Source: a virus. Taken from it: a DNA stretch of 64,000 nt. How positions within the stretch are numbered: the stretch's first letter is position 1; each line of letters begins with the position of its first letter. The position numbers were made by a program, and so were the translations under genes. Location: positions 26,327 through 90,326 of the IMG/VR virus record IMGVR_UViG_3300001533_003062, one strand, 5' to 3'. The notes beneath the pieces were generated by a model, which made no database searches, was not told where the DNA came from, and worked only from the letters and a program-made list of their open reading frames with translations. Positions 1 through 64,000 of this stretch are shown piece after piece.

Positions 1-3000
1 CGTACTCCATGTGGAGTAAATCTAAAGCTAATACAGGTCTTAAGTCCCCGTCTAAATCTAAATAGCTTTCGATTTCTTGGTAGTCCGGTTTAGGTATCAA
101 AAGCTCCGCAGGAAGATCACCATATCCCTCATGCACCAACTTAGATGTTAGTCCTGTAAAGGGCTCCTTAGAGTTTATATCTTCAATTATATCGAAGAAG
201 TTACCGTTTAGAACAAAATTATATTCGGTGATGTATTTCCCATACATTACATCCCCAAAAGGCTCGAACCCAGAGGTGCCCGTAAGATTCAATGCAGGAC
301 TTGTATTGTATGCGGGTTTAATCACAGAGGCTATGAAAAAAGGTTCAAATGAGAAATTATTTAGATGTCTCCTTGAGTTTATAACACTAACCAACCCCTC
401 AATAGTATATAAGGGAGTATTATAGGATATATTCAGAGGATAAACAATATTTCCGCTGTACCTAACAGTAGCAGTTAAGGTAATTCTATCTCTGCTAGAG
501 GGTACACTATAGCTAACATCCGTCACCTCCCAAGCAGAACCTGTCACAGATCCCGAGCTGGCTATTATACTTAGATCAAAAGCAGGCGCAGTTGTGAATA
601 CTTCTTTCTCCAAAGTAACAGGGGATACACTAAGACTTCCAGAACCGCTTAGTAAGTCCGTGCTGCTGCCGTCTCCTCCAAGTGCTAGTACCGCGTTAAA
701 CATAGGAGTCCCTGTCTCTGGTATAGTCTCTAAATTTATAGCCCCTACTAATTCAGATATTGTGTCATAAGACGTATTATTAAATAAAAAATCCTGCTGG
801 TAAGTTAGTTCTGTAGTGTAGTTACCTGTAAAGGATAAAGTTTTACCCACATCATCTACTCGATATTGTAGATTTGAAAAATCGTAAAAATCTGAATTAG
901 GCACCACAGAAAAAACTTTAGCATTAGTCTTAATATCTAAACTACTAGACCTATAAACGGGATAATCTTCTATAGTAGTATTATTTAGCTTGTCCGGAAG
1001 AGACTCATTAAAACCGGGTGTCAGGGGGTTATTTGATTTTTCATTTATCCTAATCTCGGTCTCCTCTGTGGGAGTTAAACCCACTACCTCATCTCTCATC
1101 AAATATATTTTATCTAGCTCTGATTTATATAATTCAGTTTTCTGGTCAGGTAAATAGGTATACTCGAAATACCCTCTATTGCCGTCCTCACTAATCTTAC
1201 CGTCTTCACCCCTTTTAAAGTCCCTGTCCCACCTTAGGTTACAATAGAAATAAGCGTTAGAATCCGAACCAACGCTACCAGAGCCTGATAATTGACCGTT
1301 TATCCTATCTAGAAGTTCGTTCAAGGTCTCGCCCTCTATAGATCGGCCTTCTGGCCTTTCGCCTGATGACGCTAAAGGTATACTTACGTCTACGTTTAAA
1401 CTTTTAAACCTTATCCAATTATTTTTTATTTCAAAAAATCTACCCTCCTCTTCATCTGGTTCATCCCAACAGTAGACGTGAAAAGGAGTAATATCTACGG
1501 AATTTCCAAAATTACCCGAATCAGCCATGAGTTCCTGAGCGCGCCCAGGTGATGAGGCGAAAGCAAAATTTTCAGTATCTCTGACACTATAATTATCTTG
1601 TACTACGCTTAAGTCTACGCTACCACCAAAATCTGATCGAGAGACCTGTAGCTTCCAACCGGCTATATAGGCCTTAGAATCTGTATAACTCCCATTTAAA
1701 TTAAGAAGCTCCCCGTCAACACCTTTGACTAGGGATACCTCGTCCGTCCTATAGAATTTCCCCTCACCGCCATTATCCGATTTAGAAAATATCCTAAAAT
1801 ATTTCCTAACAGGCTCATAGGATACCTTCAGATTCTGAGTGTCTAAATCAAGCACCCAATCTCCGCCTACCGCAGTGGCCTCGTAATGTCCGCCAGAATT
1901 TTCCGGATCTTCCCCAAAAATATAGGCTCCAGGCACTACCTCACCTTTTTCATTTGTATATTCCCCCCGCCATTGCGCATTATTTATGGCCTCTATTAAG
2001 TCCCTTATCTTTTTGTATTTGCCTAAGTCTAATTTTAATATGTACTTTCCGCCTTCCGCTTCCCTTCTTAATAGAACTATATTTCTCACTATTTTTGTGC
2101 TAGGCCTGTTTATAGGGACATTAGCCCTAAGTTTCTGGTATTCATCAGGGGTTATTATTGCTAAATTTGGGTCACCTGTTATATTTACCTCTTCCACTAT
2201 TTTAGCTAGTCTTCTATACAGTTTAATCAACTCCTCCTCACCCAAAGACCTCAGTCTCTCTTCAAAGCGATACTGAAGAGAGGCGCTCCCCTCTATAAGG
2301 GTTACTAAAGCAAACAAACCTTGGTTAGAATCTATTTCTTGCTTTTCATCTCCGAGGAAATCAACTATTCTTTTAAAAAGCTTCCCCCCCTCCCCGTTAC
2401 CATCTAAGATAACATCGAGGGCATCTCTTTCCCATAGTATCTCTCTTAAATCCTCACCTGCAGAATATTCATTTAGGGGGGGCCTCCCATCATCAAAATC
2501 TATTAGGTCTAAATCATTCTCTTCACTCCTTATATATTCCACTTTCTCAACACTCTCTCCGCCCTCGGTCCCTACTAAAATATCGGCATTGTCATAGGTC
2601 ACCAAGAACTCGGCAGTACCCCTAGATTTAATGCTAATAGCATTAAAAACATCACGTGTTTCCCACTCACCTGGTACTGGAAGGTTCTCAAATGAATGTA
2701 CCAGAGAATCCTCTAAGGCTTCTTTTCTTGGGTTACCGTTTTTTACGTAGACGGGAAATGTCCGATACACCGCCGCCTCCGTAGTTAAGCTATCCCTAAA
2801 ACCTCTATCTAAAAATAATACCCTAGAGTCATAGAGCCTGTGATCTGGCACACCTGTTATGCTTAATGTGAAATCTTCTATAGCTTTTACCCCCTCATCT
2901 TTAACGATATTCCGGGTATCCATTAAATAGGATCCTCCCTCCCTATCTAATACCCTAATATCTTCTAAGGCTATAAACGGGCTCAATAAAGAAACGGAGA

Positions 3001-6000
3001 ATATCTCTGTTCCTTTTTCTTTAAAAGATTCCACATTTTTAACGAATTCAGATAACGTATAATGTTTAGGGTCATTGATAATATCTCTATCGTTATCATA
3101 AATAGGGTCCCTGTAATAGCTGAAAATTCTTTCAATATTGAGCTCACTCAGTTCGGGATTTATTCTATGGATTAAGTCGTATGTGATCCGTAACTCCCCT
3201 AAACCGTCAAATCCTGTGGTAGACTTAATTTCTATATTTTCTACCAAGAAATCTGAGGGGCTGGCCTTAAGGTTAAATCTTAATAGCGGGTATTCCACCG
3301 GTCCTAAAACTATGGGACCTGAATTAAGCATTTCCCGGGCTATACGCTGATATAATACGCCCCTTTCTAAGCTTATACTCCATTCTTTATATCCCTTAGA
3401 TATACGCTTATCCCAGAACTCTAGCAATTTCTTATATACCCTTGTAATCGATTTAAAGCCCCCATAATTTGATAGGGCATCTCGGGCATTATCGTACGAA
3501 GTGATTATCTCGTTGGACGCCTTATCCTCCTCATGGGTCTCTGTCGATCCCGGTTTGGTGAAAGCTTTCTCTATTACATCCGGTGTAAGAATATTTCTTA
3601 CAGAACCATACTCCTTATACTCATCCCCGTAGGTTTCGGTTAAAAAATTCATATGTATCTCATAGGCCATCATTCGAGTTAGTACCAACCTTATAGCCTC
3701 TAAAAGATAACCTTTAAATCTACTACTATCCACAAGTAACCCTCCACCATCAGGTGAAATACCATAAGATCCCGAGGAATAATCTAAGGTTCCATCTAAA
3801 AAACATCGAGCTATTTTATTGTCGAAAAGTAATAAGTCCTTATCTATAAGCTCAAGTAACTGCCAGGCCTGCTTCTCCCTTAATAGGTGCCTGAAGATAT
3901 TGTCTGGATCGTAAAAATTTTTATATTTGCGTCCAGGGATTAGCCCGTAGTCCTCTATAACATCGTTACCGCCAGAAGAATACGGGTAAAGCCAATGGTC
4001 TCTATTCTTACCTCTAAAAACTAAACCCTCGACAAAAGATCCCGCATCCTTATTGTAGGTCTTTTCAAAAGTGATGTCAGCTACATCTCCAAATCTAGGA
4101 TCTTTCTGATCAACGCCCTCTATTAAGGCGTCCATAGTGTCTGATACTTTTCTCTCCTCGAAAATATTCAAACCTTTAAGGTTGAGCTCCTTATTAACCC
4201 CAGGAGCATCCTCTTTTATAGATACATCCATAGTACCCTCGTCAGGAGAGTCTACCATCATTCTGAATAATTTATCTGGTTCTAAAAGTGCTAATAGGCC
4301 AGGTGGTAGGAAAGGAGCAAACAATAAAAATGCGGGAAGACCTTTCTTTATTTTATTTTTACCTCTTTCGTGTCCCTTGATTTCATCACCTACTATCCTA
4401 GCCCCAAAATTACCCTCATCATCCCACATGGGAAATTCTTGAGCCACACTTTTCTCAATCCACACCCTAAAACCGTCTACAGGTAAGGAATCTTGAAGCT
4501 CTCTTAAAGTAAGATAGGCATGGTAAATTCTATTAGATCCCAGCTTACCTGTAAAACCCGTATCAAAATATACCCCCGCAGGATAATAAGACCCGTCTTC
4601 CTTAAGAACCGTATTCTCTTCAACAAAGAATACCTTATAAGTAGGTATACCCCTCTCGCTAAAATAACGGCCCTTTTCTAAGGTTGAGATATCTCCACTT
4701 CTTAAGGATATTAATTCATATGGTAGCCTCTTCTGGTTTTTGGCCTGTTTGTATACGAAACTATCCTCGTCCCAATCCTTAGCCATTTCTTTAAATTCAT
4801 CCTCAGATAGCTGACGTATGTTAGACTCTTTGGTTATGTCTTCTATCTCATAGTAGGTTTTTCTCCCGTCTATCTTTATCTTATCCCCAACGCTCACCCT
4901 AGTCAAAAAATCATAGGGATTTTCCTTAGCGGAAAAAAGCTTATCTTTATCTCTTATAACCACATCATAGTTAGCTACTAAATTCGTCTCTTGTCCCTTA
5001 AGTATCCTGTAGTCGACTGTAGGCATACCATTATTCACATCATTATTGACCCATCCAGGGTTAGCCGATTTTACATAACCTACCTTTATTTTATTATATT
5101 CTATGTTGTAACAATACACATCGTTATTCAGTTTCTGCCTCTTACCAAATCTATCATAGTACTTTGGAGATGCTCCGTCATAACCAACTGGAAAAAATAT
5201 AGAGAAACCATTATCTATCTGAGCTATTTCCTCATCAGTAGTTAGTGTGTAGTTATGGTCTTCTACGCTACTATCCGCTAACTTAAATATCCCATCCTCT
5301 TTAATAACGTGCTGGCAATTACCAAACCTAAAACCCAGTATAAGTTGTAGCTCAGATGCAAAGTTCCTTAAACGATCCTTATACCACTTATAAATCTTTA
5401 AGTATATCTGCTTTTTTATTTCTTCGTCCCTTAGGAGATACTTAAGGTTCTCTATCCCCCCTTTATATACCTCGACTAGGTCATCCCCGCCGACCTCATC
5501 GCCTGAGCCTCCGCCGGAACTTTTATCCTTAACTATCTGACCTATCTCAGGAATGGACTCTATCTCTATAAACTGCCTCTCCGTTAAAGTCTGTATATAA
5601 AATTGATCTCTATTTAAAAAATCCATATAGACCTCTACGGAGCTTCCCACAGGTAAGTCCTTAAAATATCGGCAAGAACACGTTATCGATTTACCTTCTT
5701 CTTCCGGATAAGCATTTAGGCCTAGGTAGTTCAGACGGAACCTGTCATCAGTTACTAAGGGCTCCGTAAGAGATAAGCCTCCTCCCTCCACAGCATAGTC
5801 CTCGTCAGCTACTAATTTACTTTCTCCCGAAAGTAAATAATACGAGTACCCATCATTAAAATCCACCCGAGATCTAAATTGTACGGGATAACTAGTGTAA
5901 GAGATATCAGGGGAAGCTAGCAAGGTATCTAGCTCTTCCTCATTTAGAGGGACATCAAAATATACCCGCATTAGTGCCGACTCATATACACTTTCATCCA

Positions 6001-9000
6001 TATATTTTTCAATGCTCGACACCGCTCTTATAAGATCATTATTAAATCTTATGATAGATCCGGGCACCATATCGGTAAGAAAATCAGATACGTCTAACCC
6101 GTCTGGAGAAAATAAAGAAAAATTCTCTGCAGTGACATCAGTAAATGACAGACCCGAAGAAACGGATCTAAAAACAGGTAAGGTATAGGAGAAATCTGCG
6201 GAGGAGGACACCTCCTGAAGCTTTTGGGTATCTATGGGCGAATCAAAAGTCACCCTTACAACTTCTGTGCCGTCCCTACCCTCATCTACGTACCTATCTA
6301 CCCTATATATTGTCCTAAATTCTTTATTAAGCACCTTTAAAACAGAGCCTTGAATTAAGCCCCGGGTCTTATAGGCTAGGTCGTTACCTGGATCCGCGAA
6401 GGAAACACTATCCTCTTTGCCGTCTATGATAACGAGCGAACCATCAAGGGTACTGAACACAGGCTCCGTTACAGCTATATCGGAGGCCCCTGATATCATT
6501 ACCAATAGTTCCATATCTAAAGGTCTATTAAAATTTACCTTTACGATCTCTATGTTGGACCTATTTGTATCTACGTAATTTTCTACAGACTCTATATGCC
6601 TGATATCCGTATCTTTAAATTTTATCAGAGATCCTCTTACCAAAGCCTTTAAAGACCTAAAAACATCCGTACCTGGTGGAGTTGTTAGGGATAAACTACT
6701 CTCTTTACCGTCTATTATGATAAGATCCTGATTAAAGTGCTCTAAGCTTACCCATTCTGCTTCCTTGCTGACCCAAACTCCCGGCTCAACCGTGTGCTCA
6801 TTGAATTCAGGATATACCGTTATATCAGTTTTATTCTCTTTTTCATTATACTCACAGGATAATACCTTATGAAAATAGGACTCCCCCGTTATATTACTTC
6901 TATAAGCTAGCAGAGAATTCTCCTTAAGGGCGTACGATCTATCTACGTCTAATATGGTATACTTATCTTTACCTAATACCGTTCTTATTAATTTTCTCTT
7001 ATAAAGTTCCTGTATTATGCCCACTGTGTACGGTAAGCTCTCATAGACATTTTCCTCAAAGGGCTGGATAGACAGGCTCTCCCTACCGCCACCTTTTACA
7101 AAATTTACCACCTTAAAAGGCTTATAGTTCTCCGGATAATTTCCATCTAGCGCATTAAAGGTACTTACCGTATCCTCTATAGCAGCCACCAAAGAATCTA
7201 TAGTCGGATATTCACTGTATCTAAAATCGTAGCTATCCCCATTAAGGACTCCCCCTAAAGACTCGAGGAGAGATATTCTATTAGTATCGATCTGTATCTT
7301 AGCGTTTCCCTCAAAACCGTCGGGTACCGCATAATCTATTTTAAAAGCAGACTCTTCGGGATCTGTTAGAACAAATTTTTTTGTTATTAAATCGGTACCA
7401 CCTAAAGTATATATAGGCAACTCAGACACAGCGACCCCATCTTCTATGTTGCTTATAAGAGAGGGAAATATAGTAGCCTTTACTTCCCCGGCCTCTAGTC
7501 GGGATTCAAGAACGATATAGATATCTCTACCGTCCACCATCAATAGGTGATTAGAAGCCACGGACTCTAATAACTGCAGAGTATTGCCTCTAAAAGATAC
7601 AGTGTCATTGCCCACTGATATATTTTTATTTACTTCCGTACTAGGAGGTAAACTCGTCCACTCTACGCTTTTATCGAACACATAAAAAGAGGGATTATAG
7701 ATATCTTCAGGGTAGCTACCATAAAATTCCACAAAGGTGCTATTATCTGCAAAACGCACGGATTTAACTCTCAAGTAATAAGTAGCCTCTGGGGCCATAT
7801 TATCTATTCTAAGGACATCCCCGGGATAAATAATATCCCTTCTATCAAAGCCCTCGATCAAAAGAGTGTTAGACCCCTCTTCCAGCACATTATAAAGTCT
7901 TTGGATAGGTGCGTATGGGAGTATCTCACTTTCAAAACTATAAGAAACATTTACGATACTATTCCGATTTAGGACCGCTGTATTTAAGCTGTTATCTAAG
8001 GTGAGAGTCCTCTCTATATTGTCATAGGTATAACCCTCGGTATTTAATAACCTGATATCCCCGCCCTCGATCACTCTTAAATTACTGAGAGAAACCTCTT
8101 CCAAATCTCCGGAAAATTGAAATTTATCAGGGTCTCCAGATTTTTTAAATGGGTCCTCAATTACCCTAGATACTGCAGGATTAGTGACCGAAAATATATA
8201 AGACCCCTCATCAGAGACCTCTAGCGTATCATTTAGTATAGTCATCTTATAAGTAGTTTCGCTGGTATCTGACGGTTGTATCACTGTATGCAGTAAAGAT
8301 AAGGGGGTGTATATAGCCTCAATAGAATCCACCGAGGAACTTAAAACATCTGCATCGAATATTCTTATTTTACCTGTAAGATAGGATACCTCAAAATCAG
8401 CGCCCTCGGAGAGTCTTCGACTACCGCTTTTAATATCTCCACCACTCTCCTGCTGAGTCCAGTTAACGGTTAATCTCACTGTCCCGTTTAATATGGGGTA
8501 TTGGCTAAGCCTTAAGTTGTCCCCGCTTATTCTCTCTCCCTCGACATCCTTACCCTCGACATAGTACGATACAAGTACAGCTTCATCTTTTGAAAGCGGG
8601 GTATTGAACAATAGTGCCCCCGATGTGTAGTCTATTTCACACCCTTCCCCAGGGAATAAATGATTCTCCTCTCTATCTTCAAAATAAAGGGGATTTTCTA
8701 TACCTACACCAGTGAAACCCTGATCTACTACCAGCTCATTCTTATCTAATATAGTAGAATAGGGTGCACCCTTAATAATACTCATACCATCCCAAAGTAT
8801 TCTTTTTCTCGTAGCTATAGATCCTATTATCTCTTCAGAATTATAATGATCCGATAAAAAAACTACCCCTCCCGGATAATCAATCTTATAATTGTCGTCT
8901 TTTACGAGCAGATTTTCATTGACCCTTATCTCTTCCGAGTTGGGTATTATATTACTAATAGGGGTTATTAGAGGTTCTCCTCCCCCTATTTCTTTCTTTT

Positions 9001-9955
9001 TAATTATTGAAAATATACCCTCAAATGACCCATCTATAGGCTCTACTTGGGAGGCTCCTTTCCCACCTACCTTACCTAACTCATCTAAAAATTTAATATA
9101 GGCTACATCTCTTTCCTCATAGGCTGGAAACGGAAATTTATATTGATCCTCTTGGGAATAGTTTACAACATAATCCTTATTCTCTTCCTTAAGTAATAGC
9201 TCCCCACCCTCTTCAGACCAGTAAACCTTTAGAGTTTCGTGAGGGAAAGGTAATGGATCCAAGGACAAATCAGATATAGGACTTTTTGAGTTAGTCACTA
9301 ATTTTTTCCTAGGCTCGGTAGAATTAACAGTCATCATATCCGCGGAGTTAGTAGACGCCCCCGGAAAAATTTTAAATCTTATGTTATCATCCTCTAAAGG
9401 TTTTTCCCATCCCGTTGCGCCAGATACGACGGTAAGGGCCTCCACACCCGTGAATCCCCAGGCATTCCTATCCCTATCAAAAAACATACCTGATTCATCC
9501 TGAAGGGTTTTTACAACCTCATAGCTAACACTACCTTTTTTTATTTTTCTTAGAGTACAAACCCCCTCTTTTTCATCCGGATCGGTATCGTTTAATTTCT
9601 GATATTTATCCGTCAAGTATATTTTATTTCCGTCTGCACTTATACCCGTTATAGCCCAAAACCTTTCGTCCGAATCAAATCTTATGATATCGCCGTGAAC
9701 GACCTCTTTTTTATCCCCTATGAATTTAAAGTTACTCACTTCTTCGCTATCTTGTTTAAACTTACCCGAGCCCTTAAATTGGTTTTTACTTAGAGAAGCC
9801 TGTACTAAGTAATTAGCGCCAGTCTCGAAGGTCCTTATATCAGGATCAACTTCTATAGTAGACGTAGTAGATGCGTTATTAGTCGTTACTTTAGCTCCTC
9901 TAGCTACCGTATTACCTAAATAAAGTGATTTTAGTCTAAATACTTCTGATCCCAT
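1..9955 (-). CDS. Giant virion protein (>3318 aa, 3' end outside window), probably baseplate/fibre-associated
   Basis: Not in ORF track. ATG at 9955 with GAGG RBS at 9961-9964; reads MGSEVFRLKSLYLGNTVARGAK. Frame checked open at many points down to base 1, and the track lists no minus ORF here, as expected if no stop is reached. Repeated beta-rich modules (DYxIDY..G, EGADFEVSYLTG). Follows spike and hub genes. Confidence 0.85.
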   Translation of the reverse strand, partial: MGSEVFRLKSLYLGNTVARGAKVTTNNASTTSTIEVDPDIRTFETGANYLVQASLSKNQFKGSGKFKQDSEEVSNFKFIGDKKEVVHGDIIRFDSDERFWAITGISADGNKIYLTDKYQKLNDTDPDEKEGVCTLRKIKKGSVSYEVVKTLQDESGMFFDRDRNAWGFTGVEALTVVSGATGWEKPLEDDNIRFKIFPGASTNSADMMTVNSTEPRKKLVTNSKSPISDLSLDPLPFPHETLKVYWSEEGGELLLKEENKDYVVNYSQEDQYKFPFPAYEERDVAYIKFLDELGKVGGKGASQVEPIDGSFEGIFSIIKKKEIGGGEPLITPISNIIPNSEEIRVNENLLVKDDNYKIDYPGGVVFLSDHYNSEEIIGSIATRKRILWDGMSIIKGAPYSTILDKNELVVDQGFTGVGIENPLYFEDREENHLFPGEGCEIDYTSGALLFNTPLSKDEAVLVSYYVEGKDVEGERISGDNLRLSQYPILNGTVRLTVNWTQQESGGDIKSGSRRLSEGADFEVSYLTGKIRIFDADVLSSSVDSIEAIYTPLSLLHTVIQPSDTSETTYKMTILNDTLEVSDEGSYIFSVTNPAVSRVIEDPFKKSGDPDKFQFSGDLEEVSLSNLRVIEGGDIRLLNTEGYTYDNIERTLTLDNSLNTAVLNRNSIVNVSYSFESEILPYAPIQRLYNVLEEGSNTLLIEGFDRRDIIYPGDVLRIDNMAPEATYYLRVKSVRFADNSTFVEFYGSYPEDIYNPSFYVFDKSVEWTSLPPSTEVNKNISVGNDTVSFRGNTLQLLESVASNHLLMVDGRDIYIVLESRLEAGEVKATIFPSLISNIEDGVAVSELPIYTLGGTDLITKKFVLTDPEESAFKIDYAVPDGFEGNAKIQIDTNRISLLESLGGVLNGDSYDFRYSEYPTIDSLVAAIEDTVSTFNALDGNYPENYKPFKVVNFVKGGGRESLSIQPFEENVYESLPYTVGIIQELYKRKLIRTVLGKDKYTILDVDRSYALKENSLLAYRSNITGESYFHKVLSCEYNEKENKTDITVYPEFNEHTVEPGVWVSKEAEWVSLEHFNQDLIIIDGKESSLSLTTPPGTDVFRSLKALVRGSLIKFKDTDIRHIESVENYVDTNRSNIEIVKVNFNRPLDMELLVMISGASDIAVTEPVFSTLDGSLVIIDGKEDSVSFADPGNDLAYKTRGLIQGSVLKVLNKEFRTIYRVDRYVDEGRDGTEVVRVTFDSPIDTQKLQEVSSSADFSYTLPVFRSVSSGLSFTDVTAENFSLFSPDGLDVSDFLTDMVPGSIIRFNNDLIRAVSSIEKYMDESVYESALMRVYFDVPLNEEELDTLLASPDISYTSYPVQFRSRVDFNDGYSYYLLSGESKLVADEDYAVEGGGLSLTEPLVTDDRFRLNYLGLNAYPEEEGKSITCSCRYFKDLPVGSSVEVYMDFLNRDQFYIQTLTERQFIEIESIPEIGQIVKDKSSGGGSGDEVGGDDLVEVYKGGIENLKYLLRDEEIKKQIYLKIYKWYKDRLRNFASELQLILGFRFGNCQHVIKEDGIFKLADSSVEDHNYTLTTDEEIAQIDNGFSIFFPVGYDGASPKYYDRFGKRQKLNNDVYCYNIEYNKIKVGYVKSANPGWVNNDVNNGMPTVDYRILKGQETNLVANYDVVIRDKDKLFSAKENPYDFLTRVSVGDKIKIDGRKTYYEIEDITKESNIRQLSEDEFKEMAKDWDEDSFVYKQAKNQKRLPYELISLRSGDISTLEKGRYFSERGIPTYKVFFVEENTVLKEDGSYYPAGVYFDTGFTGKLGSNRIYHAYLTLRELQDSLPVDGFRVWIEKSVAQEFPMWDDEGNFGARIVGDEIKGHERGKNKIKKGLPAFLLFAPFLPPGLLALLEPDKLFRMMVDSPDEGTMDVSIKEDAPGVNKELNLKGLNIFEERKVSDTMDALIEGVDQKDPRFGDVADITFEKTYNKDAGSFVEGLVFRGKNRDHWLYPYSSGGNDVIEDYGLIPGRKYKNFYDPDNIFRHLLREKQAWQLLELIDKDLLLFDNKIARCFLDGTLDYSSGSYGISPDGGGLLVDSSRFKGYLLEAIRLVLTRMMAYEIHMNFLTETYGDEYKEYGSVRNILTPDVIEKAFTKPGSTETHEEDKASNEIITSYDNARDALSNYGGFKSITRVYKKLLEFWDKRISKGYKEWSISLERGVLYQRIAREMLNSGPIVLGPVEYPLLRFNLKASPSDFLVENIEIKSTTGFDGLGELRITYDLIHRINPELSELNIERIFSYYRDPIYDNDRDIINDPKHYTLSEFVKNVESFKEKGTEIFSVSLLSPFIALEDIRVLDREGGSYLMDTRNIVKDEGVKAIEDFTLSITGVPDHRLYDSRVLFLDRGFRDSLTTEAAVYRTFPVYVKNGNPRKEALEDSLVHSFENLPVPGEWETRDVFNAISIKSRGTAEFLVTYDNADILVGTEGGESVEKVEYIRSEENDLDLIDFDDGRPPLNEYSAGEDLREILWERDALDVILDGNGEGGKLFKRIVDFLGDEKQEIDSNQGLFALVTLIEGSASLQYRFEERLRSLGEEELIKLYRRLAKIVEEVNITGDPNLAIITPDEYQKLRANVPINRPSTKIVRNIVLLRREAEGGKYILKLDLGKYKKIRDLIEAINNAQWRGEYTNEKGEVVPGAYIFGEDPENSGGHYEATAVGGDWVLDLDTQNLKVSYEPVRKYFRIFSKSDNGGEGKFYRTDEVSLVKGVDGELLNLNGSYTDSKAYIAGWKLQVSRSDFGGSVDLSVVQDNYSVRDTENFAFASSPGRAQELMADSGNFGNSVDITPFHVYCWDEPDEEEGRFFEIKNNWIRFKSLNVDVSIPLASSGERPEGRSIEGETLNELLDRINGQLSGSGSVGSDSNAYFYCNLRWDRDFKRGEDGKISEDGNRGYFEYTYLPDQKTELYKSELDKIYLMRDEVVGLTPTEETEIRINEKSNNPLTPGFNESLPDKLNNTTIEDYPVYRSSSLDIKTNAKVFSVVPNSDFYDFSNLQYRVDDVGKTLSFTGNYTTELTYQQDFLFNNTSYDTISELVGAINLETIPETGTPMFNAVLALGGDGSSTDLLSGSGSLSVSPVTLEKEVFTTAPAFDLSIIASSGSVTGSAWEVTDVSYSVPSSRDRITLTATVRYSGNIVYPLNISYNTPLYTIEGLVSVINSRRHLNNFSFEPFFIASVIKPAYNTSPALNLTGTSGFEPFGDVMYGKYITEYNFVLNGNFFDIIEDINSKEPFTGLTSKLVHEGYGDLPAELLIPKPDYQEIESYLDLDGDLRPVLALDLLHMEY

Positions 9956-9964
9956 ATAATCCTC

Positions 9965-10588
9965 TTAATTTATCTTTGAATATATCGCGGGTATACCCAC
10001 CACTGCTAAGGGTCCCACAGGCGGTACAGGTGCAATAGCCCCCGTAACTAATATAGTAAATGTCGCACCGGATTTTAGCTGATTAACAACCCCGTACGAT
10101 ATACAATCAGCGATCTTATTTATATCCCTACCCATAAGGGCCTTGGAGGCTAAATTAGCCTGCATGATCTTTATTAAAGCTTGGGCATTTATCTTAGTTA
10201 ATTTTGCAGTTCCGCCACCTATAGCTAAACCCGCGAAATTACCTTGGACTATAGCCCCGTTCATAACCTGGCATACGCCATTAGCTATAGCGGAGAAAAA
10301 AGATCCCATGTCTCTTCCACCAGCCCCAAAACCTAATTGGGCCGCTCGAGCTCGCATAAGATTAGACATAGCCGCAGGTACTATACCCGCTACAACTAAA
10401 CTGGAGGCGGTCCCTACCGGGCCCGCAGTACCTGAGCATGTAAAGGATAGCATATTGGGCGTAGTGATATGTAAAGCAACAGAGGAGCCTACGGCGTCCG
10501 CTATATCAATAGCATTACGCCCTATAATCCTCTTAGAACCAAAATTAGCCATTATAGCTGCCGTTATTAATTTACCTGTAACGGGCAT
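9965..10588 (-). CDS. Ala/Gly-rich baseplate-region protein with three internal helical repeats
   Basis: 207 aa, coupled to the upstream spike gene; repeats GRNAIDIADAVG / GRDMGSFFSAIANGV / GRDINKIADCISYGV. Confidence 0.6.
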   Translation of the reverse strand: MPVTGKLITAAIMANFGSKRIIGRNAIDIADAVGSSVALHITTPNMLSFTCSGTAGPVGTASSLVVAGIVPAAMSNLMRARAAQLGFGAGGRDMGSFFSAIANGVCQVMNGAIVQGNFAGLAIGGGTAKLTKINAQALIKIMQANLASKALMGRDINKIADCISYGVVNQLKSGATFTILVTGAIAPVPPVGPLAVVGIPAIYSKIN

Positions 10589-12660
10589 TATAAACTCGCC
10601 TTTACTGTTTTCGACCCCATTAACGGAGCTCCTGTTATATAATCTTTATGCGAGTTAACGGTAACTACCCCACTTAATGCTGCCCCCGCACCTTTTATGT
10701 CTACAAGCATCCCCCTCAGTTGAGCCTTGCCTGCAGTTGCTTCCAGTTTCATACCTAAGGTCGAGGAAGCCTCTAATTTTCCCGCTACTGTCTTTAAAAT
10801 TACTTTACCGGCAACTGTTTTTAAAGATAAATCTCCTTTTAATGTCTCTACCTTAAAATCCCCGGCGGTCGAAAAAAACGTTCTATTTCCTTTTGTTATT
10901 ATTCTTTCTTCTATGTCACCCTTGGTGAGAGTGACCGACTTACCCCCTCTACCCACAACTGACTCTTCTATGTCACCTCTAGTAGTAGGTTTAGTGGGTA
11001 GCATTTTTAACTCGCTTTTACCCTCAGTTATCGTGGTCTCTCTGCTGCCGTAACCCTCTTGTTTCTCCTTAGATACTTTCTCATTGAAACTATTGCCCAC
11101 ACTTAAATTGAAGGATTCCCCTATATTAGTATTCGAGGAACCTCCTACAGTAAGCTCCTCCTTACCGTTTATACTGATTTTATCACTACCCTCTATTATA
11201 GTCTCACGAGACATTTCTACTTGTTTTCTCTCGAAGCCCGCGATAAATTCTATTTTTTTATACTTATTTATATTACCTACAGGTTCTCCCTCATTTTCGA
11301 AATCCTCAATTGTGGTTAGCTCCTTTTCTAAACCATACTTAAAAAAGACCCCCCTAGAAGTAGTAACATCCATACTCAGGTTCTTATGAGGGTTGTCCGA
11401 ACTTTCCCCATGGTTGCCTATTACCCACTTCAACCCACCATCAAGAACCATATCCCATGAATTACCAAACCTAGAGTCCGCTCCCCAAATTTCCTTACGA
11501 CTTCCTCTAGCTAATAAAGAAAGAGACCTCCCTGGACATATACCTCCCCCAGAACCTGACGGAAGAAAATGGTAAAAATGACCCTCTTTATCGGCTCCAA
11601 AAAAGGCACCCCTTTCAGCATTTCTTCTATTCGGAGCAAAAAGTGAAAAAGCCATTCCTATAGTATCCGGCTCTTCTCCTGTAAGAACATCAAAAATAAA
11701 ATCCCCCTCTACATCCCCGTAGTCATTGAATAACGTAGGTTTTAAAATCTTGCTGTAGGTATCCTCATACCTCTCGTTATTCCCTATAAAATGGCCCATA
11801 CTAAAAATAGCGTCAGGATTTCTGAACGTCTCTACGCCTATTTGATTTACGTCATTACCGGGCATATCATCTTTAGCCCTACCGTCTACCTCTATCCTAT
11901 ATTCGGTATAATAATCCGAAGCATTTTTATTATCGTTAGGCCTAAGATTATAGTTGATTGTACCGTCAACCTTTCGATCCTTTTCTACGTATGAGCCCTC
12001 TTCTCTGTTAAAATCCTCAGCAGAATTTCTCTGGGCTATACCTGCATTTACCCATACCCCACTGGTGAATACATAATTATTTGAAGAAGTACTTATGATC
12101 GTATTATCTTCAGACCTTATCTTAAAATTATCCCCTTGCCTAGTAGATATGTTTATATCACTATTGAAAAAAATCTCAGCGCCCTTATTAGAGGAGATAC
12201 TTATTTCACCCTCATCTAATCTCCTTAAACGATAAAAGTATTCATTCTTGTCATTAGTTTTTACCTTTTCTTTATTCCACTGAACGGCGTGCTCTTGTTT
12301 AAGACCCAATTTATACTTCGGTATAAATGTGACAGGGTAACAACCGTAGGGACTTTCTACCACCACAACCGTGGAATTTACCTCGGGAGCCGCGCATATA
12401 AAACTAGAGTTACCCGAGTAAGGCTGAGATATCATTACATCATCTAGGATATCCCCTCTTCTGTCGCCCATAAGGGATACCTTCATGATTTGTCTATCTG
12501 TATCGATACTTACGACGTTCCCTATGACTACAGATATACCCTCCTTACGTCTTATCGCAGGAGAGGGTAGCTCACCCTCCGCGTATATTCTTCCCGATAC
12601 TGGAGGGTCTATACGGCTTGTGCTTGACTGACTTTTAGCCACATTCACATTTACACTCAT
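10588..12660 (-). CDS. Baseplate central spike (gp5/VgrG-like)
   Basis: N-terminal OB-fold-like segment (IGNVVSIDTDRQIMKVSL...APEVNSTVVV), C-terminal short beta-strand repeats (LTVGGSSNTNIGESFNLSVGNS); follows hub gene. Confidence 0.7.
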   Translation of the reverse strand: MSVNVNVAKSQSSTSRIDPPVSGRIYAEGELPSPAIRRKEGISVVIGNVVSIDTDRQIMKVSLMGDRRGDILDDVMISQPYSGNSSFICAAPEVNSTVVVVESPYGCYPVTFIPKYKLGLKQEHAVQWNKEKVKTNDKNEYFYRLRRLDEGEISISSNKGAEIFFNSDINISTRQGDNFKIRSEDNTIISTSSNNYVFTSGVWVNAGIAQRNSAEDFNREEGSYVEKDRKVDGTINYNLRPNDNKNASDYYTEYRIEVDGRAKDDMPGNDVNQIGVETFRNPDAIFSMGHFIGNNERYEDTYSKILKPTLFNDYGDVEGDFIFDVLTGEEPDTIGMAFSLFAPNRRNAERGAFFGADKEGHFYHFLPSGSGGGICPGRSLSLLARGSRKEIWGADSRFGNSWDMVLDGGLKWVIGNHGESSDNPHKNLSMDVTTSRGVFFKYGLEKELTTIEDFENEGEPVGNINKYKKIEFIAGFERKQVEMSRETIIEGSDKISINGKEELTVGGSSNTNIGESFNLSVGNSFNEKVSKEKQEGYGSRETTITEGKSELKMLPTKPTTRGDIEESVVGRGGKSVTLTKGDIEERIITKGNRTFFSTAGDFKVETLKGDLSLKTVAGKVILKTVAGKLEASSTLGMKLEATAGKAQLRGMLVDIKGAGAALSGVVTVNSHKDYITGAPLMGSKTVKASL

Positions 12661-12662
12661 GA

Positions 12663-14870
12663 CTACCCTCTATCCTTAGGTTTCAATTTTAACAACCTTA
12701 TATTCTTGTATTCTTCAGAATTTATCCTGTCAGCAAGATCCACGAATTTATAATTATCTTCTCTATCTAATAATAAATTAGCTCCGTAAGGAAAAGCTCC
12801 TATATGCTCATAACCATTTTTATCTGTGTATGGCACGGTCTCTTTTGTTATGTGTATCATCTCATTGCTAAGTATTTTAAGAGAAGTCTCGGCGTCAGTA
12901 TTCCCGTCTTCGGGCTTACCTTGATCTACCACCTTGTCTCTAGTTATCTCTTTTGATGCAGGCCTTATCTCGGTGAAACCCTCCGAGTTATTACCCGCAT
13001 ATAAACCACTAGTACTCTCTAAATACTGCTTCTGAAGTTTATTAAGCTCATTCGCCTTGTTATCCTTACCAAGATCTCCCTGAGTCCTAGCTCCTTGGGC
13101 TATAGGTTCCAGCTTTTCATCATCGACAGCTTTTCCCTCCGCTAATATTTCTGAGATCTCATTCCTTAACTTCACTACATAACCTTTGAGTATCTTGCCA
13201 GGCACACTTGTTACTTCTCCTGAGTCAAAAACTCTATCTCTTCTAGCCTCAAGGTTAAGCTGAGTCGTTGCGGAAGATCCGAAAGAGAAACTATGGGAGA
13301 TACCCGATACATAGTAAAAACAGTCTGCGTGACTTATATAAACAGGGTACCCCAACCTCATCTCAGATCTAAGAGGGATAGACAAGGCTCCTGTTTTTGT
13401 TTTAGCATTTATCCTAGCCATCTCAGCTACCGCTATAGCCCTTAGTGTAGCTGGAGTGTTACCGTAGTTCATACTCAATGTCTGATGCCTAAGGCCGTAC
13501 CTTTTCACAGACTCATAATCTATATGGACACCCAAATACGCCAACTCCGGGAAGTGGTAATTAAAGGGCCCGGTTACCTCTAAGTAATTGACTATAGCGT
13601 CTGTGTTTTGCGAGAATGAAAAATTGATTATATCTTCCGATTTCATGACATATGTCTCATCTCCTCCAAATACTACATCTAAATTATACATAGGGGGCTT
13701 AAAGACAAAACTACCATTTAGGTCCACAAAAAATTCCATATGCGTATCTTCACATATCTTATTAGCTATTTCTAGCTTAGTATTCTGGAGAGATTGGGAA
13801 CCATCTCCATATAGACTAAAAGCACCATAGGGTAAAACTCTCTCTAATATAGAAAAGTCAAGATCTAACTCAGCCCTTGTTGTCCTATTCTTTGATTTAT
13901 CCGACGTAGACATATATTCTTTAACAGACTGAGCTATACTCTTCAGTTCTATAGGGCCCACTAACCCATACATTTCTAGGGCGGCCTTACCTTTTTTAGC
14001 CAGGTCCTCCTCACTTGCACTTTTATCCCCTATTATACCATCAGGACCTGCAAAAGATTGAAAATCGAATCTCCGGGACCAATACTCTGTTGCACTTCTA
14101 GCTAGACCTCCTAGAACCTTACCTACATCGTCCCCAGAAACATTACCTATCTGAGGGTTATTATAAAGGCTAGAAAAATTAGGGTAAACAAAATTATCAG
14201 TTGAGTCCGAACCCTTCCTATTGAAAAATGTATCTAAAAACAAAGAGTATATTATTTCCCAGGGATTCATAAACTCAAAGATTGTAGATATTTGATCTTT
14301 TTGATTGGAACCCAAAATAGTATTAGCTAAAGACGGGGCGACCGTGAGCTTCTGAAAAGCCCACCAATTCAAGAGATCCACACAATTCAGGCTAAAGGTG
14401 CTTACCCCTCCTGAATAACTCTCTGTGACATTTGTTATAAACCCCCAAAAAACTGGATAGTACTGAGGCCTATACTTATTGGCGGGGGCTTTTTCTATAA
14501 AACGGGATTTCATGAATATTTTTACTTCTGTCATGGGCAAAAAGTAAGGGACCCTTATCCCATTAGGCATATCGACATAGTAATCGTTATGTAAGCCCTT
14601 ATACTGAGGAGCAACCACCTCTATATTAGCTCTCCCGGAACCTGACGGAGAAATAGAGGCACTAACATTTATGGATGTAATACCGCCCTGAAGATACTTC
14701 ATTGATTCCTTATTACCCGATACACTGAAGCTATTATTAGTCTCAGGGTCCATAGGAGATATAGCCTTCTCCCCAAAAGCATTATTCATGATAGCTATAG
14801 CGTCAGGTGCAAGCTTAAGAACGCTTCTATCTTTTATACCTTTTAGACTAAATAATCCAGAACTATCCAT
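12663..14870 (-). CDS. Baseplate hub protein (gp27/gp44-like)
   Basis: FWGFITNVTESYSGG, EFFVDLNGSFVFKPP, MRLGYPVYI..FYYVSGISHSF motifs; lies between tape-measure region and spike. Confidence 0.7.
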   Translation of the reverse strand: MDSSGLFSLKGIKDRSVLKLAPDAIAIMNNAFGEKAISPMDPETNNSFSVSGNKESMKYLQGGITSINVSASISPSGSGRANIEVVAPQYKGLHNDYYVDMPNGIRVPYFLPMTEVKIFMKSRFIEKAPANKYRPQYYPVFWGFITNVTESYSGGVSTFSLNCVDLLNWWAFQKLTVAPSLANTILGSNQKDQISTIFEFMNPWEIIYSLFLDTFFNRKGSDSTDNFVYPNFSSLYNNPQIGNVSGDDVGKVLGGLARSATEYWSRRFDFQSFAGPDGIIGDKSASEEDLAKKGKAALEMYGLVGPIELKSIAQSVKEYMSTSDKSKNRTTRAELDLDFSILERVLPYGAFSLYGDGSQSLQNTKLEIANKICEDTHMEFFVDLNGSFVFKPPMYNLDVVFGGDETYVMKSEDIINFSFSQNTDAIVNYLEVTGPFNYHFPELAYLGVHIDYESVKRYGLRHQTLSMNYGNTPATLRAIAVAEMARINAKTKTGALSIPLRSEMRLGYPVYISHADCFYYVSGISHSFSFGSSATTQLNLEARRDRVFDSGEVTSVPGKILKGYVVKLRNEISEILAEGKAVDDEKLEPIAQGARTQGDLGKDNKANELNKLQKQYLESTSGLYAGNNSEGFTEIRPASKEITRDKVVDQGKPEDGNTDAETSLKILSNEMIHITKETVPYTDKNGYEHIGAFPYGANLLLDREDNYKFVDLADRINSEEYKNIRLLKLKPKDRG

Positions 14871-14883
14871 AATTTATAAAACC

Positions 14884-16581
14884 TTATTTCTTAACTACTG
14901 TACTTAAAACATTTACTAGATATCCATTTTTCTTGTTTTCAGCCCCCGCTAAAATATAACCCACTGTAGGGTCAGCAGGTATACTATTCGTTTTTAAATT
15001 ACTAGGGCTCGAGTTATAAGCCCCAAGCTCCTTCAGAGTATCTCCCTCTATACCTAATGACTTAGCATTAGAATTCAACAAAAATATCGAAGATATCATA
15101 CCGAAGCTAGGATCGTTATCACAATTTTCGAAATTAATTTCACCCTCTTTATTTTTATACCCCATGCCCTCCATGAAAGGGATGAACTTAGGATCTTCCA
15201 CCAATCCCTTGAAAGTAGCCCCAGACATTTGAGTAACACCTAATGATGGAAGTTTCTGATCCGTATCACCCACTATGGCTTTTTTTATCGTGACGCTATT
15301 ACCGTCTGAAGACCAGTAACCCTGCGACTCATTATTAATGATAGTAGCTAAGAGTACAGGATCCAGATTATACCCTAACTTCTCCGCCGCTTCTGCAGCC
15401 ACCTGCCCAAAGGTTTTATCTCCGTGTGTACTACCCGCCTTAGATCGAAAGAAATTTACAGTCTCTTCTATATTACTATTATCTTTGGCTTTTCCTCCCG
15501 CGTCTACTAAGTTATCCTCAAATTGCTCATCCGTTAGGGTCAATATAGGGGTATTCCCCTCCGTTACTTTCATATAAGTGATTTCCCTGCCATCCTTGAA
15601 CCTACGTGTATAGGTGGTCCCTACAGGACTATCGGAGTCTACCTCACCCGATATAGGTTTTTGACTCTTATAATCCTGAAAGTCAAAAGTAAACTCAGGA
15701 TTTTTGGGGTTTTCGCTAAAAAAATCCTTTATCTTAAACACGTCATTTAAATCTTCTTTACTCATGAGAACAGTTTTAGCGAAAAAAGAATTTTTACCCT
15801 GTACTGAGAAGGGAATATCCTCGTTCTCATTAGACACCTCATTACCTTCCATCCTTAAATGGCCTTCCATAGCATCTCCGCGCATGCCCGAAACTACAAA
15901 CTCAAAATTATAGCTTAAATTAAAAGGCTTAGAAGGATCCTCACTTAAAGTAAAAGAATTGAAGTTACCTACATACTCAGACCCATCATAGGATAAAAGG
16001 ATACTATCCATTACATTGATAACCCGGCTCTTTGAACTGTATAAACTAGAATTTCTACTACCATTTAGGAAATAGTTACCGTTATTCCGATACATGGAAA
16101 TTAAATCTAAAAGATTAATGAAACCTAAAGTCTCTTTTCTATTTTTGGTTGTTAAACCGCTATTAAAAATCTTACCTTTATGAGAAACTCCAGTTCCTAT
16201 AAAAAAGGCCGCGGATACTCCCGAACAAGCTATCGTTTGTTGCTGACTTCCCCAGAGAGTAGACACCCAAGACTGTCTCGTGTAACTATTAGAGGATATA
16301 AAAGACAGGCCCATCTGTATATCCTGAGGGTTTATTAATAAACCCAATTCGACCTCTTCCGTGTCCGTGTAGTAATTGTATATAGAGAACTTAAAAAGTA
16401 GACCATGGTTTGTCCGTAAGGACCTAGCAGAAGAGTAGTATTGCCCCGATGAGTTATTGAGGACAGACAACGCGTTCGACATAAAATAAACCTTATCATC
16501 CCTTAAAAAGAATGAGCCCCCTTGCCTTGAAGAAAGGTTATCGAATGCTGTTAAACTATCACTTACTTTATTTAAAGCCAT
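14884..16581 (-). CDS. Tail tube initiator-like domain fused to lytic transglycosylase (SLT)
   Basis: N-half resembles neighbour 16595-17875 (INPQD..WVSTLWG..YVGNFNSFTLSED); C-terminal LDPVLLATIINNES..GVTQM..GAYN is SLT-like. Confidence 0.65.
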   Translation of the reverse strand: MALNKVSDSLTAFDNLSSRQGGSFFLRDDKVYFMSNALSVLNNSSGQYYSSARSLRTNHGLLFKFSIYNYYTDTEEVELGLLINPQDIQMGLSFISSNSYTRQSWVSTLWGSQQQTIACSGVSAAFFIGTGVSHKGKIFNSGLTTKNRKETLGFINLLDLISMYRNNGNYFLNGSRNSSLYSSKSRVINVMDSILLSYDGSEYVGNFNSFTLSEDPSKPFNLSYNFEFVVSGMRGDAMEGHLRMEGNEVSNENEDIPFSVQGKNSFFAKTVLMSKEDLNDVFKIKDFFSENPKNPEFTFDFQDYKSQKPISGEVDSDSPVGTTYTRRFKDGREITYMKVTEGNTPILTLTDEQFEDNLVDAGGKAKDNSNIEETVNFFRSKAGSTHGDKTFGQVAAEAAEKLGYNLDPVLLATIINNESQGYWSSDGNSVTIKKAIVGDTDQKLPSLGVTQMSGATFKGLVEDPKFIPFMEGMGYKNKEGEINFENCDNDPSFGMISSIFLLNSNAKSLGIEGDTLKELGAYNSSPSNLKTNSIPADPTVGYILAGAENKKNGYLVNVLSTVVKK

Positions 16582-16594
16582 GTATCTTACCTAA

Positions 16595-17875
16595 CTACAC
16601 GAAGGCAGTAGGCTCCTCTGAGCCCGAACTCGGATAAATGAATTTATTAGAATCCAATAGCCCGCCATAGGTATTGTCCTTACTCTCCACATTAAAATTA
16701 GTATCCACCTGTAAAGGTACCCTATCTCTGTTTGCTGTGACACCTTGATTATATATAGTTTTCTCGGACCTATAGGTCATACTATACCTTAATCTGAAGG
16801 GTGAACTGCTATCTTCTGTGAGGTCAAAACTATCTATATACCCTAAACACGTTATATAGTCATAGTGTAACTTAATATAAAGCCTTTCTTTAGGCAGACC
16901 TCTTCTAGGGTGGTTGTTTAAGAAATAACTGTTAGAACGATCTCTTATGAACTCTTGAGTTAAACTACTATCGTCATAGGACTTAGCATCATGATACAAC
17001 ATACCGTTAGTCCTATACAACTTTACTATCTCCTTAAGCATTTCATAGGGTTTGGTTTTCCTTCTATTTACAACGGATAAACCCTCACCCTGGTACTCTC
17101 TATCATCATAGTACTCAAATAATCCAAAGGTACCTCCTGAAAAAGTTATGGTGTCTATCTCATCCCCCCAATGCTCCTCTATCCACCGAGTCATAGTGTG
17201 GTACCTATTTATTATTTTAGACGAATTTATAACTAAACTATCGGGGGTAGGGGTAAGCGATATAGCGCTTACGATAGAACAATCTCCCATACTCATAAGA
17301 TAAGATTGACCCGTAGAATCTACCATATCTAATATAAACTTTTTTTCACCCTTATTTCTTTTAGTGTACTCAGGCCGTATTTCCCTCTCATTGTTGTACT
17401 TTCCGTAGGGGAGCTTAATTTTCATAATAGGCCCACACTCAGGTACTGTATGCGGTTTTATGAAAGGAGTGGGTACATTCGGTACAGAAATAGGATCTTC
17501 CCCTGTTTCTTCTTTTATGGTATCTTCCTCGGTTTTTATATTAGTTATAGTGGGCTCTTTAATCTCAGGATCCCCCTTAATCTCTATCTCTCCGAAATCG
17601 TACACTACACTCGTATTAGACCCATACAAATCAACCACTAATAACCCTTGGGGGTTTAATGTACTTACAGTATAACCTGTAGCATCTTGTACGGCTAGTT
17701 CTCCCCCACCTCCATCAGACACTATCTCGGAACCAAAGGACCCAGAAGCACCCCCACTCCCGGAAGAACCTCCCTGGAAGAATTCAGAAGAGTCCACGAC
17801 ATTACTACTCGTGTCATAATCTTCGGGTACGTCCTTACCCTTAAAAAAATCTAATACAGGATCCCAAGAGGCCAT
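16595..17875 (-). CDS. Tail tube initiator / baseplate-tube junction protein
   Basis: PTPDSL..WIEEHWGDEIDTITFSG..GYIDSFDLTED; directly after tape measure. Confidence 0.55.
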   Translation of the reverse strand: MASWDPVLDFFKGKDVPEDYDTSSNVVDSSEFFQGGSSGSGGASGSFGSEIVSDGGGGELAVQDATGYTVSTLNPQGLLVVDLYGSNTSVVYDFGEIEIKGDPEIKEPTITNIKTEEDTIKEETGEDPISVPNVPTPFIKPHTVPECGPIMKIKLPYGKYNNEREIRPEYTKRNKGEKKFILDMVDSTGQSYLMSMGDCSIVSAISLTPTPDSLVINSSKIINRYHTMTRWIEEHWGDEIDTITFSGGTFGLFEYYDDREYQGEGLSVVNRRKTKPYEMLKEIVKLYRTNGMLYHDAKSYDDSSLTQEFIRDRSNSYFLNNHPRRGLPKERLYIKLHYDYITCLGYIDSFDLTEDSSSPFRLRYSMTYRSEKTIYNQGVTANRDRVPLQVDTNFNVESKDNTYGGLLDSNKFIYPSSGSEEPTAFV

Positions 17876-17886
17876 TTATATAATCC

Positions 17887-20800
17887 TTACGTTTTCGTTA
17901 CTGATTTAGCTTTACTTTCAGCTATTTTCTGCTTAGTTATCTTCTCTATCTTAGCTGTTAATTCTGTATCTAGTTTGATCTCAATATCCACTTTATCACC
18001 CTCAAGAGCCTCCTTAAGGTTAGTGAAATTTTTGTCTATCAATTCAAGCAGAACAGGCTCGCCAGCCTTACTCAACAGGAAGTCCCTCTCCTTCTTCGTC
18101 TCACCCTTTAAAAGCGTGTTTAAAGCCTTGTCTTTCTCCTTTTCAGTACTTTTATCAACCGTTAGAACTTTAAGTAGACCCTCTAGTTTATCATTATGCA
18201 TACCTTTGGTATCTAGCGCCCACTTAGAACCTTTCTTTTTCTCTTTTTCATGTTGAATATCCTTTTTCCAATCAACGGCGAGAAACTGGCTTTCTATTTC
18301 TACTGCTCTGCGACCAGTTTCCACAAACGAGTCATCGACCCTAGTATCGCCTGTATAATTAGTGCCATCTTTTTTATAGCTTTTCCCGTAAGCATCCGTC
18401 TTTATGTTTTGGATATACCCTTGTATATTCTTATAGCCTGGCACAGACTCTACCTCTTTTATGTATCCCTCTAATTTAGGTATAGAAGCCTCTAATTCTT
18501 TGAGTAATTTCGTTTCAACCTTAGTCAGGCCCTTCTCACCCCCCTGTCTCGCCTTTAGTCCCGCTATCTCTCTTTTACGCCCTTCTAGCATAGCTACAGA
18601 ATCCGTATACTTCTCTTTAAAAACCTTATCAAATCTTTCCATAGCATTTTTATTTTTATTTCTAAACCAACTTTGGATAATATTAAAAATACCGCCTGTA
18701 TTAGTAGCTATATTTGATATACCCGCAAGGGTGTCCCTTGCAACATCGCTGGAGGCCAATGCGTATCTTAATTGCTCTTTTCCTATACCTACATATTTAG
18801 ATAAAGGATTAGTCATCTCACCTATACCCGCCGCTATATTTTTCTGCTGCTTTTCATCAGCTCTAATATCTGGAGTTTTTTGAACCATTAAAGTATCCGT
18901 GAGTTTGGTGATAAAATCAGCATACCCCCCTTTAGCCCCTCCGCCCTCAAGGGTAGTTATGAGGCCCTGAATATTAGTGGCATCATCCTCGATTAATTTT
19001 AAAAGGGAATTTATTAAACCCTCATTTGCGCCTCCTGCTTTTAAGGCCTCTAAATCCGTCTTTATCTTAGTAGCGTAATCCTCCTTAGACATATCACCCG
19101 AGGAATATTTTTCAAACAAGGTCTTAAACTCACCGAACTTTTTACCTATATCATCACCGAGTTTACCTGATTTTATTATATTAAATAGCTCTTCAGCACC
19201 TGCTCGTTTTAAAGACCCTCTTCTAGCCAGAGACCTATCTCTTAGGCTATCTATTACGCTAGAGTCTACATTAATCTGCTTAAGTACGTTTTTTATTCGC
19301 ATAAATACGTTTTCCTGCTCTGAGCCTATAGCAGATAAACTACCCCCAAATTTTCCGGCTAGCATCTGCATATAAGACACAGGGTCTCTTGCCAGTTCCT
19401 CTCTCACTCCGCGACCCATTTGATAGGGATCACTACTACCGGCACTATACTTCATAATATCGAACCTACCAAGGGCTGTTTTTAGGTTAGCCTCCATGGA
19501 GGCTACTAGAGATTCTGCTGCTTTTTTCTCATCAGCGCCACTAGCGCTCTTAAGTCTCTCTTTAGCGGCATTTAGACTCTCTTTTGCTTTAGCTACTTCC
19601 TCTTCCCTATACTTCAGGCCCTTATCTAATATCTGCTTTACTGATGAACTATCCATACCTCCCAGCATACTCATAAACTTCATTGTGGTGTTATCATCCA
19701 TATTGCCCATAGTTTGAGATAGAGAAGATAGATCCTTAGCAGCATCTTTAAAACCAGTGATACCCTCTTCCATGAATTTAGTAAGATGGCCGGAGGTACT
19801 TTTAAGATAACTTCCATACCGGCTTAAACCTGAAGATACATTCATCACCTCTTGGTAAAATCTATTAGAGCTTACACCAGCCACCGTAGCATCATAAGAC
19901 ATCTGAGAAAAAGAGTCAGATACTTCATCTAAACTACTCTTTAGATTCAACATCTGATCTGAAATCATCCCGCCCATGTCAGAAAGACCCACCCCAAACG
20001 TGCGGCTTAGTACAATAGTTTTCTCTAAAGCCTCATTATAAGAGCCAATAGATTTCTCGATACCGCCCAAACTCATACCACTAGATTTAAATCCAGAGAA
20101 AGCCTGTTTTACCTCTTCAGCATTTACCCCATATTTCATCTTTATCTCGGAGTTATATAAGGTATCTGTGAAATTTCTTACTTTCTCTCCTAAGTCTGTT
20201 AAGGAGGTTATAGGCCCTTGCATTTCAAAATATGATTGATTAGCCTTCTTTATAAATTCATCCAAAGCAGACCCGAACTTAACTAAAGCGCCCACAGCTG
20301 ATATAATAAGACCAAACCACCCGGCTGTCCCTACAGCCTTCATGGCAACGCCTAAGCCCTTAAAAGCAACCTTCAAGCCTCCGACATTCTTCCCCAACCC
20401 ATCAGCGGCCCTACCCATATCCTGAAGGCCTTTAATATTTTTACCTATGGCTGTCAGACCTGAACCTTTTCCCTGAAAAAGGCTCTTTACTCCCACCACA
20501 GTACCCGTTATATGTCCTGAGGCCCTCCCCTTTAATTCTTCCTTCGCTTTCTCCTGCGCACTTTCAGTGATTACACCCCCTTTTAACGTCTCACCCTTAA
20601 GTGCTTTAGATATTAACCTCTCTAAATCTATATTTTTGAAGCCTTGATTAAAAATGTCTGTTGCAAACTCCTCGGCCTGAGCCACGCCCTTTTGAAAACC
20701 CTCAGACTTTATTGCCCCTAACTCAAGCTGGGCCTTCAGGTCTTTTATCCTTAAGTCAGTCAACTTCTTTATTGCTGCAGCCTCATCCGCCTTTGTCTTT

Positions 20801-21306
20801 ATCCCCGATCTAGCTAACTCATTAGCCCTGCTTGCCGTGTTGGACATGGCCTTCATAGCATTCTTATAATTATCTGCGTTTTTACGCGCTTTCTCTAGAC
20901 TTCCAGCGACTATCTCTTGTTGTTCTTTGAAAGTATCCTCTACTTTAATCGCTTTATCAAAAGCTTCGTTTGTTTCATCCAAAGATTTTTTTAATCGCTC
21001 TGATTCTTCCTTAAATTTTTTCTCGCTGAGGGATCCCTTTTTATAAGCCTTTTCTAATCCCTTTAGCGCCCTCTCTTCACCCTCGATACCTTCCATAATT
21101 TTATCAATTTTTTCTTTTTGGTCATCCAGAGCTCCTGAAAGAACGTTCTCCGCACTGGTTAAGCCTTTTATGGACCCCTCTGCCTTTCTTACTCTGCGGT
21201 CATACGTTGTTATAGTTTCGTTATGACTACTAAGCTCCCTATCAAGTCTACTGAGACTCTCTTGTATAGCATCTAATTGTTCCTTAGATAATTTATTAAC
21301 CGCCAT
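17887..21306 (-). CDS. Tape measure protein
   Basis: 1139 aa, helical/coiled-coil, Ala/Gly-rich hydrophobic stretch (AVGTAGWFGLIISAVGALV); follows tube and two chaperones. Confidence 0.8.
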   Translation of the reverse strand: MAVNKLSKEQLDAIQESLSRLDRELSSHNETITTYDRRVRKAEGSIKGLTSAENVLSGALDDQKEKIDKIMEGIEGEERALKGLEKAYKKGSLSEKKFKEESERLKKSLDETNEAFDKAIKVEDTFKEQQEIVAGSLEKARKNADNYKNAMKAMSNTASRANELARSGIKTKADEAAAIKKLTDLRIKDLKAQLELGAIKSEGFQKGVAQAEEFATDIFNQGFKNIDLERLISKALKGETLKGGVITESAQEKAKEELKGRASGHITGTVVGVKSLFQGKGSGLTAIGKNIKGLQDMGRAADGLGKNVGGLKVAFKGLGVAMKAVGTAGWFGLIISAVGALVKFGSALDEFIKKANQSYFEMQGPITSLTDLGEKVRNFTDTLYNSEIKMKYGVNAEEVKQAFSGFKSSGMSLGGIEKSIGSYNEALEKTIVLSRTFGVGLSDMGGMISDQMLNLKSSLDEVSDSFSQMSYDATVAGVSSNRFYQEVMNVSSGLSRYGSYLKSTSGHLTKFMEEGITGFKDAAKDLSSLSQTMGNMDDNTTMKFMSMLGGMDSSSVKQILDKGLKYREEEVAKAKESLNAAKERLKSASGADEKKAAESLVASMEANLKTALGRFDIMKYSAGSSDPYQMGRGVREELARDPVSYMQMLAGKFGGSLSAIGSEQENVFMRIKNVLKQINVDSSVIDSLRDRSLARRGSLKRAGAEELFNIIKSGKLGDDIGKKFGEFKTLFEKYSSGDMSKEDYATKIKTDLEALKAGGANEGLINSLLKLIEDDATNIQGLITTLEGGGAKGGYADFITKLTDTLMVQKTPDIRADEKQQKNIAAGIGEMTNPLSKYVGIGKEQLRYALASSDVARDTLAGISNIATNTGGIFNIIQSWFRNKNKNAMERFDKVFKEKYTDSVAMLEGRKREIAGLKARQGGEKGLTKVETKLLKELEASIPKLEGYIKEVESVPGYKNIQGYIQNIKTDAYGKSYKKDGTNYTGDTRVDDSFVETGRRAVEIESQFLAVDWKKDIQHEKEKKKGSKWALDTKGMHNDKLEGLLKVLTVDKSTEKEKDKALNTLLKGETKKERDFLLSKAGEPVLLELIDKNFTNLKEALEGDKVDIEIKLDTELTAKIEKITKQKIAESKAKSVTKT

Positions 21307-21308
21307 AA

Positions 21309-22367
21309 CTAATCCCTCTTATTGCTCTTAATTACCCTAGAACCCATTCTTCTTATCAGGTCCTCCGACTTACCTAAATCTGCATAAGCAGAGTTGTACA
21401 TCTCTGTATGCCGCCTCTTATTTGATCTTCGGTTTACTATATTGTTTAATTCCTCTGGAGTGGCCCTACGAGTCCCCTCAATATCTAAAGATTTCTCATC
21501 GAATTCTTTACGGAACTTATTAGCTTTTTCTATCCTTATCTCCTGAGCCTTTTTGTCTGCTTCAGCCCTTCTTCTTAGCCACTCATCTATAAATTGATCA
21601 TGTTTATCCTTCTCGCCCCTTTTTACCCTATTTAACTCTCTGACTAAGTCCTCGTTAGTTACCAAGGGTTTAGACCACTTATCATTTCTCTTCTTAACTG
21701 CTATTCTACGCTTATTATGGCCATACTCTAATATTTCTTCTCTTTCCTTATCTCTTTCTTCTCTCTTCAATTTTATGGAGTTTGTCACGCTCTTAACACC
21801 AGTAGGGTTATATGAGGAAGCTACAAAAAGGGCTAAATCGAGATTACCTCCGTCACGATCTTCTCTATCTAATCTCTCATTCAGGATTATCCACTTATCT
21901 TTAATAAAGTTGTTCAAAGAAATGTCCACGCTTAAAACATCCCTATCTCTACCTAGGGAATTCAAACGCTTAATCCATATTTCCTTAGATTCTGGGGTAT
22001 AACAGAAGCCCTCTAAAAAACTATGAGCTTCTACAAATATACGGAATAAGTCATCTATCTTATCGGATAGAGTATTCAGGATAAAAGCAGGGATACTGCC
22101 GTAGAATACTTCTAAATATTCTAACTTCTTGTGCCGGTCTATTAAACAATTATTGCCGTTTAAAAAATAAGTAGAGTAAGCTATCTTCTCCGTTACAGGT
22201 ATATTAGATATGTCTTTCTCATTATGTTTTACTGCTAAATAATTCAGCTCTCTATCAGTTAAGGACTTTAATACTATATTAAAGTCCTTATACTTTAAGC
22301 CTAAAGTAATGAAGCCCCCAGACACTATATCCTCTAAATAACTGTAAGCTTCTTTTACTTCCATCAT
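21309..22367 (-). CDS. Tail assembly chaperone (second)
   Basis: Between first chaperone and tape measure; N-terminal part loosely similar to 22384-22938. Confidence 0.5.
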   Translation of the reverse strand: MMEVKEAYSYLEDIVSGGFITLGLKYKDFNIVLKSLTDRELNYLAVKHNEKDISNIPVTEKIAYSTYFLNGNNCLIDRHKKLEYLEVFYGSIPAFILNTLSDKIDDLFRIFVEAHSFLEGFCYTPESKEIWIKRLNSLGRDRDVLSVDISLNNFIKDKWIILNERLDREDRDGGNLDLALFVASSYNPTGVKSVTNSIKLKREERDKEREEILEYGHNKRRIAVKKRNDKWSKPLVTNEDLVRELNRVKRGEKDKHDQFIDEWLRRRAEADKKAQEIRIEKANKFRKEFDEKSLDIEGTRRATPEELNNIVNRRSNKRRHTEMYNSAYADLGKSEDLIRRMGSRVIKSNKRD

Positions 22368-22383
22368 CAGGTCCCTATGGATA

Positions 22384-22938
22384 CTATATTTTTTTCAAAA
22401 CTACATCGTCTTCTTCAGACAGTTCAATGTCCTCTTCTCTATTTTTATTTTCCTCTAAGTCCGCTTCACCAGAATCCTCGGAGTTACCTGAATCGCCTTC
22501 TAAAGTCTTATTTTGTTCTCTACCCCTTGTTTCAGGGTCTTTAAACCAGCTATAAACAATTTCCTTATCGATAGATGCCTCAGACTCTTCCTTTAGATCT
22601 GTGTAGATAATAAATAAAGTATCAATTATTCTAGTAGGCAATTTATCTAAAAAATCCTTCAAATAAAGTGTTTTTTCTATTCTTTCCCCTTCTACCTCTA
22701 CTACGTCCGGGATCTCTACCCCATCTATCTTTGTTATTGACATAGCCAACAGATGCTTCTTCCAGTCCCCTAGTACTGAAATATCCTCGTTATCGGATAA
22801 AGCCTCTATGAGCTTGGAAAGCTGAGCCTCTTCTCTGAAAGAAAGAACTCTCTGGGCGATAACCACGTCGTTAACCGTACAATCTTTGGTAAATACCGTA
22901 TTTTGTGAAAGTTTTAATAGACTGTCTTGAAAACTCAT
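22384..22938 (-). CDS. Tail assembly chaperone
   Basis: Acidic 184 aa after tube gene; LAMSITKIDG..FLDKLP..IDTLF pattern; GGAG RBS. Confidence 0.55.
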   Translation of the reverse strand: MSFQDSLLKLSQNTVFTKDCTVNDVVIAQRVLSFREEAQLSKLIEALSDNEDISVLGDWKKHLLAMSITKIDGVEIPDVVEVEGERIEKTLYLKDFLDKLPTRIIDTLFIIYTDLKEESEASIDKEIVYSWFKDPETRGREQNKTLEGDSGNSEDSGEADLEENKNREEDIELSEEDDVVLKKI

Positions 22939-23085
22939 AAAAACTCCTAATTTAATATTTTATATTAATAGATAAAAACAATCGCATAGATAATAAGAGT
23001 TGAGATAGCTCGAAGGAAGGGTATCTGATATTAGATCTTATGTGAATATTTAAAAAATGTATTATCTATATTTTATCTTTTAAAT

Positions 23086-23111
23086 GACCACAGAACTTAC
23101 GTTCTGTGGTC
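23086..23111. terminator. 11-bp perfect hairpin downstream of the tube gene
   Basis: GACCACAGAAC-TTAC-GTTCTGTGGTC. Confidence 0.5.
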
Positions 23112-23175
23112 CAATCCTTCGGCAGACGAGAAAGCTTAACTCCCCGTCCGCGCAACCCCAAAAATACTAACAGCC

Positions 23176-23859
23176 TTAACCGTTAGTATTTGTACCAGTT
23201 ATTATACTAGACTTAGCATTTAGGTTAAAAAGCCTTTCTCCTGCATCTGTCTCATCCCCGTAAGGAAGTGAACCCGGTGCAGCCACAATATCAGTCACGT
23301 TGACTGTAACACTTTCTTGTACTAAAGCGGTATCCGAAGTATAGGAAGTATTAAAGTCACTTAGCCAGCACCCTTGGTAATAGGTAAGAATAGCGTCCAA
23401 ACTCTGAGCGTTCTGGAAAGGTCCTACAGTTCCGTCAGGACTAGGTGTATTGTATGCACCCGCAAAATCCTCGGTAACAACTTGACTAATTACAAGTTCC
23501 TGGACGATATCAAAAGGCCATTTATGGTGCCTGAGAGATCTAACGATACCGTCTATACCCCCCTTATAACCAAATACCTGAAAAAGATTCGACAGATACT
23601 GCGCCGTCCTATCCACAGATATCGTCATAGGGTCGGTGTATCCGGGAACAAGTTCCGCTACGTGGTCTCCATAACCTATACCTCTTACGGGCTCTATAGT
23701 CCTAGATTCTGTCGGGCTAAACGTAGCCACAACACCTATCTGAACTTCACCCGAATCGTATGAGGGTATAGAATAAATTTTATTCTTAGAACTTATAACT
23801 GAAGTGGTCTCAGGAGTCACCCCCTGACGGTCAATATAAGTATCTCTGTCTCTAGCCAT
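23176..23859 (-). CDS. Tail tube protein
   Basis: IGVVATFSPTESRTIEPVRGIGYGDHVAELVPG..YQGCWLSDFNTSY..VQESVTV; downstream of sheath. Confidence 0.75.
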   Translation of the reverse strand: MARDRDTYIDRQGVTPETTSVISSKNKIYSIPSYDSGEVQIGVVATFSPTESRTIEPVRGIGYGDHVAELVPGYTDPMTISVDRTAQYLSNLFQVFGYKGGIDGIVRSLRHHKWPFDIVQELVISQVVTEDFAGAYNTPSPDGTVGPFQNAQSLDAILTYYQGCWLSDFNTSYTSDTALVQESVTVNVTDIVAAPGSLPYGDETDAGERLFNLNAKSSIITGTNTNG

Positions 23860-23892
23860 ATATTACTCCTTAATTTGTGTTCTTCGCCTATA

Positions 23893-24834
23893 TTAAGAGA
23901 AGAGTTTTCCAAGATCTTCAGCTTCTTTAGCATCTAAAGAAACGTCAATCATAGGAGCGTTAAGTTCAACACCTTCAGAAACATAAGCTTCTTTATTTTC
24001 ACTTTTAGCCATGTCTTCCATGGAGCCACTTTCCCTAGCAGGCTTAGCCATATTCTCAGGATCTACTTCACCAGATTCATCTTTCTTAGTCTGGACCATA
24101 TCCTGTTTAGCGGCAGCCTCTACAGGAGACTCTTTTTCTGCTTTTTCCTTGTCTTTATTCTTCTTACATTCAGGAGAATCCTTCATAGGTCCTGTACCGT
24201 CAGGTACTCTCATAGGTCCTGTACCGTCAGGTACTCCCGGACCCTCTATAGCTCCCGCCTCTTTTTCTGCTTTTTCCTTGTCTTTATTCTTCTTACATTC
24301 AGGAGAATCCTTCATAGGTCCTGTACCGTCAGGTACTCCCGGACCCTCTATAGCTCCCGCCTCTTTTTTAACCGCGCCATGAGACTTTTCTACGATCTTA
24401 GACTTAAGAACCTCATCTATCTTAGGAGTCTGGTCGTCCTTAAGTGTAAAGGGTTTCTCTGCCTTCTTACACCCGTCAGGAGTCTGCTCTTTCTTAAGTT
24501 CAGCACCCGTCACGTCTTTAACGAGACTAGCCAAAACTATATCAGAAGCTTCCCTGTTCCAGTAAAGGCCATCCTCTGAAGCGTTCTTATCTTTTTCACA
24601 CTCCTCAGCCTCAACAGAATTCTCTAAGTCCTCATTAATAAGGTCTTCAGTTTTCTTTGCTGCTTCCCTCTCTTCGTCGGACTCATATTCCGACGATAAA
24701 ATAGTCTTAAATTTATCGTCACTCATTTTATCGAGTGTATAGGCCATTGCCTTGAGATCAGTAGCTATAGGTGTCTCTGACGCAAATACAGAAGACAAAC
24801 CCTCTAATCTCTTTGACAGTGCTTTACGATCCAT
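23893..24834 (-). CDS. Charged protein with internal tandem duplication, possible internal head protein
   Basis: 313 aa, GGAG RBS, repeated KEAGAIEGPGVPDGTGPM. Confidence 0.6.
   Translation of the reverse strand: MDRKALSKRLEGLSSVFASETPIATDLKAMAYTLDKMSDDKFKTILSSEYESDEEREAAKKTEDLINEDLENSVEAEECEKDKNASEDGLYWNREASDIVLASLVKDVTGAELKKEQTPDGCKKAEKPFTLKDDQTPKIDEVLKSKIVEKSHGAVKKEAGAIEGPGVPDGTGPMKDSPECKKNKDKEKAEKEAGAIEGPGVPDGTGPMRVPDGTGPMKDSPECKKNKDKEKAEKESPVEAAAKQDMVQTKKDESGEVDPENMAKPARESGSMEDMAKSENKEAYVSEGVELNAPMIDVSLDAKEAEDLGKLFS
24130..24367. repeat. In-frame tandem duplication: 102-bp unit twice, one copy with an extra 27-bp duplication
   Basis: Units start at 24130 (129 bp), 24259 (102 bp) and a partial at 24361. 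Confidence 0.9.
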
Positions 24835-24877
24835 AATTAACTCCTCTTTATTTCTTTATATAAATTAATAATATTCT

Positions 24878-24909
24878 ATAATAGGGGGGTCTTTACGGCC
24901 CCCTATTAT
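24878..24909 (-). terminator. Hairpin after the sheath gene
   Basis: ATAATAGGGGG...CCCCCTATTAT inverted repeat. Confidence 0.6.
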
Positions 24910-24912
24910 GCT

Positions 24913-27903
24913 TTAGTTATTAAGCCCAAGATTAAGGGTCACTACTATCCAGTTAAGCGGAACTACTGGACTGTAAAATACCTCTATATCTAATGTAGAA
25001 GGATCCTGCTCATTAACTTCCACGTTAACATCTTTGTATCCCGCTATAATTTCAGAATCCTGGAGACCCTTGAAATAAGAAGAAACAGAATTCTTCACTT
25101 GAGGTATCAGCCTAGGAAGATTTTTACTTCCTATGTATTTCCTAAGATTTCTCCTAATCCCCTGCTGGACAGCATGTTTAACTTCTACTATCCTCGGGTT
25201 ACGAGTAAGTATATCAGACATATCCGTAGTTAAGTACATGAGTACCCTGATTACGGGGGTTTCTTCCTGAAGTACTGTTGTACCCGCGTTAGCGACCTGA
25301 CCCGCAACAACGCCGTCGAGTCTTCTTGACATTCTCTTAAGACCTGTTATAGTCTTATTAGTGAGTGTAGTCGCTATATCTTCTACAGGAGAGACATCCC
25401 TACCCGCAACAGCCGCTGCGATCATAGAACCGTCTACAAGGTATTCCACTGAGTTACCAAAAACATCTTCTAATTCAACAACCGCTGAATCAGGGTAAAT
25501 AGCTGTGATCTTCTCAGAATTAATAGCCCTTACCTGGTTAATAACTTCGTCCGGTGTAGTACCTATGGCGAAACCTATTATACTTGTCCTCTCATTTCTA
25601 TACCTAATACTGGATTGTATAGCATTAGAGGTTTTTAGATAAGAATGTATCTGAGGATCCGTCGAAAGAGGTTGTATAAGGGAGGGTCTAGTACCATTAC
25701 TAAGAGGAGCATTAAATTCCTCTATAGCCTCTATATAGTCCTGTACCGTCGCATCGGTCCCCCCGGGAGCTCTTTTAACTTGTTTAATAGCTACTGCCTG
25801 CGCACCATTAAGGAAAGCTAAATTAGCTGCCACTACTGCCTTATTGTTGATCTCAAGAGGACCAAAATACTTTTTAACATCTCTCATATTTGAGAGATAC
25901 TTAATTTCATAGTCTAGCTTAGCTTTGTCGAATGTTACATAATAATAGTCACCGACCGAGGGCTCAGCACCCAACTTATTATATGTGGTTAATATAACCG
26001 TATTATTTGTATTATCTACAGCCCCTCCATCAGTAGTAGCAACAGTTAAATTTACTCCTGGAATTGCTTTTATAATATCTGAACTAGCAAATATATCATA
26101 CTTCTCTGAAGCTACACTAGTTCCCGGATTACCTATATCATAGATAAGAGTGCTGCCCGGAGTAGGTACAGGCCCTAAATTACCATCATCTAAGGTAATT
26201 CTGAAACCTGTGGTGGGATCTATATAAGTCTGGCCCACATAACCTATGTTAGCACCGTTAGTAGTGACCGATCCTGTCTTACCCGCAGCAAGAGTGCTGG
26301 GGTCAATAGACGTTACAGTGAACATACCATCAACACCAAAAGTAAGCGTCACCCTCTCAACAGAAAGTAATAGGGGATTAGCCTCTGCATTAAAAGACCC
26401 TGAACCAGCGTAATATGGAGTAGCATCCCCACCATACTGGGTAACAGGTACAGCGTTTCCGCTTAACCTAGAAGATATTGTGTAGATTCCTACACCAGCA
26501 TCTCCAGGGACTTTATTGGTAATAGTCCAAATATCGTCTATAAGATTATTCTCATAATATGTTACAAAAACTTTTTCTGAATTGTCTAAATCTCCAGCAT
26601 CAAAAATAGGGACTACATCCGCTAGAGTAACCTCCCTACCTGATACAGAAGCTATGGCCACAGGACCCGCAGCTTTAGCAGAGGCCCAATCAACGCCCAC
26701 ATATGCTATGATATCGTCCGTAGGTACGGCCTCAGAGTCAGGACCATCGCCGAAGTTTTCAGTGGCTTTACCTACACCAGTACCATCAACTGGTACCGAA
26801 GGTAGTATAAAAGTCTTATTATTATTAGAAGCGTTATTAAGCACCCTACCCATAGAGTCCGTTATAGCCTCTCCGCTACCATCCAACTCGGGGTCCGCTG
26901 GTACAGAAAAAACGCCATATACCCTAACATCTGTAAGAGATGCTTCTGTATTGTTTACTAAGGGATCTGAACCAGGGGAAAAAACACCAGATACAGTCTG
27001 CAGGGAATGTCCCCAGTGTATCTTGTTAGCGCCTGAAAGAACCACGTCAGAACCTATCGAGTAGTCTGAAGTATCTGAACTGTTACCAACTTTAGTGATT
27101 CTGTTCACGATAGGAGCCGGAAGAATATCGTAGGTATCTTGCCAATTGTTAGTGAAATAGGAAACCGTTATAGTCTGTCCCGCAGATACTGCATTAGTTA
27201 GTCTAAAAGTAGCATTAGCCCCGTCTATTTCAGAAATACCGACAGAAACCCCGTCTACCTTTACGTCCAGGACTTTAACAGTTCTTTCAAACTCATCCCC
27301 GTATACGTTCTCATTAGGGTTATAAAGAAAACTTATGGTACTACCTATATCTGAATTAGTAGCGCTTATTCCGCCGTTATCACCCTTAACTATACGCCGA
27401 CTTTTTACCTTGAACGCAGTTGCGCCATCAGCAGCCTGCTCTGATATATCCTCGTTTTCTATGAAGGTGTCCCTTCTCTTATAGTAGTAAGACGCTCTTA
27501 CTATATCGCTTTCCTCAGGAATACTAGCAAGACCAATAGAACCTGTAAGACCATCTATAGAATTAACAGCCACTATCTCTCCATTTACAGTAACGAGGAC
27601 CTCAGTTGGTAGACTTGCAACAGTACCTCTGCCATCTCCTTTTACAAGGGGGAAATTGGACACTGTGAAATTTTTATTCGTGCCGTCAAACTGAGAACTT
27701 ACATCCTCATCGATTATCACGTTATCCGCAATAGAAGATGAGCCTCTAATCATTTCATAGTTTGAGATACGCTCTTCCTCGGCAGCAACGCCTATAATCG
27801 CTGGATACCTTAAGTTACCGGAAGCAGATACAGACGAGGGCTGATTTACTGTTCTAGTGAATACGCCTGGAAAGGCAAAGCTTTCTAAAGGTCCAATACC
27901 CAT
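24913..27903 (-). CDS. Contractile tail sheath protein
   Basis: N-terminal FPGVFTR..YPAIIG; C-terminal sheath domain (VDGSMIAAAVAG..DPSTLDIEVFYSPVVPLNWIVVT); large inserted domains. Confidence 0.9.
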   Translation of the reverse strand: MGIGPLESFAFPGVFTRTVNQPSSVSASGNLRYPAIIGVAAEEERISNYEMIRGSSSIADNVIIDEDVSSQFDGTNKNFTVSNFPLVKGDGRGTVASLPTEVLVTVNGEIVAVNSIDGLTGSIGLASIPEESDIVRASYYYKRRDTFIENEDISEQAADGATAFKVKSRRIVKGDNGGISATNSDIGSTISFLYNPNENVYGDEFERTVKVLDVKVDGVSVGISEIDGANATFRLTNAVSAGQTITVSYFTNNWQDTYDILPAPIVNRITKVGNSSDTSDYSIGSDVVLSGANKIHWGHSLQTVSGVFSPGSDPLVNNTEASLTDVRVYGVFSVPADPELDGSGEAITDSMGRVLNNASNNNKTFILPSVPVDGTGVGKATENFGDGPDSEAVPTDDIIAYVGVDWASAKAAGPVAIASVSGREVTLADVVPIFDAGDLDNSEKVFVTYYENNLIDDIWTITNKVPGDAGVGIYTISSRLSGNAVPVTQYGGDATPYYAGSGSFNAEANPLLLSVERVTLTFGVDGMFTVTSIDPSTLAAGKTGSVTTNGANIGYVGQTYIDPTTGFRITLDDGNLGPVPTPGSTLIYDIGNPGTSVASEKYDIFASSDIIKAIPGVNLTVATTDGGAVDNTNNTVILTTYNKLGAEPSVGDYYYVTFDKAKLDYEIKYLSNMRDVKKYFGPLEINNKAVVAANLAFLNGAQAVAIKQVKRAPGGTDATVQDYIEAIEEFNAPLSNGTRPSLIQPLSTDPQIHSYLKTSNAIQSSIRYRNERTSIIGFAIGTTPDEVINQVRAINSEKITAIYPDSAVVELEDVFGNSVEYLVDGSMIAAAVAGRDVSPVEDIATTLTNKTITGLKRMSRRLDGVVAGQVANAGTTVLQEETPVIRVLMYLTTDMSDILTRNPRIVEVKHAVQQGIRRNLRKYIGSKNLPRLIPQVKNSVSSYFKGLQDSEIIAGYKDVNVEVNEQDPSTLDIEVFYSPVVPLNWIVVTLNLGLNN

Positions 27904-28014
27904 CTTATATTCTCCTTTTATTCTCGATTTTCACCGTAAAAATTTTTTCGTAATTTAATCTAATATCTTATAAATCTTAAAAGAGACTTATAGTGTTATT
28001 ATATATTATATAGA

Positions 28015-28030
28015 TATTAATAGAATATTA
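28015..28030 (-). promoter_or_regulatory. Copy of recurrent 16-bp putative late promoter motif
   Basis: Minus strand TAATATTCTATTAATA upstream of sheath; see motif finding for other copies. Confidence 0.55.
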
Positions 28031-28038
28031 GGTATAGC

Positions 28039-28551
28039 CTATTCAAAAGATCCCGCCTCATCAAACTGAGCCAATCCTTTTTCCTTACGTTTAGCCCTGT
28101 GCTCTTCTAGAGCGTCAACAAACTCTTTTCTAATCTTCTTTTCTTTATCATCACCTAAATGCATGACAGGAGTGTACTTCCCATCTGGATCTTTAGGTAT
28201 CTCTATTTCTTTAGGTTCAAGACCCTTTCTTCTTTCTTTCTGCCTGGCCCTGTAGATATCATGGTATTCTTTATCGAAACCAAAGGTGCCACCAGAAATA
28301 CCTTTTGACCTTTTTTCTATTATTTCTCTTTTTTTATCCGCGTCCTCACCTACTACTTTATCTATCTCCTTAGGAGATACTATCGTATCTCTTCTAGGAT
28401 CAAGCGTAGTCTTCACCGAGACGCTATCTGGAAACTGTCTCTCTGAGGAATACCCACAACTAGGGCATTTCACTTTATTAGATTCCTCAAAATCAACAAT
28501 TTCTTCAAAATTCAAAGAACAACCTTCACAAATATATTTGTAGATAGGCAT
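28039..28551 (-). CDS. FmdB-family zinc-ribbon protein
   Basis: MPIYKYICEGC...CPSCG signature. Confidence 0.75.
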   Translation of the reverse strand: MPIYKYICEGCSLNFEEIVDFEESNKVKCPSCGYSSERQFPDSVSVKTTLDPRRDTIVSPKEIDKVVGEDADKKREIIEKRSKGISGGTFGFDKEYHDIYRARQKERRKGLEPKEIEIPKDPDGKYTPVMHLGDDKEKKIRKEFVDALEEHRAKRKEKGLAQFDEAGSFE

Positions 28552-28641
28552 GTGAATCTCCTTATTTATTATTTATGATATATTTTACATCTATTTATTA
28601 AGTCTATTATGAAAAGATTATTACGAAAGCGAGCGGGAAAG

Positions 28642-28670
28642 CCCACGGTTTTAACCGTGGGAGCAGTCAC
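28642..28670 (+). mobile_element. Orphan IS200/IS605-type right end (hairpin plus TCAC)
   Basis: CCCACGGTTTTAACCGTGGGAGCAGTCAC, identical to 59399-59427 which ends a tnpB relic. Confidence 0.75.
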
Positions 28671-28676
28671 GGAGTA

Positions 28677-30113
28677 TTAACCCATCATAGGATAACCAGG
28701 CTTACCGTACTCAACCTCAAAAGGCTCTTTTTTAGGATATAATTTAGATTCCATTCCAACGACCCTATTTTGGTAAATATCCACGTACTCATTAGACCTA
28801 ATATGTAAAGTACTAAAACTTAGGTCAAAGTCTATAACCTCAAACAAAACAGGTACGAACTTTTTCCACTCTGATATAATAGCCATATTCAAAGAATTTT
28901 TATAATAAAGATCTCCCGTATTTTCATCATAAACTTCTTCTGTTTCCCCCCCGGAGTCCAACTCATCTATAGTTATACCCTCACTAATAAGAGGGATCCT
29001 CTTGTTGTTCCATATATCGTTGATAATATAATCAACCATACCTGGGAGCTGGACAGTGTCTCTTGTAAATATCTCTATATCTAAACTTACATTAAAATGA
29101 CCTCCGTAAACTCTAGCTGCTACCTCTCTTTCAGGATAAACTATAAGCACTACCTTATCGCCTAAATTAACTTTATTATTAAAACACAACACGGCCCCTT
29201 TTATCGTTTCATGGTCGTATCTATTGTCTTCGGGTATCTTTACAGGCCCTATCTCTTCTCCTATCCATCTATAATAAGCTATTAAATTAGTATGAGGTTC
29301 CAGAGAAAAACCCCCTATAAATGTTATAGCGCCGGTTATGTCTATGGTGTACTCTTCGTCACGTATAAGTCTAACGCTATAATCCGTACCTGGTTTGCGC
29401 ATGAATAGTATAACCTGATCTACCATAATATTCTGATTCTCTAAATTACCCCCTATTTCGGACCCTTTAGCGTTAGCGATAACTATCTCCTCCTTAACAG
29501 AATAAAGAGGGTTTACTACATACTTCAACTCAGGACCATCTTGCACTATCTCTAAATAGTATCTACCGGGTTTTGCTACATTTCTATAGAAATAAGATAT
29601 CTCTACTCTTGCACCAGCAGGAGGACTTGTATATAAAGTCACCAAACCGTTTACAGCGTCTACCTCTTGGGCATAGGACTTAACACCGTCTATAAATACC
29701 TTCACTTGCCTAAAATTACTCAGCAATTCCGTGTTACCTGGGCCCTTAGTTAAAAATTTATTACTAAGCTGTACCATCCTGTTAGAACCCGTTATCTGAG
29801 AGGACACATCCTCCCTAAAGTGCTTAACTAAATTATGAGGATCCTCCCAAACCCACTCTAAAAATTCCCCTGACTTATTACCCGCACGGGCTAAAGCGAA
29901 ATGACTCCTCAGTATCCCCACAAAGTCGTCTGGGGAGAGCTTCTGCCTGTTAAATGACATATTCTTTAAGACAATTCCGTGCTGTACCCTCTCTTTATAA
30001 GGAAATTTATGATAAATTTTGACTTTATCCCTATATTCAGAGTTCTTGCCTATAGTATCCTCTAGCTCATCAAATAGCCTGGTTTTTATAGACTCAAATA
30101 GATTTATTTTCAT
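28677..30113 (-). CDS. Tail completion/terminator-like structural protein
   Basis: Upstream of sheath; GGHFNVSLDIEIFTRD; inserted beta modules like those in the sheath. Confidence 0.45.
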   Translation of the reverse strand: MKINLFESIKTRLFDELEDTIGKNSEYRDKVKIYHKFPYKERVQHGIVLKNMSFNRQKLSPDDFVGILRSHFALARAGNKSGEFLEWVWEDPHNLVKHFREDVSSQITGSNRMVQLSNKFLTKGPGNTELLSNFRQVKVFIDGVKSYAQEVDAVNGLVTLYTSPPAGARVEISYFYRNVAKPGRYYLEIVQDGPELKYVVNPLYSVKEEIVIANAKGSEIGGNLENQNIMVDQVILFMRKPGTDYSVRLIRDEEYTIDITGAITFIGGFSLEPHTNLIAYYRWIGEEIGPVKIPEDNRYDHETIKGAVLCFNNKVNLGDKVVLIVYPEREVAARVYGGHFNVSLDIEIFTRDTVQLPGMVDYIINDIWNNKRIPLISEGITIDELDSGGETEEVYDENTGDLYYKNSLNMAIISEWKKFVPVLFEVIDFDLSFSTLHIRSNEYVDIYQNRVVGMESKLYPKKEPFEVEYGKPGYPMMG

Positions 30114-30173
30114 ATAATAACCTTAAATAAAAAGTGGATCTCACATATTCTCTTATTTTATTAATAAATAATT

Positions 30174-30206
30174 AAAAAGGGCCTTAGGTATTAACTAAGG
30201 CCCTTT
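30174..30206 (-). terminator. Intrinsic terminator after the actin-like gene
   Basis: AAAGGGCCTTAG...CTAAGGCCCTTT with T tract on the minus strand. Confidence 0.75.
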
Positions 30207-30235
30207 CTATTTAAATAGCCGATAAATAATATTAA

Positions 30236-31246
30236 TTACTCATTCATAGCAGCAATAAGCAGACCCTTAGCTACATCATTAAGAGGATCGTTAGCCACCC
30301 TAATCTCAGATATATTAATTGGGAAATCCTTGACCTTTGAAAATTCTTGTTTAAAGAATTCTAAAAAGTTTATAGCCTTTGAAGTACCTCCGCTAATAAC
30401 CCAGGGAATACCATCCGGAAGCTCTATACTTGAATTATCCTTCTTGAATTCTTTCTTTATAGTATCGATTACCCTGTGTATTAAATTCTTATAATACACA
30501 GATATAGCCTCTCGCTCTCTGATATACTTAGGATCGCCCTTTGACGGATCTAAAAGGTCTACACCCTTTTCTTTAACAGACATAATCTTAGTAGCAGTAG
30601 TACCTACCGCCGCTGCCGCAGACTGGTCTATCCAGTCGCCACTCGTCTGTATACTAAAAGACATACCCACCATAGTCTGGTATACCAAAGAGGTGTTCAC
30701 CATACCCGCTCCGAACGAGCTACTCATTGCCGTGAACATCTCAGAAGAACAATTAGAATATACTATAGCGGCAGCCTCATTCATAGAGGTAGCTTTAAAT
30801 CCCATAGTCTCTATTATTTTCTTAAACATAGCCTCATGGTAGACTACATCCTTATCCGAGTCCACAGGTTTAGCAGGGATAGAATAATAAACAGTCTCAT
30901 CCTCCACCTTTGGTGCACCTAGGATATTCTTAAGCAATATGACCAACATCCTTTCAGCATCAGACTCTCCCGCAGATATGACTCCTTTACTTAGGGGGCG
31001 CCTTGCCTCCCTCTTAAAAAGATTAGCCATATTAAGAGCGGGTTCTCCTACTATAAAAACTTGCTCATCCTCACCCGGTACAAATGAAACGTTAGACATC
31101 TTAAGCATATTGAGTGTTGCCTGATCTGCCTCAATATCTAAAAAAGCGTCCCTTACCGATTTAATATCTACATCGGAGTTAGGTTCATTATTCTCCTTAG
31201 AAGCACACACTAAGAAACAGGTCCCTACGTCTAATCCTCTAGCCAT
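30236..31246 (-). CDS. Actin-like ATPase (MreB/ParM/FtsA superfamily)
   Basis: Phosphate-1 GLDVGT, RRPLSKG, connect-1 MNEAAA, phosphate-2 SFGAGMVN, adenosine ISGGTS, DPLNDVAKG. Confidence 0.85.
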   Translation of the reverse strand: MARGLDVGTCFLVCASKENNEPNSDVDIKSVRDAFLDIEADQATLNMLKMSNVSFVPGEDEQVFIVGEPALNMANLFKREARRPLSKGVISAGESDAERMLVILLKNILGAPKVEDETVYYSIPAKPVDSDKDVVYHEAMFKKIIETMGFKATSMNEAAAIVYSNCSSEMFTAMSSSFGAGMVNTSLVYQTMVGMSFSIQTSGDWIDQSAAAAVGTTATKIMSVKEKGVDLLDPSKGDPKYIREREAISVYYKNLIHRVIDTIKKEFKKDNSSIELPDGIPWVISGGTSKAINFLEFFKQEFSKVKDFPINISEIRVANDPLNDVAKGLLIAAMNE

Positions 31247-31257
31247 ATAATATCTCC

Positions 31258-31998
31258 TTATTTATTATTTTTTAAAGCTTTTAGAGCGTCCAAGGCATTT
31301 GACACTTGGCTGCCGCTCTCCACTACTCTCGTTTTTAAATTTATTTTTGCATTTGCATCTTCAACTTTGATATTAGGTATATACACCTCATCAGAACTTC
31401 GCGGAGAAGTATAATCCCCGACATTAGAACGAGGGCCGCTCGATACCGCCCCAGATTGTATAAGATTTATGAGCATATCTATCTTACTATCTATGTTATT
31501 ATCTACCGGTTTTTCCTTTTCAGGAGCGGGCTCAGTGTTAATACTATTTATCCCAGATAATCTCTGTTCTAGTCTTTCGTTTACTCCCGCCATGAACTGT
31601 TCCATCAAGCTATTCTTATCCTCTTCCGGGGACTCACTTATTCTTTTTTCAAGAGATATTATCTTTTCAAGAAGCATGTCTATCTTACTTTCATCATTTT
31701 TAGCGGGAACCTCTCTTATTACTTCTTTCTCTATAATTATAGGATCTTTTTGAGATTCTGAGACTACTTCGTTGATAGAGGCTGACGTACTATGCTCTAT
31801 ACTAAAGTCGCTATTAGAGGGGGTGGTGTCTTTACTCTGCTTAAGAACTATCAAACGCCCTGATTTTATCTCACGCTTTAAATCGAGCGACCGATCATAG
31901 TCCGAGTCAGTGTAGGACTTCTGCTGCTTATAATAGACCACATCCTCAAGATCTTTTATCTCTAATTTTTTAGTGGAGTTACCTAAGACTACGATCAT
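31258..31998 (-). CDS. Coiled-coil protein directly upstream of the actin-like ATPase
   Basis: Likely start MIVVLG at 31998 rather than 32079; duplicated SKIDML motif; 11 bp from the actin gene. Confidence 0.55.
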   Translation of the reverse strand: MIVVLGNSTKKLEIKDLEDVVYYKQQKSYTDSDYDRSLDLKREIKSGRLIVLKQSKDTTPSNSDFSIEHSTSASINEVVSESQKDPIIIEKEVIREVPAKNDESKIDMLLEKIISLEKRISESPEEDKNSLMEQFMAGVNERLEQRLSGINSINTEPAPEKEKPVDNNIDSKIDMLINLIQSGAVSSGPRSNVGDYTSPRSSDEVYIPNIKVEDANAKINLKTRVVESGSQVSNALDALKALKNNK

Positions 31999-32099
31999 CT
32001 TATATATCCTATATAGAAAATTTTTTATTCTCACTACAAAAAGATAAATGATAGCCTCAAAGGTAGGGATATTTATCATTTATTATATACATATTCAAA

Positions 32100-32205
32100 T
32101 AGTTGCAATTTCTATAGAAAAATATAGAAATCGGTTTTTTAGACGCTTCACCGTCAATCGCGCCCCCCCCGGAGGGGCGAGCGTCTTACATCGACTCTGC
32201 GTCCG
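32100..32205 (-). ncRNA. Putative TnpB omega-RNA / element right end
   Basis: GC-rich structured segment right after tnpB stop (CGCCCC..GGGGCG hairpin) plus ATTTCTATA/TATAGAAAT hairpin at 32108-32131; boundaries approximate. Confidence 0.5.
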
Positions 32206-33306
32206 TTAAGCACAGGCAACTCCCTGTGCTTGCGCCTCGCGCAATATGTTCCGAGATGCGTTCACATCTCTATCATGTACTACTCCACACGCCTCACACA
32301 CCCAGGACCTATCCCGAAGGGATAGGTCCTGGTGCAGTGTCCCACAGTCAAAACACATCTTTGAGGATGGAAAGAACCTGTTGACTTTAACTATTTTTTT
32401 ATCCGACCTTTGAGCTTTATAGTCAAGGAAAGATACAAATTTAGTCCAACCAGCATCTGAAATAGATTTAGATAGTCTTCTATTTTTAACCATCCCTTTT
32501 ACATTCAAGTCTTCCAGACCAATAAAATCGTAATCCCTCACCAGGTCCGAAGAGACCTGGTGCAGGAACCACAATCTTTGGTTAGCTATCTTTGAATGTA
32601 TCTTAGCTACTTTGAGTTTACATTTTTGATATCTATTCGATCCTTTCTTTTTCTTAGAAAGGTGCTTTTGAGCCTTGCGCAATGGCGCGTGGTTTTTGCG
32701 GAACCATTGCGGATTAGATATCTTTGTACCATCAGAAGTAACTACAAAATCCTTAAGTCCCAGATCGACCCCCACGACCCGTAGGGTCTGAGGGGCTTTG
32801 TCATGGACTATCTCATCGACTAAAACAGAAACAAAATACTTACCCGTCCGGTCTCTCGAGACCGTCACGGAAAGGTACTTACAGTCTTTGTTAGGTCTTC
32901 TTTCCATGACTGTTTTGATCCAACCTATTTTTTCAAGTCTGATCTCATGATTACCTAAATCAAACTTCTGATTAGGCAGTCGATACGACTGCCTGTCAAA
33001 CTTATTCTTAAAACTACATCTACCTATCTTCTTTAACCTACTCTTATTGAAGAACTGGCTCTTGTAAGTTCTGAAGTCGATTTCTTTCTGCTGCAAAGCA
33101 GCAGCTGAGACCTCGGACATCCATTCAAGATTATTTCTTATTTCTGTAGAAGTCCTAAATGTTGGTTTAGGGTTATTGACTTTATCATAGGTGTTGAAGG
33201 TAGCTACATTAGTATTCCAAATGACCCGGACGCACCCAAAAGTCTTGCGAAGCAAGACCTCCTGTTCAGCGTCCGGGTATATCCTATACTTGTAAGCTTT
33301 ATGCAC
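32206..33306 (-). mobile_element. tnpB: IS200/IS605-family TnpB RNA-guided nuclease, apparently intact, no adjacent transposase
   Basis: KAYKYRIYP HTH, RuvC-I GVDLG, RuvC-II LEDL, CxxC..CxxC ribbon, RuvC-III DRDVNAS. Confidence 0.95.
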
Positions 33307-33447
33307 CTTTTGATCCTTTTATTACTCTACTCTTAAATATACATAGAAGACAATTCTATTTTAAACCATATTCTTCTATATTTATTTTATATTAATAGCA
33401 TATCTCAAAGGGGGAGAAGTACGATGACCTCTCCCCTCCACTTAATC

Positions 33448-34053
33448 TTAGAAATTAGAATACCTATCAACAGCCATATCGAAAGCTGTTTTAGATTTCT
33501 TTTTATCCTCGTCGCCGAATTGAGCCCCAGGTTCTTCCTTAAACTCGACCCTGCCGTCTGAATCCTCTTTATCTTTAGTAGTTCTCTTCTTAGGCTTAGG
33601 CTCTTCGTCTTCTTCATCTTCCTCGTCTTCTTCATCTTCCTCGTCTAAGTCATTCTCGTCTGTCTCTTTTTCAGTCTTCTTTTTAGGTTTATCTTCTTCC
33701 TCTTCATCGACTTCTTCCTCAAAAACATCCTCTTCAGTATCATCGTCAGTATCTATAGGGTCTCCAGAATCATCCGCCGCCTCTATAAAAAATCTCTCAC
33801 TTTCCTCAGTAGCAGCGTACTTCATATCTCCCCCACAAGCCTTACAAGAAACCGTGTCATCTACAGAAACACTGGCCACATACTCTATCCCGTTGTCCGA
33901 AGCAAATTTAGACCGGATACTATTAATAGATGCCAGATTAGAAGTGTGATTACAACTTTCACAAACAAAGTAGGTTTTCTCCGACGCCTGCTTCTCTATC
34001 ATATCTGCTATCTCGAAGAGCTTCTCTGCCGCCTGTTTTACATTAAAAGACAT
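33448..34053 (-). CDS. Zinc-ribbon protein with long acidic tail
   Basis: CESC..CKAC; D/E-rich C-half; GGAG RBS. Confidence 0.65.
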   Translation of the reverse strand: MSFNVKQAAEKLFEIADMIEKQASEKTYFVCESCNHTSNLASINSIRSKFASDNGIEYVASVSVDDTVSCKACGGDMKYAATEESERFFIEAADDSGDPIDTDDDTEEDVFEEEVDEEEEDKPKKKTEKETDENDLDEEDEEDEEDEEDEEPKPKKRTTKDKEDSDGRVEFKEEPGAQFGDEDKKKSKTAFDMAVDRYSNF

Positions 34054-34167
34054 ATTTATTCTCCTTTAAAATTGATATACGACTAATAAATTTATAAGTA
34101 TAACACAGATACTTATGAAAAGATTATTAATTTTTTACACATAATCCATATATGTTAGGTTCATGCA

Positions 34168-35607
34168 TTAGCTGCTTAGCACTCCTACGGTAATTAGGGT
34201 TAAGTTAAATATTGCGGCAACGAGTGGGGGTAAAGCGTACATAATATTTTCGAAGGTTACTGTTCTTCCGGTTCTTTCATACTGGTCAGGTATCTCCGGT
34301 TTATTAGGTATCGCAGGACTTGCATCTGAAGAAGGAGCCTCCCTAAAGGCGTTAAAAGAAGCAGGAACATTAACTACGCCTCCGTTAATAGGTACTACAT
34401 ACCTTATATCCTGCTGATCTAAAGGAGATAAATTGAAATGCTGTTGGTATATAGCACCCCTCGATCCTTGCGGGTTCACACGCGCAATAGAATACCTATC
34501 ATTATTGCCTCTAACTATAAAATCTCTATCATTTATAAGCGGATGAGGGCCTGTCCACGTAGCCCAATCATAAGATATGTGTAGACCTATATCTGTTAAA
34601 TTTACCATTTTCTCTGTTTCTGGAGGTGCCACTAAGATATCATACGGGCCCTCGTAACCCCCCGTATACCCTGTACCAAAACATAGAGGACAGTCAGTCT
34701 TAGACTGCCTGTATTGCTCATCCCAGCAAGAACACCTTTCACCCGCCCATTTACGTATAAATAACTTTACACGCTCTCCCGCCTGCTCTAAGAGCCACTT
34801 ATTCCTTCTGATAGCCTCGGCCCAAATCCAATCTACTTTTTCCATATCGTAGAGACTGATGGGGTCTATTTGATTTAAGGGGGTCTCCATGGTAGCCCCT
34901 GACTCTGGGTCTAAAGCTACCGTGGCCACCTTGTAGTAAATTTTTCTATTTATATCCGTCTGAATAGCATTATTTATGTAGGTATAGGAAATCCTCACCT
35001 CTCCACCCATATTAGGGTCGGGTAATATTGGTTTATCTATTTGGTGCGTAGTATGGTTAAAGATCTTATTTTTAATAAGATATACTTCTCCCGCATCTCC
35101 CAAAACCTTAAAAGCAGGCACAGTCTGAAAATCATCAGAACTCGTAGCTTTTATATCCACCCTTACATGCTGCGGCGAGTTAGCTATCTGACCGTTGGTG
35201 CCTGGTATTGTTATAGGTTTATAATACGTCTTTATTATCCAATCCCCGGTGGCATTAGTCCCCGCAATAAGCCTTCCCCCAAGCATTGGATCTTCCTCTA
35301 AAACTAAAACTTCTCTAGTCTCGTCTCTATAATAAAGAGAGCCTATAGGAGTATCATTTAATTTTTCGTAGTTACCTTCAGGAGTATCATAAGACCTATA
35401 AATATTAACGCCCAACATATCTAGATTATTATGCTCGGCATATATGCCCGGATTATCCCATCTTATATCTATCACGCCTATTAAATAAGGACTTGTCACA
35501 TGCACATTCTTAGGTCCTAGGGGAAGAGACGGCGGAGTGTAGTCACCCTCCTTATAAGGTAGTTTGAAACCAGGCCTGCTATATGCTCCGAAATCGTGAC
35601 TTAACAT
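34168..35607 (-). CDS. Neck / head-closure-like protein
   Basis: GERVKLFIRK..CSC..CPLCFGTGY..WTGPHPLINDRDFIV; structural context. Confidence 0.5.
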   Translation of the reverse strand: MLSHDFGAYSRPGFKLPYKEGDYTPPSLPLGPKNVHVTSPYLIGVIDIRWDNPGIYAEHNNLDMLGVNIYRSYDTPEGNYEKLNDTPIGSLYYRDETREVLVLEEDPMLGGRLIAGTNATGDWIIKTYYKPITIPGTNGQIANSPQHVRVDIKATSSDDFQTVPAFKVLGDAGEVYLIKNKIFNHTTHQIDKPILPDPNMGGEVRISYTYINNAIQTDINRKIYYKVATVALDPESGATMETPLNQIDPISLYDMEKVDWIWAEAIRRNKWLLEQAGERVKLFIRKWAGERCSCWDEQYRQSKTDCPLCFGTGYTGGYEGPYDILVAPPETEKMVNLTDIGLHISYDWATWTGPHPLINDRDFIVRGNNDRYSIARVNPQGSRGAIYQQHFNLSPLDQQDIRYVVPINGGVVNVPASFNAFREAPSSDASPAIPNKPEIPDQYERTGRTVTFENIMYALPPLVAAIFNLTLITVGVLSS

Positions 35608-35609
35608 TA

Positions 35610-37946
35610 TTAAACCCCATCCCTTATTCCAAAAGTACTTTTATGTATCCGCTCGATATTATCCTCACCGGTATAGTCATTAACCATTTTAAAAGAAGAT
35701 ACACTCACGGGGCCACCAGATACACCACCCACCGAGAACTGGATCCCTGTATAAGAGGGTTCCCACAGTGTTATGGACTTCTCATAAACGGAACCATTAC
35801 CCCTAACCTTATAATCCATTACAGCGCCTGTAACGCCCATAATGCCCGTCACACCCAAATCCACCAGTACCTCACCAGAAATCTCTGGAGCGGGTATAGT
35901 GTAAGAAATCCCATCTACTTTATGAGATATGCTTACTCCTGATTTTTTATTTATAGAGAACCCATGAGTCCCATTACTCAGCTCTATTTTAAAGTCATTC
36001 ACGGAATCCACTTTAAGGTGCATCCTTAAAGGAAATTCAAAATACTCGTCGTACATAACCGAGCCGCCATCAAAGACTTTTAAACTGTTGAAGTTAAAAT
36101 TAACTTCTCCCGAGGTGGACCACTCTTCCCTTAAAAATTTACTTACTATTTTTCCTCCTCGGTCTACCTCTACTGTTTTAGACACACCTATTAGGTGCAT
36201 ACCTGATGCACCTGTAAATTCAGGATATATACCGGGGAAAACTATTATATTCTCCGCAGAAGATGCAGCAATAGCTCCGTTTATAGTCCGGAAAGGTCCT
36301 GTATAAGAACCATTGTATGTCCCGGTCTCAGACCCTATCATAAAATACCCTGTATCACCCCCATCCGGAGATACATAAACTTTATTGGCAGACAAACTAG
36401 GATACGATGAGTGTATTAAAGCAGTATTATCTAAACCTGACACACCTACATCTACCCTAGAGTAGCCCTTGAAAAGAATATTTCTACTACGGTACCGACC
36501 TATTTCAGGTATACCCACCATACCTGTATAACCCGCAGCAGGATTCAAATTTACGTTTAAATCCTTAGCCTCTAAGAAGGCTCTATCAAGGGTTGCAAAA
36601 GGACCTGTTTCACCTCCTGTACCTATAAAATCGAAACCTCTCTCGTCAATATAGTTAATAAGGTCGCCACTAACGCCCGTTACATACTCAAAAGCACCTA
36701 TATCCGGTGTTACGTAATTTCTTCTAGCGCCTAGTTTATCTTTATTTCTATTAAAGGGCACCGCATTATATACTGTACCTCCCGTTATCCCTAACCAAGC
36801 CTGTGCCCATCTCTCGGGATCTGCGGAATCTATACTAGGAGACCCTGACCTTAGTTTAAAGTCATTACCTGGAATATCCTTGAATAAGGTATCTGCAGAG
36901 ATGTTGCCCGTATCATCAGAGGCCACAGATCCATCGTAATTAGTGGTTACCCCGTAAAAATTATTATATCTTATCTTAACTGGGGTATTTAAGTATACCC
37001 CCAGAGCTATATCAGGGAAGGGAGCTCCTAGACCTGAAAAATTATTCGAGTCTATACTACTGTTGGTATCTATGATATTTTGGGCCCTTATGGCCTCACC
37101 ACTAATCGCAGGAGCACCCTCTGAGTACATCACCCTTAGTACCTCACCCACCTCTAACTGATTTTCTAATATGAGGCCTTCCCATGAAACTATGTACCCG
37201 TTACCTATTACAGTGTAATCATCCCCATAGTAAAAACTGGGACCTGTTGTAACAGAAAGACCTACATCGTACCCGTAGCTATTTTGGGACGCCAAAGAAG
37301 GTAAGGATATCCTCTTATTCTGTATATCGAAAGGAGTTAAAGTATGGTATATTACCCTTAAGCTACTATCTGGAGGCACCGTCGAGGATACCGTCCCAGA
37401 ATCCACTATAGTATTATGATAAACCTCAAGATGGCCTATGGTATTCACATCGATAGATCTGGACCCCCTCGCAAATACATTACCAGATATATTTACGCCC
37501 TTAGCCGTCTCTATTTTAATACCCTCTACAAAACCTATAAAATCACACTGAGCTATCGAAATATAATTAACATCTTTAATATTTATAGGATTATCTATAC
37601 CATCGAAATAACACTCTTTTAGGGATATACTCCCCAACCCTACGCTAGATACCACTACGCCCTCTATGAGAGATGTATCGAAAGTTAAACCCCGGAAAAG
37701 TCCTTGAGAAGTGTTTATAGTCAATTTACCTATAACAGGGTAGGAACCGTAAGCCGCTAAGATACTTATATTTTTAGACACAGTTAAATCACCATAGGAA
37801 GATCCGTCACCCTCTTGTAGGATAATCAGCCCTCCACTAGAGGACCTATCATAAGCCTCCCCCAAGCTTTGAAGAGGCTCTAGGATATTTCCTGAATTTA
37901 AATCATTACCATTTAAATTATCTACGTAGTATATTGCTAATGGCAT
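35610..37946 (-). CDS. Parallel beta-helix protein (fibre/spike-like), GxTG-rich
   Basis: YYVD..GND.NSG...P, VYVSPDG..GPFRTI..AI and DFKLRSGSPSIDS..PDIGAFEY motifs typical of pectin-lyase-like proteins. Confidence 0.7.
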   Translation of the reverse strand: MPLAIYYVDNLNGNDLNSGNILEPLQSLGEAYDRSSSGGLIILQEGDGSSYGDLTVSKNISILAAYGSYPVIGKLTINTSQGLFRGLTFDTSLIEGVVVSSVGLGSISLKECYFDGIDNPINIKDVNYISIAQCDFIGFVEGIKIETAKGVNISGNVFARGSRSIDVNTIGHLEVYHNTIVDSGTVSSTVPPDSSLRVIYHTLTPFDIQNKRISLPSLASQNSYGYDVGLSVTTGPSFYYGDDYTVIGNGYIVSWEGLILENQLEVGEVLRVMYSEGAPAISGEAIRAQNIIDTNSSIDSNNFSGLGAPFPDIALGVYLNTPVKIRYNNFYGVTTNYDGSVASDDTGNISADTLFKDIPGNDFKLRSGSPSIDSADPERWAQAWLGITGGTVYNAVPFNRNKDKLGARRNYVTPDIGAFEYVTGVSGDLINYIDERGFDFIGTGGETGPFATLDRAFLEAKDLNVNLNPAAGYTGMVGIPEIGRYRSRNILFKGYSRVDVGVSGLDNTALIHSSYPSLSANKVYVSPDGGDTGYFMIGSETGTYNGSYTGPFRTINGAIAASSAENIIVFPGIYPEFTGASGMHLIGVSKTVEVDRGGKIVSKFLREEWSTSGEVNFNFNSLKVFDGGSVMYDEYFEFPLRMHLKVDSVNDFKIELSNGTHGFSINKKSGVSISHKVDGISYTIPAPEISGEVLVDLGVTGIMGVTGAVMDYKVRGNGSVYEKSITLWEPSYTGIQFSVGGVSGGPVSVSSFKMVNDYTGEDNIERIHKSTFGIRDGV

Positions 37947-37954
37947 TATTCATC

Positions 37955-38260
37955 CTATTCGTATTCATAAATGACCCGTACTACAGGGCTCTCCGACCCC
38001 ACCCCACTAACTCCTATATCTTGCTCCCTTACCTTCTTTATGGAAGAGTTTTCAAGGTTATACGTAATAAAGCCATAATCTATCCCAGTCAAACCCCAAT
38101 CTATCCCTTCCTTCTGAGCCGGACCGTGGACTGGATCCACTAATACCTTCCACTCACCCTCCAGGCCTGTAATCGGGGGGTACTTCAGCCTAAATAAACC
38201 ATCTCCTGGATTACTTATAGTACCTGTTAATAGGTGATTTTCGAATTCTATAGGCATCAA
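37955..38260 (-). CDS. Small structural protein, paralog of 38261-38563
   Basis: Shared LTGTISNPGDGL..P.HG..Q..G.D.GLTG..Y...TYNLE; similar segment inside 35610-37946. Confidence 0.7.
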   Translation of the reverse strand: MMPIEFENHLLTGTISNPGDGLFRLKYPPITGLEGEWKVLVDPVHGPAQKEGIDWGLTGIDYGFITYNLENSSIKKVREQDIGVSGVGSESPVVRVIYEYE

Positions 38261-38563
38261 TTACTCTCTGTTATATGTAACGCGTATCTCGGGACCAGTA
38301 AAACCTACACCATACTTATCTATATCGTGTAACCTGACACCTTTAATGGCAGAACCCTCTAGGTTATAAGTGAGAATATTGTATTCCGCACCTGTTAAAC
38401 CAAAATCCTGTCCCAATCTTTGGCTTCTGCCATGGATAGGGGTAACCTCTATATCAAAAGTTCCCGCAGGCCCTGTCGTAGGATAACCCCGAAGGGGTAT
38501 AAGACCATCCCCTGGGTTAGATATTGTACCTGTTAGGGTATAGTATTCTACAGCTATTGGCAT
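38261..38563 (-). CDS. Small structural protein, paralog of 37955-38260
   Basis: Tandem duplicate sharing the same motifs. Confidence 0.7.
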   Translation of the reverse strand: MPIAVEYYTLTGTISNPGDGLIPLRGYPTTGPAGTFDIEVTPIHGRSQRLGQDFGLTGAEYNILTYNLEGSAIKGVRLHDIDKYGVGFTGPEIRVTYNRE

Positions 38564-38567
38564 CTAT

Positions 38568-38871
38568 TTATCCTTCTTTTTGTTCTTTTTATTATAGGAT
38601 TTATACCACTCTAACTCTTTTATGTGCTTCGCCTGTTCTTTTAGATAAGTATCTGTACCTGAAAAACCTATATTCTCCTCCACAAAATTATGGCACCTAT
38701 CTCTGTTACCTGATTTTTGTGGTGATCAAGTCATGTAGTTTCTGTATCAAAAAATATAGATGTCTTACCCTTTAAACGATCAAACATCTCTTTAGGGCTG
38801 CCTAAATATTTAGACGCCGCCTCCACCTGATTACCCAGATAACTTAAGACTACTTTAAATCTATCGCCCAA
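38568..38871 (-). pseudogene. Relic of a DEDDh (DnaQ-like) 3'-5' exonuclease
   Basis: TTG at 38871 with GAGAGG RBS; reads SIFFDTETT*LDHHKNQVTEIGAI, with TGA (38731-38733) at the Gly of ExoI DTETTGL; frame breaks soon after. Confidence 0.65.
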
Positions 38872-39012
38872 AATAAACCTCTCGATTTAAGATACAACTA
38901 GTATCAAGTATGTTTTTATTAATAGAAAATTAGTATTAAAAAAGTAGATAGAATAAAGTATATTACTATAGGTGCTTAAAGACCCTTAATAACCATATGA
39001 AACGAGTTGTAC

Positions 39013-41490
39013 ATGCCGAACCGATGGACAAGCCTAGAGGACTCCTTGCTTAAGGAGATATACCCTAATAATAGAAAGTCCTTCATTGAGGAGACACTCA
39101 AAAAAGACTGGACCTGTATCAAAAGGAGAGCACAAAGACTCGGACTAGCGAGAGACCCTGATTTAGTGAATAAGGATAGAGCAGTAAGAAAACAGAGAAA
39201 AGATGCCTGGACCCCTGACCAGGAAAAGTATTTAATTGAGATATTCGAATCTAATACCAAAGAATATATTCTCTCTAAAATAGATAGGCCGTGGAAGGGT
39301 ATCCATGCCCGGGCTAAAAAACTTGGATTGACCCGAGACCTTAAAATAGTTAAAAAAGAGATGATTGAAGGCGGTAAAAAATCATTAGAGACTATGGATG
39401 GTATCTGGTCTGACCAAGAAAACTCAGTACTAAACACCTGTTACAACTGTATGCCCCGGGAAGAGCTCTTGAATAAGTTAAAGGGAAGAACCTGGTCAGC
39501 CATAAGGGCTCAGGCCTTTAAATTAAAGTTGAGACGAGACCCAGACCTCGTAAAAGAAGAGAACGCCATCTACACCAAAAAAGCTATTAATGAAAAGTAC
39601 GGAGTCGATTCTTACTATCAAACAGAGGAGTTTAAGGAGAGGTCCAAAAAAACTAATCAAGAAAAGAGAGGAGCCGACTACCCAACCCAGGACCCCGTAG
39701 TAAAAGATAAGGTAAAGAACGCGGTCTACGAAAAATACGGGGTCGATAATGTATTCCAATCAGAACTTATCAAAGAAAAAATAAAAGACACCAATATGAA
39801 CAAATACGGGGTAGAAAGCCCCCTGCAAAATAAAGAAATACTTAAAAAAGCACGAGATACTAATAAAGAAAAATACGGTGTAGAGAATCCTTTTCAGATG
39901 GTAGACAGAGTTAAAAAAGGTATGCTTGAAAAATACGGTGAAGAAATCCCTCTTCGTGTACCTGAAATTATGGAAAAGAAAATAAGAACAAATATAAGTA
40001 AATATGGATTTGGGACATCTTCTAAGAACCCAGAGGTAAAAGTCAAAATATCTGAGGCTCGCAAAAAACCAGAAGCCAAAAGAAAGGATTACGAGACCCG
40101 TAAAAAGAACAATACTTTTACCGTCTCTAAAGAAGAAATAACTTTCGGTTTATACTTAAAGAATATAGACCCTGATATAAAACACCATCATATCCATCCG
40201 GAACTTGGGCATACAATAGACTTCTTTTCTCCTAAGTATAACATTTGGATCCAATATGATGGGACATACTGGCATAGGGAGGGTAGTAGAACTTATGGCA
40301 TAGATAAGACCCAAAATGATTTAATAAAAAACCTAGTCAGATTTGATTCTGTAGAAGTGTCTGAGCATATCAAAGATAATACAGTAATAAATTTTATTAA
40401 GCACACAATAGAAGATAAGATAAAACAAAATGTAGACCTTATTATGTGCCACCAATACGCCAAGAAATTGGAGCACTATACCGAGGATGTAAAAGGCCTC
40501 GATTTCAATCCTAATAATATAAAAGCCTCAGACATCTCCTATCAGTTAAGCCCCTTGGATAGTAATATAAGATTCTTCATAAAAAAATATGAGTGGCTAG
40601 GAACGATAGGTAATAGCCCTAAATGGTGCTTTACAGCTAAATTTAGAGATATTCTTGTAGGAGTACTTCTTATTAACGAGCCTAACGCTTATTCAAAGAT
40701 GTTAGGCAAGGACACACCCAAGTATGAAGCTCTTATTCAAAGGGGAGCCACTATATCCTGGGCGCCTATAAATACTGGTAGTAAGCTTATTATGTTCGCT
40801 TGTAAATGGATGGTCAATAATACCGACAAAAGATTGTTCGTGGGTTATGCCGACCCGGCTGCCGGTGAGAGAGGCACAATCTATAGGGCATGTAATTTCT
40901 ATTACATAGGGAACAATTTCGGAAACACTCGGGTATACCACCACTCGAGCATGCCCAAGTTATTCACTTACCAAGACCTAAATAGGACAGCTTCTTTTAA
41001 AAGATGGTGCAAAGATAATCATATAGAACCTGAAAAAGAGTGGTTCAAAGAGAACGGATTCAAAGATATTTATAAGATACCTCAGGAGATCAGAACTAAG
41101 TGGACGCTATGGAAAAAAAATCTGATAAATAATTCGGATACTATAGAGTTAGCGCCTAAGATGAAGTTTGCACTTATTCTAGGTAAAAATAAAAGAGAGC
41201 TTAAGTTTTTAATGTCCTTAAAAAACTTTGAGGTAAAAAAATTTCCTAATAATCGTAGTACCAGCGGTTCCGTTTGTACACCTAAAAGTATATCCGTTAA
41301 AAACAAGGCAAAAATCAACCATGGAAAGACATCAGATAGAAAAAATCCCGAAAAAATTAAATTTATAACAGAAAACCACGGAAAAATGAGCCGAGAGGAC
41401 CTCTCGAAATATCTTAAAGAAACCCCGAGATGGGTTAAGAGACAGATAGCAAACCTTATAAAGGTCGGGGCTATCACCCCTAAAAAGTAA
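39013..41490 (+). CDS. Homing-endonuclease-like protein fused to a Mom-like GNAT domain
   Basis: Three W(T/S)..(E/Q)...L...Y/F Myb-like repeats, multiple KYGV repeats, IDFFSPKYNIWIQYDGTYWH (Vsr/PD-(D/E)xK-like), then GYADPAAGERGTIYRACNFYYIG (Mom-like); antisense to neighbours. Confidence 0.7.
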   Translation: MPNRWTSLEDSLLKEIYPNNRKSFIEETLKKDWTCIKRRAQRLGLARDPDLVNKDRAVRKQRKDAWTPDQEKYLIEIFESNTKEYILSKIDRPWKGIHARAKKLGLTRDLKIVKKEMIEGGKKSLETMDGIWSDQENSVLNTCYNCMPREELLNKLKGRTWSAIRAQAFKLKLRRDPDLVKEENAIYTKKAINEKYGVDSYYQTEEFKERSKKTNQEKRGADYPTQDPVVKDKVKNAVYEKYGVDNVFQSELIKEKIKDTNMNKYGVESPLQNKEILKKARDTNKEKYGVENPFQMVDRVKKGMLEKYGEEIPLRVPEIMEKKIRTNISKYGFGTSSKNPEVKVKISEARKKPEAKRKDYETRKKNNTFTVSKEEITFGLYLKNIDPDIKHHHIHPELGHTIDFFSPKYNIWIQYDGTYWHREGSRTYGIDKTQNDLIKNLVRFDSVEVSEHIKDNTVINFIKHTIEDKIKQNVDLIMCHQYAKKLEHYTEDVKGLDFNPNNIKASDISYQLSPLDSNIRFFIKKYEWLGTIGNSPKWCFTAKFRDILVGVLLINEPNAYSKMLGKDTPKYEALIQRGATISWAPINTGSKLIMFACKWMVNNTDKRLFVGYADPAAGERGTIYRACNFYYIGNNFGNTRVYHHSSMPKLFTYQDLNRTASFKRWCKDNHIEPEKEWFKENGFKDIYKIPQEIRTKWTLWKKNLINNSDTIELAPKMKFALILGKNKRELKFLMSLKNFEVKKFPNNRSTSGSVCTPKSISVKNKAKINHGKTSDRKNPEKIKFITENHGKMSREDLSKYLKETPRWVKRQIANLIKVGAITPKK

Positions 41491-41491
41491 A

Positions 41492-42382
41492 TTACATAGA
41501 GCCCGCTCCGCTCACATAGTTTCTTCTGGACTGTATCCCTGACCTTGAGAAAGGCCCTAAAGCAGATTGCAGACCTATTCCGTACCTCGGCTGCTGAAGC
41601 CCCTTTATTATCTTTATGGATCTCTTAGCAAGTTCAAGTCCCTTCTCAAACTCTCCCCAGAAGTTATTCTTCATTGCCTCATATTTAGAGGATTTCTCTA
41701 TGCTAAGACTTACCCCCGATACGCTGTAGTCAAACTCGTCAGCGATCCAGTTCATAGCAAGCGCAGCACATGCATACCCTGCTGCACGCATCAGGATGAG
41801 CGTAGACCATCTAGTGGGCATACTCTTGATAGTTACACCGGTTACTGGAGGCGCCATATTAAACGAGTCTATACCCATCAGTATATACTCATAGAGTTCT
41901 TCATCTTCCCAGATGTAGCCAAATACCTGTGTCTGGTTCTGGATAAAATTTTCTGTTGATGGAGGTCTAAACCGGTAATTCCTGTCCGGATTATTGTCTC
42001 TTAGCATGATCCTGAGTCTTCTTATTAGCCCATCCTCAAAGTCGTTACCTGTTATAGAAACGACCATATCTTCTCCAACTATATTAAACTCTTGGACTAC
42101 CTCTATGAGAGGGGATGTGGGAGATTCTCTGAAGTTCCACCGTACCAACCAATCTCCGATGTTTGCGTCAAGTGGTATAGTAGAGTTCACGTGGTACTGG
42201 CCGACGCCAGTAGTCGAAGGTATTCTATCCTGATCTCCTATAAGTACCTGTATACCTGTTGTATTATCAAATAGAGAATAAACTATGTAGTAGGGATCTG
42301 TAGGCGTACCCGCCGAATCCCTTATTACGATCTTAAGATCGTTCTCTGTTAGAATCTGCCCTTTTTTATAAGCTACGCCCAT
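41492..42382 (-). CDS. Head-tail adaptor / neck protein
   Basis: N-terminal Ig-like segment then RLRIMLRD..WEDEEL..FDYSVSGVSLSIEKS. Confidence 0.55.
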   Translation of the reverse strand: MGVAYKKGQILTENDLKIVIRDSAGTPTDPYYIVYSLFDNTTGIQVLIGDQDRIPSTTGVGQYHVNSTIPLDANIGDWLVRWNFRESPTSPLIEVVQEFNIVGEDMVVSITGNDFEDGLIRRLRIMLRDNNPDRNYRFRPPSTENFIQNQTQVFGYIWEDEELYEYILMGIDSFNMAPPVTGVTIKSMPTRWSTLILMRAAGYACAALAMNWIADEFDYSVSGVSLSIEKSSKYEAMKNNFWGEFEKGLELAKRSIKIIKGLQQPRYGIGLQSALGPFSRSGIQSRRNYVSGAGSM

Positions 42383-42461
42383 AATGCTTCCTTAATAGGA
42401 TTAATCAATACCCGTATTCTTTTTATGGCGTACTTATTAGAAGATAATTATAGATAAGATA

Positions 42462-43313
42462 CTAAATAAGGGGTTTTAGTATCTTATCTATTTCTTGCCT
42501 TTTAGTCTGTATCTTAATCTTAGACTCCGAAATCTCTTCTTCAGTTTCTCTTCTATCAGAGCTATCCATAGATGACCGGTTTATCTCCATATAATTCTTT
42601 AGGGAAGAAAGAGACTCAACCAGCCCGACAAGCTCGTCTTGTGCCCCTTTAAGATTTTTTAGTAAGTCAGCATCAACCGACGCCGCCTTCTCCCAAGGTG
42701 CTTTAGACTTAAGTATAGATCCCTCATCAAAGTCTTTCTCCCATCTATCTAGCATGCCTTGGAGGGCCTGAAGAGGGACTCCGTGAGTATTCTTACCACT
42801 GAGCTCTTTTACATCAAATTTCCAGGGTGTATCTGCTTCTTCTACAGCTATATTATAACCATACTTTTTAGCCTCAGACACATAGGGCCTAGCCTCCCAT
42901 TTCTGGACATTAGTATTATCTACTATAATGGGGCTTATTCCTGAGGCCATAGAGTCAAAAGCTCGACTCTGATTCCACTCATGTGCGGCCACAATCATAG
43001 GTTTTCCATCTTTTCCTTTTTCACCGCCACGGAATACCATCTTACCGTTTTCATCCTTACTATATAGACCGGGATAATCGTCCGTAGAAAAAACCTCTCC
43101 ACCTAATTCGCTGTGTAGCTTTTTAGCCTTGGTACTCTTACCACTACCTGGTAGACCCCTCATGATAATCAAAGTTTTATCAGAACCTTCTTTAGCCGCG
43201 ATAACTTCCAAAGTATTGGAAATCTTATCTAATTCAGATGCCTCTCTAATTAGTCCCTTAGATTCTAAAGACTCCGCTACCTCATCTAACATGGAAGAAA
43301 TCTTACTGTACAT
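42462..43313 (-). CDS. P-loop polynucleotide-kinase-like protein (N4BP2/AAA_33 type) with shared N-terminal leader
   Basis: IIMRGLPGSGKST, STDDY, AHEWNQ, IVDNTN, KNTHGVP. Confidence 0.85.
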   Translation of the reverse strand: MYSKISSMLDEVAESLESKGLIREASELDKISNTLEVIAAKEGSDKTLIIMRGLPGSGKSTKAKKLHSELGGEVFSTDDYPGLYSKDENGKMVFRGGEKGKDGKPMIVAAHEWNQSRAFDSMASGISPIIVDNTNVQKWEARPYVSEAKKYGYNIAVEEADTPWKFDVKELSGKNTHGVPLQALQGMLDRWEKDFDEGSILKSKAPWEKAASVDADLLKNLKGAQDELVGLVESLSSLKNYMEINRSSMDSSDRRETEEEISESKIKIQTKRQEIDKILKPLI

Positions 43314-43342
43314 TTACGTATACCCCTTTAAACATTATTATT

Positions 43343-43756
43343 TTAATCGATTATATTCAAGTCCGCAGGTAGATCTAAGAACCCTCCTAGCATCTTCTTC
43401 GAGTAGTCATACAGACCGCCGGTTGCTATATAAAAAGAAATATCTGCATACTCCACATTAGTACCCGCAGATTTCTTATACTTCCAACGTATCTTATATA
43501 GACCAACATCCCAATCAGGTCCTATAATAAAATTAGGTCTAAATATACCTGTTTCTACTTCTACAGGCAAACGAAATAAGGATCCCTTAGGGTAATAGGA
43601 TAGGTTGTCTTCTTGGACCTGACCTATCTCATACCTGACCCAATAAGGAGAATACTTTTGAGGCAGTGAACCGTAAGGATATGCGACAGAATCGCTATAA
43701 AAAGTATAATGAAGATCCCCTTCTTTTAGCCTATAATCTTGCTTAAGGATCTCCAT
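43343..43756 (-). CDS. Hypothetical Ig-like protein
   Basis: Resembles N-domain of 41492-42382 (PYWVRY..TG...GLYKIRWKY). Confidence 0.5.
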   Translation of the reverse strand: MEILKQDYRLKEGDLHYTFYSDSVAYPYGSLPQKYSPYWVRYEIGQVQEDNLSYYPKGSLFRLPVEVETGIFRPNFIIGPDWDVGLYKIRWKYKKSAGTNVEYADISFYIATGGLYDYSKKMLGGFLDLPADLNIID

Positions 43757-43785
43757 TAAATATCACCATTCTTTGTGAAAAAAAA

Positions 43786-44379
43786 TTAAGGCTTTACACT
43801 GCCTATAACTTCAGGACCTAATAATTTATCTGTGCCGTGAATTAGCTTTCTAGCCTTGTCGTCCTCATTGACTTTCTTCTTTATCTCTTTCAAGGCTTCG
43901 TCATGGTCTTTACCCTTGAAAAATAAGCGTGAAAGCTGTTCACTTAGGTAATTATTTTTAGGTAGAATCTCGTCCACCCCATAATCCTGAGCCATATAAG
44001 CTATTATGGCGAGGTCCTGTCTATCACCTCTATTTATGAACGCGTTTACTATTTTTGGCGTAAAATAGGACACGACGTTACTCTTGTCGTTCTCTTCATT
44101 CGCCTTTAATAGCTCTATAACGTATAGATCATTAGACCCTATAAGTTCCAAGAGCTCCTGTTCCGACGCCACATTTTTAAGGACACCACCATTATCCTTT
44201 ATATAATCTGAGAGGCCGTTCTCTTCTAATACATCCTCCAGAACCTTTATATTGGTGTTACTACCTGCGTATTTATCTAGCGTATTAGCTACGACGTCTA
44301 ATTGTCTAGCTTCTCTGATTAAGCCCTTATCCTCCAATGATTGAGCTACCTTATCTATTAAGGTAGAGATATTATCCAT
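43786..44379 (-). CDS. Hypothetical protein with shared N-terminal leader
   Basis: Likely start MDNISTLIDKVAQSLEDKGLIREARQLD at 44379, just after the upstream stop. Confidence 0.7.
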   Translation of the reverse strand: MDNISTLIDKVAQSLEDKGLIREARQLDVVANTLDKYAGSNTNIKVLEDVLEENGLSDYIKDNGGVLKNVASEQELLELIGSNDLYVIELLKANEENDKSNVVSYFTPKIVNAFINRGDRQDLAIIAYMAQDYGVDEILPKNNYLSEQLSRLFFKGKDHDEALKEIKKKVNEDDKARKLIHGTDKLLGPEVIGSVKP

Positions 44380-44380
44380 A

Positions 44381-44860
44381 TTAACTGTCTCCCTCTTCAA
44401 CATTCAGTACTAATTCCAATGTAAAATGAATCTCATTATTTTCTTCATCTATTTCTGGGTGGTAGTCCACCTGTTCTTCCCATATATAATCATCAAAGTC
44501 TTCTTCTAAATCCGAGGTGTCTATGTCCGGATACTCTTTATTTAAAAAGGGTATCAGCTTAGGATTAATGATTTTCTTTATTGAATCCTCGTTATCATCT
44601 ACCCAATCCATTATCATGGAGTTTAGAACTCTATAACTTTGAGGAGCATCTCCACTAAATTTTAATTTAAGCTCACACACTATATCAAACATATCCGCGT
44701 CAAATACAACAGTGCTTTTATCGGAAGTACTATTAGTTACTTGGATAGAGCTTGTTATATCCGCCCTACCTATATCATTGAATCCTATAAATTCAACGTC
44801 CTTAAGAGTAAATTTTTTTGATGCTATCTTTTTAAAGATCTGAATCTCAGTAGTTCTCAT
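44381..44860 (-). CDS. Acidic hypothetical protein
   Basis: 159 aa, operonic spacing. Confidence 0.6.
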   Translation of the reverse strand: MRTTEIQIFKKIASKKFTLKDVEFIGFNDIGRADITSSIQVTNSTSDKSTVVFDADMFDIVCELKLKFSGDAPQSYRVLNSMIMDWVDDNEDSIKKIINPKLIPFLNKEYPDIDTSDLEEDFDDYIWEEQVDYHPEIDEENNEIHFTLELVLNVEEGDS

Positions 44861-44866
44861 AACTAT

Positions 44867-45166
44867 TTAAAATCCGTGCTTTTTATTATTGAAACTTCCA
44901 GTAAATCCCTGAATACCCGTGATACCTTGTTCAAAACCTACGAAGGTAACGTCGTACCCGATGTACTTTCCTGTTATTCCCGCAAAAGTTTGTAAGTCCT
45001 TGTAGGTATCTAAATCTTTGACACCTGTATAAGTATAATTTTCAGGAGGGTTTCCCATTTCTTCGAATATTCCGGTAGCTCCGTATACTTCGTTAGTATT
45101 AACAATCTTATACGCCCCGATAGCGGGGGAGATACCATTGAATGTCCAACCTTTTGACTTAGCCAC
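44867..45166 (-). CDS. Small GxTG-rich protein
   Basis: GATG, GITG, GITG, GFTG in 99 aa. Confidence 0.65.
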   Translation of the reverse strand: MAKSKGWTFNGISPAIGAYKIVNTNEVYGATGIFEEMGNPPENYTYTGVKDLDTYKDLQTFAGITGKYIGYDVTFVGFEQGITGIQGFTGSFNNKKHGF

Positions 45167-45168
45167 TA

Positions 45169-45456
45169 TTAGCCTCTTTTGATCTCATTATTAACTATGC
45201 TTGCACATAAACTCTTCAGCGATTTAACATTATCTGCGTACGTAAGGGCATCTATCTTAGCCTGCCTCAAATAATAATCCGCCTTGAGCTTTTCTACAAT
45301 AGCGTTCTCTTCGAAATAGAAGAATACCCTTCTGTCATCCCTACTCGTCTTTTTTATATTACATCCCGCAGATGATAAAAAAGCAGCTAAATAAAGATCA
45401 CACGTCTTGTAGCCGTCTTCTGTTAGTATTAAATCTCCGTGTATTCTATCACCCAT
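45169..45456 (-). CDS. DUF5659-like small phage protein
   Basis: YKTCDLYLAAFL..G....RVFFYF pattern recalled for this family. Confidence 0.55.
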   Translation of the reverse strand: MGDRIHGDLILTEDGYKTCDLYLAAFLSSAGCNIKKTSRDDRRVFFYFEENAIVEKLKADYYLRQAKIDALTYADNVKSLKSLCASIVNNEIKRG

Positions 45457-45534
45457 AATTTATCCTATCTATATTATACCATATATATCTTATGTGAGAG
45501 TTACCATGAGGTAACTCTCACAAATAAAGACAAT

Positions 45535-45951
45535 TTAGACATTACCGTAGTAATAACCTGTTGCACCGGCTATGCCTGTAGGTGCGTACTTATCGTTAGC
45601 AAGGCGTGTCATGTACTCATCTGTAAATCTACCTGTGTCACCTGTGACGTCACGAAGAGGAACCTCATCACTTGATGTAAAAATTCCTGAAGTAACAGTG
45701 ATAGGGGCTCCTGTAGGAAATACAGCTGAATCGTCGGTACTGTAATACTTGAGGATACCTGAAGCAAGACTCATAAGAACATCACCTGTTTTCTGAAGAA
45801 CTACTGTTTCACCCCAGATAATGTATTGATCCTGTCCTCCGTTATAGTTACCTTCCTGAGCACCGCCGAGACCGAGTCTCTTTTCGATGTCTGAGAGATA
45901 AATTTTACCCACATTAGTTCCATTATACTGGATTTTAATCTGGTCACTCAT
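45535..45951 (-). CDS. Hypothetical virion protein with TG-rich C-terminus
   Basis: Likely start MSDQIK at 45951 with AGGAGG; VTGDTG and PTGIAGATG. Confidence 0.7.
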   Translation of the reverse strand: MSDQIKIQYNGTNVGKIYLSDIEKRLGLGGAQEGNYNGGQDQYIIWGETVVLQKTGDVLMSLASGILKYYSTDDSAVFPTGAPITVTSGIFTSSDEVPLRDVTGDTGRFTDEYMTRLANDKYAPTGIAGATGYYYGNV

Positions 45952-46052
45952 ATCGTGCCTCCTTAAAAAACACATTCGTTATAATTTATATTAAACGGCT
46001 TAAATAAGCCTGTACAACTATTATAGTTATATTAAAAGATAATTACAAAATG

Positions 46053-46085
46053 AAAAAGGCCCTAAACTTAATTCAGGGCCTTTTT
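46053..46085. terminator. Intrinsic terminator, possibly bidirectional
   Basis: AAAAAGGCCCT...AGGGCCTTTTT. Confidence 0.75.
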
Positions 46086-46109
46086 AGTCTGTATATTATA
46101 AATATAATA

Positions 46110-46229
46110 TTAATCTTTATCACCGGACCACGGGTTTAGGCGCTCTATTTCTTCTACCTTTTTCTTTAAACCCTTAGACTCGAGGCTCCCAGCTACTTTA
46201 TCTAACATTGATGCGATCTTATCGTACAC
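46110..46229 (-). CDS. 39-aa peptide consisting mostly of the shared leader
   Basis: GTG with GGAGG 6 nt upstream; MYDKIASMLDKVAGSLESKGLKKKVEEIERLNPWSGDKD; below the ORF-track cutoff. Confidence 0.6.
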   Translation of the reverse strand: MYDKIASMLDKVAGSLESKGLKKKVEEIERLNPWSGDKD

Positions 46230-46286
46230 CTAAATCCTCCTCTAACAAATATAATAGTGCTGTCTTAATAGTATATCATTAAAATA

Positions 46287-49200
46287 TTATACCTTATAAT
46301 GTATAAACCAGTTTGATGGGACACCTGTATCAGGATATTCCACATACTCAAGTCTAAAACCTTCTTTACCTCCCCAAAAAGACTTAATTAGCTCCTCCGT
46401 GGGAGTCCACAAGTGTTGCTTGTTCTCTTTATGGTCTTGATCAGGCAGAGATATTAAAATACCTTTAGTGGCTATCTTCTCCATCTTATCTATGTATACC
46501 GGTATGGAGTCTAAAGGCACGTGCTCTAGAGTCTCAAAACACAGCACGGCATCAAAAATATCTGAAATAGAAACCTCATCAAAAGCCCCTTTATGTACCT
46601 TATATTTCTTATTATTCTTTACAGCATATCTCTCAGCTGATAAGGCTAGGCCCTCTATGAATTCTACACCCTCTACATCGTAGCCCTTGTCGATAAGAAG
46701 AAAGTCCAACCAGCCATCATAAGAGCCTACATCCAGTACTTTTTCCGCACCTAAGTCCTCTAGGACCTCTAAAGCCTTTGTAAAGTGCTTATTATCTCTC
46801 TTATTACCTATGTGAGCCTCAGGTACAGGTAGATAACTTTCAGGGATTGTAACCTCGTGATTAGCCCTTATTTCCTCTTTAGTACTTACAGGAAATTCTA
46901 GCCCAAACTGCCTCATCCAGCCTTCAGCAATATTATCCCAAGAATACTCTAGCATCTTATTATAAGCTTTCTCGGACCATTCTTTAGTAAGCTCTTCGTC
47001 CTTAAGGAGCTTAATAGCAGCTTCTATAAAAGATTTTTGATATTCTTCTGAGTGGCTATCTCCATCAATAAGCATGCCTGAGCTACCTACTGTAGTCGTA
47101 AGGCCTGCAAAGTTAGAAGAAAGAATAGCGTTTTTAGCTAAACCGTTCTCCACCGCAGATATACAAAAACTCTCAGAGAACCACGTGGGATAGAGCCACC
47201 ACTTAGATTCCATCTGGTACCTAGCAAGTACGTCCTTCGATACTCTATCTACGTACTCTACTCCAGGCTGTTCCATCGATTTCTTTATTTCTTGGATAAA
47301 AGCCATACCCTTTTCGTCGCCTCTAGCTTTTACGGCTGACTCCCAGTTGTAGAACCCATAAGCTACTATGAGCTTAAGATCCGGACAAGCCTCCCTAAGC
47401 TTAGGGAACATCATCAGAAGCTCATATAAACCTCTATCAGGGCTAGAACTATAAACAATCTGGTTCTTCTTCTCAACCTTATCTACATCTTTATAAAGAT
47501 CAAAGTTAACCCCGTTTGCTGTGAGGAACATCTTATCTTCCGGCATATTGTGGTGCTGTTTTAAGAAATCTTTGTGCCACTCAGAAAGATAGCCGTAACC
47601 ATCTGTTTTCCATGCTAATATATCGTAATTCTTATCATGATTCAACCATATGTCATGTATCATGACATAACGCCTCATAGCGTGTATACTGTGCTTAAAA
47701 GGTTCTACGGTACGGGAACTTATAAAGTAATCTATTGCCTCGCACTTAAGATCTTCTAGCATGTGCGCATGGTGCCTATATGCTACGTACCCCTTACCCA
47801 CACCCAGGGTCTCTCTGTATAAAGACTTATCTACATCATACTCCTCTTTAAGGTATACGCCTCTATCTTTCTCAGGCAAGTCGTTATAGATAATTACACC
47901 GTACCCTCTCCTGGCAAAAGCAATAGCTAAATAAACCGCCCAGGTCTCTGAACCTGCCATACCTTTATCTACCTTCTCCTTGTCCCAAGGCTCCCATGCG
48001 GGTCCCGTATAAATTACTATTTTTTTGTATTCCCATTTTTTGTGGTATATAAGATGATTTAACTTGTCCTCTTTAGCATATTCTTCCCTATCTTCTACCT
48101 CATAAGCACCCCTGCTGATCCCTCCGAAATGATATACAAAAGAGTCTATTGCCTGACCTATCCTATAGCCAAAAGAGGTCAACCTTCTACACAGATCCAA
48201 ATCTTCGCAACCGTTTTTGTAGTTGGTATCAAACAAACCCACCTCGTTTATAGCGCTCCGTGCAAAAACTGTGGCATATGCCGCCACCCATTGCTGCTCA
48301 ACGAATTTGCCTGATAAGCTCTTATTAGAATCATCCATAAAATCGTAGAGTTCATCTATATAGGGTTTTACCTGATCCATTTTCATCCCAGGTACTAACT
48401 CTAATCCACTCTTATTTAGCCTCATATTATATGAAGGCTTACCAGGAATGCCGTGTAACCAACCTCTATCGCAGTTAGAAAGTACACCACAAGCTGCCAA
48501 CCTACTTTCTGTATCCATTTTTTTAACAATATTCTCTAACCAGCCTTTGGAAACTACCATATCCGAATTCAAGATAGCAAAGTACTTCGAATTAGAAGCA
48601 GCTATACCCGCATTACAAGCCTCTGAAAAATTAAGGCGTTTATCAGGACTACCTAGAATAGTCATACCTTTTAGAGTCTTTAGATATTCCCAGGTCTCTT
48701 CGTTGCTTCCTGCATCCGATATTATGATTTGGAAAGGATATATAGTCTTCAAAAGTATAGAGCTTACAAACAATTTTAGGTACTCTACGTTATTATAGTT
48801 CGTTATGATAAGATCTACAGGTTCTTTAAAATTACTGTCCACACTTACATCCTCTAAAATCTTAGACCTCTTTTCAACTAATAGCCCTTTAAACAAATCC
48901 GTGTACTTACTCAACATAGCATCAGAGGTATATGCCGACGCCGTGATATAAGCATTCTCCCCTATATTCTTTCTAGTCTTAGAGTCTTTTAATTTTTTTA
49001 ATACCTCGGTCCATTCCTCTATCTTATCACAGATGAAACCGTTAACCCCGTGCATCACTGTTTCTTTATAAGAGGGTAAGGGGGAGCATATTACGGGCAT
49101 ACCTAAAGCCATAGCTACTGAAGCTTTTACGTTACTCTTTGCGGGCTGCACGTCCACCCTTTGAGGGCATAGTACGACATCACAGCTCCTCATATCATCA

Positions 49201-51014
49201 GACCAAGTATTTAGATCCCATTTTATATCCGCATCCTCCCACTCGGTTATAACTACTAATTCATAACCCGCCTCTTCTATCGCTGGTTTCAAATGCTCTT
49301 TTACTAAAAAACTATTCCCACCCATTCCCATGTAGAGTGCTTTAGGTTTCTCATACCGGTCACCATATTCTTCCTCAGGCCTCTTTTCATAGAACTCTAC
49401 GATATCAGAGATTACATCAGTATTAGAGAAACCTTTCTCATTTACCATATCAGATAACTTAGTAGAGCAACAGATAATTTTATCTGCTTCTCGCATACAA
49501 TCTAAAATACTAGGGTGGTCGAAAACAGCTTCACATTTATCTAATAAGATTTTCTTGCCTGATGCTTTAAAGTCTCGTATCAATTCTAATTCTAAATCTC
49601 CAGAATTTACAAAGACTACTATGTTAGCGTCTCCTACCGCATTTATAGTATTTTTAAAACCTAACATATGGTAATCAGATATTATCTTACTTTTCACTCC
49701 CCGGTCTCTCAATAAAGCATCGACATTGAGCCTTCGTATACGTGTAGCGGGGTCATTATAATTTTTAGCGGGGACTAGCCATGCCACCTCTAACTCCCTT
49801 TTACGGTAGAGGTGCACCTCTGCATGATCCCCTGTATTAGACTCAAGAAGCATATCGTATCCTTCTGAGTCTAATATCTCAACCAATTTATCCAAATCTT
49901 TTATAGTGGGTTCTTTATCCCTCACAGATATTTCTAGCTCTGACCTCTTTTTAACTTCCTGCATCTGAGCGTGATCGGGTTTATCTTTTAACGCTATAGA
50001 AGAATACTTAAGTGATTTATCATAATCTTTCTTATTCATATAAATAAGCGCTAGGTTAGCCGCAGGAAGAAAAGAATAGAAATCCACTAACTGAGACATT
50101 CCCGCGTCCATCTTTTTCCCTAGAGCATCCTGATAGTACTTTACGGCTATTTCCTCCTGGCCTTGTCTTTGAGCTATATCCCCCAATACTACAAAATTTT
50201 CAGCATAAGACGAGTTAAATTTAATGCCCTTCATGGCGTAGGTCTTAGACTTGTCAATATCGCCCTCTGAGAAGTAATACCTAGAGACTTTTATAGAGGC
50301 TACCGCCAGATTATCCTTATATCCTTCACCCTTATCCAAGTATTTCTCCAACACCTCTAAGCCTCTCTCCCAATCTCCTGTATCTATAAGCTCTTTCCCG
50401 TAATAGAATTGGGTCCTAGGGGATGGGTCCGGTTTTTCATACTGATCTTTCAATAAGCTAAGATTCCTATCAGGGTCAAAAGGCTTAACACGATAGTGGT
50501 GTATTTTCGCGCCCTCTAATTTATAGATATTTTGAGAGGTATCCATATTGAGATATTCATGTATAGGATCATGCCAAGATATATGATCACAGTTCTTAAC
50601 GATGCGTTCTCTAGGAAGGACTACTATGGGGTTGTCGTCGTCATCATGAGCATAGATATAATCCATTAAAACCATATCGTACTTATATAAATCTTTTTTC
50701 AGATCCAATATCTTCTGATAATCTTCTGGTTTTACAACATCATCAGCATCTAGCCACATTATATGTTTACCGCGTGCTTGGCTAAAATTGTAATTACGAG
50801 CTTTCCCAAAATCTCGACACCACTCAAAATAAGAAACATTATCAGTGAATTCCTCAGCAACCTTTCTTACCTCACTATCTCCAGACGTAACAGTGATAGC
50901 TATGTCGTCGAATAAATTACCTTGGATACTCTCAAGGCACCGTCTCAATTCCTTAGATTCTCCAGGACCCACTATTATACAAAGGGAAAGATCCCTATCT
51001 AAAACTTTTTCCAT
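46287..51014 (-). CDS. Multidomain glycosyltransferase: GT2-TPR-GT4-GT2-GT4-SAM methyltransferase
   Basis: DFGKARN..WLDADD (GT2), TPR helices, KSNVK..ALGMPVI..HGVNGF (GT-B), IITNYN..LNSD..EDLDL (GT2), GSE..YSSSPDRGL..ESFCISAVE (GT4), VLDVGSYDG..ETLEH (MTase). Confidence 0.9.
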   Translation of the reverse strand: MEKVLDRDLSLCIIVGPGESKELRRCLESIQGNLFDDIAITVTSGDSEVRKVAEEFTDNVSYFEWCRDFGKARNYNFSQARGKHIMWLDADDVVKPEDYQKILDLKKDLYKYDMVLMDYIYAHDDDDNPIVVLPRERIVKNCDHISWHDPIHEYLNMDTSQNIYKLEGAKIHHYRVKPFDPDRNLSLLKDQYEKPDPSPRTQFYYGKELIDTGDWERGLEVLEKYLDKGEGYKDNLAVASIKVSRYYFSEGDIDKSKTYAMKGIKFNSSYAENFVVLGDIAQRQGQEEIAVKYYQDALGKKMDAGMSQLVDFYSFLPAANLALIYMNKKDYDKSLKYSSIALKDKPDHAQMQEVKKRSELEISVRDKEPTIKDLDKLVEILDSEGYDMLLESNTGDHAEVHLYRKRELEVAWLVPAKNYNDPATRIRRLNVDALLRDRGVKSKIISDYHMLGFKNTINAVGDANIVVFVNSGDLELELIRDFKASGKKILLDKCEAVFDHPSILDCMREADKIICCSTKLSDMVNEKGFSNTDVISDIVEFYEKRPEEEYGDRYEKPKALYMGMGGNSFLVKEHLKPAIEEAGYELVVITEWEDADIKWDLNTWSDDMRSCDVVLCPQRVDVQPAKSNVKASVAMALGMPVICSPLPSYKETVMHGVNGFICDKIEEWTEVLKKLKDSKTRKNIGENAYITASAYTSDAMLSKYTDLFKGLLVEKRSKILEDVSVDSNFKEPVDLIITNYNNVEYLKLFVSSILLKTIYPFQIIISDAGSNEETWEYLKTLKGMTILGSPDKRLNFSEACNAGIAASNSKYFAILNSDMVVSKGWLENIVKKMDTESRLAACGVLSNCDRGWLHGIPGKPSYNMRLNKSGLELVPGMKMDQVKPYIDELYDFMDDSNKSLSGKFVEQQWVAAYATVFARSAINEVGLFDTNYKNGCEDLDLCRRLTSFGYRIGQAIDSFVYHFGGISRGAYEVEDREEYAKEDKLNHLIYHKKWEYKKIVIYTGPAWEPWDKEKVDKGMAGSETWAVYLAIAFARRGYGVIIYNDLPEKDRGVYLKEEYDVDKSLYRETLGVGKGYVAYRHHAHMLEDLKCEAIDYFISSRTVEPFKHSIHAMRRYVMIHDIWLNHDKNYDILAWKTDGYGYLSEWHKDFLKQHHNMPEDKMFLTANGVNFDLYKDVDKVEKKNQIVYSSSPDRGLYELLMMFPKLREACPDLKLIVAYGFYNWESAVKARGDEKGMAFIQEIKKSMEQPGVEYVDRVSKDVLARYQMESKWWLYPTWFSESFCISAVENGLAKNAILSSNFAGLTTTVGSSGMLIDGDSHSEEYQKSFIEAAIKLLKDEELTKEWSEKAYNKMLEYSWDNIAEGWMRQFGLEFPVSTKEEIRANHEVTIPESYLPVPEAHIGNKRDNKHFTKALEVLEDLGAEKVLDVGSYDGWLDFLLIDKGYDVEGVEFIEGLALSAERYAVKNNKKYKVHKGAFDEVSISDIFDAVLCFETLEHVPLDSIPVYIDKMEKIATKGILISLPDQDHKENKQHLWTPTEELIKSFWGGKEGFRLEYVEYPDTGVPSNWFIHYKV

Positions 51015-51081
51015 TTATATTTAACCTTATTGATTTTAAAATATAAAAATACTATAAATGCATTTTATTTTAAAGTATTAT

Positions 51082-51525
51082 TTAAGCTTTGTTCTTAGCT
51101 TCTTTTGCTTTTTTCCACTTCCGGTCGTCTACGTTATTAGTAATGACCGAATTCTTTTCAGAAGCTACATAAGAATTATACGTCTTAGGGTCGATACCAG
51201 ACTCTTTGGCTAGTTTTTGAGCATCAGACCAACTCTCCGTCTCCTGACCTGCTACATTAGGTCTAAGTTTGGGGCCGTTACCGTATCTCTCTATTTGCTT
51301 TAACTCTAAATCAGCGTTCTTCTTCTTTCGGAGCCGAGTTTCCTTCCAAAGTTTTGTGGGAGAGTCCCCCTTAACTACAAAACCCCCTGGATTATTAGAG
51401 ATCATCCTAGAGAGAGGCTTAGGTGATGAGCATTCATCACAAAATATCTCTGGCTCAACTTTTATCGAATGTATTTCTTCTTGAACGTGCCCGCAAGAAC
51501 GGCACCTATACTCGTAGGTAGGCAT
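51082..51525 (-). CDS. FmdB-family zinc-ribbon protein
   Basis: MPTYEYRCRSCG...CDEC. Confidence 0.8.
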   Translation of the reverse strand: MPTYEYRCRSCGHVQEEIHSIKVEPEIFCDECSSPKPLSRMISNNPGGFVVKGDSPTKLWKETRLRKKKNADLELKQIERYGNGPKLRPNVAGQETESWSDAQKLAKESGIDPKTYNSYVASEKNSVITNNVDDRKWKKAKEAKNKA

Positions 51526-51553
51526 TTAAAATCTCCTCATTTAATATCTATAT

Positions 51554-51865
51554 CTATATTGGTAATAGCTCTAATTTAAGAGATAAAGTATCCTCATAAT
51601 TAGTGAACTTGATTACATCATCCCTTAAACCCGGATGGAACTTCAAATAAGCAGTTCTTAAGTAACCGACACCGTTTGGTATATAATCAAATTTTATTTC
51701 CTCAGGTATCTCAAGTATTACTTTTTTCATGGTAGCAGCATTTACATATACGTATCTGACTATTTCATCCAGGACCTCTAACTCAGTGAAGCTATCTTCT
51801 ATCCCTATCCTCAAATTGTCTATATGAGCAGTCTTAAAGATCTGACTTGACATCGTAAACCTCAT
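51554..51865 (-). CDS. Hypothetical protein
   Basis: 103 aa, abuts upstream gene. Confidence 0.5.
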   Translation of the reverse strand: MRFTMSSQIFKTAHIDNLRIGIEDSFTELEVLDEIVRYVYVNAATMKKVILEIPEEIKFDYIPNGVGYLRTAYLKFHPGLRDDVIKFTNYEDTLSLKLELLPI

Positions 51866-53548
51866 TTACCATCTAGATTTTACAGATTTAATTCCGTTAT
51901 TTATTATCTCTCTTATTTTTTTATCTAAAGGCCTTATCTTCCTCTTACGTAAAAGTCTGTTGATAATACCCTTTATATAAGTTACGCTTTCTCCCTTATT
52001 ATCTTCTAGGACCTCTTCTACAATATTCTCCGCCTCTTCTATCTTGGACTGTTCTTCTTCTTTAAGCTGCTCTTCCTTCTCGCCTTCGCTATCTTCAGCT
52101 TCTTCTGACTCTTCTATAACTTGCATCTGCTCATCAGAGGGAAGACCCTCAGGAGATACATCACCAGTACCTTTAGGAGTGCCCTCTTCCGGTTCAGGGA
52201 CCTCTTCCGGAGGAGTCCCTGACTGGATTACCCTGTCCATGATATCAAAGGCATATTTTATTAAATAATCAGAAGTTTTACCCAAGGAATAATAACCATC
52301 TCGAGTTATTATCAAAAATATTTCTTCAGGATGATTCGATATTGTTTCCAATACTTTTATTTTCTCCTGGTCCGTCCGCGGTAGCCAAACATCCCTTACC
52401 CACTCTATAAACTTTCTTTTTCTCGTTTTTTCTCTGAAATGACGGATAGGTTTCCTTGATTTTACCGCCCTCTTAACTTCCTCTAAATTAAAGTCGAAGC
52501 CGAAAAGATCGCGCCATACTTTTGTATTTATTATAGGAGAAACTGGACCTATATAAGGAAATTTTTCGGAGACCTTATCTACTTTTAAATCTTGAGTATT
52601 CTGCTCCATAAACTTGTAGACAGCTAATATGTGTTTACACACTCTAAAGTTAACACCCCTACCTGGGTTCTTCCTATTGAACCTATAGGAGGATACCTGA
52701 TCGCGGGGAGTCGGGGCTATATTCCTATCCCTAGTCTTAGCCACCAAACCGCCTTTATAAATATATCGCCCTAGAATCGCGTAGTATTGGGCCCCGTGGT
52801 AGAGGAAAGAATCACAATTACAGGAAATAAGTACAGGATAGTCCAGTAAAGAACCTAACTGACCCCCTCCTGACTTGGGCCTAAGGAATTGCAAATGAAC
52901 TGTCTTAGCCCCACTTTTACCCCTAACTCTACCTTCCCCATCAGGGGAGAGAGCTGAAAAACGGTATAAACCTGATTTCTTCTCCTCTTCATTACTCAAA
53001 AGCGATACAGATACCTTTAAAGATCTTTCTTCTTTTTTAGGTCTATTATAGTGAGTATCCTTGCTTATGACATCTTTTAGAGAATTAGCCGTCTTCAAGA
53101 AACTAGCACTCCTACCGGAACCCGGAGAACGTGTTAAGCTCACCGCGGGGCTCTGCTGGTCCTCATCCTCAGTCCAATCTTCTTCTCTAACTTTTTCCCA
53201 ATAATCTAAAGGAGATTCGTCTTTAAATACCTTAGGCTGATTATAAAAGCCTTGATCTATTTCAGCAGGTATCTGATTCACAAAAGGAGCAGAATCACGT
53301 TGATCCTTAGGTGCAGTATTAGGATCAACGTAATCATAAGGATTAACAGATACCCCAGGCTTAGTATCCTTCATTACGCTCTTAAATTTATCTTTATCTA
53401 CCATCTTCATGATTACATCAGAGGGTAAGGCATCTACTTTAGACTTATTCTTTAAGTGAGTGACCCAATCCTCTTCCTGCTCATAGGGCCCCATATTCTG
53501 AGGCTCCTCTCTGTACCTAGCAATGACGTTTTTTATGGAAGCTGGCAT
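51866..53548 (-). CDS. SWIM zinc-finger protein
   Basis: ISCNCDSF...VCKHILAV (CxC..CxH). Confidence 0.65.
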   Translation of the reverse strand: MPASIKNVIARYREEPQNMGPYEQEEDWVTHLKNKSKVDALPSDVIMKMVDKDKFKSVMKDTKPGVSVNPYDYVDPNTAPKDQRDSAPFVNQIPAEIDQGFYNQPKVFKDESPLDYWEKVREEDWTEDEDQQSPAVSLTRSPGSGRSASFLKTANSLKDVISKDTHYNRPKKEERSLKVSVSLLSNEEEKKSGLYRFSALSPDGEGRVRGKSGAKTVHLQFLRPKSGGGQLGSLLDYPVLISCNCDSFLYHGAQYYAILGRYIYKGGLVAKTRDRNIAPTPRDQVSSYRFNRKNPGRGVNFRVCKHILAVYKFMEQNTQDLKVDKVSEKFPYIGPVSPIINTKVWRDLFGFDFNLEEVKRAVKSRKPIRHFREKTRKRKFIEWVRDVWLPRTDQEKIKVLETISNHPEEIFLIITRDGYYSLGKTSDYLIKYAFDIMDRVIQSGTPPEEVPEPEEGTPKGTGDVSPEGLPSDEQMQVIEESEEAEDSEGEKEEQLKEEEQSKIEEAENIVEEVLEDNKGESVTYIKGIINRLLRKRKIRPLDKKIREIINNGIKSVKSRW

Positions 53549-53568
53549 ATAAAAACCTTATCTTATTT

Positions 53569-54666
53569 TTACAAACTATCTAATAAAGATGACACGTCTA
53601 TGCTGTCATCAGAATCAGTTACTACTACAGCATTATCCGAAGTAATATCCACGGCGATATCCTCCCCGGACTTACTAAAAGAGGCCTTCCCTACGGTAAT
53701 CTCACTATTTGACTCAAAAACAACTCCACTATCCTCAGAATCTACTCCGCCTATAGTCAACTTAGAATCTATATCCCGGATATTCCCCTCTACTTCGATA
53801 GGGGAGCCCTTTTTCACAACTACGCCGTCTTGATCCAAAGGCGTATTTAAGCTATCCTCTATTGTGAGACCCTCCAAGGCATCCTCTTCTACTTTTTTAG
53901 TAGGAGACTTTTTACTTGTAGCTTTCTTACTAACCGTTTTCTTTCCTGTAGCCTTAGTCTTAGCGGGCTTTTCCTCTACCTGAGCCTGCGTAGACGAACT
54001 AATATCAGTTCTTTTAGGATCATCATAAGCGGTCTCTACTACAACGTCTTCTTCTACTGAAACCTTTTCCGTGCTCTCCGTATTTTTAGAATCTTCTTTT
54101 TTATTATCATAAGTAGTTTTCTTAGCTACTGAATCTTCATCCGAGATTATTTCTCTTTTCTTTTCCTCAGCAGCATCAGAGATCTCTACAGAAGAACTAC
54201 TTCTAGTCTCCGCAGCCTGATCATCTTTAGTGACTTTCCTAACCTCTCTTTGATCATCATTTACAACTTTAAGAGCGGTCTCCTCTTCGTTTACAATTTT
54301 TTTCAGCTCTTTATTTGTCCCCGGAGCTGGATTTCTGCTCAAGTCATGATTGGTATCTGGGCTACTATGCTCCACTGTGCTATTAGCTATTACCTTTCTA
54401 AGAGACTGAGGTTTTACTATTCTACCTCTAATCTTTTCTTGAACCTTGAGTAAAAACTCATCAGAGCCATTATAAGCTTCGATCCATTCACCCTTTACCT
54501 TACGGAGTGCCGCAGCAGTACCTTGCTCCTCACCACCCATTACTACATTGGTCTCATCGAAATCAAGGGCGTCACCCATTTTAATCTCAAGAGTCTTAGT
54601 GGCTCCATTTTTACTGACATTCAGCGAAAAATTATCTATCGCCACGTACCTCTGATAACTAGACAT
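53569..54666 (-). CDS. Acidic low-complexity hypothetical protein
   Basis: Likely start MSSYQ at 54666 with GGAGG. Confidence 0.65.
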   Translation of the reverse strand: MSSYQRYVAIDNFSLNVSKNGATKTLEIKMGDALDFDETNVVMGGEEQGTAAALRKVKGEWIEAYNGSDEFLLKVQEKIRGRIVKPQSLRKVIANSTVEHSSPDTNHDLSRNPAPGTNKELKKIVNEEETALKVVNDDQREVRKVTKDDQAAETRSSSSVEISDAAEEKKREIISDEDSVAKKTTYDNKKEDSKNTESTEKVSVEEDVVVETAYDDPKRTDISSSTQAQVEEKPAKTKATGKKTVSKKATSKKSPTKKVEEDALEGLTIEDSLNTPLDQDGVVVKKGSPIEVEGNIRDIDSKLTIGGVDSEDSGVVFESNSEITVGKASFSKSGEDIAVDITSDNAVVVTDSDDSIDVSSLLDSL

Positions 54667-54764
54667 AAAACCTCCTATTTTTGATTTAGATATACTGTCT
54701 ATCATTTAAAATTTTATTGTAATACATATACTTATATTAATAAATTATTATAATTTCTTTTGAT

Positions 54765-55673
54765 TCAAGAAGAAATCTTTAGTGTTACCTTTTTATTGGC
54801 CTTACTTGAAAATATAATATTGTCTACACTAAATGTTAAACCTCTAAAATAATCATTACCTATATATTTCTTAGCCATGCCTTTTTTAAGATACGCTATA
54901 GTTACGTGCGGCTGGAACGTGGGGAAGGTGTTGTCGTTCTCAAGCTCATGCTCAAATAAATAGTGCATGCTCTCTAGAACAGGGGACTCCACAGATATCT
55001 TTAACACATCATTATCGGGGGTATCAAAATGTGTAATTAGACCTAATCTTATCTCGAAAGGCCTGAAGTGTCTTAAAATTTTACGAACCTGGCCCGGGTC
55101 GTCACTTTTTATACCGTAAAAAATAGTAGCGTGTATTTCGTCCTCTAAACCAATACCCTCTAAATCCTCTTTAGGTATGTTTTCCTTGCCCCAGGACATA
55201 ACCTCATCTGCTAAGTAAGAAGGTAAGTCTACCTGTGTAGAAGCGTAACTATAGGTCTCTCCTAGTTTAGCTGTTTTCGAATTATTAACCCTGACCCCGT
55301 CCGCTAACTCATATTTATGTTCTTTACTATTATATTTAAGTAATACCAGAGGGCCTGAACTCTTTAAAAAACTATCCATTAGATAAAGAATCGTATCCTT
55401 ACCCTTGTCAGACATCTCACCAATATTTATAGTCTTTATACTATTAGTTATCGGTTTATTAATAGGTCCTATGCTATCACCAAAATCAGCTAAAGTTATC
55501 GTCTCTCCGCTCAAAAAATCTTCAAATAACTTCTTTTTATCTTTTTTATCCATTACCTCAAAATAAAAATCAAAGCCGCTGTGATCCTTTTTAGAACCGT
55601 GTGGCATAGCATTTTTTAGGATAGATTCACCAACCCCTCTTATAGCTTGGGCTGCGGATATTCGGATTGACAT
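54765..55673 (-). CDS. 2H phosphoesterase (Acb1/T4 gp57B-like) with N-terminal extension
   Basis: Paired HxT motifs IHATIFYG and PHVTIAY; start at 55673 overlaps the upstream stop (TAATG). Confidence 0.8.
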   Translation of the reverse strand: MSIRISAAQAIRGVGESILKNAMPHGSKKDHSGFDFYFEVMDKKDKKKLFEDFLSGETITLADFGDSIGPINKPITNSIKTINIGEMSDKGKDTILYLMDSFLKSSGPLVLLKYNSKEHKYELADGVRVNNSKTAKLGETYSYASTQVDLPSYLADEVMSWGKENIPKEDLEGIGLEDEIHATIFYGIKSDDPGQVRKILRHFRPFEIRLGLITHFDTPDNDVLKISVESPVLESMHYLFEHELENDNTFPTFQPHVTIAYLKKGMAKKYIGNDYFRGLTFSVDNIIFSSKANKKVTLKISS

Positions 55674-55873
55674 TAAGACCACCTTGACATAGAATCTTTA
55701 GCCCAGAATAAAGCCTCTCTTATCTTATTTAAGGAGATATTTTTCTCCGGGCATTCAAGACACCTATCTTCTGTCATCTCCGCAAGATATATAGCAGAAT
55801 TACTTATCACCTTGAAGCTCTCCTCTGAGTTAGGATTTAAAGTATCAAGGTAGAATATATTTTTATCTATCAT
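55673..55873 (-). CDS. Acb2/Tad1-like helical hairpin protein
   Basis: EKNISLNKIREALFWAKDSMSR resembles the RExSLAxTKLEEAxxWA pattern recalled for cyclic-nucleotide sponges. Confidence 0.5.
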   Translation of the reverse strand: MIDKNIFYLDTLNPNSEESFKVISNSAIYLAEMTEDRCLECPEKNISLNKIREALFWAKDSMSRWS

Positions 55874-55884
55874 AATTAAGGCTC

Positions 55885-56538
55885 CTACTCTGTGGTTTTA
55901 CCATCAAAATGCTCGGAATCTTCCATAGCATCGCCTTTAGTTTTGTGAATCACCCCATCTTTGTGGTGTGGGGGGCTGTATATTGAGTATAATTTTAAAG
56001 GACCCTTTCCGGTATTTATAAAATTATGCTTAGCTCCCGCAGGCACTATAACCGAAGAATCATCCTTAACCTTATACGTTTTACTATTAATTATAGCCTC
56101 ACCCTCTCCCTCTTCTATACGGAAGAACTGATCAACATCGTGCACCTCGTCACCTATATCTTCTCCAGGCCCTATACTCATTAAAACTAATTGGCTACTT
56201 TTTCCTGTGTATAATACTTCCCTGAAGTTATTGTTATCTATAGTGGTCTTGCTGATATCCTTGTCGTAGAAACCCTCTAAACTGGGATTTTCAGACACCT
56301 CCTCTTCTTCAGAAAATTTATAGATTATAGAATCCGCTAAATTCCGCATATAGTCCGCCATGGTCATGGGAACCTCGTTCGCTTTTTTATTTTTTTTCTT
56401 CTTTTTATCTTTATTACGCCACATATCCAGGCATATTGCCACAGATTGGTCTTGAGGCTTACCCTCTACTCTACGGAGCTGGTGCATGCAGGCACCCATC
56501 CACCCGTCTTTATTCTTGAATTTTTTAGGATCAGGCAT
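55885..56538 (-). CDS. Cupin protein with phage-type N-terminal extension
   Basis: NFREVLYTG..QLVLMSI..EVH..DQFF..PAGAKHN..YSPPHH. Confidence 0.85.
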   Translation of the reverse strand: MPDPKKFKNKDGWMGACMHQLRRVEGKPQDQSVAICLDMWRNKDKKKKKNKKANEVPMTMADYMRNLADSIIYKFSEEEEVSENPSLEGFYDKDISKTTIDNNNFREVLYTGKSSQLVLMSIGPGEDIGDEVHDVDQFFRIEEGEGEAIINSKTYKVKDDSSVIVPAGAKHNFINTGKGPLKLYSIYSPPHHKDGVIHKTKGDAMEDSEHFDGKTTE

Positions 56539-56557
56539 GATTTATCTCCTATTATAC

Positions 56558-57907
56558 TTATTGAATTCTTCTTGAATACCTATTATACTTATTGAATTCT
56601 TCTTGAATAGCAGAATCCATCTTACGTATAGTATCTACAATTAACTTAACAAGTTCCTCGGACTTACCCTCTTTACCCTCTGGATCTTTATTATACTCGA
56701 TAATAGTATTATCGATGATACGTTTCAAAGTACCTGTGTCAAACTTTTTAACCTTTTTTAAAGTTTCTCCTATGGTGCCCTCTAACTCTTCTATAAGGCC
56801 CTTGAACTTTTTAAGCACTAAGTTAGGATCACCTACAGCAATGCTCTCAAATTGGTCCTCTAAGGACTTCAATTTAAAGGACTCATCCATCGAGGCAGTA
56901 CCTGCTGTCCGCACAATAAGGCTCCTCAGCTCATAAGCAGCCTCTTCTTTTCCTATAAGCTTAGCAACATTTGCAGCTTGCTTTAAAACCTTAGCGGTCT
57001 TGAGTGCTTTAATTTTTTTAGATATAGTACCCATAGCATCCCTCAGACTTTTTGAATCCGAGTGGCCTAAATCCTCAGCAAAACCGGGGTTCTCTATAAT
57101 AGTCTCTATTACCGCTATAAGGGCCTTATTTGTAGCCGAGTCTTCGGTTATTTCCTTTAATTTTTCTATTTCTTCCTTAAGATCGGACTTAGACATTCTA
57201 CTATATTTCTTAACAGCATCAAGAATAACATTTTGATCTATATTGCCCAGTGTGGACCCCGCTATCTCGTATAAAGAAGAGGTCACTCCAATAGCACTCT
57301 CTTCTCTATCTCCCGCTTTTTCTAACATAGACCCTACTTTTTCCGATAGAGAATACACCACATTAGCAATTTTAGAATAACCAGAGTCTCGCATCTTTTT
57401 AGAGATGATCTCTAGGTCACGAGCATTTTTCTGTATTTTATTTTTATGCATTAGATTTTTTAGGTAGGTGTCATCTCCCTTATCCTCTATGATAACTCCC
57501 TTAAGTAGATTGAGCCTCCTCTTATCTTTCTTACTTTGGCTTTTATCTAACCTACGGTACTCAGCCTCAATCTGATTAACGCCCAGACTTTTATACCCCC
57601 GGACTAGATCGACTAACTCTTTTACAGGTAAGGGCTCCTCATCCTGCGGGTCTATCTGAATTACGTCCGGATTCTTGTACCAGTCTTTTTCTAAGATCTC
57701 GGGTTTACCCGTCTGCATTGGTTTACCTTTATTAATAGGCCCTCTTACCCTATCTTTAAGCCTTTCTCTCTTACCAGGCCAAATACCTGGAAAAGCAGCC
57801 TCCCTAATGATCCGAGCTTCCTCTGACTTACCCTTAGCGGCCAGCTTCTCTGATAAAAGGTTGAGAGCCTTCTCTACTAAATCTAGTGCTTTACTATCGT
57901 CCGACAT
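56558..57907 (-). CDS. Helical protein with repeated leader-like segments
   Basis: LSEKLAAKGKSEEA, ISKKMRDSGYSKIA, AANVAKLIGKEEAA. Confidence 0.6.
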   Translation of the reverse strand: MSDDSKALDLVEKALNLLSEKLAAKGKSEEARIIREAAFPGIWPGKRERLKDRVRGPINKGKPMQTGKPEILEKDWYKNPDVIQIDPQDEEPLPVKELVDLVRGYKSLGVNQIEAEYRRLDKSQSKKDKRRLNLLKGVIIEDKGDDTYLKNLMHKNKIQKNARDLEIISKKMRDSGYSKIANVVYSLSEKVGSMLEKAGDREESAIGVTSSLYEIAGSTLGNIDQNVILDAVKKYSRMSKSDLKEEIEKLKEITEDSATNKALIAVIETIIENPGFAEDLGHSDSKSLRDAMGTISKKIKALKTAKVLKQAANVAKLIGKEEAAYELRSLIVRTAGTASMDESFKLKSLEDQFESIAVGDPNLVLKKFKGLIEELEGTIGETLKKVKKFDTGTLKRIIDNTIIEYNKDPEGKEGKSEELVKLIVDTIRKMDSAIQEEFNKYNRYSRRIQ

Positions 57908-57918
57908 TTATTGCTCCT

Positions 57919-58632
57919 TTATTGCTCCTTATAGTATTCAGCTAATTTCTCATCGAAATATTTTATTTTATTCTTCGGCAGAAAACTCTTGAGACCGGAA
58001 GTATAGTATGCGAACGAATCTGCCCAATCGTCCCATGGATTTCTTTTAGCATAAAAACGTGTAAAACCTGCGTCAGGTGAATAATACCAATCATCTTTTA
58101 AAACAGGCATACCCTTCTCTTTAATTACCATCCTTTTGTGACCCGGGATAGGCTTCTCAGACCATCCTGAAAGATTCAGCCACTCTGGTTGAAGAGAGAG
58201 GTCAGAACCTACATCTTTACCTTTTTCAGCATCCCACCCATGACCTAACTCATGGTAAAGAGTCTGATCGAATTTATTTAACCGCCTTCCCTCAGGATCT
58301 ACATCCTCCGACACGTCATCTAATAACCTCTCATTTAAAATAAGAGTTCCCCCGTCTATGTACTTACCATGATTAGGGTAAAACTCTTTAGATTCTCCCA
58401 TGTCCTCAAAACCTAAACGGCTAATTTTGCAATCATTTACTAGCTCCGCCGGTATCCTCTTTAGACTATTCACAAGTAAATCAAAGTATTCGGGATTAGT
58501 ATTTTCAACTAAACCTATTCCATAGGTACTACTTAAGACTTCTGCAGAGCTGTTCTTATTAGACCAGTCCTGTATTTCTTTAGCTAAACGCCTTAATTTT
58601 TGTACCTGTGAAAACATAAAAAGCCTTTTCAT
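57919..58632 (-). CDS. Zinc metallopeptidase-like protein (HExxH)
   Basis: TLYHELGHGWD and YAKRNPWDDWADSF. Confidence 0.7.
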   Translation of the reverse strand: MKRLFMFSQVQKLRRLAKEIQDWSNKNSSAEVLSSTYGIGLVENTNPEYFDLLVNSLKRIPAELVNDCKISRLGFEDMGESKEFYPNHGKYIDGGTLILNERLLDDVSEDVDPEGRRLNKFDQTLYHELGHGWDAEKGKDVGSDLSLQPEWLNLSGWSEKPIPGHKRMVIKEKGMPVLKDDWYYSPDAGFTRFYAKRNPWDDWADSFAYYTSGLKSFLPKNKIKYFDEKLAEYYKEQ

Positions 58633-58682
58633 AACATATTATGAAAAGGCTTTAATATTAATAGAAAATTATAAATATATTG

Positions 58683-58967
58683 TTAAGCTTTTCGCCCCCT
58701 TAACTCATCCCTAGATAATCTAATGATCTTATCTGATACGCTATTAGAAGTGTTAAGATAAAGTCCTAGCCTTGCTATAGCCTCTAATTCCTCTGTAGCT
58801 AAGCAAGGATATATAGCCTCTACCCGAGCTATTAAAGATGCTTTATTCTTTCCTTCTATACGCTCACTTTTAAACTCTGAGAAATATTTATCCCTAATTT
58901 TTTTAGCCAATAACTCAGCAGCCAGCGCTAGCCTTTTGCATCTCTCCTGCTCTTCACTTTCTTGCAC
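58683..58967 (-). CDS. Hypothetical protein, 5' end possibly altered by the adjacent tnpB relic
   Basis: 94 aa ORF abutting the relic. Confidence 0.4.
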   Translation of the reverse strand: MQESEEQERCKRLALAAELLAKKIRDKYFSEFKSERIEGKNKASLIARVEAIYPCLATEELEAIARLGLYLNTSNSVSDKIIRLSRDELRGRKA

Positions 58968-58969
58968 TA

Positions 58970-59427
58970 ATTTTCTCTTTACTACAGACTCAAATAAATC
59001 CCAAGCCTGTGACCTCGGCTGCCGTGCCTTGGTCTATGGATCTGATAACACTAAAATAATGGCCCCTAAATTTTTTAGGGAAGCTGAAAAAGACCTTTAT
59101 AAAGTACAGAGGAAACTTAGTAAAAACTTAAAAAATTTACTAAAGAGAGGGCTAAGCAGAAAAAAATAGTATCTAAAGTCTACGGAAGAATTTCTAATAA
59201 AAGAAATGATTTTAGCCATAAAGTGGCCAATAACTTGGTTCAATCCTTTGATGTAATTTGTCTCGAAGATTTGGCTATAAAGAAAATGATAGAAACAAAG
59301 AAGCACTCTAAGAGCATAGCTGATGCGTCTTGGGCAAAACTGATTCAAATGATTACCTACAAAGCGGAAGAAGCTGGTAGGTTGGTTATTCCAGTTAACC
59401 CACGGTTTTAACCGTGGGAGCAGTCAC
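58970..59427 (+). pseudogene. tnpB: Decayed tnpB with its right end retained
   Basis: CDLG..PKFFREAEK, frameshift, DVICLEDL..SIADASW..YKAE..VNP joined directly to the right-end hairpin; zinc ribbon and RuvC-III missing; left boundary approximate. Confidence 0.85.
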
Positions 59428-59524
59428 TTCCTCTTAAATTTATGGTCAATTTCGACCTGATCTCTCACGAAAATTTTACCCTCAAGATTAAGATAAAATA
59501 CAACAGGAGACCCCTCTCTAGCAT

Positions 59525-60052
59525 TTACCAGTAATCATCGTCCTCTTCCTTTTTATCAAGATCCGGTTTAAAAGCGGGAGGGTGCTTTAATTTAATTGTA
59601 CGCCAAGCATCTCTTTTATTCTGGTCTTGCTTAAAATTCTGCTTCTCTGCTTCATAGAGCTCCGGATCCTCATAAGGGTCTGCATTATTAATTCCGATGA
59701 TTTTCACCCCACCATGCTTTATGTAGTCCTTGATATGAGTAGCTAAATTATCTGAAAATTCTTTGTTTAGCTCTAAAATAGACACCATATGGCTTAATGT
59801 ATTCTTAGGCCTAGGATAACCTTTCCAATTCTTAAGAGTTTTCTTAAACTTACTTATAAGATCTTCGCCATCTTTAACATCGCGATAAGTCTCCCGAGAC
59901 TCTTTAGCTATGTCTGTTAAAGAATCTATTATAGACTCGTTATTAAAATTATAGTCGCCTTCCCCTGATTCCTTAGGAAAAAGACTAGCACCTACCCAAT
60001 CTAAATGATCAACCAACATACACCACTCCTTTTTTAAATTATCTGATTCCAA
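59525..60052 (-). CDS. Hypothetical protein
   Basis: 175 aa, overlaps the end of the upstream gene. Confidence 0.55.
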   Translation of the reverse strand: MESDNLKKEWCMLVDHLDWVGASLFPKESGEGDYNFNNESIIDSLTDIAKESRETYRDVKDGEDLISKFKKTLKNWKGYPRPKNTLSHMVSILELNKEFSDNLATHIKDYIKHGGVKIIGINNADPYEDPELYEAEKQNFKQDQNKRDAWRTIKLKHPPAFKPDLDKKEEDDDYW

Positions 60053-61124
60053 TATCTTGAGCCTTTCTTGACCTGCGATCCAACTTTTTATCTCGGTTAC
60101 TTAGGAACTCTTCATAGTCATCAAAATCTTCTGGGACAACTTTATCTACTTCTGCTTTTATTTCAGGGTAAAACTTTAAGAGCTCCTCCACCACCCGAGA
60201 ATCTTGGATTCCTTGGTCTATCGCGTCCTTCACATCTCCTTCACGACCTCTTAACTCAAAAACGTCCCACCTTTGCCGATTCAAGGACACTAAGACATTT
60301 ACTAATAGTGTGTAAGGATCTCGATCTCCGTTATAGCCATAATAAGATAACTTCTCCGCAAATTCCGAGGCTACCCCGATTTCTATTGCCCTGAATAAAT
60401 GAACAACCACATGGAAAGGATCTAGGCCCCTATACTTTATGCTTTCTGCTAAAGCCCTTTCAGTCCCCGAGGCTATCTTCTTCCCCTCTCTCACCGCAGT
60501 CAGAATAACCCTCAGGGCGGCTCTATCCCCTAATAAACCTTTGTCGTCTGTTATGCCCTCTCCCCTCTCAAATTCGTATGGGGTTGCCCGAACAATGCCG
60601 TCCGCTATATCTCTAGAGGCTCTCAAAGTGTACACTATTTTACCCGGGCGATATAAAACCTCATTTATAGTTAGGTCCCTAAATCGCATATAACTCTCAA
60701 AGGATCGCTCGGTGTCTATGCCCCCAAAATTGTGGTACCCTTCCGTAGCCTGACTAAAAACTTCACTCTTTTCACTCAACTCCCTTAATTCTCTCTCAAG
60801 GTCGGGGTCTTCTGACCCTATTAGAACTAGGTCAAGGTCCCGAGGGGACTCTTTAGTCCTACCGGTTATATGCTTCCTTAAAACCTCACGAGCTACCCCT
60901 CCCTTTACCCACAAATTTTTGTGCTTCTTAAAAACTGGCGAGAGAGCCTCCAGGGCTTCTCCTACTTTTCCAGCAAAAGGCACAGAGGAGGTGTTGTCCT
61001 CTTTAATTACTTTCCTATAGTCTAAAAACGACAGCACCACGCGGAAAGGCATATTTGGTGTATTTTTTAGATGATTAAAACTCAAGGCTTTCAGACTCCC
61101 TAAAAAGATATAATTAGGCATCAT
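60039..61124 (-). CDS. CCA-adding / poly(A) polymerase-type nucleotidyltransferase (start uncertain)
   Basis: WVKGGVARE, PRDLDL (DxD), RDLTINE, DIADGIVR, ALRVI. Confidence 0.75.
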   Translation of the reverse strand: MMPNYIFLGSLKALSFNHLKNTPNMPFRVVLSFLDYRKVIKEDNTSSVPFAGKVGEALEALSPVFKKHKNLWVKGGVAREVLRKHITGRTKESPRDLDLVLIGSEDPDLERELRELSEKSEVFSQATEGYHNFGGIDTERSFESYMRFRDLTINEVLYRPGKIVYTLRASRDIADGIVRATPYEFERGEGITDDKGLLGDRAALRVILTAVREGKKIASGTERALAESIKYRGLDPFHVVVHLFRAIEIGVASEFAEKLSYYGYNGDRDPYTLLVNVLVSLNRQRWDVFELRGREGDVKDAIDQGIQDSRVVEELLKFYPEIKAEVDKVVPEDFDDYEEFLSNRDKKLDRRSRKAQDIGIR

Positions 61125-61208
61125 AGAACTATCGACTATCTCTTATTAATAAATTATTATAAGGACTTAATTTTTGGGGCATTAAAAAGTATATTCCTAC
61201 TAGGAAGG

Positions 61209-61547
61209 ATGCTTATGAGATACGCAGAACAACTAAAAGCATATAGCGATATCTTATGTCGAGAAGCGCTTAAGGTATCCTCTGCTGAGTGGGATTATCC
61301 GGCATCTTTGAACTATGTGCTATGTTTTAAGGACTGCACCATTGAGAATGCTTTCTATAGTTTTCTACTAAACTTTAAACCCATAGATGAAATCACAAAT
61401 AGTAAAGATTATCTTATAAAGGCGGACATACCGCTTACTTTAAAGGTGCTCTTCACGGAGAAGATAGAAAATATACCACTATATATTAATAACTCAAATC
61501 TTTTTGTACGGTGTGCGGCTATCTTCCGATTGAATGGCGGACCTTAA
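61209..61547 (+). CDS. Small hypothetical protein, paralog of 62115-62459
   Basis: C-terminus LFTEKIENIPLYIN..FVRCAAIFRL; AGTATATT motif and RBS upstream. Confidence 0.6.
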   Translation: MLMRYAEQLKAYSDILCREALKVSSAEWDYPASLNYVLCFKDCTIENAFYSFLLNFKPIDEITNSKDYLIKADIPLTLKVLFTEKIENIPLYINNSNLFVRCAAIFRLNGGP

Positions 61548-61561
61548 CAACATTAAAAAAC

Positions 61562-62005
61562 CTATAAATCGGAGACCTTAGTGCCTTCAGGTATCCCCGG
61601 CTTCTTAGGACCTACAACCTCGGGGGTACTTTCCCCTATTTCCTTTAGGGTACTTAAAATTTTGGGTTTTACCGTACTAGTAAGGTAATTTCTTATCTTC
61701 CCCATCTCATTAAGTATCATTTGATACTCTCCCCTGAACTTAGGGTTAGTCTTTTTTACAGAGATACCCCTGGTCACCCTATCCTTTGTTATGCCCCATT
61801 TTTTTAAGTTAGCACCAAAGTCCGCTAACATACTATTAAGGGTTATACCGAGTTCCTCCAGGGCCGATAGAATCTCAGGGGACTTATCTTCTGATAAAGA
61901 CTCTGCGGTATTAGCAATAATATCCATTCCGTAAGCAAGGTCATAATTCCCTGAGGACTCAAACAAGTCCGAGATACTATCCATAGATGCTATAATTTCC
62001 CTCAT
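61562..62005 (-). CDS. Hypothetical protein with shared N-terminal leader
   Basis: Start MREIIASMDSISDLFESSG at 62005 with GGAGGTG. Confidence 0.65.
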   Translation of the reverse strand: MREIIASMDSISDLFESSGNYDLAYGMDIIANTAESLSEDKSPEILSALEELGITLNSMLADFGANLKKWGITKDRVTRGISVKKTNPKFRGEYQMILNEMGKIRNYLTSTVKPKILSTLKEIGESTPEVVGPKKPGIPEGTKVSDL

Positions 62006-62114
62006 CTCACCTCCCATATAACGGATAAAAGTCTATAGAACATAAACTTTTATTACTAGATTATTATAATAACACCGACTTAAATAGTATATTATGTGTA
62101 GGAGGGAAATAACT

Positions 62115-62459
62115 ATGCAATACTCGATAAATGACTATAAGAGATTCTCAGAGATATTAGATAGACTCTATCTAGGACTAGGACTTGAATTTGGAAAGCC
62201 CTCTAATATTACAAAATGCCTCGTAGCATATGAAGACACTTCTGGGAGTGACCTCCTAATACGGTATATCGAATTAATTGAAAAAAGCGGCCCAGAAGAA
62301 GGACCCCTGTTCGTGTCAAAAACACATAAAGAACTCCTGCTTTCTATCTTGTTTGAGGATGGCTTAGAAAAGGCGATATTAAACATATCACACGAAAACC
62401 TACATATCAAAGCCGCCTCTGAGCTACGCCTAAGCTTTCAAGAGCGTCCTCGTAGCTAA
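62115..62459 (+). CDS. Small hypothetical protein, paralog of 61209-61547
   Basis: ATG at 62115 with AGGAGG; C-terminus LFEDGLEKAILNIS..HIKAASELRL. Confidence 0.6.
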   Translation: MQYSINDYKRFSEILDRLYLGLGLEFGKPSNITKCLVAYEDTSGSDLLIRYIELIEKSGPEEGPLFVSKTHKELLLSILFEDGLEKAILNISHENLHIKAASELRLSFQERPRS

Positions 62460-62461
62460 AA

Positions 62462-62575
62462 TTAAAAACCAGGTGTTGAATATTTCATTTTAGGCTCTGG
62501 ATAATTCGCCTCTTCAGGGCAGTCCTCTTCAGGGCAGTCCTCGGGTTGTGTTTCTGCTTGCTTTGTCCCTCTCAA
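62462..62575 (-). CDS. Possible 37-aa peptide with EDCPE tandem repeat
   Basis: TTG with GGAGG 8 nt upstream; 15-bp direct repeat keeps the frame. Confidence 0.35.
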   Translation of the reverse strand: MRGTKQAETQPEDCPEEDCPEEANYPEPKMKYSTPGF

Positions 62576-62600
62576 TTAACCGTCCTCCTGTCTAAATATT

Positions 62601-62733
62601 AAAAGGTGTGGCCTTCGTTTGCGGCTGTAGAATTATCGCTGGATCTAAAGTCATCAAGCACCCGAGGGCGAGCCGGGGACGCCCTCGTGAGGGCCCTTTG
62701 TCTACTATTTCTCTCCGTTTGCCTGCCACACCC
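62601..62733 (-). ncRNA. Candidate structured small RNA, about 130 nt
   Basis: Closing stem GGTGTGGC/GCCACACC followed by TTTT, internal GTAGA/TCTAC and CGAGGGCG/CGCCCTCG pairs, AGTATATT motif about 18 nt upstream. Confidence 0.4.
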
Positions 62734-62810
62734 ATATCAACTTCTACTTTAATATACTATTAAGGACCTCTAATCTTAAAGCTATTTATAGTCCTCTACA
62801 ATATAAAACC

Positions 62811-62852
62811 ATCAACTATCCCCAACAAAAGGGGGAGTTGGGGATAGTTGAT
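62811..62852. terminator. 16-bp perfect hairpin
   Basis: ATCAACTATCCCCAAC-N10-GTTGGGGATAGTTGAT downstream of 62927-63754. Confidence 0.55.
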
Positions 62853-62926
62853 CGTGCAAAAACACACACTGAAAAATTCTAATCTGGAGTTAATAACAGC
62901 TAATTGGGGAGAGGATTTGAGCCATT

Positions 62927-63754
62927 CTAATTAAAATTCTCTAAGAAGTCCAAATATAAGGACTGGTCGCCTGCCACCCGGTAGAGTTCTTCTCTGTATG
63001 GAGCATACTTCTTACCCTTGTTAAAGAGTCTTTTTAGTCTGCTCATGTGGAGATGGCCCGCTATCTTACCGTAATCATAAAACGATAACGCCTTGCCCTC
63101 CTCATAGCATGTTTTTAAGTAAGACTCAACATTTGATCTAGGTTTTTCATATCCTTTTTTACTATGCTTAACGACCCTCTGAAGGCCCATCTCTCGGACC
63201 CATCGACTTATTACAGGTTCTGATTTTTTGTACTTTTCACACAGGCCGCCGTAGGGCATACCAGCTTCATAATCTTTTTTGAATTGGACAGGGTCTTCAG
63301 GGTAGGATTTTTCAGGGGGAGGGCAATTGAATACCTTACCATACCTCTCTTTCAATGTTTTTAATCGCTTATCAATTACTTCTGGAGCGGCACAAGAATA
63401 TGCTACCCCGTATTTTTCTATATTAGTCTTTTCCCTCTGCTCCTGATTAGTATAATTAGGGTCTCCATACCGTTCTAGCTTAGTCTGCTCACCCTTTTCA
63501 CGTACCCTAGGGTCCTTAAGAGGGTGCCCGCCTTCATAAACGCTATACATTAACCTTCGGGCTTCTTCATTCCTCCAATTAGGATCACCATGTTTTTCTT
63601 GGGTAGTATCCTTACGTTTTTCTATAACGCTATGGGATATTAGAGGACTGTTATACTTACTATAATATTCTTCTTTGCTCATATCATGGTGATTCTTTAT
63701 GTGCTGAGAAATATCCAATCCTGAAAAGCCACAAATTTTACACTCTACACTCAT
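62927..63754 (-). CDS. Zinc-finger plus KYG-repeat DNA-binding protein, homing-endonuclease-related, no nuclease motif seen
   Basis: CKICG..HIKNHH; T.LE(K/R)YG repeats as in 39013-41490; HTH-like KSEPVISRWV. Confidence 0.6.
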   Translation of the reverse strand: MSVECKICGFSGLDISQHIKNHHDMSKEEYYSKYNSPLISHSVIEKRKDTTQEKHGDPNWRNEEARRLMYSVYEGGHPLKDPRVREKGEQTKLERYGDPNYTNQEQREKTNIEKYGVAYSCAAPEVIDKRLKTLKERYGKVFNCPPPEKSYPEDPVQFKKDYEAGMPYGGLCEKYKKSEPVISRWVREMGLQRVVKHSKKGYEKPRSNVESYLKTCYEEGKALSFYDYGKIAGHLHMSRLKRLFNKGKKYAPYREELYRVAGDQSLYLDFLENFN

Positions 63755-63823
63755 TTTTAACCTGGTTTATTAAACTTATAAAAAGTTTAAAGGGACACCT
63801 TTCTATGCCCTTTAAGTTTTACG

Positions 63824-64000
63824 TTAACTTCTTGTTTCCCAGAGGCCAGTTTCATAAACCAGCGAAGGCTGGAGTACCAGAGCTTGCCTCTCCACAAGCT
63901 TTGGCGGCAAACCCTGCCGCAATATGTTTTGAGCTGCGTTTAGATCTCTATCGAGTACTAATCCACAATCACACTTAAATACTCTATCACTAAGTTTCAT
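63824..64000 (-). mobile_element. tnpB: 3' end of a further tnpB (continues beyond the window)
   Basis: LSDRVFKCDCGLVLDRDLNAAQNIL, TAA at 63824-63826; imperfect hairpin at 63781-63820. Confidence 0.85.

What the first reader, a model, noticed from the sequence alone, without database searches (positions are those of the whole stretch)
35610..51014. Candidate phage virion O-glycosylation system: assembly-line glycosyltransferase plus GxTG-tagged structural proteins
Seen: a 1575-aa protein chains GT2-TPR, GT4, GT2, GT4 and a terminal methyltransferase, and nearby genes are rich in G-x-T-G. Examples: 44867-45166 (GATG, GITG, GITG, GFTG in 99 aa), 45535-45951 (GDTG, GATG), 37955 and 38261 (GLTG, GLTG, GFTG), the beta-helix protein (GITG, GETG, GYTG, GDTG, GVTGIMGVTG plus many xTG) and the giant ORF (GFTG three times, GATG). 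Known: GT2-TPR enzymes glycosylate proteins, e.g. Clostridioides difficile SgtA acting on GxT collagen-like BclA3, and virion glycosylation is described in mycobacteriophages. Inference: GT2-TPR primes Thr in isolated GxTG sequons scattered in globular proteins, the next three GTs extend the chain and the methyltransferase caps it.
Basis: partly seen in the sequence, partly recalled or inferred. Interest (0 to 1): 0.82.

Follow-up and report, generated by a model that had tools for sequence, protein, structure and literature searches.

The report
Huge-phage enzyme for sugar-coating virion proteins
A fragment of a very large uncultured phage encodes one long enzyme with four sugar-adding parts and a methyl-adding part; its first part belongs to the bacterial family that puts sugars on Gly-x-Thr collagen-like spore proteins, and the short word Gly-x-Thr-Gly is strongly over-represented in a few neighbouring phage proteins, so the phage probably sugar-coats some of its own particle proteins, though no chemistry has been done.

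Summary
Observation confirmed. The 1575-aa protein (46287-51014, minus strand) has the stated domains: GT2-TPR, GT4, GT2, GT4, methyltransferase. GxTG is the most over-represented of 5430 gapped three-residue patterns in the window's 47 proteins: 23 seen, 6.9 expected; 0 of 2000 shuffles reach 23. The excess sits in five proteins (15 vs 1.5). The other 42 are at expectation, so the giant ORF is weak evidence.

Interpretation partly supported, unproven. Residues 1-365 match, over their full length, a family of ~358-aa GT2-TPR proteins of spore-forming Firmicutes. That is the size and layout of C. difficile SgtA (PMC7157674, passages). 54 of 80 such bacterial loci hold a collagen-like ORF, with Thr at 72% of Y positions. 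9 of 16 related phage loci carry collagen-like proteins beside the enzyme.

Against: about 10 of the 23 motifs lie in mini-collagen runs. One relative has the enzyme but no motif in its large neck-protein homologue. No enzyme-less relative with these proteins was found. The methyltransferase fusion is unique among 102 homologues.

The scan had already reported the same enzyme and motif on other DNA. My paper searches found nothing in print.

The parts
46287..51014 (-). 1575-aa multi-domain glycosyltransferase (P0001). By residue: 1-365 SgtA/GmaR-like GT2 + TPR; ~400-715 GT-B (GT4-like); ~718-990 GT2; ~995-1370 GT4; ~1410-1575 SAM methyltransferase.
   Evidence: Pfam. PDB matches: GmaR and SunS for residues 9-234, chondroitin synthase for 718-848. 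About 100 homologue clusters. Catalytic motifs are invariant in 19 sequences (WLDADD 87-92, NSD 816-818, ED..D 937-940, E1281). No hydrophobic segment reaches 1.6 on the Kyte-Doolittle scale, so it is probably soluble.
49920..51014 (-). Priming module (residues 1-365): GT2 catalytic domain followed directly by TPR repeats.
   Evidence: Full-length homologues of 355-385 aa, 30-35% identical, 93-98% coverage, E 1e-38 to 1e-53, from Eubacterium, Clostridium, Paenibacillus and Christensenellales. 54 of 80 bacterial loci of this family have a collagen-like ORF within 6 kb.
46290..46787 (-). C-terminal methyltransferase domain, fused only in this phage.
   Evidence: Pfam Methyltransf_23/25/11. No BLAST match (E 1e-3) in the related loci or in the 101 other GT homologues.
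46053..46085 (-). Strong terminator-like hairpin (15-bp stem) between the glycosyltransferase unit and the next gene.
   Evidence: sequence read. It follows a ~39-codon ORF (about 46112-46229) that has a good ribosome-binding site.
45535..45951 (-). 138-aa protein (start at the internal ATG, by alignment). It has two conserved GxTG sites in its C-terminal half and is always found with the enzyme.
   Evidence: 14 of 14 homologues carry 1-4 GxTG, with variable x. 13 of 13 viral contigs with this protein also hold the enzyme. No Pfam or PHROG hit. The fold prediction was poor (pLDDT 48).
44867..45166 (-). 99-aa protein with four GxTG. It is a member of a small conserved family of ~65-85 aa that ends in ...NFTNxKHGF.
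   Evidence: 4 seen vs 0.28 expected. The positional equivalents in relatives carry 1-4 GxTG in 16 of 20 distinct frames. The 4 without belong to a subgroup where the gap holds no such gene.
38261..38563 (-). 100-aa protein, paralogue of the next gene; 2 GxTG.
   Evidence: 6 homologues carry 2-3 GxTG; 2 distant ones carry none. In L123 the homologue has 5.
37955..38260 (-). 101-aa paralogue; 1 GxTG.
35610..37946 (-). 778-aa all-beta protein of the neck region with six GxTG and probably a ConA-like lectin/glucanase domain.
   Evidence: 6 seen vs 0.70 expected. Model pLDDT 78. 5 of 6 motif threonines are in coil. Foldseek hits are legume lectins and beta-glucanases. In 25 family representatives I summed 128 GxTG vs 19.6 expected and 26 GxSG vs 24.1 expected from the rows.
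41492..42382 (-). Context: homologue of the head-tail connector protein.
   Evidence: tblastn match to Tunturi_5 gp319, annotated 'head-tail connector protein' (29%, 90% coverage), and to phage G gp165.
34168..35607 (-). Context: neck or 'minor tail protein' homologue; 1 GxTG.
   Evidence: tblastn match to Tunturi_5 gp322 and phage G gp175. Weak PHROG 'virion structural protein' hits.
24913..27903 (-). Context: tail sheath (996 aa); 2 GxTG vs 0.64 expected, not significant.
   Evidence: PHROG 2839 tail sheath, E 3.4e-24.
2..9955 (-). Giant ORF (3565 aa in the full record); weak excess only.
   Evidence: 4 vs 1.01 in the window part (p 0.016); 5 vs 1.16 for the whole ORF.

Best explanation
The window is part of a ~0.47-Mb phage related to Bacillus phage G. 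Its neck and late-gene region encodes a soluble single-polypeptide glycan assembly line.

Proposed steps, all inferred:
1. The N-terminal GT2-TPR module, a relative of SgtA of C. difficile and GmaR of Listeria, puts the first sugar on the threonine of G-x-T(-G) stretches of phage proteins in the cytoplasm before or during assembly. By analogy this sugar is a HexNAc.
2. The GT-B, GT2 and GT4 domains each add further sugars.
3. In this phage only, the fused methyltransferase methylates the product.

Proposed acceptors:
- the short collagen-like fibre proteins encoded elsewhere in the record;
- three small protein families next to the enzyme (45535, 44867, 38261/37955);
- the 778-aa neck-region protein.

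Shown here: the domains, the homology, the gene linkage and the motif excess.
Inferred: the acceptor, the sugars, the order of steps and that these proteins are in the virion.
For: 1. Architecture and intact catalytic motifs in all four GT domains across 19 aligned homologues.
2. The closest solved relatives of residues 9-234 are two protein or peptide glycosyltransferases, GmaR and SunS.
3. Residues 1-365 align end to end with ~358-aa Firmicute GT2-TPR proteins. SgtA is 358 aa (GT-A 1-260, TPR 262-358), lies directly upstream of bclA3, and adds beta-O-GlcNAc to Thr of short collagen-repeat peptides in vitro (PMC7157674, passages).
4. 54 of 80 bacterial loci of that family carry a collagen-like ORF within 6 kb, with Thr at 4512 of 6265 Y positions.
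5. 9 of 16 non-redundant phage loci with the four-domain enzyme carry collagen-like ORFs within 10 kb. Pfam Collagen is above threshold in 5 of the 6 proteins tested, from 6 of the 9 loci, and Thr is at 38% of Y positions. 0 of 5 comparison loci without the enzyme (189 kb) carry one.
6. The window's own record has three proteins with GxT-rich collagen segments.
7. GxTG ranks first of 5430 patterns in the window, and first to third in 14 of 17 related loci.
8. In homologues the G, T and G are kept while x varies, and sites come and go in insertions and tails. GxSG and GTxG show no excess.
9. The enzyme lies among structural genes on the same strand. It is conserved in ~100 clusters on contigs up to 466 kb.
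10. It carries inteins in two catalytic motifs, which fits a gene under strong constraint.
11. Two relatives lacking the enzyme by tblastn show no excess: LR745208.1, 19 vs 12.3; Tunturi_5, 6 vs 8.2.
Against: - No glycan, mass shift or expression data exist.
- SgtA itself was not compared, because I held no sequence of it.
- The two enzyme-less relatives also lack the motif-bearing protein families, so they are a weak control.
- L123 has the full enzyme, yet its homologue of the 778-aa protein has 0 GxTG. 3 of 25 family representatives have none.
- A terminator separates the enzyme from the first putative substrate gene.
- About 10 of 23 motifs lie in runs of two to four G-X-Y triplets (my reading). 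Part of the excess may therefore be structural mini-collagen.
- 5 of 6 motif threonines in coil is not significant against a 50% coil background.
- That the small proteins are virion components is not shown: there are no family hits and the Atlas scores are at chance level.
- A podovirus with a distant homologue next to its capsid gene shows no GxTG excess (8 vs 7.5).
Confidence: 0.5

Rival explanations
1. The enzyme glycosylates only the long collagen-like fibres, as SgtA does with BclA3. The GxTG words in the small proteins and the 778-aa protein are there for another reason: relics of collagen-like sequence, short trimerisation segments, or docking sites for the TPR domain.
For: Every tested or linked precedent involves collagen repeats. 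About 10 of 23 motifs are in in-phase triplet runs. The motif count in the 778-aa family varies from 0 to 12 regardless of the enzyme.
Against: 13 of 23 motifs are not in triplet runs. Single sites such as D-[IL]-G-x-T-G are kept across homologues only 37% identical. SgtA accepts short linear peptides. The window itself has no long collagen gene, and the 45535 family travels with the enzyme in 13 of 13 contigs.
Confidence: 0.22
2. The enzyme builds or alters a non-protein glycan, such as host envelope polysaccharide, lipopolysaccharide or teichoic acid, during infection. The GxTG excess is an unrelated structural feature of these protein families.
For: GT2 and GT4 domains with a terminal methyltransferase also occur in polysaccharide pathways (recalled, not tested). 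The NCBIfam hits are all far below cut-off and include polysaccharide enzymes. Phage glycosyltransferases are often assigned to host serotype change (PMC12619734, passage).
Against: The head module is closest to protein and peptide glycosyltransferases, and its family is linked to G-x-T collagen genes. The same linkage holds in the phages. No membrane segment is present. The gene lies in the structural region.
Confidence: 0.15
3. The enzyme glycosylates modified bases of the phage DNA.
For: Phage DNA hypermodification by glycosyltransferases is known (cited in PMC12619734; PMC13326640, search listing only). A Mom-like DNA-modification domain lies 5 kb away.
Against: The TPR-bearing SgtA/GmaR-like head, the collagen linkage and the late structural position all point to protein. 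No base-modification genes were seen next to it.
Confidence: 0.03

Closest known systems
SgtA-BclA3 of Clostridioides difficile (exosporium collagen-like glycoprotein and its O-GlcNAc transferase; PMC7157674, passages read)
   Same: A GT-A/GT2 domain is followed directly by TPR repeats, ~360 aa in all. The acceptor is Thr in G-x-T repeats. Short linear peptides are enough in vitro. The enzyme gene lies next to collagen-like genes. The phage module aligns over its full length with ~358-aa Firmicute proteins of this layout, and those are linked to Thr-rich collagen genes in 54 of 80 loci.
   Different: Here the module is the head of a 1575-aa fusion with three more GT domains and a methyltransferase. 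It is encoded by a huge phage. The nearby candidate acceptors are mostly short or single G-x-T-G sites in non-collagen proteins. Phage collagens alternate Gln (44%) and Thr (38%) at Y, against 72% Thr in the bacterial ones. SgtA's own sequence was not compared.
GmaR of Listeria monocytogenes (flagellin O-GlcNAc transferase) and SunS of SPbeta (peptide S-glycosyltransferase)
   Same: These are the best solved-structure matches to residues 9-175 and 10-234 (E 1.3e-17 and 4.8e-11). Both act on protein or peptide acceptors; their function is recalled, not tested here.
   Different: Their acceptors differ: flagellin Ser/Thr, and a Cys of sublancin. They are not fused to extending transferases.
Chlorovirus PBCV-1 A064R (PMC9614988, passages read)
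   Same: A virus-encoded single polypeptide with two glycosyltransferase domains and a terminal methyltransferase. It finishes the glycan of the virus's own capsid protein, and the methyl group goes on the terminal sugar.
   Different: A064R extends an N-linked glycan of a eukaryotic virus, has 638 aa and unrelated GT domains, and does not prime the protein. No sequence relation was found or sought here.
Mycobacteriophage virion glycosylation (Freeman et al. 2023; paper not held; known here only from a citing passage in PMC12619734)
   Same: Phage-encoded glycosyltransferases modify the phage's own structural proteins.
   Different: There the glycans sit on C-termini of the capsid and tail-tube subunits. 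Separate small GT genes are used, and no G-x-T-G word or collagen link is mentioned in the passage I saw.

Membership tests
SgtA-like GT2-TPR protein O-glycosyltransferases | N-terminal GT-A (GT2) domain with a DxD motif | tested here: met
   Pfam PF00535/PF13641/PF10111 over residues 18-106. WLDADD at 87-92 is invariant in the phage family and in the alignment with 15 bacterial homologues.
SgtA-like GT2-TPR protein O-glycosyltransferases | TPR repeats directly after the catalytic domain; ~360 aa in all | tested here: met
   TPR families over residues 186-362. Homologues of 355-385 aa cover 93-98% of residues 1-365. SgtA is given as 358 aa, GT 1-260, TPR 262-358 (PMC7157674).
SgtA-like GT2-TPR protein O-glycosyltransferases | Gene linked to collagen-like (G-x-T)n protein genes | tested here: met
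   Bacterial family: 54 of 80 loci. Phage family: 9 of 16 loci. In this window no long collagen gene is adjacent; three short ones lie 50-60 kb away in the same record.
SgtA-like GT2-TPR protein O-glycosyltransferases | Direct sequence similarity to C. difficile SgtA itself | not tested
C. difficile was not among the best 80 of the 582 confirmed stretches kept.
SgtA-like GT2-TPR protein O-glycosyltransferases | Transfers a sugar to Thr of G-x-T peptides | not testable with these tools
   Needs an enzyme assay or mass spectrometry.
Phage virion glycosylation systems | Glycosyltransferase encoded in the structural or late gene region | tested here: met
   Same strand as, and between, head-region and neck genes. 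Neighbours match a head-tail connector, a 'minor tail protein' and the sheath.
Phage virion glycosylation systems | Glycan present on virion proteins | not testable with these tools
   The phage is uncultured and no proteomic data exist.
Collagen-like (Pfam PF01391) acceptor proteins | Long runs of G-X-Y triplets | tested here: not met
   The window proteins have at most four in-phase triplets. Runs of 11-14 triplets occur only in three proteins outside the window.

The most novel reading that the evidence does not exclude
G-x-T-G is a true minimal O-glycosylation sequon of a widespread clade of huge phages. One soluble polypeptide primes the threonine and builds a defined oligosaccharide on it, methyl-capped in this phage. 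The phages gain and lose sequons in loops, tails and fibres of selected virion proteins, much as eukaryotic viruses shift N-glycan sites, to tune adsorption, stability or evasion of host recognition.
Probability: 0.33. Interest if true: 0.8.

Novelty: new variant of a known kind. Interest (0 to 1): 0.62.

Why it matters
If true, phage protein glycosylation would have a readable sequence code (G-x-T-G) and a single, clonable enzyme that makes the whole glycan. The claim could then be tested in E. coli without culturing the phage. It would extend virion glycosylation from actinobacteriophages to a large clade of huge environmental phages: about 100 homologue clusters, on contigs up to 466 kb. 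It would also tie that process to the spore-coat collagen glycosylation of Firmicutes. A soluble enzyme that primes and extends a glycan on a four-residue tag could also be a useful tool for glyco-engineering.

Tried and rejected
Searches that led nowhere:
- PHROG and Pfam gave nothing for the small motif proteins.
- AlphaFold2 on the 45535 family (12 sequences) gave pLDDT 48, so the motifs could not be mapped.
- The Atlas look-alikes scored 0.81 or lower, which is chance level.
- megablast of the region against the phage collection found no match. tblastn with the enzyme found only partial, distant hits of 30% identity or less.
- NCBIfam hits were all far below their cut-offs.

DNA-word explanation. 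Rejected, because the codons vary.

'Whole-virion tag'. Rejected, because the 42 proteins outside the five flagged ones are at expectation.

The control with enzyme-less relatives.
- All 13 of 13 viral contigs with the 45535 family hold the enzyme.
- Two motif-free homologues of the 778-aa protein (P0229, P0234) were not found in the viral collection.
- Among 23 metagenome loci, the enzyme was seen in each of the 5 whose upstream flank reached it (L123, L131, L132, L141, L143). It lay outside the fetched DNA in the others.
- The control therefore remains undone.

A distant podovirus homologue showed no motif excess. The motif is therefore not a universal mark of phage GT2-TPR enzymes.

Methyltransferase. 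No separate homologue of this domain lies near the enzyme in relatives.

Literature. Searches found no paper that describes a phage SgtA-like enzyme with collagen-like or GxTG-bearing virion proteins. Subscription journals and supplementary files were not searched or seen and may hold relevant data. Freeman et al. 2023 could not be read.

Rows dropped before counts:
- L003 and L004 (same as L002), L016 (like L013) and L019 (like L010).
- L022 (distant, GT4 match only) was kept and used as a comparison locus.
Full report
WHAT THE WINDOW IS

The 64-kb window is bases 26327-90326 of a 90-kb viral record that CheckV rates 19% complete, so the genome is probably near 0.47 Mb. Almost all genes lie on the minus strand.

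PHROG recognises a 996-aa tail sheath at 24913-27903. tblastn links 41492-42382 to the 'head-tail connector protein' gp319 of Tunturiibacter phage Tunturi_5 and to gp165 of Bacillus phage G. It links 34168-35607 to the Tunturi_5 'minor tail protein' gp322 and to phage G gp175.

The finding therefore lies in the neck and late structural region of a huge phage distantly related to phage G. No close cultured relative exists in the phage collection.

THE OBSERVATION

The ORF 46287-51014(-) gives a 1575-aa protein. Pfam places GT2 (18-106), TPR (186-362), a GT-B C-terminal domain (608-689), GT2 (735-859), GT4 (1021-1172 and on) and a SAM methyltransferase (1421-1533) on it.

- Per-protein shuffles give 6 vs 0.70 for 35610-37946 and 4 vs 0.28 for 44867-45166. 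Both are reached by 0 of 2000 shuffles. The 45535, 38261 and 37955 proteins show smaller excesses, and the giant ORF shows 4 vs 1.0.
GxTG ranks first of the 5430 patterns seen (23 vs 6.88, Poisson 1e-6). GxSG, AxTG, GxTA, GxTS and SxTG are near expectation.
- Pooled shuffles: 23 vs 6.8 for all 47 proteins (0 of 2000); 15 vs 1.54 for the five flagged proteins (0 of 2000); 8 vs 5.2 for the other 42 (317 of 2000).
- The excess is real but narrow. It is not a general property of the virion genes, and the giant ORF adds little.
- The codons for the three fixed residues vary, so this is a protein-level signal.

THE ENZYME FAMILY

About 100 clusters of homologues exist. Most are ~1375 aa and lack the methyltransferase. 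They lie on contigs up to 466 kb. In a 19-sequence alignment the catalytic motifs of all four transferase domains are invariant.

Ten homologues with Pfam intein domains were compared with the window protein. Eight carry a ~375-440-aa insertion exactly at residue 1284, inside the ESF|C motif of the last GT4 domain. Two carry a ~390-aa insertion at residue ~88, inside WLD|ADD.

The methyltransferase domain has no BLAST match in the related loci or in the 101 other homologues. The 'cap' is thus a peculiarity of this phage. No segment of the protein reaches a membrane-helix hydropathy score.

WHAT THE HEAD MODULE IS

Against all solved structures, the best match to residues 9-175 is GmaR (E 1.3e-17), followed by SunS for residues 10-234 (E 4.8e-11). 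From recall, these are a flagellin O-GlcNAc transferase and a peptide S-glycosyltransferase.

A search for shorter proteins with residues 1-365 found 236 hits. After the phage fragments, they are almost all 355-385 aa, 30-35% identical, and cover 93-98% of the query. Where named, they come from Eubacterium, Clostridium, Christensenellales and Paenibacillus.

The paper on C. difficile SgtA (PMC7157674, passages) describes a 358-aa protein with a GT-A domain (1-260) and TPR repeats (262-358). It is encoded directly upstream of bclA3. It adds beta-O-GlcNAc to threonines of short synthetic peptides taken from the collagen repeat region, and it also accepts Ser peptides.

I then fetched 80 genome loci of this bacterial family. 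They are the best 80 of 582 confirmed stretches, and all are from Bacillota, mostly spore-forming genera. 54 of the 80 hold a collagen-like ORF within 6 kb, often immediately adjacent. Thr occupies 4512 of 6265 Y positions. I had no random-locus control for Firmicutes, but the immediate adjacency is itself telling.

I could not compare SgtA itself.

THE PHAGE RELATIVES

Gene order around the enzyme is conserved: enzyme, 45535 family, DUF5659 protein, 44867 family, 44381, 43343, connector, 38261 family, 778-aa protein, 34168.

- GxTG ranks first to third of all patterns in 14 of 17 non-redundant loci. The exceptions are L006, L007 (downstream flank truncated) and the distant L022.
- 9 of 16 loci carry collagen-like ORFs within 10 kb of the enzyme. 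Some are 541-3261 aa long with 42-180 GxTG. Pfam Collagen is above its cut-off in 5 of the 6 I tested. In these proteins Gln (44%) and Thr (38%) share the Y position.
- None of five comparison loci without the four-domain enzyme (189 kb in all) has a collagen-like ORF.
- The window's own record has three proteins with 11-14 GxT/GxQ triplets, 50-60 kb from the enzyme.
- All 14 homologues of the 45535 protein carry GxTG, at two aligned sites with variable x. All 13 viral contigs that hold this family also hold the enzyme.
- The small 44867 family carries 1-4 GxTG in 16 of 20 distinct frames. The other four belong to a subgroup without the gene.
- In the 778-aa family some sites are aligned and others appear in insertions and C-terminal tails. 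Over 25 representatives I sum 128 GxTG against 19.6 expected, 26 GxSG against 24.1 expected, and 15 GTxG (from the rows).

EVIDENCE AGAINST, AND LIMITS

- Three of those 25 representatives have no motif. L123 has a full-length enzyme but no motif in its 778-aa homologue, although its small neighbours have 3, 3 and 5. This protein is thus at best an optional acceptor.
- The two relatives that lack the enzyme by tblastn show no excess: LR745208.1 at 19 vs 12.3 and Tunturi_5 at 6 vs 8.2. But they also lack the motif-bearing families, and Tunturi_5 has two other annotated glycosyltransferases.
- I found no relative that keeps these families without the enzyme.
- By my reading, 10 of the 23 window motifs sit in in-phase runs of two to four G-X-Y triplets (for example GITGIQGFTG and GVTGIMGVTG). 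Part of the signal could be structural.
- The model of the 778-aa protein (pLDDT 78) puts 5 of 6 motif threonines in coil. Half the chain is coil and 29 of all 46 threonines are in coil, so this is only compatible, not significant. Its Foldseek matches are ConA-like lectins and glucanases. I could not confirm the beta-helix.
- A strong terminator lies between the enzyme and the 45535 gene.
- A podovirus with a 28%-identical homologue beside its capsid gene shows no motif excess.

READING

The most likely account is a phage-encoded protein O-glycosylation line whose head module recognises G-x-T(-G). I put this at about one half. I am more confident that the enzyme is a protein glycosyltransferase tied to G-x-T proteins than that every isolated GxTG is a used site. 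The main rival keeps the enzyme on collagen fibres only. A polysaccharide or DNA target is less likely, given the head module's relatives and gene linkage.

NOVELTY

Glycosylation of G-x-T collagen-like proteins by SgtA-type enzymes is known in bacteria. Virion glycosylation is known in mycobacteriophages, which I know only through a citing passage. It is also known in chloroviruses, where A064R joins two GT domains to a methyltransferase (PMC9614988, passages). My four literature searches found no description of this four-domain phage enzyme or of a GxTG word in phage proteins.

Within this scan the same enzyme family and motif have already been reported on other DNA, with the same closest-known system. 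I read those notes only after my own tests. They agree with my result but are not independent evidence. I class the finding as a new variant of a known kind.

Noticed in passing
homologues P0029, P0032, P0033, P0036, P0066, P0086, P0087, P0089 (residue 1284) and P0085, P0097 (residue ~88); loci L002, L009, L015, L019-L021: Inteins (Pfam Intein_splicing, LAGLIDADG_3, Hint_2) are inserted in the glycosyltransferase at two catalytic motifs: ESF|C of the last GT4 domain (8 of 10 examined) and WLD|ADD of the first GT2 domain (2 of 10). The window's copy has no intein.
   Followed up: partly
window 46290-46787 (-): The C-terminal methyltransferase domain has no BLAST match in any of the 101 other homologues or in the related loci. 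Three homologues (P0056, P0064, P0066) carry a Pfam methyltransferase that is not similar to it.
   Followed up: partly
window about 46112-46229 (-), then 46053-46085: A ~39-codon ORF with a good ribosome-binding site follows the glycosyltransferase. Its start resembles the N-terminus of the 43786-44403 protein (the 'shared leader' of another note). It is followed by a 15-bp-stem terminator.
   Followed up: no
L005 (= L141 contig) 10001-14104: In this relative the glycosyltransferase gene keeps its place between the same neighbours but lies on the opposite strand from them. In L021 the upstream neighbours are rearranged.
   Followed up: no
L137 3600-5952; L026 29704-32078: The head-tail connector homologue is split into two pieces, 1.0-1.4 kb apart, in two relatives. 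This suggests an inserted element (intron or homing-endonuclease gene).
   Followed up: no
window 39007-41490 (+): This is the only large plus-strand gene in the region. It gives PHROG hits to homing endonucleases and to a Mom-like DNA-modification protein. It sits between the connector gene and the 38261 gene, is present in some relatives and absent in others.
   Followed up: no
window 32206-33306 (-): An IS200/IS605-type transposase gene (PHROG 506, E 7e-114) lies inside the neck module. Homologues occur at other places in L015 and L020.
   Followed up: no
window 35610-37946 (-), probably the C-terminal ~190 residues: The fold search of the 778-aa protein returns legume lectins and beta-1,3-1,4-glucanases (ConA-like jelly roll). 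This suggests a sugar-binding or sugar-cutting head on a neck-region protein.
   Followed up: partly
P0099 (Microbulbifer sp. DLAB2-AA, 4.85-Mb contig): A chromosomal 1274-aa bacterial protein is 53% identical to the phage enzyme over 41% of its length. It could be a prophage remnant, a gene transfer or a hint to the host.
   Followed up: no
L041 (MW202524.1) 3147-11978: A 42.6-kb podovirus has, right after its major capsid gene, a block of three or four glycosyltransferase genes and two methyltransferase genes. It shows no GxTG excess.
   Followed up: partly
G000 7450-8430, 8458-9108, 12485-13573 (outside the window, before its start): Three proteins have 11-14 collagen-like triplets rich in GxT and GxQ, with 5, 5 and 6 GxTG. 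They lie in the presumed fibre region downstream of the giant ORF.
   Followed up: partly
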